Notes under the pieces: model-generated
Database searches by the model: none
Told to the model about the DNA's origin: nothing
The model's input: the letters and a program-made list of their open reading frames with translations, nothing else
DNA from: Oscillospiraceae bacterium
GTDB lineage: Bacteria; Bacillota; Clostridia; Oscillospirales; Oscillospiraceae
DNA length: 27,816 nucleotides
Direction: 5' to 3'
NCBI GenBank assembly: GCA_017501805.1
Contig: JAFVWG010000234.1
Location: 1-27,816 of the forward strand
In this document: one piece after another, positions 1 to 27,816 of the stretch
Position numbering within the stretch: the first letter of the stretch is position 1
How the letters are laid out: the number at the start of each line of letters is the position of its first letter
Made by a program: the position numbers and the translations under genes

Positions 1-176
1 ATTTTATACCAATTCCCATTTTCATCTTGATCAAGCTGAATGCCTTTTTCTTGGCGCCAAACCTGCCAAGTTTTTGCTTGGCCGCTTAGCAGTTCGCATT
101 TAGAGCAATGCCATTTGCAGTCAGACATGGTTTCAAAATCAATGTATTGGTTGCTGCCTTTTTTGAATGGATTCAT
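1..176 (-). CDS. 5' part of a low-GC accessory gene truncated by the window edge; possibly an HNH-type restriction endonuclease
   Basis: Not in the ORF track. ATG at 176, GGAGG at 183-187, open frame to position 1: MNPFKKGSNQYIDFETMSDCKWHCSKCELLSGQAKTWQVWRQEKGIQLDQDENGNWYK (CxxC in WHCSKC). About 37% GC over 1-240 by hand count. The gene itself is well supported; the nuclease label is only a recollected resemblance. Confidence 0.6.
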   Translation of the reverse strand, partial: MNPFKKGSNQYIDFETMSDCKWHCSKCELLSGQAKTWQVWRQEKGIQLDQDENGNWYK

Positions 177-202
177 AATATACCTCCGAATATTTTTTAT
201 TA

Positions 203-231
203 ATCATATCAATGCCTGCTGATAAAGGCAA
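203..231 (-). promoter_or_regulatory. sigma-A-type promoter for the left-edge gene
   Basis: TTGCCT (231-226), 17 nt spacer, TATGAT (208-203), with an extended -10 TG. Confidence 0.6.
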
Positions 232-356
232 GAATTTTGTACTTTCGCCGCCGCAAGCATACCTCTACGAAAAAGAAACAACAAGAAACAGAGCCGACCG
301 CAAATACGGTCGACGGTTTCTTTGCAAAGCAGAGCAATGACCCAATGTTTGCCAAT

Positions 357-430
357 ACATCAGTCGAAGTCGACATCATTTCCGAAGGAAACATCATTCG
401 CGAAGCGACATCATCAACGGCAAACATCAT
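357..430. repeat. Five ACATCA units separated by short, mostly palindromic spacers
   Basis: ACATCA at 357, 373, 391, 408 and 424 (spacing 16, 18, 17, 16). Spacers GTCGA-AG-TCGAC, TTTCC-GAA-GGAAA and TCGC-GAA-GCGA are perfect mini-hairpins. Confidence 0.85.
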
Positions 431-432
431 TG

Positions 433-464
433 AAAAAAGCACTTGCATAAGCAAGTGCTTTTTT
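433..464 (-). terminator. Intrinsic terminator directly after tRNA-Pro (symmetric, potentially bidirectional)
   Basis: AAAAAAGCACTTGC-ATAA-GCAAGTGCTTTTTT, a perfect 14-bp inverted repeat. Confidence 0.85.
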
Positions 465-540
465 GGTCCGAGTGGCGGGACTTGAACCCACGGCCTCTTG
501 ACCCCCAGTCAAGCGCGATACCAAACTTCGCCACACCCGG
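464..540 (-). tRNA. tRNA-Pro (anticodon GGG), CCA encoded
   Basis: The reverse complement folds as a 77-nt cloverleaf: acceptor CCGGGTG/CACTCGG, anticodon stem CTTGA/TCAAG with loop CTGGGGG, T-loop TTCAAGT, 3' ACCA. Confidence 0.97.
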
Positions 541-560
541 TGATTTCAGTTGTCCTAAGC

Positions 561-589
561 ATAATAGCACACCGGGTCAAAGTTTTCAA
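561..589 (-). promoter_or_regulatory. sigma-A promoter of tRNA-Pro
   Basis: TTGAAA (589-584), 17 nt, TATTAT (566-561), extended TG; about 20 nt upstream of the tRNA. Confidence 0.7.
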
Positions 590-598
590 GTCCCTATT

Positions 599-1912
599 TT
601 ATTTTTCCTGCTCCGAATTTTCGTTTTCTTCGGGAGCGGGCTCGGAAGCGGGCTTTTCCGCCGCATCTTCCTGCGGCTCTGCCGCGGTCTCCGCAACGGG
701 CGGAAGCTCCGCGACCTCTTCCAGATCATAATACAGATCCGTATTCAGCGGCTTCGCCTTTTTCCTGAGCGATGCGTTCACAAGGTCCCGCACAATGATA
801 TAAACCAGTGCAAAGACCGGCACGCCCAGAAGCATTCCGATCATACCGAAGAGATTGCCGAACACCGTGATGGAGAACAGCACCCAGAAGCCGGACAGAC
901 CGATGGAATCGCCGAGGATCTTCGGTCCGATGACATTGCCGTCGAGCTGCTGCAGTACGATCACGAAGATCACGAAGTAGAGCGCCTGCAGCGGGTTGAC
1001 GATGAGGATCAGCAGCGTACAGGGCACGGCGCCGATGATGGGACCGAACATCGGGATGACGTTGGTAACGCCGATCACGACGGAGATCAGAACGGCAAAC
1101 GGCAGGCGAAGGATCAGCATACCGATATAGCAGAGGATGCCGATGATGATCGAGTCCAGGATCTTGCCGATCACAAAACCGCTGAAAATGCGGTTCGCCT
1201 CTCTGCCGAGGTAAAGGATGCGGTCCGCGTTGCGCGGACGGAACGTTGCGACAACGAGCCGCTTCGCGTGCGCCTGAAAATTCTCTTTCGCCAGCAGCAT
1301 ATAAACCGAGGCGACAAGACCGATCAGCAGGTTGAACACCGACGTCACGATGGCAACGCCGAAGGTCGTCATCCCCGCCATAAGCGTCTGCAGATTGGCG
1401 ACAAGATCGTCGCCGAGGAGCCTCTGCACGTCGTTGTACAGATTATCCAGCAGCCTCTGCGCAGAAACCTGCAGCGCCTCGTTGTTTTTGAGCAATTCGA
1501 GGATCCACGTCCGCGCCTTGTCAAAGTAGAACGGCAGGCTGGCGACCAGAGACGCCACCGTGTCGTACAAATGCGGAATGACCATATAGAACAGGCCGTA
1601 GAGGATAATGCCCGCGATCACAAGCGCGAAGAGGATCGCCAGAACACGTCCGATTTTTTTCATACGTTCCGGCTTTTTGCTCTTTTCGACCATATCCCAG
1701 ACGACGACCTGCTCGAACATTTTCACAAGCGGGTTCAGAAGATACGCGAAGAGCACGCCGAGCAGGATCGGCGACAGCACCTGTAAAAGGTCGGAGATCA
1801 TTTTGAAAAACCCCGGCAGATTGGTGAGCACAACATAGGCAACGATGCTCGCCAGAATCACCAGAAACGCCGTGAGACCCCAATGGAAATACTTATTCGA
1901 ACTCTGTTTCAC
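599..1912 (-). CDS. AI-2E (PerM/UPF0118) family transporter
   Basis: 437 aa, multiple TM segments, IPxFGPIIG and QQLDGNVIGPKILG family motifs, acidic low-complexity C-tail; GTG start with upstream GAAGGAAGG. Confidence 0.88.
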   Translation of the reverse strand: MKQSSNKYFHWGLTAFLVILASIVAYVVLTNLPGFFKMISDLLQVLSPILLGVLFAYLLNPLVKMFEQVVVWDMVEKSKKPERMKKIGRVLAILFALVIAGIILYGLFYMVIPHLYDTVASLVASLPFYFDKARTWILELLKNNEALQVSAQRLLDNLYNDVQRLLGDDLVANLQTLMAGMTTFGVAIVTSVFNLLIGLVASVYMLLAKENFQAHAKRLVVATFRPRNADRILYLGREANRIFSGFVIGKILDSIIIGILCYIGMLILRLPFAVLISVVIGVTNVIPMFGPIIGAVPCTLLILIVNPLQALYFVIFVIVLQQLDGNVIGPKILGDSIGLSGFWVLFSITVFGNLFGMIGMLLGVPVFALVYIIVRDLVNASLRKKAKPLNTDLYYDLEEVAELPPVAETAAEPQEDAAEKPASEPAPEENENSEQEK

Positions 1913-1945
1913 AGGTACATCCTTCCTTCGTTATTTGTTACAGAC

Positions 1946-1974
1946 AGCGTATCACATAAGCTTCGGCGCGTCAA
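1946..1974 (-). promoter_or_regulatory. Probable sigma-A promoter of the AI-2E gene
   Basis: TTGACG (1974-1969), 17 nt, TACGCT (1951-1946) with extended TG; the -35 overlaps the upstream stop codon. Confidence 0.5.
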
Positions 1975-2726
1975 GAAAGATTCGCCGTCTGCGCCGCGGC
2001 TTTTACCATGGAAAACACCTCGCGCAGCTCGTAGTTGATGCGGAAAAACGGATCGCGCGTGACCGCGCCGACCGCGCCCGCCTCCATACCGAGCCGCTCT
2101 GCCAGATACAGCGCACGAAAAAGGTGAAATTCGTTCGTCAGAACGGTCACCTCATCGCTGCCGAAGCCGAGCCTTTCTGCCAGCGCGCGACTGTTCTGCA
2201 GGTTTTCCAGCGTTGTGTGCGCCTCCGTCTCCCGATAGATCCCGCGCATATCCGCACCGCGCTGCTGCAAATACGTATACATCGCCTCGGCTTCCTCGAT
2301 CGGCTCATCGTCGCCTTTTCCGCCGGAAAGGATCATCGGGATCTGCGGATGCTCATTATGAAACGCGAGTGCGGCGTCCAGCCGCTCCCGCAGGATCTGC
2401 GAGGGCGCGCCGCTCGGCTCCACGTGCGCGCCGAGCACGACCGCCCAGCCGCCTTCCCGCGGCGCGGGTGCGGCGTGTCCGAAGAGCGCGATCTGCGAAA
2501 CGGCGACCGTCAGCAGCGCCACGCACAGCGCCATCGCCCAGATCAGTCCCTGCCGCAGATGCGGAAAGATCCCGCGCTCTCTCATCCAAATCGCCGCAGC
2601 GCCGCCCGCCGCGAGCAGCAGAAGACACAGCCCCGTCATCGTCATATTCAGCGGCAGAAGGCACAGCGCAGCTCCCGCCGCGCCGAACAGCAGCGGCAGC
2701 CGATATGTGCGAAGGGATCTTGTCAT
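1971..2726 (-). CDS. YdcF/SanA/ElyC (DUF218) family membrane-anchored protein
   Basis: N-terminal TM helices, then VVLGA...RLDAA, ILSGGKG..EA..M, ETEAHTTLEN and VLTNEFHLFRA motifs typical of DUF218. Confidence 0.88.
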   Translation of the reverse strand: MTRSLRTYRLPLLFGAAGAALCLLPLNMTMTGLCLLLLAAGGAAAIWMRERGIFPHLRQGLIWAMALCVALLTVAVSQIALFGHAAPAPREGGWAVVLGAHVEPSGAPSQILRERLDAALAFHNEHPQIPMILSGGKGDDEPIEEAEAMYTYLQQRGADMRGIYRETEAHTTLENLQNSRALAERLGFGSDEVTVLTNEFHLFRALYLAERLGMEAGAVGAVTRDPFFRINYELREVFSMVKAAAQTANLS

Positions 2727-4613
2727 TCAGCAGCCCTCCAGCTTTAAGCTCATCGTTTCCCATTCCTCCATACGCTCGGAAAGCTCGCGTTCAAGCTCCT
2801 CACGTTTTTGCAGGAGCTCTGTGAGCGCCTGATAATCTCCGCCCTTTTCGGCGATCTCCTCGTCGAGAGCGGCAAGCGCCTGTTCCAGTTTTTCGATCTC
2901 CCGCTCCGCGAGGCGGATCTTCCGCTCCAGACTTTTATCTCCGCGCGGCGCGGCAGTTTTCTTTTCTTCCTTCGGTGCTTCCTTCACCGTTTTTTTCCGC
3001 TGCGCCTCGGCTTCGTGCGCCTTGATCGAGCGGTATTTTTCATATCCGCAGGGAAAATCGCGGATCTTTCCGTTTTCCAGCTCCCAGATGCGCGTGGCAA
3101 AGCGTCCTACGAAATAGCGGTCGTGCGAGACGAAGAGCAGCGTTCCGCCGTAGGCGTCCACCGCGTCCTCGATCCACTCGCGCGAAGCGATATCCAGATG
3201 GTTTGTCGGCTCGTCGAGCACGAGCAGGTCGACCTTTTCATCCATCAGCATACACAGCCGCAGGCGGCTCATCTCTCCGCCGGAGAGCTGCGATACGGTC
3301 TTGAACACATCGTCGCCGCGGAACAGGAACGCGCCGAGACGATCCCGCGCGGACTGCGGTGTGCAGTTTTTTTCGTAGAGCATCGTGTCCAGCAGCGTCC
3401 GCTCCGGATGCTCAAAGCAGATCGTCTGCTCCAGATACGCGCTTTTCACCGTCGGTCCGAACTTGATCCGTCCCGTGGCAGGCTCCAGCCCGAGCAGGAC
3501 CTTCAGAAGGGTACTTTTTCCCGTTCCGTTGTCACCGAGCAGGGCGATCCGTTCGCCGCCGCGCACCTGCAGCTCCACATCGGAAAAGAGCACACGGTCG
3601 CCGAAGCTCTTCGTCAGCCCGCGCGCGGAAAACAGCTCGTCCCCCTGAAAGAGTTTTTCCTGAAAGCGCGCACGCAATTCCATTTCTTTCTGCGGGCGTT
3701 CGGTCTTTTCGATCCGATCCATACGGTGGCGGATGGACATCGCACGGCGGAAGAGCGTGCGGTTGTTGATGCCCCAGCCCTTCATCCGCTCAAAGGTGTA
3801 GCCGAGCTGCGCAAGCTTCTGCTGCTCCTTCTCGTACTGCTTGAGCTGCCGTTCGTAGCGCGCCTCCTTCTCCTCCGCATAGAAGGAGTAGTTGCCGCTG
3901 TAGAACTCCGCCTTTCCGCCGCGGACCTCCACGATCCGCGTGACGATCGTATCCAAGAAGTAGCGATCGTGCGAGACGGTCAGCACCGTTCCCTTAAAAC
4001 CGAGGATGTACTCCTCCAGCCACTCCACGCTGCGCATATCCATATGGTTCGTCGGCTCGTCCAGAAGCAGGATATCCGTTTTCTCCAGAAGCAGCCGCGC
4101 CAGGTTCACGCGGGTCTTCTCTCCGCCCGAGAGCGTGGCAAAGCGCCGCTCGCGCATCGCGGGCGGGATGCCGAGACCGTTGCAGATCTTGTCGGTCTCC
4201 ACAGCTGTTCCGTAGCCGCCCAGGAACTGAAAACGCGCGGAAAGCTCATCATAGCGCCGCAGCAGTGTCTGCGGCGCGGATGCGGTCATACGGGACTCCA
4301 GCGCCTCCATCTGCGCGCGGATGCCGTCGATTTCGGTAAATGCCATATGCAGCACGTCCTCGACGGTGTCGCTCTCTCCGAAGCTCGGAAGCTGCGACAT
4401 CATGCCGACCTTTCTTCCCGCACCGAAGTGCACCTCGCCCTCGTCCGGGAGCAGTTCCCCGCAGAGGATCTTCAGCAGGGTGCTCTTTCCCGCGCCGTTT
4501 TTTCCCATAATCCCGACGCGTTCGCCCGCCTGCACTTCAAAGCTCAGGCCGTCCAGCACATTGCGGTCGGAATCAAAGGATTTCACCAAATTGTTCACGA
4601 AGATGTCAATCAT
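2727..4613 (-). CDS. ABC-F family ATPase (ribosome-associated) with C-terminal coiled coil
   Basis: Two ABC domains (GKNGAGKS/LSGGEK/LLLDEPTNH and GDNGTGKS/LSGGEM/LVLDEPTNH), no TM segments, helical linker and C-terminal coiled coil. Confidence 0.92.
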   Translation of the reverse strand: MIDIFVNNLVKSFDSDRNVLDGLSFEVQAGERVGIMGKNGAGKSTLLKILCGELLPDEGEVHFGAGRKVGMMSQLPSFGESDTVEDVLHMAFTEIDGIRAQMEALESRMTASAPQTLLRRYDELSARFQFLGGYGTAVETDKICNGLGIPPAMRERRFATLSGGEKTRVNLARLLLEKTDILLLDEPTNHMDMRSVEWLEEYILGFKGTVLTVSHDRYFLDTIVTRIVEVRGGKAEFYSGNYSFYAEEKEARYERQLKQYEKEQQKLAQLGYTFERMKGWGINNRTLFRRAMSIRHRMDRIEKTERPQKEMELRARFQEKLFQGDELFSARGLTKSFGDRVLFSDVELQVRGGERIALLGDNGTGKSTLLKVLLGLEPATGRIKFGPTVKSAYLEQTICFEHPERTLLDTMLYEKNCTPQSARDRLGAFLFRGDDVFKTVSQLSGGEMSRLRLCMLMDEKVDLLVLDEPTNHLDIASREWIEDAVDAYGGTLLFVSHDRYFVGRFATRIWELENGKIRDFPCGYEKYRSIKAHEAEAQRKKTVKEAPKEEKKTAAPRGDKSLERKIRLAEREIEKLEQALAALDEEIAEKGGDYQALTELLQKREELERELSERMEEWETMSLKLEGC

Positions 4614-5202
4614 TGTTTAATTCTCCGCACAGTTCATAAAAACGTTCGCGGTCCATCAGGAGATTGACCGCGTCAAGCAGTGCGCCGGTGCTCATATGCT
4701 CCGGCAGCTGCGCCATATGCGTGAACGCCTTGCGCCGCGCACGGCTGTTCGGTCCGCCTGTCAGACCCACGTCATAAAAATCCTGCCGCGTGATCGCCTC
4801 TGCGGCAGGCGCGGCACATTCGCCGTCCAGCTCCGCCCCGGCGTTTTTGAGCGCCGTGAGCAGCACCTCGCGGGTCATGCCCTCCACACCGAGCTTTCCC
4901 TCCTTGCCGGGAGCCCGTTTGCGGCGCTCTTTTCCGGCAACATCGGGCACATAGGCGTGCAGAACGCGATCCTTCGGCAGAGCGCCCTTCAGGTAGTTTC
5001 GGATCACGAAGCCCGCCCCGTCGGGGTCTGTCAGGATCACCAGCCCGCGCTCCTCCGCCACGCGGCGAAGGTACTGCAGCTTCTCCTTGTCCGACAGAAT
5101 GCCAAAGCCGTTTGTTTCAATGATGGGCGCGTCCACAAGCTGTCTCAGCGTGTTCTTATCGTAGCGCCCCTCGACCACGATCGCCTGTTTGACCCGGATC
5201 AT
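4606..5202 (-). CDS. rnmV: Ribonuclease M5 (Toprim + DUF4093)
   Basis: IVVEGRYD and ILTDPDGAG Toprim motifs, GKLGVEG, LPEHMSTGALL C-terminal region. Confidence 0.88.
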   Translation of the reverse strand: MIRVKQAIVVEGRYDKNTLRQLVDAPIIETNGFGILSDKEKLQYLRRVAEERGLVILTDPDGAGFVIRNYLKGALPKDRVLHAYVPDVAGKERRKRAPGKEGKLGVEGMTREVLLTALKNAGAELDGECAAPAAEAITRQDFYDVGLTGGPNSRARRKAFTHMAQLPEHMSTGALLDAVNLLMDRERFYELCGELNND

Positions 5203-6248
5203 ACTTCGCCCTTTCCCGCCAGCTTCAGGAGCAGCAGCTCCAGCGTAAGCGTGCTGTCCCGACCGAAGGATTTGAGCGCACGGTCCGTCTCAAAGCAGTC
5301 CAGCACCGCCTGTCGGCAAAAGCTTTCGTCCAGCTTGTCCGCCTGCTGCAGAAGCTTTTTGGCGTAAAAATCCGATCTGCCGTCGATCGTCTGCATCAGC
5401 TGCTGCGGGCCGCCCCCTGCGGCACGCACCGTCTTCGCGGCAAGCAGCTTGCGCAAATGCGCGCCGACCGCGCCGAGGATGGCGATCGGCTCCTCCTGAT
5501 TTTGGAGCATCGACTGCAGATGCCGCAGCGTTTTGTCTGCGTCTCCCGCCGCCAGAGCGTCGATCAGATCGAACGCGGCAGCCGTAAGGGTCGGCTCCGT
5601 CACCGCATCGATATCCTCTTTGCGGATCTCCTGTCCGGAGCAGTATGCCGAAATTTTTCGGATCTCTCCGTCCAGCGCGTGCATCTTTCCGCCCGTGAGG
5701 AGGATCAGATATCGGCACAGTTCGGGGTGGATGCTCTTCCCCTCGCTGCGGAAATGGCGTGCGATCCAGTCGCACAGCTCGCGCTCGGACTGCATATAAA
5801 ACTCCACCGCGCAGCCGTATGACTTGACAGCGGCGCTCAGTTTTTTCAGTTTTCCGTCCGTCTTATACGGGATCGTATCATAGTAAAAAACGAGGCAGCA
5901 GGTGTCGGGCAGATCGGAGATCAGCGAGATAAAATTCTCCCGCTCTCCCTCTGCCGCGAGGAAGGGATTATAATCCTCGACCCGTACCAGCACGCGCTCC
6001 GCGAGCATCGGCAGCGCGTCCACGGCGAGGCGCAGCGCCTCCGGGCTCATCTCCTCCGCGGTGATGCGGCGGTAGTTGAATTCCTCCATCGCACCGCCCA
6101 GCAGCTTTTTCTTCAGCGCCGCGAAGTAGTATTCCTTCAGATAGGACTCTTCCCCGTAGAAAAAGTAGAGCTTCGCGGGCGTTCCTGCCTTGATGTCGTT
6201 TTTCAGCTGCTGCAGACCTTCGTAGTCGGTCTCTTTTTTGTAGGCCAT
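5199..6248 (-). CDS. holA: DNA polymerase III subunit delta
   Basis: LYFFYGEESYL N-terminal motif, 349 aa, AFDLIDAL collar region; conserved position downstream of comEC. Confidence 0.9.
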   Translation of the reverse strand: MAYKKETDYEGLQQLKNDIKAGTPAKLYFFYGEESYLKEYYFAALKKKLLGGAMEEFNYRRITAEEMSPEALRLAVDALPMLAERVLVRVEDYNPFLAAEGERENFISLISDLPDTCCLVFYYDTIPYKTDGKLKKLSAAVKSYGCAVEFYMQSERELCDWIARHFRSEGKSIHPELCRYLILLTGGKMHALDGEIRKISAYCSGQEIRKEDIDAVTEPTLTAAAFDLIDALAAGDADKTLRHLQSMLQNQEEPIAILGAVGAHLRKLLAAKTVRAAGGGPQQLMQTIDGRSDFYAKKLLQQADKLDESFCRQAVLDCFETDRALKSFGRDSTLTLELLLLKLAGKGEV

Positions 6249-6252
6249 TGTC

Positions 6253-8448
6253 TCACCACCTGATCGTCATCGTTTTGTTGTCTATGGTTGCCGCGGCTTT
6301 TCCGCCCACGGCACGAACGCGGGAGAGCATCTCCGGCGCAGGATGTCCGTATGAGTTTTCCCCGACGGAGATCCACACAAGCTCCGGGCGCAGCGCCCCG
6401 AGGAGCCTCGCACCGGTCGCGTCGGCAGAGCCGTGATGCCCCGCCACAAGCACTTCCAGATCCGGAAGTTTCTCACGTTTCAGAAGCGCGTTTTCCTCGC
6501 GCACAGGCAGGTCTCCCGTTACAAGAATATCACACCCCGCCGCCGATGCCAAGACGGAAAGACCGCCGGAGTTGTCGGTTTTTCCCGAAGTCGGCGGCAT
6601 AAGTGTAATGGCGCCGTCAAACAGCTCACAGTGCTCTTTCACAACGGAAACAGGGATCCCCCGCTCCGCCGCGAGCTTCACGACCGCCTCATCCTCTGCC
6701 TCATAGGGGATGTAGAGTTTTTCGATCCGAAGGCGCTCCATCAGCTGTGCGATGCCCTCCGTGTGATCGCGGTCAAAGTGTGTCAGGATCAGCGCATCCA
6801 CCTGCCGGACGCCGTCGGAAAGCAGCGCGCGTGCCGCGATCTCGCCGCTTTCCTCACCGGAGCCGCCGCAGTCGATCACCGCCGTGCGGTCATCATCGTG
6901 CCACAAAAGGCTCTGTCCCTGTCCCACATCCAGCATTGTAAAATATCCCCTGCTCTTCTCGGCAAGCGTAAAGCCGAAACAGAGCGCAAAGGTCAGCGCA
7001 GCACAGGCAAAGGCCGTTGTCCGTTTGGGGCGCAGCAAAAGAAGCATCGGAAGCAGCATCTCCGCAAAGCAGAGCCACGCAAGCAAAAAGGGCGTCTCGC
7101 CGTACAGCGCGGGAAACGGCAGCGCGGAAAAGAACCCCGTCACCGCATCGGTCCACAGTCGAAGCAGGTCAAGGCCTGTCGCCGCGACCACCGCCGCGGC
7201 GGGAAATACAAGCCCGAGCAGCGCCGTGAGGATACCGCCCGCAAAGGCGAGCGTGATCGCCCAGATGCACAAAATGTTCACAGGGAGCGCCGCAAGCGAA
7301 CCCATACCAAAACACATCACGGAAAGCGGCTGTGTCACGGCGGTCGCAGAAAGGCTGAACACCGTGGTGGAGATCACATAGCGAAGCGGCGCAAAGCGTC
7401 TTCCCTCTTTCCATTTCTCCGGGGTAAGCCGCTGCGTCAAAGGAGCGCAAAGCAGGAAGATCCCCGCCGTTGCCAGAAAGGACATCTGCGTGCCGACCCC
7501 GGCGATCGCCCACGGGTTCTGCAGAACGATCAGCAGCAGCGCCGCGGCAAGTGCCGTCGGCGAATCGTATTCCCGTTTCAGCAAGGGCGCCGTCAGCAAA
7601 ACCGTCTGCATCACCGCAGCGCGTACCGTGCCCGACGCAGCTCCCGAAAGGAGCGTAAACAGCCACACCGCAGGAAGTCCCAGGATCGCCGCAAGCTTCC
7701 GCTGTCTGCCGCAGAGCATGGCGATGAAGCCGGAAAGGACGGAAACGTGCATCCCCGACAGGCTGATCGTGTGATACAGTCCGCAGACGGAAAGTCTGTT
7801 CTGTGCCTCAAAGGAAAGCTCGCTTCGGTCTCCCGTAACGAGCGCAAGAAAGAACGGTATGCCGTCCTCGGGAAAGCAGTCCCGGATGCTTTGTCGGAGC
7901 ATGCGCGCCGCGCAGACCGGAAGCTGCCGAACAGACAGCGCGGTCTGCGGTACGACCTCGGTGATCTCTCGCACGTTGCCCGTCAGAAAGGTCCCGCGTG
8001 CAAGCAGGTATTCGCTCCATCCTTCCGCAGCACGCAGGCTCGCAATGCCCCGAACGCGATCCCCCGGAAAAAGCTCCTGCGTATCTCCGGGAAAGTACAG
8101 CAGACACGGCGCAGAGCCTCCGTCCCACAAAACCTTCGCCTCGGCGGAGCGGCGTGTGCCGATGCGCCGCATCGGCTCTGTGATCACCGCGGAAAACGCC
8201 GTTGCCTCTTTTGGGATCTCATCGGGAGCCGGCACGAGCAGCGCCCGATAACCGGCGCACCATCCAAAAGCCAGCGCCGCTCCGAGAAAGACCGCCAGCG
8301 CTCTGCGTCTGAGCTGTGCCGCTCCGCGCAGAAACAGCAGCGCTGCCGCTCCGATCAGCAAAAGCGCCGTGAGCACGGCGGCTGCGCCGCAGACAAAGAG
8401 CAGCGCGGCGGCGGAAAACCCGCAGGAAAACCACAGCAGTTTCCGCAA
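6253..8448 (-). CDS. comEC: ComEC/Rec2 DNA uptake channel with metallo-beta-lactamase domain
   Basis: HTISLSGMHV competence-domain motif, multi-TM core, MBL domain (LDVGQGQS, THFDRDH, VTGD, GHHGS). Start most likely TTG at 8448 (GGGGTG 6 nt upstream), not the track start at 8571. Confidence 0.9.
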   Translation of the reverse strand: MRKLLWFSCGFSAAALLFVCGAAAVLTALLLIGAAALLFLRGAAQLRRRALAVFLGAALAFGWCAGYRALLVPAPDEIPKEATAFSAVITEPMRRIGTRRSAEAKVLWDGGSAPCLLYFPGDTQELFPGDRVRGIASLRAAEGWSEYLLARGTFLTGNVREITEVVPQTALSVRQLPVCAARMLRQSIRDCFPEDGIPFFLALVTGDRSELSFEAQNRLSVCGLYHTISLSGMHVSVLSGFIAMLCGRQRKLAAILGLPAVWLFTLLSGAASGTVRAAVMQTVLLTAPLLKREYDSPTALAAALLLIVLQNPWAIAGVGTQMSFLATAGIFLLCAPLTQRLTPEKWKEGRRFAPLRYVISTTVFSLSATAVTQPLSVMCFGMGSLAALPVNILCIWAITLAFAGGILTALLGLVFPAAAVVAATGLDLLRLWTDAVTGFFSALPFPALYGETPFLLAWLCFAEMLLPMLLLLRPKRTTAFACAALTFALCFGFTLAEKSRGYFTMLDVGQGQSLLWHDDDRTAVIDCGGSGEESGEIAARALLSDGVRQVDALILTHFDRDHTEGIAQLMERLRIEKLYIPYEAEDEAVVKLAAERGIPVSVVKEHCELFDGAITLMPPTSGKTDNSGGLSVLASAAGCDILVTGDLPVREENALLKREKLPDLEVLVAGHHGSADATGARLLGALRPELVWISVGENSYGHPAPEMLSRVRAVGGKAAATIDNKTMTIRW

Positions 8449-8497
8449 GTTCTTCACCCCATTGTGCACGCGATGTCTCGCGTTTTTTGTCGAAAGA

Positions 8498-8526
8498 AGT
8501 ATAGCACAAGCGCCGCACATTGTAAA
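8498..8526 (-). promoter_or_regulatory. sigma-A promoter of the comEC-holA-rnmV-abcF-ydcF operon
   Basis: TTTACA (8526-8521), 17 nt, TATACT (8503-8498), extended TG. Confidence 0.7.
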
Positions 8527-8557
8527 TATAACACCCCGTCTTCGCCCGCATTCGCGG

Positions 8558-8585
8558 TTGACAACAGTCAAAAACGTGCTAAAAT
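8558..8585 (+). promoter_or_regulatory. sigma-A promoter of alaS
   Basis: TTGACA (8558-8563), 16 nt, TAAAAT (8580-8585), extended TG. Confidence 0.75.
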
Positions 8586-8600
8586 GAGATAAAATGAAAA

Positions 8601-8818
8601 CGCATCGGAAAGATGAGTCGGCGCACAGCGTTTCGCAGAGAGCGGAGGGTCGGTGGAACTTCGCAGGCGCGGCGGCGGCAGCCCCTTTCCGGCAGACCGC
8701 GGGGAGCGGTCCGGCTCACCGCCGATATCCGGTGATCAAGACGCCGATCCTTCGGTAATCAGGGTGGTACCGCGAAGCTTGTCTTCGCCCCTGAAGCGAG
8801 GGGTCGTTTTCTATTTTT
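8601..8818 (+). promoter_or_regulatory. T-box riboswitch (alanine) with terminator
   Basis: Stem I GGAAAG...CTTTCC with AGAGA and GGTGGAA boxes, Ala codons (GCA/GCC) near 8678-8683 at the specifier position, T-box AGGGTGGTACCGCG (8761-8774), terminator CGCCCCT-GAAGCG-AGGGGTCG plus T-rich tail. Confidence 0.92.
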
Positions 8819-8838
8819 CGACAAAGGAGATCCAAACA

Positions 8839-11493
<2,655 letters not shown>

Positions 11494-11513
11494 TAACGGA
11501 AAGGAGAATCACC

Positions 11514-11852
11514 ATGTCCGATTGTCTGTTTTGTAAGATCGCCGCGGGCGAGATCCCCTCGAAGAAGGTCTACGAGGACGAAACCGTTTTCGCCTTCTAC
11601 GATATCGACCCGCAGGCGCCCACCCACTTCCTTGTGATTCCCAAGGCGCACATTGCCTCCTGCGGCGCGGTCACGGAGGAAAACTCCGCCGTCGTGGCGC
11701 ACTGCTTCGAGGTCATCTCCAAGGTGACCAAGGATCTCGGCATCACCGATTTCCGTGTGGTCTCCAACTGCGGCAAGCAGGCGCAGCAGAGCGTCTTCCA
11801 CCTGCACTTCCACGTACTTGCAGGCCGCGATATGACCTGGCCCCCGGGCTGA
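11514..11852 (+). CDS. Histidine triad (HIT/HinT) nucleotide-binding protein
   Basis: DCLFCKI N-terminus, PQAPTHFLVIPK, HLHFH triad; ATG at 11514 after AAAGGAG. Confidence 0.93.
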   Translation: MSDCLFCKIAAGEIPSKKVYEDETVFAFYDIDPQAPTHFLVIPKAHIASCGAVTEENSAVVAHCFEVISKVTKDLGITDFRVVSNCGKQAQQSVFHLHFHVLAGRDMTWPPG

Positions 11853-11867
11853 TCCCCAATCGCATAT

Positions 11868-11902
11868 AAAAAAGCACGTTACCTTTCGGTAACGTGCTTT
11901 TT
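11868..11902. terminator. Bidirectional intrinsic terminator between convergent HIT and pckA
   Basis: AAAAAA-GCACGTTACC-TTTC-GGTAACGTGC-TTTTT. Confidence 0.88.
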
Positions 11903-11945
11903 CTTGTTTTCCGAGAAATTCTCCGATCAGGCGATCAGATATTTC

Positions 11946-13553
11946 TTACTCGCACTTGGGGCCTGCGGCGACCAGAGCCTTGCCGGCTTCGTTTCCGGTA
12001 TACTTGTCAAAGTTCTTGACAAAGCGGGAAGCGAGATCCTTCGCCTTGGTATCCCACACAGACGCATCAGCGTAGGTGTCGCGCGGATCGAGGATGCCGC
12101 TGTCAACGCCGGGAAGAGCCGTGGGAACTTCGAGGTTGAAGTACGGGATGGTCTTGGTGTCGGCCTTCAGGATGGAGCCGTCGAGGATCGCATCGATGAT
12201 GCCGCGGGTGTCCTTGATGGAGATACGCTTGCCGGTGCCGTTCCAGCCGGTGTTGACGAGGTACGCCTTCGCGCCGCTCTTTTCCATCTTCTTGACCAGT
12301 TCCTCGGCATACTTGGTCGGATGCAGTTCCAGGAACGCCTGACCGAAGCAAGCGGAGAAGGTCGGGGTGGGCTCGGTGATGCCGCGCTCGGTACCTGCGA
12401 GCTTGGAGGTGAAACCGGACAGGAAGTAGTACTGAGCCTGCTCGGGCGAGAGGATCGAGACCGGAGGCAGAACGCCGAAAGCGTCAGCGGAGAGGAAGAT
12501 GACGTTCTTCGCATCGGGAGCGGCGGAAACCGGGCGAACGATCTTCTCGATGTGGTCGATCGGGTAGGAAACGCGGGTGTTCTCGGTCACGGAACCGTCG
12601 GCAAAGTCGCAGACGCCGTTCGCGTCAACCGTAACGTTCTCGAGCAGAGCGTTGCGCTTGATGGCAGCGTAGATATCGGGTTCGGACTCCTTGTCGAGGT
12701 TGATGACCTTCGCGTAGCAGCCGCCCTCGAAGTTGAAGACGCCCTTATCGTCCCAGCCATGCTCGTCGTCGCCGATCAGCAGGCGCTTCGGGTCGGTGGA
12801 GAGGGTGGTCTTGCCGGTGCCGGACAGGCCGAAGAACAGGGCGGTGTTTTCGCCGTTCATATCGGTGTTGGCGGAGCAGTGCATGGAAGCCATGCCGTTG
12901 AGCGGCAGGTAGTAGTTCATCATGGAGAACATACCCTTCTTCATTTCGCCGCCGTACCAGGTGTTGAGGATGACCTGCTCACGGGAGGTGATGTTGAAGA
13001 CGGAAGCAGTCTCGCTGTTCAGGCCGAGTTCCTTATAGTTCTCAACCTTTGCCTTGGAAGCGTTGTAGCAGATGAAGTCAGGCTCAAAGTTTTCCAGCTC
13101 TTCGGCGGTGGGGTTGATGAACATATTCTTGACGAAATGCGCCTGCCATGCCACTTCCATGATGAAGCGGATCGCCATTCTGGAGTCGGCGTTCGCGCCG
13201 CAGAACACGTCGACAACGTACAGCTTCTTGTTGGACAGCTGTTTGACAGCGAGATCCTTCAGGGCTGCCCAGGTCTCTTCGCTGCAGGGATGGTTGTCGT
13301 TCTTGAACTCGTCGGAGGTCCACCACACGGTGTCCTTGGAGTTGGCGTCCATAACGATGAACTTGTCTTTGGGGGAACGGCCGGTGTAGATGCCGGTCAT
13401 AACGTTAACGGCGCCGAGCTCGGTGACCTGGCCCTTTTCGTAGCCTTCCAGAGAAGCATCGGTTTCGGCAACAAACAGTTCCTCGTAAGAGGGGTTGCGA
13501 ATGATTTCCTTCACGCCGTTGATGCCATACTTGGTCAAATCAATGTTCTTCAT
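11946..13553 (-). CDS. pckA: Phosphoenolpyruvate carboxykinase (ATP)
   Basis: [58 protein letters not shown]. Start ATG at 13553 (AAAGGTG RBS). Confidence 0.97.
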
Positions 13554-13579
13554 AGTTTTCACCTTTCTTCATTTAAAAA

Positions 13580-14839
13580 TTAAAACAAAATAATCAAAAA
13601 CTGGGAAACTAACACAACTGCAATGAGTGCGACCGGGTATGTGGCAGCGTACGCAGCCGCTACATCCTCCGTACCCGCAACACCGATCAAAGTACCCAGA
13701 GCAGGGGTTGACGTCATACCCCCGGTGAGAGAACCGAGGTTGTTGAGAAGGCTCAGCTTCAAAACATATTTCGCAAACAGGAAGCCGACGATCATCGGAA
13801 CAACGGTCATCACAACGCCGTAAACGAAATACATCGGGTCAAAGTTGGCGATGAATTCCGCACCGCCGGGGATGCCCGCGCCGACAAGGAACAGCACCAG
13901 ACCCAGTTCGCGGAAGAGCTTCAGCGTGCTCTGCGCCGGCATAATGCTGACAGGTCCGATCTTGCCGAAATGTCCCAAAACAAGGCTCATCAGCAGGCAG
14001 CCGCCGGTCGCGGTCAGCGAGAAGCAGGTGCCGGAAAGTCCGTTTGCGGTCAGCGGGATCTTGATATTGCCGACCAGCACGCCCAGAATGGCAGCCAGCG
14101 CAAATCCGGCAACGCCCATATGGTCGATCTCGAAGAGCTTTTTGCTGCTCTTTTTCTCTTCCTTCTCGGACTTCACGATCAGTTTTGCACGCTCTTCATC
14201 CATATTGGCTTTCACAAGCTTCGGGATGAGCTGCACGAAAAGCACAACGCCCACAACACCGAAGATGTAGGAAATGCCGTGACCGACCGATACCAGCCCC
14301 TCATACGAGGGATCGACCGTAGCCTTTGCGGCGGAGAACGCGGGCGTCGAGGTCAGAGAGCCGGAAAGCAGACCGACGATCATCGCCACAAAGCCGTCCT
14401 GATCCGTGATCGTTGCGCCGTAGCCGAACACTTCGCCGGCATAGATGCAGGCAGCTGCGGAAAGTCCGCCCGCAAGAATGATGATCAGTCCGAGCAGAAC
14501 ATAGGACTTAAAATTCCTTTTGAAGTTGCCGAAGAATTTCGGACCTGCGATGTAACCGACAGAGGTAACAAACAAAACAAGTCCCAGACCTTCGATCAGT
14601 TTCATAGCCGTTTTGTAGTCGTACGGCTTTGCCGATGCGCTGAATACCAGTCCGTCGGGGGTCACGCTGAAGCACAGCGCGCCGACGAGCAGAGCGATGA
14701 TGAACACGCCCGCATCACCGAGCGAGACACCCTTCACGGTGATCCTGCCCAATGCATAGCCGAAAAGCAGAACGCCGAACACCACAAAAAGCAGCGTGTA
14801 GATGTCGTTAATGGAGATGACTCCGTCAAAAAACTTCAT
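13580..14839 (-). CDS. AspT/YidE/YbjL-family antiporter/exporter lacking TrkA-C domains; candidate succinate/dicarboxylate transporter
   Basis: Duplicated membrane module with GSLTSTPA and GGMTSTPALG motifs, FRELGLVLFL, YAATYP; only a short charged linker between the halves. The substrate is inferred from context. Confidence 0.8.
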   Translation of the reverse strand: MKFFDGVISINDIYTLLFVVFGVLLFGYALGRITVKGVSLGDAGVFIIALLVGALCFSVTPDGLVFSASAKPYDYKTAMKLIEGLGLVLFVTSVGYIAGPKFFGNFKRNFKSYVLLGLIIILAGGLSAAACIYAGEVFGYGATITDQDGFVAMIVGLLSGSLTSTPAFSAAKATVDPSYEGLVSVGHGISYIFGVVGVVLFVQLIPKLVKANMDEERAKLIVKSEKEEKKSSKKLFEIDHMGVAGFALAAILGVLVGNIKIPLTANGLSGTCFSLTATGGCLLMSLVLGHFGKIGPVSIMPAQSTLKLFRELGLVLFLVGAGIPGGAEFIANFDPMYFVYGVVMTVVPMIVGFLFAKYVLKLSLLNNLGSLTGGMTSTPALGTLIGVAGTEDVAAAYAATYPVALIAVVLVSQFLIILF

Positions 14840-14852
14840 TGCGCTTCCCCCC

Positions 14853-16472
14853 TTAGAAATCCTTCTGCTTGGTGTAGTTGGGGATCAGCTTGGGAGAGAC
14901 TTTATCGGTCTTGATGCCCGCATCGGCCATTTCCTTCTTGAAGCTTTCCACGTGGTCGAGATTCAGCTTGTCGCTTGCAGTCGTATTCTTGGCAACGGCG
15001 GCGGCATGCACGCCGGCATTGCGTCCGAAGACGATGATATCCAGCAGGGAGTTGCCCATCAGACGGTTTTCGCCGTGGATACCGCCGACGGCCTCACCGG
15101 CAACGAAGAGATTTTCAACATCGGACATACCGTTGTCGGCGATCTTGATGCCGCCGTTCTGATAGTGGAGCGTGGGATAGATCAGGATCGGCTGCTTGCG
15201 CATATCGATGCCGTATTTCAGATACATACGCATCATCGCGGGAATTCTCTTTTCGATCGTTCCATCGCCGTGGATCATATCGATCATCGGAGAGTCGAGC
15301 CAGACGCCCTGACCGCCGTTGAAGGTGTCCACGCCCTTGCCGCGGCGGCACTCTCTGATAACAGAGGAAGCGCAGACGTCACGCGTCTCGAGCGGATACA
15401 TAAAGGCTTCGCCGTCGGCATTGATGAGCTGTGCGCCGATGGAGCGCACCTTCTCGGTGACCAGCGCGCCGAAGATCTGCGAGGGATACGCCGCGCCCGT
15501 GGGGTGATACTGCAGGGTGTAGGCATACAGGAGCGGTGCGCCCGCGCGATATGCCATAACCAGTCCGTCCGCCGTAGCGCCGTAGTGGTTGGAGGTCGGG
15601 AAGCCCTGGTAGTGCATACGACCCGCACCGCCGGTGGCGATGATCACGGTTTTGGCGCGTGCCACGAGGATCTCTTTCGTCTCCATATTCATCAGGACCG
15701 CACCGGCAGCCTTGCCGTTTTCGTCCTTGATGATCTCGATCGCGGAAATGAAATCCACAACGGGGATCTGACGGTTCTGCACCTCATCGCGCAAAACACG
15801 CATAATTTCCGCACCGGAGTAGTCCTTGCAGGCGTGCATACGCTTTCTGGAAGTGCCGCCGCCGTGGGTGGTCACCATCGTGCCGTCGGCTTCCTTGTCG
15901 AACATAACGCCGAGGTCGTTGAGCCACTTGATGCAGACAGGCGCATCGTTTACGAGCTTGTAAACCAGCTCGGGGACATTCTTGAAGTGTCCGCCGCCCA
16001 TAACGTCAAGATAGTGCTGCGCGGGGCTGTCATTGGGCTTGTCGGCAGCCTGAATGCCGCCTTCCGCCATCATCGTGTTGGCATCGCCGTGGCGAAGCTT
16101 GGTGACGATCATAACATTCGCGCCGTTTTCGTGCGCCATAATGGCAGCTGCAGAGCCTGCGCCGCCGCCGCCGATCACGAGCACATCGACGTCGTAATCG
16201 AACTTGGTCAGGTCGATATCCTTCGGGTCGATACGGGGATTTGCCTGCAGGGTCTCAGCCAGCTCCAGCGGCACCTTTTCGCCCTTGTTCGGACCGATTT
16301 TCAGCTCGGCGAACTGGGACTTGATATGGTCGGGATGGTTCTCCAGCAGAACCTGATCCTTTTCCTCGGCAGTCATACGTCTGGGATGGTTGCCGGCAAG
16401 AACCTGCTTGAGGCGTTCTTCGCGGGTGGCCTCTACCTTTTTAATGGATTCGAGTTGTTCTTTTGTATACAT
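14853..16472 (-). CDS. Soluble fumarate reductase flavoprotein subunit (FrdA/SdhA/TfrA family)
   Basis: GGGGAG Rossmann motif, TMMAEGG, QYHPT, ETRD, PTLHY and NRLMGNSL match the His/Arg dicarboxylate-site motifs of FrdA. Confidence 0.85.
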   Translation of the reverse strand: MYTKEQLESIKKVEATREERLKQVLAGNHPRRMTAEEKDQVLLENHPDHIKSQFAELKIGPNKGEKVPLELAETLQANPRIDPKDIDLTKFDYDVDVLVIGGGGAGSAAAIMAHENGANVMIVTKLRHGDANTMMAEGGIQAADKPNDSPAQHYLDVMGGGHFKNVPELVYKLVNDAPVCIKWLNDLGVMFDKEADGTMVTTHGGGTSRKRMHACKDYSGAEIMRVLRDEVQNRQIPVVDFISAIEIIKDENGKAAGAVLMNMETKEILVARAKTVIIATGGAGRMHYQGFPTSNHYGATADGLVMAYRAGAPLLYAYTLQYHPTGAAYPSQIFGALVTEKVRSIGAQLINADGEAFMYPLETRDVCASSVIRECRRGKGVDTFNGGQGVWLDSPMIDMIHGDGTIEKRIPAMMRMYLKYGIDMRKQPILIYPTLHYQNGGIKIADNGMSDVENLFVAGEAVGGIHGENRLMGNSLLDIIVFGRNAGVHAAAVAKNTTASDKLNLDHVESFKKEMADAGIKTDKVSPKLIPNYTKQKDF

Positions 16473-16486
16473 AGCACCGCACCCCC

Positions 16487-17161
16487 TTATTTCTCAAAAT
16501 CACGGTTGTTATACATTTCCTTCAGCTCTTCCGCAGTCTTTTTCATAATATCCTGCAGATCGGCTTCGCAGCCGCCGTTCTCGATCTCGGCGACACGATC
16601 CAGAAGATGCCGGGTCTCGGGCGCGAGATACTTGCCGTTGATGCGTCTTGCCAGAAGGCCCACCTGCGGATGGGTAATGCCGGCGGGGCAGCGGGCGGAG
16701 CAAATGCCGCACATCACGCAGTCAAAGGACTCCTCGGCGCACTTTTCAAAGTCGCCTCTCTGCGCGTAGGCAATGTACTGCATAACATTCAGTTCCTGCG
16801 GGCAGGCCTTGGTGCAGGCGTTGCAGCCGATGCAGGCGTAAATCTCGGGATACAGCTGCATCATGATCTGCTCGGTGGGCTTCACGTTCTCGAGCTCATA
16901 GGGCTGCTTCACCAGCGGGAAGAACGGAAGCGTGGCAATATACATATTGTCCTCGACCTTGGTCTGGCATGCAAGGCAGGTCTTGAGCTCCTGCTGACCC
17001 TTGATCCGGTATATTGTAGCACACGCACCGCAGAATCCGCAACGGCAGCCGACACCGCGAACGAGCTGGTAACCGGCATATTCCATAGCATTCATGATCG
17101 TAAGGCTCTCGGGGACCTCATACTTTTTGCCGTAAAGGTAAATGTTCACCATTTTTTCCAT
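16487..17161 (-). CDS. Fumarate reductase Fe-S subunit (FrdB/TfrB N-terminal-like)
   Basis: [2Fe-2S] CRCGFCGAC...CLAC plus two CxxCxxCxxxCP motifs (CIGCNACTKACP, CVMCGICSARCP); adjacent to the flavoprotein. Confidence 0.82.
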   Translation of the reverse strand: MEKMVNIYLYGKKYEVPESLTIMNAMEYAGYQLVRGVGCRCGFCGACATIYRIKGQQELKTCLACQTKVEDNMYIATLPFFPLVKQPYELENVKPTEQIMMQLYPEIYACIGCNACTKACPQELNVMQYIAYAQRGDFEKCAEESFDCVMCGICSARCPAGITHPQVGLLARRINGKYLAPETRHLLDRVAEIENGGCEADLQDIMKKTAEELKEMYNNRDFEK

Positions 17162-17173
17162 ACTAACATCTCC

Positions 17174-18007
17174 TTAATACTCACTGGGCAGTTCGTCCAG
17201 TTCATCGCAGCGGAATACAGGACCGTCCTTGCAAACGTATTTGGAGCCCACGTTGCAGCGTCCGCATTTGCCCACGCCGCACTTCATACGAAGCTCCAGC
17301 GTCGTGTACACGTTGGTCTTGTCGAAGCCGATCGCGCACAGACCTTCCAGTGTGAACTTGATCATAATGGGAGGACCGCACAGGACTGCGACTTTATTGG
17401 TGTCGAAGCCGAGTTCCTTCACATAGTTGGGAACAAAGCCGACATGTCCGTCCCAGCCCTCCTGCGGGTTATCGATGGTCAGATGTACATTGACACCGCT
17501 ATCGGTGGACCATTCGCTTATGATCTCCTGATAATCCAGCAGATCGTCCTTGCTGCGGGAGCCGTATACGATATCGATCTTACCGTAACGGTCGCGGTAA
17601 TGGCGGCAGTAGTTGATGACCGAGCGAAGCGGGGCCAGACCGACGCCGCCGGCGATGAAGAGCAGGTCTTTTCCCGCGAACACATCGTCCACGGGGAAGG
17701 GATTGCCGTAAGGGCCGCGGATGGTGATCTGCTGACCGACCTCCGCCTGATGCAGCCATTCGGTCACGCAGCCGCATTTTTTAATGGAAAACTCCATAAA
17801 TTCCGTGTTCGTGGGCGACGAGGTGATGGAAAACATCGCTTCGCCGACGCCCGGAATGGACAGCATCGCGCACTGACCGGGCATATGGTCGAAGGCCTTT
17901 TTGCCGTCGGGCGTCACCACGCGGAACGTTTTGATGTCGGGCGTATCGATACGCACATCGGTAATGACGGCGATCTTCGGAATTAAAGTATCGTTCACGT
18001 TATTCAC
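17174..18007 (-). CDS. flxA: FlxA-like FAD/NAD(P)H-binding [2Fe-2S] subunit (AsrB/HydG family)
   Basis: PGQCAML, FSITS, RGPYGN, AGGVGLAP, CGPPIM, MKCGVGKCGRC...VCKDGP. GTG start at 18007 or 17998. Confidence 0.82.
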   Translation of the reverse strand: MNNVNDTLIPKIAVITDVRIDTPDIKTFRVVTPDGKKAFDHMPGQCAMLSIPGVGEAMFSITSSPTNTEFMEFSIKKCGCVTEWLHQAEVGQQITIRGPYGNPFPVDDVFAGKDLLFIAGGVGLAPLRSVINYCRHYRDRYGKIDIVYGSRSKDDLLDYQEIISEWSTDSGVNVHLTIDNPQEGWDGHVGFVPNYVKELGFDTNKVAVLCGPPIMIKFTLEGLCAIGFDKTNVYTTLELRMKCGVGKCGRCNVGSKYVCKDGPVFRCDELDELPSEY

Positions 18008-19028
18008 CTTTATTCCCTCCGATCTTTTTCATCACTTTCACGATATTCATCGAAATGGGGCATTTGGCAAGGCAGCGTCCGCAGCCCACACAGCTGAACA
18101 GTCCCTCATTGTTTTCGGGATAATACACCAGCTTGTGCATAAAACGCTGACGGAAGCGCTCCTTTTGGGTCAGGCGGTTATTGCCGTGCGCCATTTTCGT
18201 GAACTCGGAATACATGCAGGAGTCCCAGCAGCGGAAGCGGACAACGCCGTTTCCGGTGTTGAAGTCCTTGATGTCGTAGCACTGGCAGGTCGGGCACACG
18301 AAGGTGCAGGTGCCGCAGCCGAGGCAGGCGGAAGACAGCTCTTCCCACGCGGGATGGTCAAACAATTCGTTTGTTTTTCCGCCGCCGAAGCCGTCGGTCG
18401 TGAGGTCCCTCAGGGGAAGCTTTGCCATCACGGCGGCGATCTTTTCCTTCTGCTCCGCAACTGCCGAAGCATCGCCCGGCTCGGTCAGCGCCGAGAGGGT
18501 CTCGAGAAGCGCAGCACCCTTTTCGGTGTTGGCTTCGAAGAAGATCTCCGTTTCGGTCTTCCACGCGGAGATATCTCCCGCCGGAGCGGCGGGATCGATG
18601 CCGAAGGTCTTGCAGAAGCAGGTCTCGACAGGTCTTGTACAAGCAAGTGACACAATGACGCCGTGCTTTCTTCTGTTCGCGTAAAAGCTGTCCACAGGCT
18701 CCGTCAGGAACACGCGGTCAAGCACATCGAAGCTTCTGACGTCGCAGGCGCGAACGCCGAAAACCACGAAATCCTCCGCCTCGGAGCGGATGTCTTCCAC
18801 CTCGATGTTTTTTCCCTCGGTCTTGAACTTCATCAGATCCTCCGTCTGGGGGAAGAAGAAATCCTTGGGGCTGCGGACGGTGTTCAGAGTCTTGCTCCAA
18901 ACCGTGCCTTCGGACCATTTTTTATACGCTGCGCTGCCGTCGGTCTGGTCGACAGGGAGATACAGGGCAGCATTCTTTGCAATTTCAGCAAACAGTGCGT
19001 CGATTTTATCCAAAGAACATTTACGCAT
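18000..19028 (-). CDS. flxB: FlxB-like 4Fe-4S protein (AsrA/HydB family)
   Basis: FGVRACD, CLGCGTCTFVCPTCQC, RCWDSC, RFRQRFMHK, CVGCGRCLAKCP. Confidence 0.8.
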   Translation of the reverse strand: MRKCSLDKIDALFAEIAKNAALYLPVDQTDGSAAYKKWSEGTVWSKTLNTVRSPKDFFFPQTEDLMKFKTEGKNIEVEDIRSEAEDFVVFGVRACDVRSFDVLDRVFLTEPVDSFYANRRKHGVIVSLACTRPVETCFCKTFGIDPAAPAGDISAWKTETEIFFEANTEKGAALLETLSALTEPGDASAVAEQKEKIAAVMAKLPLRDLTTDGFGGGKTNELFDHPAWEELSSACLGCGTCTFVCPTCQCYDIKDFNTGNGVVRFRCWDSCMYSEFTKMAHGNNRLTQKERFRQRFMHKLVYYPENNEGLFSCVGCGRCLAKCPISMNIVKVMKKIGGNKGE

Positions 19029-20019
19029 TGCGATCCCCCCTATCCAAGACTTCGCCCGGCTCCGGATCTTCGGTGGTGTAGTTCACCAGCGGTGCGCGGG
19101 AATCGACCTCGGCGCCTGCCTGATATTCGCCGTAAAATTCGTTCATATCCTTGATGAATTTACGGTTCAGCAGATGCAGCGGGATGTTCTGCGGGCAGAC
19201 TCGCGAGCATTCGCCGCAGTCGGTGCAGCGACCGGCAACGTGGTACGCGCGGATGATGTGGAACAGTTTCTCCTCGAATTCGTTCGCGGGAGATTTGTTT
19301 TCCACGCCGGATTTCGGATTGTCGAACACGCACTTTTCGCAGGTGCAGGCGGGGCATGCATCGCGGCAGGCGTTGCAGCGGATGCAGCGGGAAAGCTCGT
19401 TCTGCCAGAAGGCGTATCGCTCATCTGCGGTCATCGCCTCGATGCGCTCCACCTCGTCGAAACGGTTCGAGTCCAGAACATCGCCGTCTTCGCCCATCAG
19501 TTCATCGTAGGCCACGTGCTTTTTGCTCTTGCAATTCACGCAGCGCTCGGCGAGAACCTCTTTGGTTTCCACCGCAACGGGGGCATCATCGTACAGGGTG
19601 GAAACAAGCAGCTTGTCGCCGTCCGCTTTGATCGAAGCAATGCCGTCACCGCTGACCGCCTTGACCTTGGCAATATCCACCATACCCTCGCAGGGAATGC
19701 CGACGGCATATACCTTCTCGCGGTCGAAGCGATGCTCGGTCAGGAGCTGATTGAAACTGTAGGTGTCGCAAGGCTTCAAAAACACGAGGATCTTCCCCTC
19801 TGCCTTTGCCGCTTTGGAGACAAGATATTTCGAGAAGTTCGCACCGCAGAAATCATGGAACACAAAGCCGTCATTCAGTTCCTCGGCGGACTCGAAAACA
19901 GTAGGCGTAACATCGTAGTCAAACTCACCCTTGCCCCAGCCCAGAACCAGACTGACAGTTCCGTTGGAAAGGAGTTCCGATGCTTTTGCGATCAGCTGCT
20001 CACGCGTTACTTTTTGCAT
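19021..20019 (-). CDS. flxC: FlxC-like 4Fe-4S protein
   Basis: LKPCD, CIRCNACRDACPACTCEKC, HVAGRCTDCGECSRVCP; lies between the mvhD-like and asrA-like genes as in flxDCBA. Confidence 0.78.
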   Translation of the reverse strand: MQKVTREQLIAKASELLSNGTVSLVLGWGKGEFDYDVTPTVFESAEELNDGFVFHDFCGANFSKYLVSKAAKAEGKILVFLKPCDTYSFNQLLTEHRFDREKVYAVGIPCEGMVDIAKVKAVSGDGIASIKADGDKLLVSTLYDDAPVAVETKEVLAERCVNCKSKKHVAYDELMGEDGDVLDSNRFDEVERIEAMTADERYAFWQNELSRCIRCNACRDACPACTCEKCVFDNPKSGVENKSPANEFEEKLFHIIRAYHVAGRCTDCGECSRVCPQNIPLHLLNRKFIKDMNEFYGEYQAGAEVDSRAPLVNYTTEDPEPGEVLDRGDRNA

Positions 20020-20441
20020 CTCAGATCCTCCAATCTCTTGTTTTCACCCAGTGCAGCCACCGTCTGAACGAAATCGTTCATCGTGGCGGCAAACTTTGCG
20101 CCTTCTGCGGCGGAGACCCATTCCACGCGGGTGCGTTCCTTCTCAATGCCGAGGAAGTCCAGCATGGAGAACAGCGCCGCCATGCGACGACGGGTGTAAT
20201 AGTTGCCCGACGTATAGTGGCAGTCGCCGGGATGGCAGCCGCAGAGGATCACGCCGTCGGCTCCGCGCTGGAACGCACGCAGAATAAACATGGGGTTCAC
20301 GCGGCAGGAGCACGGAACGCGAATAATTTTTACATCGGCAGGATAGGCCAGACGGTTGTTGCCCGCGAGGTCAGCACCTGCGTAAGAGCACCAGTTGCAG
20401 CAAAACGCAACGATGAGCGGCTTATATTCTTTTACTTGCAT
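20007..20441 (-). CDS. flxD: MvhD/FlxD [2Fe-2S] adaptor subunit
   Basis: AFCCNWCSYAGAD, RVPCSCRV, GADGV..CGCHPGDCHY, WVSAAEG. Confidence 0.92.
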   Translation of the reverse strand: MQVKEYKPLIVAFCCNWCSYAGADLAGNNRLAYPADVKIIRVPCSCRVNPMFILRAFQRGADGVILCGCHPGDCHYTSGNYYTRRRMAALFSMLDFLGIEKERTRVEWVSAAEGAKFAATMNDFVQTVAALGENKRLEDLRCKK

Positions 20442-22426
20442 ATTGCGTCAACCTCCGCCATAATTTGCAGGTTTGCAAAGCCCTTCAGATCCATCGCTCC
20501 CGACGGACACGCGACGGTGCAGGCGCCGCAGCCTTGACAAACCGCCGGATTGACCGACGCCACTCTTCTGAGCTTGGTCGTTCTGTCGGGCATGCGGAAT
20601 TCTTTTTCTTCGTACGTGATCGCGCCGTAGGGGCACACATTCGCGCAGGAAGAGCAGCCGTTGCACATCAGTTCGTTCGAGCTTGCAACGCAGGGGTTGC
20701 CCGTAAGCTTATCCTTTGCAAGCAGGCCGATCACCTTCGCAGCCGCCGCACTCGCCTGAGAAACCGTCTCGGGGATGTCCTTCGGTCCCTGGCAGGTGCC
20801 GGAGAGGAACACGCCTGCCGTGGGGCTTTCCACGGGGCGAAGCTTCGGGTGCGCTTCGGTGAAGAAGTCGTTGGTATCCATACTCGCGGTAAGCATCGTC
20901 GCAAGCGGACGAGCGGAGCGATCCGGTTCGATCGCCGCTGCCAGAACAACGAGGTCCGCGTCGATGTGCAGCTGCTTGTTTGCGAGCAGATCGGAGGCCT
21001 GCACCTTCAGTTTGTCGCCTTCGGGCGTCACCTTGCCGACCATACCCTTTATGTATTTCACGCCGTATTCTTCCACCGCACGGCGGTAGAACTCGTCAAA
21101 GTTCTTGCCGGGCGTTCTCACGTCGATGTAGAAGACATACACTTCCGTTTCGGGATATTTGTCCCGGACGAGCATCGCGTGCTTCGCCGTATACATGCAG
21201 CAGATCTTCGAGCAGTATTCCTTGCCCTTTTCGGCGCAGGCGTCACAGCGTGAACCGACGCACTGCACAAAGACGATCGTCTTGGGCGACTTGCCGTCGG
21301 ACGGACGCTCCAGATGACCGGCAGTCGGACCTGCGGCATTGGTAAGACGTTCAAATTCCAGAGACGTGATCACGTCTTTGGACTGGTTGTAGGCAAACTC
21401 GTCAAACTTGTCCATGCTGATGGGGTTAAAGCCGGTCGCCACAACGATCGCGCCGTATTTTTCCGCGATAAACTCATCTTTCTGGGTGTAGTCAATCGCA
21501 CCCACGGTGCAGAAGCGGGCGCAAAGACCGCACTTGCCGTTTTTCAGCATATTGCAGGCATTGGGGTCGATGGTAGCCACCTTCGGCACCGCCTGTGCAA
21601 AGGGAATGTAAACCGCCGTGCGATTGTCCATACCGAGGTTGAACTCGTTGGGGACTTTCTTCATCGGGCACATTTCAACGCAGGCGCCGCAGCCCGTGCA
21701 GATCTCTTCCTTGACATATCTTGCTTTCTTTTTGATCGTAACATCAAAGTTTCCGACGAAGCCCTTGATCTCCGAAACTTCACTGTAGGAGAAAATGCGG
21801 ATCTTGTCATTCTGCGCAACATCCACCATTTTGGGGGTCAGAATGCAGGCCGCGCAGTCGAGCGTCGGGAAGGTTTTATCCAGCTGCGCCATTTTGCCGC
21901 CGATGGTGGGCTTCTTTTCGACAATGTCGACCTCAAAGCCCGCGTCCGCGATGTCCAGAGCGGTCTGAATGCCGGCAATGCCGCCGCCGATCACCAGCGC
22001 GCGCTTGGTCACGGGCGTCTCACCGGGCGTGAGCGGAGCGTTCAGGTTCACCTTCGCGATCGCCGCCTTGCCGAGAATAATGGCCTTCTCGGTGCCGGTC
22101 ACCATATCCTTATGGACCCAGGAGCACTGCTCACGAATGTTGGCGATCTCGACCATATAGGGGTTGAGACCTGCCGCAGCCGCCGTCTTGCGGAAGGTGG
22201 CTTCGTGCATACGCGGCGAGCAGGAGCAAATCACGAGACCGGTAAGATTATGCTCCTTCACGGCATTGATGATCATTTCCTGACCTGCCTGAGAGCACAT
22301 ATATTGGTAATTGGCGGAAAAGACGACACCGGGTTCGTTTTTTAAGGCTTCGGATACTGCCTGCACATCGACCGTGCCTGCAATATTGCTGCCGCACCAA
22401 CATACAAAAACGCCAACTCTTTGCAT
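20432..22426 (-). CDS. hdrA: Heterodisulfide reductase subunit A (FAD, Fe-S)
   Basis: GVFVCWCGSNI, CSCSPRMHE, NIREQCSWVH, GGGIAG, KTFPTLDC, inserted and C-terminal ferredoxin motifs, QCVGSR, CSKICCMYTAK; 664 aa, uninterrupted. Confidence 0.95.
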   Translation of the reverse strand: MQRVGVFVCWCGSNIAGTVDVQAVSEALKNEPGVVFSANYQYMCSQAGQEMIINAVKEHNLTGLVICSCSPRMHEATFRKTAAAAGLNPYMVEIANIREQCSWVHKDMVTGTEKAIILGKAAIAKVNLNAPLTPGETPVTKRALVIGGGIAGIQTALDIADAGFEVDIVEKKPTIGGKMAQLDKTFPTLDCAACILTPKMVDVAQNDKIRIFSYSEVSEIKGFVGNFDVTIKKKARYVKEEICTGCGACVEMCPMKKVPNEFNLGMDNRTAVYIPFAQAVPKVATIDPNACNMLKNGKCGLCARFCTVGAIDYTQKDEFIAEKYGAIVVATGFNPISMDKFDEFAYNQSKDVITSLEFERLTNAAGPTAGHLERPSDGKSPKTIVFVQCVGSRCDACAEKGKEYCSKICCMYTAKHAMLVRDKYPETEVYVFYIDVRTPGKNFDEFYRRAVEEYGVKYIKGMVGKVTPEGDKLKVQASDLLANKQLHIDADLVVLAAAIEPDRSARPLATMLTASMDTNDFFTEAHPKLRPVESPTAGVFLSGTCQGPKDIPETVSQASAAAAKVIGLLAKDKLTGNPCVASSNELMCNGCSSCANVCPYGAITYEEKEFRMPDRTTKLRRVASVNPAVCQGCGACTVACPSGAMDLKGFANLQIMAEVDAICK

Positions 22427-22440
22427 TTGTCTTTTCCTCC

Positions 22441-22830
22441 TTACTTGCTGTATTTTCTGAATGCGCTGACCAGCAGCTGCTGCGGGATGTCCTCGTCCAG
22501 CAGGGCGGGCACATCGTCAGCCGTCATACGGTTCGCACCCTGTTTTCTGATCACGCTCAGGCGCACGGCCTCCACCAGCTTGGCGGGCTCCACGCTTCTG
22601 GGGCATCTGTCCACACAGGCGAAGCAGGACAGGCACTTGTAGAGCGATTCCGAGTTGAGCAGCGGCTCAATGTCACCCGTCTCCACCATGCTGACGAACT
22701 GATGAGGATGATACTCCATCTCGTCAAAGGCAGGGCAGGTGGCGGTGCACTTGCCGCATTTCATACATTTCCGGGGATTCACACCGCTCTGGCGGATCAG
22801 TTCCTCGCGAAGATACTTGTTGTTATGCAT
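22441..22830 (-). CDS. hdrC: Heterodisulfide reductase subunit C-like 2x[4Fe-4S] protein
   Basis: CMKCGKCTATCP and CLSCFACVDRCP; 129 aa. Confidence 0.88.
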   Translation of the reverse strand: MHNNKYLREELIRQSGVNPRKCMKCGKCTATCPAFDEMEYHPHQFVSMVETGDIEPLLNSESLYKCLSCFACVDRCPRSVEPAKLVEAVRLSVIRKQGANRMTADDVPALLDEDIPQQLLVSAFRKYSK

Positions 22831-23614
22831 TTGTATCCTCCTTTACGCCGAGCGCCTCTGCCAAAAGTTCGGTGATATACACCACGGGAATATCCGCTCC
22901 GTTTTTCACCAGATTGTACTTGCACAGCGGGCAAGCCGTGATCAGCATCTGTGCGCCCTGCGCTTTTGCATTGTTCACAACGGCATTGCTCTTTTCTTTT
23001 GCAAGTTCGGGGCTTTCCACGCTGACATAGCCGCCGCAGCACTCATTGCGCATCGCGTACACGACCGGTTCTGCGCCGAGCGCCTTGATAAAATCCTCCA
23101 TAATGGTGGGATTTTCGGGATCGTCCATCTGCATCACGCTGTTCGGTCTGAGCAGCAGGCAGCCGTAATACGCCGCGATCTTCTTCCCCGCAAGCGGGTT
23201 TACGATCTTTTCCTTCAGCGCGTCAAAGCCGACAAGATCGCGCAGCATCTCCAGATAATGATACACCTTCGTCTCGCCGAGATACGCATCCTCTTCGTCC
23301 ATATAGCGGCTGACCTTGTCGGAAAATTCCGCATCGGTCTGCATGGCGTGATTGGTCTGCTTGATAACATTGTGGCAAGCCGAGCAAACGGTCACGAGCG
23401 GCTGTTCCTTTCTGTGCGCATCCTTCAGCGCACGGACGGAGGAAAGTTTCGTTGCAATCTCATCTTTCGCGGTAGTAAACACACCGCCGCAGCATTGCCA
23501 GTTTTCAATTTCTTCGAGCGTGACTCCCAGCGCCTCCGCGGATTTGCGTGCATACAGATCCAGCTCCTTGGCCTTGTTCTTCAGCGTACAGCCCGGAAAA
23601 TATGCAACCTTCAT
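22823..23614 (-). CDS. hdrB: Heterodisulfide reductase subunit B (two CCG domains)
   Basis: YFPGC...WQCCGG...CSAC and YYGC...ECCGG...CPLC. Confidence 0.92.
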   Translation of the reverse strand: MKVAYFPGCTLKNKAKELDLYARKSAEALGVTLEEIENWQCCGGVFTTAKDEIATKLSSVRALKDAHRKEQPLVTVCSACHNVIKQTNHAMQTDAEFSDKVSRYMDEEDAYLGETKVYHYLEMLRDLVGFDALKEKIVNPLAGKKIAAYYGCLLLRPNSVMQMDDPENPTIMEDFIKALGAEPVVYAMRNECCGGYVSVESPELAKEKSNAVVNNAKAQGAQMLITACPLCKYNLVKNGADIPVVYITELLAEALGVKEDTNA

Positions 23615-23629
23615 GTTTATACCTCCGAA

Positions 23630-25006
23630 TCAAACCATTTCTTCGGGATGGAATACCTCGTCAAATTTTTCTGCCGTCAGGAAGCCGAGCTCCACGCAGG
23701 CTTCTTTCAGGGAAATGTCGTCCTTGAACGCCTTCTTCACGGTCTTGGCGGCGTTTTCGTATCCGATGTAGGGATTGAGTGCCGTAACGAGCATCAGGGA
23801 GTTGTGCAGATTGTGGTGCATCTTTTCTTTGTTCGCCTTGATTCCGACCGCGCAGTTCTTGTTGAAGGAGCGGATCGCTTCCGCCATCAGTCTCGCCGAC
23901 TGCAGGAAGTTGTAGATGCAGACCGGCATAAAGACGTTCAGTTCAAAGTTGCCCTGCGAAGCGGCAAGACCCACCGCAACATCGTTGCCCATAACCTGAA
24001 CCGCGACCATCGTGACCGCCTCGCACTGGGTGGGATTCACCTTGCCGGGCATAATGGAGGAGCCGGGCTCGTTTTCGGGAATAAAGATCTCGCCGAGACC
24101 GTCACGCGGACCGGAAGCCAGCCAGCGCACGTCGTTTGCGATCTTCATCATATCGGCAGCCAGCGCCTTGATCGCGCCGTGGGCAAACACAAGCTCATCC
24201 TTGGAGGTGAGTGCGTGGAATTTGTTGGAAGCGGTGACAAAGGGCTTTTTCGTGATGTTGCCCACTTCCGCGGCAACCGTCTCGGAAAAAGCGGGGGGCG
24301 CGTTGAGACCCGTGCCGACCGCCGTTCCGCCGAGTGCAAGCTCATACAGAGGCTCGATGGAGCGCTTGATCAGTTCAATGTCCTTTTCGAGGCTGGAGCG
24401 CCAGCCGCTGATCTCCTGGCTGAACTTGATGGGCGTGGCATCCTGCAGATGGGTACGTCCGCTCTTGACGATGCCTTCGTTTTCTTCCTCAAGTCTCTTG
24501 AAAGTCGCAACCAGCTCCTCGACGGCGGGGATCAGCTTATCTTCCAGAATGAGCACCGCCGCGATATGCATCGCCGTGGGGAAGGTGTCGTTGGAGGACT
24601 GGCTCATATTGACGTCATCGTTGGGATGCAGCAGCTTCTTGCCGAGGATCTCATTGCCTCTGTTGGCGATGACCTCGTTTGCGTTCATGTTGGACTGCGT
24701 GCCGGAGCCCGTCTGCCACACGACCAGCGGGAAGTTGTCGTTGAGTTTGCCCGCCATAATTTCATCGCAGGCGGCCTTGATCGCCTCCAGCTTTTCTGCG
24801 GTCATCTTCTCCGGACGCAGGGCGTTGTTGGTGATGGCGGCGGCCTTTTTCAGCACGCCGAACGCGTGAATGATCTCGCCGGGCATCGTCTCGATGCCCA
24901 CACCGATCTCGAAATTCTCGTGACTTCTCTGCGTCTGCGCAGCCCAAAGTTTATCGGCAGGCACCTTCACTTCACCCATAGAGTCGTGTTCGATACGATA
25001 GTCCAT
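23630..25006 (-). CDS. fumC: Class II fumarate hydratase
   Basis: DSMGEV, WQTGSGTQSNMNANEV, GRTHLQDA, GSSIMPGKVNPTQCEA. Confidence 0.96.
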   Translation of the reverse strand: MDYRIEHDSMGEVKVPADKLWAAQTQRSHENFEIGVGIETMPGEIIHAFGVLKKAAAITNNALRPEKMTAEKLEAIKAACDEIMAGKLNDNFPLVVWQTGSGTQSNMNANEVIANRGNEILGKKLLHPNDDVNMSQSSNDTFPTAMHIAAVLILEDKLIPAVEELVATFKRLEEENEGIVKSGRTHLQDATPIKFSQEISGWRSSLEKDIELIKRSIEPLYELALGGTAVGTGLNAPPAFSETVAAEVGNITKKPFVTASNKFHALTSKDELVFAHGAIKALAADMMKIANDVRWLASGPRDGLGEIFIPENEPGSSIMPGKVNPTQCEAVTMVAVQVMGNDVAVGLAASQGNFELNVFMPVCIYNFLQSARLMAEAIRSFNKNCAVGIKANKEKMHHNLHNSLMLVTALNPYIGYENAAKTVKKAFKDDISLKEACVELGFLTAEKFDEVFHPEEMV

Positions 25007-25034
25007 TTTCTTATACCTCTTTCCGAATTAAATT

Positions 25035-25976
25035 TTAGATATTCAAGGTTTTGATCAGATCTTTCAGGACCTTTGCACTTTTATGCAGCGCCGCAATTTC
25101 CTCCTCGTTCAGGGGGAGTATGACCTTGGCGTATGCGCCCTTTTTGCCCACAACGTTGAGCAGGCTCAGACAGACATCGTCAACGCCGTATTCGCCGTTC
25201 ACCAAAGTCGAAACGGTGAGCATCGTCTCAACGCCGCTGAGCAGACACTTGCAGATATGGCACACCGAGATCGAGACCGCGTAGAAGGTAGCGCCCTTGC
25301 GCTGAATGATCCGCGAGCCGGAGGTGCGCATATACTCTTCCACTTCGCTCTTAACGAAATCGGGATATTCCGTCTTGCTCTGGATCGCGTCCTTAAAGGC
25401 CTCGATCGGCACATTGGAAATGTTGGCAAGCGACCAGGGGACGAAGGAATTGTCGCCGTGTTCGCCGAGCACGTAGGCGTGCACGTTTTTCTGGTTCACG
25501 GTGTAGTATTCCGAGATGCGCGAGCGCAGTCTTGCCGTATCGAGGACCGTGCCCGAGCCGATGACGCGCTCCTTGGGCAGCCCCGTGTGCTTGAGGAACA
25601 CATAGGTCAGAACGTCAACGGGGTTGCTGACGATGATGTAAGTAGCATTGGGCGCGACGGGGACGATCTTGTCGGCAATGCTCTTGATGATCTCCACGTT
25701 GGCCTGTGCAAGATCGTGACGGGACTGACCGGGCTTTCTCGCGATGCCAGAAGTGATGACCACGATTTCCGAATTTCTGGCGTCGGCATACGAGCCGGCG
25801 TAAATATCCACAGGCGTGCAGAAGCAGGTGCCCTGTCTGATGTCCATTGCTTCGCCGAGTGACTTTTCCTGATTGATATCGATCATAACGATTTCGGAAG
25901 CAATTCCCATCGTAGTAAGCGTGTATGCGATCGTGGATCCGACGTTGCCCGATCCGATAACGGTGATTTTGCTCAT
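25035..25976 (-). CDS. mdh: LDH/MDH-family dehydrogenase, probably a malate dehydrogenase
   Basis: GSGNVG, SNPVD, GTVLDTAR, GEHGD. The specificity-loop residue is Arg (GIARKPGQSR, codon 25737-25739), not the Gln of LDHs. Lies next to fumC. Confidence 0.75.
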   Translation of the reverse strand: MSKITVIGSGNVGSTIAYTLTTMGIASEIVMIDINQEKSLGEAMDIRQGTCFCTPVDIYAGSYADARNSEIVVITSGIARKPGQSRHDLAQANVEIIKSIADKIVPVAPNATYIIVSNPVDVLTYVFLKHTGLPKERVIGSGTVLDTARLRSRISEYYTVNQKNVHAYVLGEHGDNSFVPWSLANISNVPIEAFKDAIQSKTEYPDFVKSEVEEYMRTSGSRIIQRKGATFYAVSISVCHICKCLLSGVETMLTVSTLVNGEYGVDDVCLSLLNVVGKKGAYAKVILPLNEEEIAALHKSAKVLKDLIKTLNI

Positions 25977-26054
25977 AGTTTTTTCCGCCTTTCATCTTTC
26001 TGCGATCCGTCCGCGGCATCCGCGTCTGTTCGCATATTTCTCTGCTTCTCTTTT

Positions 26055-26594
26055 TCAGAAGTATGTGATGCTTATTTTTTTGCCCATCTTTTCAAGGCAG
26101 TCGGCAAGCTCTTCCGCAAGGTGCATCTTCACGTCAAAGCCGATCGGAAGATCCGGCGTTTCGTGGGCGGGGTTTACCGCTCTGCCGATGTAGAGGTGAA
26201 TATCGCTTGCCTCTCCGAAGAGTGCTCTGCTCAAAAGCGAAGCGCCGTCCTTTTGACATTGCCACGTTTCGCAAAGCCGTTTTTCTCCGAGGAGATCCTT
26301 CGCGTATTCCAGCACGCGCCCGACGGTGATCACACCTTCGGTGACGAGATCCGCACCCTCCAGCTCCGCCGTAGGCGGGATATCCTCGTCCTCATAATCA
26401 AGGCTTGCCGCCAGCGGTTTTTTCAAAAACGCTGCCGCGATGCCGGCGGTTGTGCCGCCGCAGATCATGTGCATCCCCTCCTCCGAGAAGAAGCGGGAAA
26501 GCATCCGGTCGGCATCGGCACGGTCGGACGGCGGACCGAAGAGCACATTCACGCGGACGGCGCCGCCGTCCGTCTTATCTCCGCAGTATTCCAT
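26055..26594 (-). CDS. Stand-alone protein resembling the C-terminal domain of HfsC/SpoIIE-type phosphatases of hydrogenase loci
   Basis: VLFGPP, ICGGTT, LEGADLVTEGVIT, YIGRAVNPAH motifs recalled from the C-terminal half of hydrogenase-associated SpoIIE proteins; no PP2C motifs; own AAGGAG RBS and ATG. Confidence 0.65.
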   Translation of the reverse strand: MEYCGDKTDGGAVRVNVLFGPPSDRADADRMLSRFFSEEGMHMICGGTTAGIAAAFLKKPLAASLDYEDEDIPPTAELEGADLVTEGVITVGRVLEYAKDLLGEKRLCETWQCQKDGASLLSRALFGEASDIHLYIGRAVNPAHETPDLPIGFDVKMHLAEELADCLEKMGKKISITYF

Positions 26595-26627
26595 CGGTCT
26601 GTCTCCTTCGTCTGCCCTCGCGGGTGC

Positions 26628-26867
26628 TCAGAGCTTTGCCTTGATCTGCTTCTCGAAGAACTCGTCTGCCGAATCCGGCGTCACGGAAAAGAGCTCGTCA
26701 TTGATGGTGACGCAGACGCCCTCCTGACACTTTCCGATGCAGAACGTGCCCTTGAGTCTCACCTTATCTTCCAGCCCGTTTTCGCTGATGCGATTTTGCA
26801 GGCATTCCAGAACCAGACGGGAGCCTTTGATATGACAGTAGCTTCCGATACACACAGTAACGATCAT
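26628..26867 (-). CDS. Thioredoxin-like [2Fe-2S] ferredoxin (NuoE/HfsA-like)
   Basis: VCIGSYCHIKG and TFCIGKC give CxxxxC...CxxxC; ATG at 26867 after GGAGG. Confidence 0.85.
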   Translation of the reverse strand: MIVTVCIGSYCHIKGSRLVLECLQNRISENGLEDKVRLKGTFCIGKCQEGVCVTINDELFSVTPDSADEFFEKQIKAKL

Positions 26868-26895
26868 GTTCGTTTCCTCCAATACTATTTTCGAA

Positions 26896-27519
26896 TCAGT
26901 TGCGTGACATACGATTTCTCAGATGCGCCAAGGACAAAGCCAGGCTTTCGTTCTGAAGCAGGACATCATCCGGCACCTGCAGCTTGCAGGGGGCAAAATT
27001 CCAAATAGCCTTGATGCCGCTCGCTACCATTCTGTCGCAAACCTCCTGCGCCGAGGCTTCGCCCACGGTGATGATGCCGAGTTCCACGTTGTTTTCCCGG
27101 CAAAAATCCGAGAAGCGATGCATCGGCAGGATCTCCGTTTTGGAAGCCGCAGCAAGGGCGTGCTCATTCGAGTCAAACGCCGCAGCGATCTTCACACCGT
27201 AGTGGCGAAAGCCGTCGTACTGCAAAAGCGCGCTTCCCAGCTTTCCCGCGCCGACCAAAACAGCCAAAGTCATCTGGTTGTAGCCGAGGCAGTCTTCCAA
27301 TTGGCTGACCAGGGTTTCCGTATCATACCCGACCCGCGGTCTGCCTGCGCCGCTCACCATGGAAAGATCCTTTCGCACCTGAACCTCGCCGAGCTTCAGC
27401 GCTTTCGCGATCGTCGTTGCCGATATGTGAGGAACTCTTTCCGGGGAAATCTCTCTGAGATACGTGAGATATCTCGGGATGCGTCCCAGCGTAGCTTTCG
27501 GTATGGAGCTTTTATCCAC
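26896..27519 (-). CDS. rex: Redox-sensing transcriptional repressor Rex
   Basis: Winged-helix region (GRIPRY, QVRKDL, GY) plus Rossmann domain (LVGAGKLG, LLQY, AFD, IWNFAP). Confidence 0.92.
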   Translation of the reverse strand: MDKSSIPKATLGRIPRYLTYLREISPERVPHISATTIAKALKLGEVQVRKDLSMVSGAGRPRVGYDTETLVSQLEDCLGYNQMTLAVLVGAGKLGSALLQYDGFRHYGVKIAAAFDSNEHALAAASKTEILPMHRFSDFCRENNVELGIITVGEASAQEVCDRMVASGIKAIWNFAPCKLQVPDDVLLQNESLALSLAHLRNRMSRN

Positions 27520-27640
27520 TCGCCATCGAGCCTCCCTTTACGCCGTAAAACGGCGAAAATACGGTCGTTTTTAATAAATATCGATATTATCGATAAAGCA
27601 CATATCGATATGTAAATAAAAAGACACCTATAGTACTACT

Positions 27641-27676
27641 ATTATAGTATTCTAACACATTTCGACCATAAATCAA
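27641..27676 (-). promoter_or_regulatory. Candidate sigma-A promoter of the rex-led cluster
   Basis: TTGATT (27676-27671), 16 nt, TG-n-TAGAAT; a second perfect TATAAT at 27646-27641. Confidence 0.5.
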
Positions 27677-27772
27677 TAGGTTTTATGTGATTCAGAAAAA
27701 TACATACGCCACTCGCATTCATTTCTTACGCAAACAGGACCGAAGCGGAAAAAACATCCGAACATTTCCCGC

Positions 27773-27816
27773 AAAAAACAAGAGACCGAGAAGCGAACTT
27801 CCGCTTCCCCGGTCTC
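27773..27816 (-). terminator. Intrinsic terminator of an upstream off-window gene
   Basis: GAGACCG..GAAGCG/CGCTTC..CGGTCTC hairpin followed on the minus strand by TTGTTTTTT. Confidence 0.65.

Follow-up and report, generated by a model that had tools for sequence, protein, structure and literature searches.

The window analyzed here, a 27,816-nt stretch of an Oscillospiraceae assembly (GCA_017501805.1, contig JAFVWG010000234.1), belongs to a gut Clostridia genome and carries a tightly packed single operon leading from phosphoenolpyruvate (PEP) to succinate. Searches against Pfam and NCBIfam identified 13 genes at positions 11946 to 25976, all on the minus strand, in the order mdh, fumC, hdrB, hdrC, hdrA, flxD, flxC, flxB, flxA, frdB, frdA, an AAE-family permease gene, and pckA. 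The intergenic distances from mdh to pckA, taken from the open reading frame coordinates, were 28, 15, −8, 14, −10, −13, −8, −8, 12, 14, 13, and 17 nt, so the first-pass annotation was correct in stating that neighboring genes overlap or lie no more than about 30 nt apart. Its claim of one terminator after pckA and none inside the cluster was also borne out. The sole strong terminator is a hairpin directly 3' of pckA (11869 to 11902), a bidirectional intrinsic terminator shared with a convergent HIT gene, with a 15-bp stem, a 4-nt loop, and flanking A and T runs. The remaining terminator-like matches had stems of 5 to 9 bp, the number of matches (22, versus 18.8 ± 4.4 in shuffled sequence) was the same as chance, and none fell on the operon strand between any two cluster genes. 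As previously annotated, family searches detected no cytochrome b or FrdCD-type anchor gene within the window. RNA support in the source organism consists only of short metatranscriptome contigs.

Three further minus-strand genes precede mdh. The nearest, 78 nt upstream, codes for a 179-aa protein (26055 to 26594) with no Pfam or NCBIfam match and with homologues near the operon only in loci L064 and L088. Farther upstream lie, in turn, a gene for a 79-aa thioredoxin-like [2Fe-2S] ferredoxin of the NuoE/HydC type (26628 to 26867; Pfam 2Fe-2S_thioredx, E = 5.7e-8), whose proximity to the operon is not conserved (5/80 loci), and rex (26896 to 27519), coding for a redox-sensing (NADH/NAD+) repressor with Put_DNA-bind_N and CoA_binding domains (NCBIfam Rex equivalog, 258 bits; cut-off, 130). 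A promoter-like site lies beside rex at 27676 to 27649, and rex may be the first gene of the transcription unit, in which case the transcript would start upstream of mdh. A search for a Rex operator found none, and among the 80 related loci 7 have rex no farther than 10 kb from the operon.

The genes of the carbon branch support the earlier assignment of a pathway from PEP to succinate, with some changes to individual names. The product of mdh (25035 to 25976; Pfam Ldh_1_N/Ldh_1_C) is an LDH-like NAD-dependent malate dehydrogenase. By NCBIfam scores it would be an L-lactate dehydrogenase (346 bits; cut-off, 339), with the malate dehydrogenase subfamily just below its cut-off (282.5 versus 283 bits), yet it has Arg at the specificity position equivalent to Gln102 (motif GIARKPGQSR); the original name is favored by this residue and not by the family scores. 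A class II fumarate hydratase is encoded by fumC (23630 to 25006; TIGR00979 fumC_II equivalog, 715 bits; cut-off, 665). The gene first called aspT (13580 to 14839) codes for a short, 419-aa permease of the AAE family (AspT/YidE/YbjL; two Pfam Asp-Al_Ex domains and an NCBIfam YidE_YbjL duplication domain scoring above its cut-off), which is more likely a candidate succinate exporter. The last gene, pckA (11946 to 13562), encodes an ATP-dependent PEP carboxykinase (Pfam PEPCK_ATP, E = 2e-202; TIGR00224, 814 bits). Its inclusion in the operon is correct for this locus, but the adjacency is not conserved and recurs only in L088.

The fumarate reductase differs from the classical enzyme. The frdA gene (14853 to 16472) codes for a soluble 539-aa flavoprotein (Pfam FAD_binding_2, E = 3e-67) that keeps the catalytic residues H323, T339, E340, R364, H436, and R470; among 58 FrdA relatives, the HPTG His, the Thr-Glu pair, the ETRDV Arg, and the carboxylate-clamp His and Arg are nearly invariant. 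The annotation as frdA thus holds for these residues but not for other classical features: the Pfam search gave no match to the C-terminal domain Succ_DH_flav_C, there is a 95-aa N-terminal extension, and Asn replaces the His that binds FAD covalently, so that the FAD is probably noncovalent, as would be expected of a one-way reductase. The best NCBIfam match was TfrA (343 bits, under the cut-off of 718), and the protein also scored against NadB (270 bits), which has the same catalytic residues. Its AF2 model (pLDDT, 95.5) had E. coli FrdA as the top fold match (1kf6_A; TM score, 0.71). Judged by its catalytic residues and modeled fold, FrdA is predicted to be a competent fumarate reductase. 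The 224-aa Fe-S subunit encoded by frdB (16487 to 17161), at first taken for a classical SdhB/FrdB, instead combines a [2Fe-2S] domain of the Fer2_4 type with a dicluster region of two complete CxxCxxCxxxCP motifs (four-Cys cubane sites); it has no CCG domain, and its fold search returned weak SdhB/FrdB matches at best. The 12 Cys residues of FrdB are invariant, even among relatives of 31 to 50% identity.

Between fumC and frdB lie the seven genes of the Flx-Hdr module. HdrB (22823 to 23614) has two CCG domains (two noncubane [4Fe-4S] sites), with all 10 Cys residues invariant in 58/58 orthologues, and retains the full disulfide-reducing site; its best NCBIfam match was SdhE (type E/MFR, 152 bits), followed by HdrB (147 bits), and it matched PDB entry 8rvv_B (E = 1.2e-36). 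HdrC (22441 to 22830; TIGR03290, E = 1.8e-16) carries two [4Fe-4S] clusters, and its eight Cys residues are invariant in 59/59 orthologues. HdrA (20432 to 22426; NCBIfam HdrA2, 776 bits), with FAD and six [4Fe-4S] sites, is the presumed flavoprotein where bifurcation would occur. It aligned over its full length with methanogen HdrA 5odc_A (680 bits; residues 3 to 661 against 5 to 648), a structurally solved bifurcating HdrA, and its cluster Cys residues, both ferredoxin-like domains included, are invariant among 59 orthologues. FlxD (20007 to 20441; Pfam FlpD, E = 6e-55) is an MvhD-like [2Fe-2S] connector that aligns with the MvhD region at the C terminus of the HdrA2 model. The Fe-S subunit FlxC (19021 to 20019; Pfam 4Fe-4S dicluster families) resembles the FdhB C terminus, its top PDB matches coming from Fdh-Hdr complexes, in which they are the FdhB subunits (8rvu_E, E = 2e-21), while FlxB (18000 to 19028; Fer4_22) resembles sulfhydrogenase beta and AsrA subunits (NCBIfam ShyB/HydB/AsrA, 145 to 177 bits). 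Electron entry is assigned to FlxA (17174 to 18007), an NAD(P)H-binding FAD/[2Fe-2S] subunit (FAD_binding_6, NAD_binding_1, and DHODB_Fe-S_bind; NCBIfam HydG/AsrB-like, 189 to 228 bits). The TfrB model was covered piecewise by FrdB (N terminus, positions 18 to 92), HdrC (133 to 219), and HdrB (262 to 487); together with the HdrB-SdhE match, this suggests natural precedents for a CCG module contacting an SdhB-like module. To our knowledge, no Flx-Hdr complex has had bifurcation demonstrated in vitro.

The synteny of the operon was mapped in 85 loci (5 genomes of relatives and 80 further loci), each judged within the reach of its contig. The core, hdrB-hdrC-hdrA-flxD-flxC-flxB-flxA-frdB-frdA, had an identical order in 85/85, far beyond chance. 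Mostly, fumC and mdh lay upstream (fumC immediately upstream of hdrB in 44/80 loci, mdh in 39/80) and the AAE permease downstream of frdA (61/80). Of the 399 Clostridia species genomes sampled, 97 had a full-length FrdA orthologue. The operon design is real and very widespread. One diverged locus (L106; 36 to 56% identity) has hdrA-mvhD-hdrC-hdrB-frdB-frdA after 2-oxoacid:ferredoxin oxidoreductase (kor) genes, with no flx genes on its contig, so that Hdr and Frd are also linked in a different lineage. Five carrier genomes were searched for further genes. Neither DsrC, the usual Flx-Hdr acceptor, nor a classical Sdh/Frd (Succ_DH_flav_C) nor a separate NadB was found in any of the five. UbiA/MenA was detected in one of them, while all 14 control genomes were positive. 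Together, the 85-locus synteny and the carriers without DsrC, classical Frd, and (in 4/5) UbiA/MenA make it well supported that FrdBA and Flx-Hdr are linked, physically or functionally.

The operon is not new, and the novelty assumed at first was overestimated, although the pathway, the lack of an anchor, and the FrdBA-Flx-Hdr link all stood. The same operon and hypothesis, that the reduction of fumarate and that of ferredoxin are coupled through Flx-Hdr, were published in 2019 for Pseudoclostridium (Hungateiclostridium) thermosuccinogenes (Koendjbiharie and van Kranenburg, preprint 10.20944/preprints201912.0288.v1, as cited in PMC7282089). Its "succinate operon" (CDQ83_RS03365-03315; Koendjbiharie et al. 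2020, PMC7282089) was matched by order and size: fumC, HdrB-sized, HdrC-sized, five genes in 5.3 kb, FrdB-sized, and FrdA-sized, of 1366, 784, 325, 5348, 676, and 1603 bp, versus 1377, 792, 390, about 5250, 675, and 1620 bp here. By RNA-seq it was strongly expressed, at about 2400 to 12700 FPKM at 1% CO2, with ca. 4-fold coregulation, and high H2 abolished succinate formation (PMC7282089). That organism is thermophilic and has both Rnf and Ech, its frdA is followed by a gene for an 83-aa hypothetical protein instead of the 419-aa permease, and its mdh and GTP-type PEPCK lie outside the operon, whereas mdh and an ATP-type pckA lie inside it here. In agreement with the original annotation, literature searches found no biochemical characterization of either operon.

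Other known systems share parts of this design. The seven subunit types are those of Desulfovibrio vulgaris FlxABCD-HdrABC (Ramos et al. 2015, as cited in PMC7282089 and PMC5861303), for which NADH-driven bifurcation to ferredoxin is likewise proposed; there the proposed high-potential acceptor is the DsrC disulfide, a role that FrdBA would take here, and the gene order found here, hdrBCA-flxDCBA, is inverted. Methanothermobacter thiol:fumarate reductase TfrAB (Heim et al. 1998, as cited in PMC6315080) is also soluble and anchorless and, with Mvh-Hdr, is described as a bifurcation-linked succinate route in methanogens. FrdA, however, is about 120 residues short at the C terminus and carries the extra 95 aa at the N terminus, no CCG domains are fused to FrdB, the donor would be NADH instead of H2, and CoM/CoB thiols are not expected in Clostridia. 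Tfr-like genes interspersed with flx-hdr, proposed to form an electron-bifurcating complex, were described in 2019 in korABCD/tfrAB/flxABCD-hdrABC reverse tricarboxylic acid clusters of tubeworm symbionts and Thioflavicoccus mobilis (Rubin-Blum et al. 2019, PMC6315080); L106 is of the same kind. Those Gammaproteobacteria use a 2-oxoglutarate:ferredoxin oxidoreductase in autotrophic CO2 fixation, in contrast to the fermentative branch here with mdh, fumC, pckA, and the exporter. The quinol:fumarate reductases FrdABCD/FrdABC of E. coli and Wolinella share the flavoprotein fold and the catalytic residues, and their Fe-S subunit likewise combines a 2Fe-2S site with two more clusters. The system here, however, has no membrane anchor, covalent FAD, or Succ_DH_flav_C domain, four of the five carriers have no UbiA/MenA, and the third cluster site has four Cys residues and not a 3Fe-4S motif. 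As in clostridial Bcd-EtfAB, NADH would reduce an enoate-type acceptor near 0 mV and drive ferredoxin reduction with 2 NADH per substrate (PMC5861303), although the proteins are unrelated and the bifurcating flavin is in EtfB there and, as a candidate, the HdrA FAD here.

The best reading, which we consider probable, is a NADH-driven, ferredoxin-reducing (bifurcating) soluble fumarate reductase in a cytoplasmic branch formed by PckA, Mdh, FumC, the two-subunit FrdBA, and the AAE-type exporter. FrdBA would be fed by FlxABCD-HdrABC. NADH would enter at the FlxA flavin, and electrons would pass through the FlxB/FlxC Fe-S clusters and the FlxD (MvhD) [2Fe-2S] cluster before reaching the FAD of HdrA, the site at which the pair would be split. 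The high-potential electron would travel through HdrC, the noncubane clusters of HdrB, the FrdB clusters, and the FrdA FAD to fumarate (+33 mV), and the low-potential one would reach ferredoxin by way of the ferredoxin-like domains of HdrA, for a net reaction of 2 NADH + fumarate + Fd(ox) → 2 NAD+ + succinate + Fd(red). This stoichiometry is thermodynamically sound: with the E0' values quoted in PMC5861303, NADH to fumarate releases ca. 68 kJ/mol, which covers the about +19 to +35 kJ/mol needed for NADH to ferredoxin. Bifurcation, complex formation, direct transfer from HdrB to FrdB, and NADH specificity are features that we infer. As counterpoints, the intact disulfide site of HdrB is perhaps superfluous for a pure electron relay, and the resemblance between FrdB and SdhB is weak.

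FrdBA relatives of 47% identity adjoin a single NuoF-like subunit (frdB-frdA-nuoF), and others stand alone or are fused, so FrdBA can work without Hdr, and a plain, nonbifurcating NADH:fumarate reductase is probably built on the same module elsewhere in nature. As Flx-Hdr bifurcation is a proposal in the literature (PMC7282089), the module could be a long wire that reduces no ferredoxin and dissipates the free energy. We regard this as unlikely, since it leaves unexplained why hundreds of species keep seven subunits where one NuoF-like subunit suffices elsewhere and why all HdrA cluster ligands are invariant, and the loss of succinate at high H2 in P. thermosuccinogenes fits ferredoxin coupling (PMC7282089). 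The conserved CCG Cys residues of HdrB would also suit a two-step, methanogen-like shuttle (as in Mvh-Hdr plus TfrAB), in which Flx-Hdr bifurcates to an unidentified disulfide at HdrB and the Tfr-like FrdBA, with the same HdrB, reoxidizes the thiol with fumarate. TfrA being the nearest curated family of FrdA and the TfrB-like FrdB N terminus point the same way, but FrdB has no CCG domain, related loci hold no conserved thiol-carrier gene, DsrC was not found in any of the five carriers, and the cluster-to-cluster transfer implied by the TfrB and SdhE architectures is simpler; such a shuttle seems quite improbable.

Very improbable, in our view, is a different donor or substrate: reduced ferredoxin from PFOR or Kor passing through HdrA to fumarate, with or without NADH, or FrdA acting on L-aspartate, as NadB does, or on another enoate. 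The kor genes and flx-free contig of L106 favor the former, and the NadB score, with no separate NadB found in the carriers, favors the latter. However, FlxA is of the type that takes in electrons from NAD(P)H, passing electrons from ferredoxin to fumarate would lose ca. 90 kJ per pair, and the conserved neighbors are fumC and mdh, not nadA or nadC.

Enzymes that could use the reduced ferredoxin occur in the carriers. All five have PFOR and [FeFe]-hydrogenase, and three have Rnf, through which reduced ferredoxin could drive ion pumping as an alternative to the hydrogenase; the searches of G000 (85% complete) and G004 (95% complete) found no Rnf, so coupling to an ion gradient is not a general feature. 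With ferredoxin reoxidized by [FeFe]-hydrogenase, NADH electrons would leave as H2, and more carbon could flow to acetate and ATP.

The window corresponds to contig C219 of a 1.78-Mb MAG (320 contigs, 85% complete, 6.4% contaminated). Gene identities in the operon were assigned by Pfam and NCBIfam profile matches, and the genes, all on the minus strand, are from 5' to 3' mdh (25035-25976), fumC (23630-25006), hdrB (22823-23614), hdrC (22441-22830), hdrA (20432-22426), flxD, which is the MvhD-type gene (20007-20441), flxC (19021-20019), flxB (18000-19028), flxA (17174-18007), frdB (16487-17161), frdA (14853-16472), an AAE-family permease gene coding for 419 aa (13580-14839), and an ATP-dependent pckA (11946-13562). 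By ORF coordinates, neighbors are separated by 12 to 28 nt or overlap by 8 to 13 nt, which bears out the tight one-strand array proposed in the first-pass annotation. Its claim of a single terminator after pckA and none inside the array also stood: the sole convincing candidate is a 15-bp-stem hairpin at 11869-11902, directly 3' of pckA, while the remaining terminator-like matches in the window have short stems and do not exceed the count in shuffled sequence, and none on the operon strand falls between two cluster genes. Likewise, as that annotation had stated, the window contains no membrane anchor gene of the quinol:fumarate reductase type.

Three further genes of the same strand precede mdh: rex, a gene for a 79-aa thioredoxin-like [2Fe-2S] protein, and, immediately next to mdh, a 179-aa orphan ORF (26055-26594, minus strand) without Pfam or NCBIfam family, whose homologues (51-57% identity) were found near the operon only in the related loci L064 and L088. 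Given that the 78 nt between the orphan and mdh contain neither promoter-like nor terminator-like sites, and that a promoter-like site is located 5' of rex, the transcription unit may begin at rex. Control of the operon by the adjacent rex is unsupported, since no match for the Rex operator (TTGTTAANNNNTTAACAA or TTGTGAANNNNTTCACAA, with up to 3 mismatches allowed) was found near the operon 5' end. The palindrome TATCGATA occurs three times (27579-27610) in the stretch from the promoter-like site to the rex start, within a longer imperfect inverted repeat (27564-27625); this looks operator-like, yet is not a Rex box. At the opposite end of the window, positions 1-2747 have a lower GC content (0.49-0.55 versus ~0.60) and carry ordinary genes, all on the minus strand: tRNA-Pro(GGG) (464-540), an AI-2E family transporter (599-1912), and a DUF218 protein (1971-2726).

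All seven subunit types of the NADH dehydrogenase/heterodisulfide reductase FlxABCD-HdrABC are encoded contiguously, with overlaps, at 17174-23614 (Pfam, NCBIfam). FlxA has FAD/NAD(P) and 2Fe-2S domains and resembles the sulfhydrogenase gamma subunit and AsrB; FlxB and FlxC are Fe-S proteins resembling, respectively, the sulfhydrogenase beta subunit together with AsrA and the FdhB C terminus from Fdh-Hdr complexes; and FlxD is MvhD-like. At the sequence level, the resemblances of FlxA, FlxB, and FlxC match the published FlxABCD description. HdrA aligned end to end with the structurally solved methanogen HdrA (5odc_A, 680 bits) and is complete, with FAD and six Fe-S sites, and HdrB, a CCG protein, retains both non-cubane cluster sites, every CCG cysteine being matched in the alignment to 8rvv_B. 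Across 58 to 59 orthologues, invariance extended to every HdrA cluster ligand and to the cysteines of HdrB (10, of the CCG type) and HdrC (8). As for the flanking enzymes, mdh passes the NCBIfam cut-offs for L-lactate dehydrogenase, falls just short of that for malate dehydrogenase, and would probably be called a lactate dehydrogenase by automatic annotation; we rejected that identity because its product has Arg at the Gln102-equivalent specificity position, a mark of LDH-like malate dehydrogenases. The fumC product scored 715 bits for the fumC_II equivalog versus 452 for aspA, and on these scores aspartase was discarded.

FrdA (539 aa) combines a FAD_binding_2 fold (residues 96-476, Pfam E value of 3e-67) and capping domain with the His/Arg/His/Arg plus Thr-Glu active site. 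The catalytic residues, H323 (QYHPTG), T339-E340, R364 (ETRDV), H436 (LHYQNGG), and R470 (NRLMGNS), are invariant across six orthologues. In 58 relatives with identities down to 30%, H323, E340, R364, H436, and R470 also occupy columns showing full invariance or at least 90% conservation, and T339 does not. Among curated families, FrdA scores highest with archaeal TfrA, at 343 bits under the cut-off of 718, followed by SdhA/FrdA (274 bits) and NadB (270 bits). Complex II-type traits, namely 8-alpha-histidyl FAD and Succ_DH_flav_C (PF02910, no Pfam match), are absent: Asn132 (GDANTMMAEGG) aligns with the FAD-linked His (GKAHTVMAEGG) of Mycobacterium smegmatis SdhA (7d6v_A), so that the FAD of FrdA would be noncovalent. 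In soluble fumarate reductases, noncovalent FAD accords with a one-way reductase, and FrdA, as judged from this alignment, would fit that pattern. The AlphaFold2 model (pLDDT of 95.5, including a 95-aa N-terminal extension) superposed best on Escherichia coli FrdA (1kf6_A; Foldseek, TM of 0.71 over ~448 columns). P0010, P0013, and P0019, which are distantly related and have other partners, also carry an extension of this type, indicating that it is a clade hallmark and not an Hdr-docking device.

FrdB (224 aa) carries a [2Fe-2S] site of the Fer2_4 type (C39, C44, C47, and C65) and two complete CxxCxxCxxxCP motifs, and its 12 cluster cysteines are all invariant, even among relatives at 31-50% identity. 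Sequence and model comparisons suggest a weak kinship to SdhB: the SdhB/FrdB family TIGR00384 scored only 33.6 bits, the 2Fe-2S site is Fer2_4 and not Fer2_3, Foldseek matches to FrdB/SdhB were weak (E value of about 6e-4, TM of 0.28-0.31), and the fold search returned only weak subdomain matches (RnfC, the NuoG N terminus, and SdhB with a TM of about 0.3). FrdA and FrdB also differ from TfrAB, FrdA being under the TfrA cut-off (343 versus 718) and FrdB, which gave no match for a CCG domain, being without the fused C-terminal CCG domains of TfrB. The TfrB model is instead covered piecewise, by FrdB at positions 18-92 only, by HdrC at 133-219, and by HdrB at 262-487, and HdrB finds its best NCBIfam match in SdhE, a subunit of the type E/MFR fumarate reductases. 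The TfrB and SdhE architectures show that direct wiring between a CCG module and one of the SdhB-like kind occurs in nature.

Orthologues of FrdA with 68-74% identity occur in genomes of the same genus and of three other families of the order, all of them within mdh-(fumC)-hdrBCA-flxDCBA-frdBA clusters. A survey with one genome per GTDB species gave at least 589 loci, the best 80 of which (FrdA identity of 71-96%) were inspected. Synteny mapping across Clostridia, as called for in the first-pass annotation, found the nine-gene core hdrBCA-flxDCBA-frdBA in identical order in these 80 loci wherever the contig reaches; core genes missing from some of them (frdB was counted in 78, flxA in 72, and hdrB in 53) are attributed to contig ends. 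Within the same best 80 of at least 589 loci, fumC was found upstream of the core in 44 and mdh in 39, and the AAE permease downstream in 61, while pckA adjoins the operon only in the window and L088. The complete pathway in one operon claimed earlier therefore appears peculiar to this lineage, pckA not being adjacent even in relatives with 96%-identical FrdA (among the matches listed, the nearest public relatives are Acutalibacteraceae gut MAGs at this identity). The conserved unit is the Hdr-Flx-Frd core. Its arrangement is beyond chance, and an assembly artifact was rejected because the arrangement recurs in 85 independent assemblies.

To put this distribution into a class-wide perspective, we used 399 evenly drawn Clostridia species genomes. 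A full-length FrdA orthologue (E value of ≤1e-150) was present in 97 of them, representing 55 of 217 genera. Among the matches listed, carriers include Acutalibacteraceae, Oscillospiraceae, Christensenellaceae (among them the cultured Christensenella tenuis NSJ-35, whose locus L085 contains the entire operon), MAGs labeled Lachnospiraceae, and many MAGs from ruminant, chicken, and human guts. In-frame stop codons were flagged in some FrdA matches; those alignments extend to the last residues of the query, and the stops are probably natural ones read through rather than selenocysteine.

We then considered what else carriers encode, using five genomes: that of the window (G000), its congener G004 (95% complete), G026 (97%), G028 (100%), and G036. 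DsrC (PF04358), the proposed high-potential acceptor in the known FlxABCD-HdrABC system, was found in none of the five, the 100%-complete genome included, nor was Succ_DH_flav_C, the marker of classical Sdh, Frd, and NadB. A UbiA/MenA prenyltransferase was found in one of the five versus 14 of 14 control genomes, a further difference, besides the missing anchor, from the quinol:fumarate reductases FrdABCD and FrdABC. Together, these results indicate that the carriers are without the usual Flx-Hdr acceptor and any other fumarate reductase, and mostly without quinones. They do have ferredoxin-dependent enzymes: [FeFe]-hydrogenase and PFOR were detected in all five, and Rnf in three, not being found in the genome of the window or its congener.

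Taken with the gene content, these observations make an NADH-linked soluble fumarate reductase complex highly probable, and we favor, with a good deal less assurance, electron bifurcation by it; this interpretation is plausible and the best available. NADH electrons would enter at FlxA and be relayed by FlxB, FlxC, and FlxD to the FAD of HdrA, from which one electron would pass through HdrC, HdrB, FrdB, and the FAD of FrdA to fumarate and the other would reach ferredoxin by way of HdrA's own ferredoxin-like domains. The net reaction would be 2 NADH + fumarate + Fd(ox) -> succinate + Fd(red). From the potentials of fumarate (+33 mV) and NADH (-320 mV) (PMC5861303), electron transfer from NADH to fumarate yields ~68 kJ/mol, enough to force the electron pair of a second NADH onto ferredoxin. 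In carriers without Rnf, to which the organism of the window belongs, the reduced ferredoxin would exit as H2, so that fumarate reduction would draw NADH electrons into H2 and permit more acetate and ATP, while in carriers with Rnf the route would amount to quinone-free fumarate respiration.

The main rival is an NADH:fumarate reductase that does not bifurcate, and relatives of FrdBA with other partners speak for it. In L101-L103, whose contigs are proteobacterium-like (cytochrome c, UbiA, and flagellar genes), a three-gene unit (locus coordinates 9366-12891) joins frdB (212 aa) and frdA (545 aa; 47% identical, with the N-terminal extension) to a NuoF-like subunit with Complex1_51K, SLBB, and NADH_4Fe-4S domains. 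We regard this trio, which to our knowledge has not been described, as a candidate for a simple soluble NADH:fumarate reductase. Other relatives are stand-alone pairs or, in the Clostridia MAG locus L105 (5250-7433), a natural FrdB-FrdA fusion of 727 aa (P0007, 52-54% identical to FrdA), whose 5 kb of upstream sequence is free of hdr and flx genes. With a NuoF-like subunit, alone, or fused, the FrdBA cartridge is independent of Hdr; against the rival, it is difficult to see, unless energy is coupled, why seven additional subunits would be retained and every HdrA cluster preserved. A diverged cluster in L106 (811-9771), in which a ferredoxin and three 2-oxoacid:ferredoxin oxidoreductase subunits precede hdrA-mvhD-hdrC-hdrB-frdB-frdA (proteins 36-56% identical to those of the window; no flxABC on the 10-kb contig), shows with its adjacent hdrB and frdB that the Hdr-Frd link recurs, and resembles the kor/tfrAB/flx-hdr reductive tricarboxylic acid (rTCA) clusters of PMC6315080.

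A thiol shuttle, as in methanogen Mvh-Hdr plus TfrAB, is permitted by the intact HdrB site, but FrdB is without a CCG domain and no disulfide-carrier gene is conserved in the cluster across the best 80 of at least 589 related loci. Other donors or substrates, such as reduced ferredoxin or aspartate, are at odds with the neighboring fumC and mdh and with a FlxA of the NAD(P)H type. Returning to bifurcation, we tentatively propose, at slightly less than even odds, that FrdBA is a portable soluble fumarate-reductase cartridge that would dock directly on the HdrB noncubane clusters, HdrABC bifurcating with fumarate instead of a disulfide as the high-potential acceptor and without thiol chemistry; the same cartridge would be used with a NuoF-like subunit (nonbifurcating) and with Hdr beside Kor (rTCA).

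The hypothesis has already been published. In Pseudoclostridium thermosuccinogenes, a "succinate operon" that is highly expressed and about 4-fold coregulated contains the gene for fumarate hydratase, seven for Flx-Hdr, two for fumarate reductase, and a small hypothetical one (PMC7282089). Compared by gene order and sizes, the window shares with it fumC-hdrB-hdrC-hdrA-flxDCBA-frdB-frdA on one strand, with sizes of 1377, 792, 390, about 5250, 675, and 1620 bp corresponding to 1366, 784, 325, 5348 (five genes), 676, and 1603 bp (supplement of PMC7282089). For tubeworm symbionts and Thioflavicoccus mobilis, rTCA clusters with korABCD and tfrAB interspersed with flxABCD-hdrABC were proposed to encode a single electron-bifurcating complex (PMC6315080), and a 2024 preprint briefly remarks on an association of HdrA with Sdh/Frd, termed "unusual," in Ruminococcus champanellensis. 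The cluster is thus a further example of a published kind, with an unusually complete pathway operon. In agreement with the earlier statement that such a complex is biochemically uncharacterized, no purification, assay, or structure of an Flx-Hdr-Frd complex was found in the literature searched, and when the PDB was searched with the sequences of FrdA, FrdB, FlxC, HdrA, and HdrB, the hits were to Hdr complexes of methanogens and to classical complex II, with no Flx-Hdr-Frd entry. What the present analysis adds is the prevalence (about one-quarter of sampled Clostridia species), the invariance of cofactor ligands across orthologues, the failure to find DsrC and classical Frd, and mostly quinone synthesis, in five carriers, and the alternative partners of FrdBA relatives.

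Two animal-gut metatranscriptomes contained short, low-depth contigs that match stretches of the cluster exactly or almost exactly, in the permease gene (14318-14483), frdB (16529-16760), hdrA (20671-20847), hdrB (23250-23506), and the small ferredoxin gene, a hint of expression in this organism. Of the 16 matches listed (out of 1671), none extends from one gene into another, and one common transcript is thus not demonstrated. The very high contig depth of about 1000-2000 at pckA (11946-13562) in runs X19 and X20 comes mostly from 90-95% similar pckA genes of other gut bacteria, not from this organism.

If the complex bifurcates, quinone-free Clostridia would gain extra ATP (we estimate ~3.3 versus 3 ATP per glucose in a simple balance) by disposing of NADH electrons as H2 and forming additional acetate, or would obtain an ion gradient instead where Rnf is present, and would perform fumarate "respiration" without a membrane-bound reductase. 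It would also be, if true, the first Hdr-type complex with a nonthiol acceptor. Since carriers make up 97 of 399 sampled Clostridia species genomes and include gut MAGs, the enzyme would matter for the flow of succinate and H2 in the gut and rumen, as well as for the engineering of succinate producers. Should the cartridge reading hold, it would give about one-quarter of sampled Clostridia species a major means of disposing of NADH, forming H2, and producing succinate in animal guts.

Follow-up and report, generated by a model that had tools for sequence, protein, structure and literature searches.

An operon from uncultured Clostridia that may join an NADH-fed Flx-HdrABC module directly to a two-subunit fumarate reductase

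We lean slightly towards the reading that the operon described here encodes a soluble enzyme core in which a fumarate reductase of two subunits docks on a Flx-HdrABC module fed by NADH, with no need for a diffusible thiol. In this assembly FrdB most likely receives its electrons directly from HdrB. The operon type and the bifurcation hypothesis are already published, as predictions from 2019-2020 (PMC7282089, PMC6315080).

Organization of the operon

The window, i.e., the whole stretch of 27,816 nucleotides that was analysed, belongs to a metagenome-assembled genome (MAG) of 320 contigs that is 85% complete. It carries a tightly packed operon on the minus strand, with the gene order mdh-fumC-hdrBCA-mvhD-flxCBA-frdBA-exporter-pckA, and the boundaries of the stretch 16487-23614 coincide with the stop of frdB and the start of hdrB. 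In the ten-gene run from fumC to frdA, neighbouring genes overlap by 8-13 nt or are spaced by 12-15 nt, and the run is enclosed by rex, mdh and the exporter-pckA pair. The features, from the head of the cluster, are:

26896..27519, minus strand: Rex-type redox-sensing regulator, cluster head (Put_DNA-bind_N and CoA_binding)
25035..25976, minus strand: malate dehydrogenase (Ldh_1_N and Ldh_1_C)
23630..25006, minus strand: class II fumarase FumC, fumarate supply (TIGR00979, 715 bits, above cut-off)
22823..23614, minus strand: HdrB-like subunit, 263 aa (two Pfam CCG matches; 10 Cys, all in CCG motifs)
22441..22830, minus strand: short HdrC-like subunit, 129 aa, two [4Fe-4S] (Fer4 families and HdrC NCBIfam matches)
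20432..22426, minus strand: HdrA flavoprotein, 664 aa, full four-domain type with inserted ferredoxin domain (NCBIfam HdrA2, 776 bits)
20007..20441, minus strand: MvhD/FlxD [2Fe-2S] connector, 144 aa (Pfam FlpD, 185 bits)
19021..20019, minus strand: FlxC-like protein with two [4Fe-4S], 332 aa (Fer4 dicluster matches, residues 208-279)
18000..19028, minus strand: FlxB-like (HydB/AsrA-like) iron-sulfur subunit, 342 aa (Fer4_22, 104 bits)
17174..18007, minus strand: FlxA-like NAD(P)H/FAD/[2Fe-2S] entry subunit, 277 aa (NAD_binding_1, FAD_binding_6, DHODB_Fe-S_bind)
16487..17161, minus strand: FrdB-like iron-sulfur subunit, 224 aa, [2Fe-2S] and two [4Fe-4S] (Fer2_4 and 4Fe-4S dicluster)
14853..16472, minus strand: FrdA/TfrA-like flavoprotein, 539 aa (FAD_binding_2, 228 bits)
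13580..14839, minus strand: Asp-Al_Ex (AAE) family permease, likely a succinate exporter (PF06826, 174 bits)
11946..13562, minus strand: ATP-dependent PEP carboxykinase (PEPCK_ATP, 673 bits)

The core order is identical in 80 of 80 species loci examined, as far as each contig extends. The position of the flxC-like gene is conserved in all loci compared, the AAE permease gene follows frdA in most of them, and many loci have Rex homologues next to the operon. The FlxB-like protein matches the ShyB, HydB and AsrA models (E 1e-52 to 1e-42), and the FlxA-like protein also matches those of HydG and AsrB.

The heterodisulfide reductase-like subunits

The sequence-only reading had noted that both five-Cys CCG motifs of HdrB are intact, and this holds: the motifs C-x31-CC-x34-C-x2-C (C9, C41, C42, C77, C80) and C-x39-CC-x34-C-x2-C (C152, C192, C193, C228, C231) are complete, and all ten Cys are kept in 60/60 species homologues. 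HdrB scores 147 bits against the NCBIfam HdrB profile and 152 bits against SdhE, both under cut-off, and aligns to solved HdrB with E-values of 1e-36 to 1e-31. C80 and C231 align with Cys81 and Cys234 of the solved methanogen HdrB, for which a bridging role has been described (PMC13083937). Given the retention of the full catalytic-type ligand set, these bridging residues included, in all 60 species, the site still looks competent for disulfide chemistry when judged by sequence alone.

HdrC keeps its eight Cys in 60/60 homologues, and of the eight distant systems linked to Frd, seven retain an HdrC length of 126-133 aa. Residues 3-661 of HdrA align to 5odc_A (E 2.5e-203), with E359 and K415 placed on E356 and K409 of the flavin signature that separates bifurcating from non-bifurcating HdrA (PMC9430772). 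The full length of HdrA, with its inserted ferredoxin domain and the E/K signature, is in line with the favoured reading.

The fumarate reductase subunits

The small FrdB-like subunit (224 aa) had been described as free of a CCG domain, which domain search and family alignment bear out: Fer2_4 and 4Fe-4S dicluster matches are present and a CCG match is not. In an alignment of 29 full-length family members, the most divergent at about 31% identity, the invariant Cys are C39, C44, C47 and C65 of the [2Fe-2S] site and those of two CxxCxxCxxxC motifs, with no conserved Cys beyond these cluster ligands. Among the best 150 family representatives none is long enough for a CCG fusion, and the single long protein is a FrdB-FrdA fusion. 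The AF2 model of FrdB (pLDDT 90) has FrdB/SdhB of complex II as its best folds, with a probability of 1.0 but a TM-score of about 0.3.

FrdA is the sole full-length member of its family in the genome. Its best NCBIfam model is TfrA, at 343 bits versus a cut-off of 718. Alignment to E. coli SdhA shows that the HPT His, the TE pair and the proton-donor Arg, His and Arg are all kept, and that Asn replaces the FAD-linking His with the catalytic residues intact; the presence of all fumarate-site residues is likewise in line with the favoured reading. No conserved CxxC was found in FrdA. As all conserved FrdB Cys are cluster ligands and FrdA has no conserved CxxC, FrdAB is without a recognisable thiol-oxidising site.

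Search for a thiol carrier or second CCG protein

A DsrC, or a separate CCG-domain TfrB-like partner elsewhere in the genome, could reconstitute a two-step thiol cycle, and neither was found. As the sequence-only reading had stated for the cluster, there is no DsrC among the window ORFs, and a family search of the whole genome and 30 relatives was equally negative (23 of these 31 genomes are at least 90% complete). HdrB is the only CCG protein detected in the genome, and a second one is also missing from three near-complete relatives that carry the operon. ComA (CoM synthesis) and BshC (bacillithiol synthesis) were not found in the genome or the 30 relatives searched.

FrdB occurs in seven of the 31 genomes, and all seven also encode a short HdrB with two CCG motifs on the same contig; the short CCG proteins of one relative that lacks FrdB are of a different type. 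In some distant Bacillota, two loci consist of a four-gene hdrC-hdrB-frdB-frdA unit with no HdrA or Flx nearby, and in three other loci frdBA lies immediately upstream of hdrB. FrdBA is found alone in many genomes, and the pairs combine with several different input modules. Since FrdBA occurs in two 99%-complete genomes without any CCG protein, it would be fed through Fe-S clusters, independent of thiol chemistry and of any CCG protein.

A model for direct electron transfer from HdrB to FrdB

Methanogen TfrB is a single polypeptide that uses its CCG domains to oxidise CoM-SH and CoB-SH. FrdB (residues 11-85), HdrC (19-96) and HdrB (1-254) match the TfrB profile at 18-92, 133-219 and 262-487, respectively, in a collinear and non-overlapping manner. 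HdrC and HdrB could thus correspond, as two separate genes, to the C-terminal two thirds of TfrB, and would here conduct electrons instead of oxidising thiols.

An AlphaFold-Multimer check of HdrA/B/C with FrdA/B had been suggested; HdrB, HdrC and FrdB were modelled, and FrdB docks on HdrB/HdrC. The three-chain model gave ipSAE values of 0.85, 0.87 and 0.89 against 0.00 for the best control, a score that expresses model confidence at the level of residue contacts and is not a measurement. Partner pLDDT was at least 81, and at least 95% of the contacts were common to the runs. In calibration, 58 of 80 solved complexes scored this high, as did 2 of 110 mismatched pairs; these counts are only roughly applicable here because the model had three chains and was built on our own alignments of 24 rows. 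The model places FrdB C110/C113, of the first [4Fe-4S] motif, against HdrB C9 and W39-C41, where N-terminal CCG ligands are located. The FrdB interface comprises residues 85-86, 96-114, 125-137 and 159-160, and HdrB touches FrdB through residues 9-13, 38-41, 54-58 and 104. A point against the favoured reading is that these FrdB residues show no clear gain in conservation when Hdr-linked copies are compared with those that seem to stand alone.

We propose that electrons would travel from NADH via FlxA (FAD, [2Fe-2S]), FlxB and FlxC ([4Fe-4S]) and MvhD/FlxD ([2Fe-2S]) to the FAD of HdrA, where the pair would be split. The low-potential electron may leave through the HdrA ferredoxin domains to ferredoxin, and the high-potential electron would pass through HdrC (two [4Fe-4S]) and the two CCG-bound clusters of HdrB to FrdB, there crossing two [4Fe-4S] and then the [2Fe-2S] cluster to reach the non-covalent FAD of FrdA and fumarate. 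Three options had been put forward for the HdrB-FrdB link. TfrB collinearity, the docking model and the HdrA-less four-gene unit favour two of them, a direct Fe-S connection and HdrB as the substitute for the missing TfrB half, which merge into one picture, and the third option, a thiol shuttle, is weakened.

It seems unlikely that the same docked complex would transfer electrons from NADH to fumarate with HdrA as a wire and ferredoxin not reduced. In favour of this, an irreversible, soluble NADH-dependent five-subunit fumarate reductase is reported for Hydrogenobacter thermophilus (Miura 2008, as summarised in PMC13147460), FrdBA pairs join different input modules, and a search of this 85%-complete genome gave no Rnf. 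E359/K415 of HdrA and its inserted ferredoxin domain argue against it, as does the cost of seven extra subunits where simpler enzymes suffice. Moreover, outlets for reduced ferredoxin exist, because a [FeFe] hydrogenase is present in the genome and Rnf in operon-carrying relatives.

A shuttle in which a dithiol, either a small molecule or a protein, takes up electrons at HdrB and gives them back for fumarate reduction, as in methanogen Hdr/Tfr, is distinctly unlikely. It would account for the invariance of both five-Cys motifs and the bridging Cys, and the HdrA-less units need a donor, for which a Tfr-like thiol is an obvious candidate. However, the lack of a CCG domain, conserved CxxC or spare conserved Cys in FrdAB leaves it no recognisable site for the thiol; with one CCG protein per genome, here and in near-complete relatives, a single site would both make and consume the thiol. 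DsrC, ComA and BshC were not found in the 31 genomes, FrdB sits on the N-terminal CCG cluster of HdrB in the model, and glutathione and lipoate were without effect in the analogous MetVF-Hdr system (PMC9430772).

The lowest-error contacts of the model lie between FrdB and the C-terminal tail of HdrC (104-128), which wraps it, and in TfrB the HdrC-like dicluster sits between the 2Fe-2S and CCG parts. Both fit a branch directly from HdrC to FrdB, with HdrB mainly a scaffold or an alternative exit or regulatory site off the main path. We regard this as improbable: when HdrB was replaced by an unrelated protein and HdrC retained, the score fell to 0.00, FrdB C110/C113 contact HdrB C9 and Q40/C41 rather than the HdrC cluster motifs, and all ten HdrB Cys are invariant. 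Finally, mere co-regulation, with FrdAB fed by free ferredoxin or a soluble donor and Flx-HdrABC serving another acceptor, agrees with the stand-alone FrdBA pairs (two in CCG-free genomes) and the one natural FrdB-FrdA fusion without Hdr neighbours, but is highly improbable given the invariant synteny and overlapping genes across 80 species, a short HdrB on the same contig in each FrdB-bearing relative, the confident docking model, and no other high-potential acceptor system being visible in the operon.

Comparison with known systems

The closest described system is the 'succinate operon' of Pseudoclostridium thermosuccinogenes (Koendjbiharie et al., 2020, PMC7282089; preprint 10.20944/preprints201912.0288.v1), which by its published description likewise has a fumarate hydratase, seven Flx-Hdr genes, two fumarate reductase genes and a putative succinate transporter; its authors proposed that reduction of fumarate by NADH is coupled there to the reduction of ferredoxin. 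The published text sends electrons 'to ferredoxin (and thiols)' and leaves the HdrB-FrdB link unsettled. In contrast, the operon studied here adds mdh, an ATP-PEPCK gene and rex at its head, and derives from an uncultured gut/rumen Clostridia MAG, with nearest loci labelled Acutalibacteraceae.

In tubeworm symbionts and Thioflavicoccus mobilis, the tfrAB genes lie among flxABCD-hdrABC and korABCD. A TfrAB/Flx-Hdr complex that shuttles electrons directly has been suggested for them (Rubin-Blum 2019, PMC6315080); co-expression is mentioned in PMC13147460, citing Mitchell 2024. A two-gene TfrAB-like reductase adjoins Flx-Hdr there as here, but those Gammaproteobacteria employ it alongside 2-oxoglutarate:ferredoxin oxidoreductase in reductive TCA carbon fixation rather than in fermentative succinate production. 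One locus of our set has a similar layout, with SucCD.

Like Methanothermobacter TfrAB, the system here has a FrdA whose best model is TfrA, and FrdB, HdrC and HdrB that together cover TfrB; unlike it, there are three genes with scores far under the family cut-offs, the CoM synthesis gene was not found, and electrons would be expected from HdrA. All seven subunit types of Desulfovibrio vulgaris FlxABCD-HdrABC (Ramos 2015, as cited in PMC7282089 and PMC6315080) are present, but here they come in the opposite gene order and together with a fumarate reductase, and the acceptor proposed there, DsrC, is the one not found in the 31 genomes.

That each option would be new chemistry was overstated, as the published operon, HdrCBA-MvhD-MetVF and the CCG wire of EtfD precede it. 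In Sporomusa ovata and Moorella thermoacetica, HdrCBA-MvhD-MetVF also joins HdrABC and MvhD to a reductase that does not act on thiols, and no disulfide is known for it, which is a recognised open problem; HdrB of this methylene-THF reductase pulls down MetF, and tested thiols were without effect (PMC9430772). MetVF and its substrate differ from FrdBA and fumarate, and the HdrA of that complex is without the inserted ferredoxin domain. In mycobacterial EtfD, an HdrBC-homologous module with two CCG-bound clusters is structurally documented as a plain electron wire, feeding membrane haem and menaquinone, unlike here (PMC13083937). The CCG sites of EtfD are shielded from solvent, and their ligands are changed (Thr in place of Cys, an additional His). 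That HdrB retains the full catalytic-type set, when such ligands were lost or replaced in a proven wire, speaks against wiring.

The literature searched yielded no purified enzyme of this operon type. In the favoured reading NADH is the donor and ferredoxin is probably co-reduced, and the hdrC-hdrB-frdB-frdA units without HdrA or Flx point to HdrBC as a recurrent partner of the FrdBA reductase and a putative split counterpart of methanogen TfrB.

Organization of the operon

The genes from hdrB to frdA follow each other closely, with neighboring genes overlapping by 8-13 nt or separated by gaps of 12-14 nt.

Table. Genes of the operon, from hdrB in the direction of transcription
22823-23614, minus strand, hdrB, first transcribed of the series from hdrB to frdB
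22441-22830, minus strand, hdrC
20432-22426, minus strand, hdrA
20007-20441, minus strand, mvhD/flxD
19021-20019, minus strand, FlxC-like dicluster protein
18000-19028, minus strand, FlxB-like (HydB/AsrA-like) protein
17174-18007, minus strand, FlxA-like NAD(P)H/FAD/[2Fe-2S] protein
16487-17161, minus strand, FrdB-like protein, 224 aa
14853-16472, minus strand, frdA, directly outside 16487-23614 on the downstream side
Downstream of frdA: Asp-Al_Ex permease and ATP-PEPCK
Upstream of hdrB: fumC, mdh, a 179-aa protein, a small thioredoxin-like [2Fe-2S] ferredoxin and rex

The full gene set is a single operon leading from PEP through oxaloacetate, malate and fumarate to succinate and its export. 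All seven Flx-Hdr domain types (HdrA, HdrB with two CCG domains, HdrC, FlxD/MvhD, FlxA, FlxB and FlxC) are encoded in adjacent, overlapping genes, and the order fumC-hdrB-hdrC-hdrA-mvhD-flxC-flxB-flxA-frdB-frdA is the same in 80 out of 80 fetched species loci, as far as their contigs extend. The source genome, a MAG from an uncultured member of the Clostridia, comprises 1.78 Mb on 320 contigs (85% complete, 6% contaminated); the nearest loci are labeled Acutalibacteraceae, Oscillospiraceae or Clostridia and originate from animal and human guts. Among cultured species, Yeguia hominis NSJ-40 (locus L058) carries the operon.

Between rex and mdh lie a 179-aa protein without a Pfam family (26055-26594, minus strand) and a thioredoxin-like [2Fe-2S] ferredoxin ORF (26628-26882, minus strand; Pfam 2Fe-2S_thioredx, E 3e-8). 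Rex and the 179-aa protein have their homologs downstream of the operon instead in other species, for instance at L058 and L064. A scan of the window for the Rex operator (TTGTGAANNNNTTCACAA, at most 3 mismatches) gave 2 matches, which is chance level, with none upstream of the operon; the sequence upstream of rex extends beyond the window. In two runs of one gut metatranscriptome study, only 5-7% of the sampled words were present. The contigs on the operon were short, and a few, nearly identical, fell on frdB, hdrA, hdrB and the permease; as these are contigs only and may reflect DNA carry-over, they are no proof of transcription or co-transcription.

Cysteine motifs and the search for a thiol partner

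HdrB contains exactly ten cysteines, which make up two full five-Cys CCG motifs and are invariant in 60 species, bearing out the sequence-only reading that both motifs are intact. In an alignment with the solved methanogen HdrB, C80 and C231 coincide with Cys81 and Cys234, the bridging cysteines by which the catalytic form of the noncubane cluster is recognized (PMC13083937). Having both motifs with the bridging cysteines included, HdrB would be of the catalytic type.

The same reading had FrdB as a 224-aa protein lacking a CCG domain, and indeed no CCG match was obtained. In 29 full-length family members, down to approximately 31% identity, the 12 invariant cysteines are all cluster ligands, four for [2Fe-2S] and eight for two [4Fe-4S]. 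Among the best 150 family representatives there was no fusion of FrdB to a CCG domain, the sole long one being a FrdB-FrdA fusion. The AlphaFold2 model of FrdB (pLDDT 90) has complex II FrdB/SdhB as its best, distant, fold match (TM of about 0.3). FrdA keeps all fumarate-site residues, including the catalytic His, Arg, His and Arg, with an Asn at the position of the His that links FAD covalently. Its best model is TfrA (343 bits, cut-off 718), the match ending at profile position 422 of 546. FrdA also has a cysteine-free N-terminal extension of about 90 aa, and both the TfrA and SdhA matches end ahead of the C-terminal domain. FrdB-type genes occur in 42 of the 401 genomes sampled from the phylum, and confirmed relatives at no fewer than 577 places in the collection of species-representative genomes.

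One of the wirings proposed from the sequence was a thiol/disulfide pair shuttling electrons between HdrB and the reductase, and several observations speak against it. FrdAB has no recognizable site for thiol oxidation: FrdA has no conserved CxxC, and the pair C62 and C141 of FrdB, considered as a redox pair, was rejected because these residues are confined to a subclade (8 and 6 of the 29 family members, respectively). Only one CCG protein is available, as no second one was found in the source genome at 85% completeness or in its near-complete, operon-carrying relatives G404, G420 and G422. Genome searches also revealed no known carrier or cofactor pathway. The lack of DsrC, noted earlier for the cluster, extends to the source genome and 30 relatives, and neither ComA nor BshC families were matched in this set, in which 23 of the 31 genomes are at least 90% complete. 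Had a DsrC or a second CCG or TfrB-like protein been encoded elsewhere in the genome, the standard thiol cycle could have been restored; the searches returned neither. As a candidate carrier, the small ferredoxin ORF at 26628-26882 was discarded, since it belongs to the rex head and is an Fe-S and not a dithiol protein. Finally, FrdBA is present in two 99%-complete genomes that encode no CCG protein at all.

A narrower version is that HdrB holds a new thiol/disulfide between its two clusters at the FrdB interface, be it a small molecule or a pair of protein cysteines; this would account for the catalytic-type site of HdrB. The HdrB ligand set is the same as in disulfide-cleaving HdrB, unlike that of the proven wire-type CCG protein EtfD, whose ligands are altered and whose site is buried, and these catalytic-type ligands leave room for a bound thiol or disulfide. 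The four-gene units without HdrA described below also require some donor. We nevertheless regard this version as improbable. If true, the four-gene hdrC-hdrB-frdB-frdA enzymes would be bacterial thiol:fumarate reductases with a new thiol cofactor, and one particle of the Flx-Hdr version would contain a complete thiol cycle.

Predicted contact between HdrB and FrdB

Four observations argue for direct contact between HdrB and FrdB: the conserved gene order described above, the four-gene units described below, the match to the TfrB profile and a docking model. On the TfrB profile, FrdB, HdrC and HdrB match positions 18-92, 133-219 and 262-487, respectively, in collinear order and with no overlap, from which it follows that methanogen TfrB is a natural fusion of FrdB, HdrC and HdrB parts. 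In a prediction with HdrB, HdrC and FrdB as the three chains, scored for FrdB as the partner, ipSAE values of 0.85, 0.87 and 0.89 were obtained, against 0.00 for the best of 3 controls; the pLDDT of FrdB was at least 81, and at least 95% of the contacts were common to the runs. The score was lost when an unrelated protein took the place of HdrB. In calibration, 58 of 80 solved complexes and 2 of 110 mismatched pairs scored this high, figures that apply only roughly here, where our own alignments and three chains were used.

In the model, the first cluster motif of FrdB (C110, C113) would face HdrB C9 and W39-C41, ligands of the N-terminal CCG cluster, and the C-terminal tail of HdrC (residues 104-128) is predicted to wrap round FrdB. 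By sequence, no similar complex was found among solved structures, and only methanogen HdrB chains match HdrB, so that reproduction of a known interface is unlikely, although HdrB-HdrC itself is a solved pair. The identity ratio of interface to non-interface positions in FrdB was 0.96 for 8 Hdr-linked and 0.90 for 13 apparently stand-alone proteins, which is no clear difference, and several of the "stand-alone" genomes have short CCG proteins elsewhere. The docking model supports, as a prediction and not as proof, binding of FrdB to HdrB/HdrC. A branch from HdrC to FrdB that bypasses the HdrB clusters is a less likely rival path; the modeled HdrC tail speaks for it and the modeled contact with the HdrB cluster ligands against it.

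FrdBA loci in other genomes

In the source genome and 30 relatives, all seven genomes with FrdB carry a short two-CCG HdrB on the same contig. At the distant loci L100 and L109 (6595-10224 and 7861-11469, respectively) a four-gene unit hdrC-hdrB-frdB-frdA is found, with no HdrA or Flx gene within about 9 kb, and at loci L099, L102 and L106 frdBA is immediately ahead of hdrB. As HdrBC is paired with the reductase in distant Bacillota, it appears to partner the reductase and not HdrA alone; the four-gene units show HdrBC to be a recurrent partner of the fumarate reductase FrdBA. Co-regulation alone, with no supercomplex, would be a rival account of the shared operon, and is set against the invariant synteny and the docking model. 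Directly upstream of the unit in L109 is a TRAP/TAXI-type transporter (a DctM fusion and an NMT1_3 binding protein).

Two Bacillota genomes, G156 (locus L107) and G126 (L105), both 99% complete, encode FrdB and FrdA at 53-56% FrdB identity and no CCG protein anywhere. In these two genomes a source other than HdrB must supply the reductase with electrons, which indicates that the reductase is independent of thiol chemistry.

Further arrangements were observed. At L091 (7531-16779) a FrdB/FrdA pair is followed by a fusion of Fer4 and Ni_hydr_CYTB (cytochrome b), flanked by citrate-lyase genes (ACP, CitE, CitF), aconitase and PrpF, possibly a variant linked to the membrane or one that acts on a different unsaturated acid. 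L084 (5250-7433) encodes a 727-aa natural FrdB-FrdA fusion, upstream of which there are no genes for redox partners. L085 (128-13081), whose contig begins at hdrA, has HdrA, an MvhD-FlxC fusion (484 aa), FlxB, FlxA, two tandem FrdB/FrdA-like pairs and succinyl-CoA synthetase. At L087 (5289-17445) FrdB/FrdA lie within an ATP-citrate-lyase (reductive TCA) cluster, with a paralogous FrdB-like gene (236 aa) directly upstream and a Fer4 and CCG protein (402 aa) approximately 4 kb downstream.

Proposed electron path

Of the proposed wirings, a direct Fe-S relay from HdrC/HdrB to FrdB and HdrB standing in for the missing half of TfrB merge into one picture, which synteny, the four-gene units, the TfrB profile and the docking favor, and which we consider somewhat better than an even prospect. 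On the basis of the genes present, their motifs and co-occurrence, and the docking model, we infer a path in which electrons from NADH would enter at FlxA and reach the HdrA FAD by way of FlxB, FlxC and MvhD. From there one electron would go uphill through the HdrA ferredoxin domains to ferredoxin; the other would run downhill through HdrC, the two HdrB clusters and FrdB to the FAD of FrdA and fumarate.

HdrA residues 3-661 align to residues 5-648 of the solved bifurcating HdrA (5odc_A, E 2.5e-203), with the inserted ferredoxin domain retained and E359 and K415 aligning with E356 and K409 of the M. thermolithotrophicus protein. With the full domain set and the Glu/Lys pair at the flavin, HdrA would be of the bifurcating type. 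These signature residues and domains are what suggests that NADH-dependent fumarate reduction would be coupled to ferredoxin reduction, as opposed to an NADH:fumarate reductase that does not bifurcate. Standard potentials are approximately -320 mV for NADH, +30 mV for fumarate and -420 to -500 mV for ferredoxin, which makes the coupled reaction comfortably exergonic. Reduced ferredoxin could exit via [FeFe] hydrogenase or Rnf: the source genome has a single [FeFe] hydrogenase (contig C259), RnfC and RnfD had no match in this 85%-complete MAG, and RnfD is present in 27 of the 31 genomes searched, operon carriers included.

Comparison with known systems

In methanogen TfrAB, TfrB is one polypeptide with a 2Fe-2S cluster, two 4Fe-4S clusters and two C-terminal CCG domains, whereas here these domains are split over three genes, and the TfrB model scores 42.8 bits on FrdB against a cut-off of 385. 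The donors of TfrAB are CoM-SH and CoB-SH, in contrast to the lack of a ComA match in the source genome and 30 relatives. All seven gene types are shared with FlxABCD-HdrABC, but that system is proposed to use DsrC or a different dithiol protein as high-potential acceptor, and no DsrC was found here. Type E SdhABE combines a membrane-associated, quinone-side CCG subunit with a classical SdhAB, while this operon has no membrane subunit; the SdhE model gives 152 bits (cut-off 500) and the SdhB models are far under their cut-offs.

By description, the gene content fits the "succinate operon" type, with fumarase, seven Flx-Hdr genes, an anchor-less two-gene fumarate reductase and a transporter. 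Koendjbiharie et al. give the operon of Pseudoclostridium thermosuccinogenes as fumarate hydratase, a seven-gene Flx-Hdr set, a fumarate reductase of two genes and a putative transporter, and assume, citing a 2019 preprint, that fumarate reduction is coupled to ferredoxin reduction (PMC7282089). In tubeworm symbionts tfrAB is interspersed with flxABCD-hdrABC, for which Rubin-Blum et al. suggested a complex with direct electron shuttling (PMC6315080); a 2026 survey restates this suggestion and reports co-expression (PMC13147460). The HdrCBA-MvhD-MetVF methylene-THF reductase likewise has an HdrB without heterodisulfide: MetF is pulled down with HdrB, and neither glutathione nor lipoate has an effect (PMC9430772). 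The cluster thus belongs to an enzyme type predicted in the literature, and the earlier statement that each wiring would be new chemistry was too strong, since both the operon type and the puzzle of HdrB without a heterodisulfide had been described. Our literature search found no report in which a Flx-Hdr-linked fumarate reductase was purified or assayed, and no paper using the phrase "bifurcating fumarate reductase." New here are the hdrCB-frdBA four-gene units, the genome-wide negative carrier searches, the catalytic-looking HdrB site and a specific, confidently predicted docking hypothesis for the HdrB-FrdB junction.

Significance

This junction offers a clean test case for the role of the HdrB clusters in bacterial HdrABC without heterodisulfide, and as the operon is present in the cultured Y. 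hominis NSJ-40 and described in P. thermosuccinogenes, the question is directly testable. In many Clostridia of the gut and rumen, succinate formation involves neither quinones nor a membrane fumarate reductase. If electrons from NADH are split between fumarate and ferredoxin, this would be a soluble form of "fumarate respiration," and the enzyme would feed hydrogenase or Rnf, shaping the fluxes of succinate, propionate and H2 in the gut.
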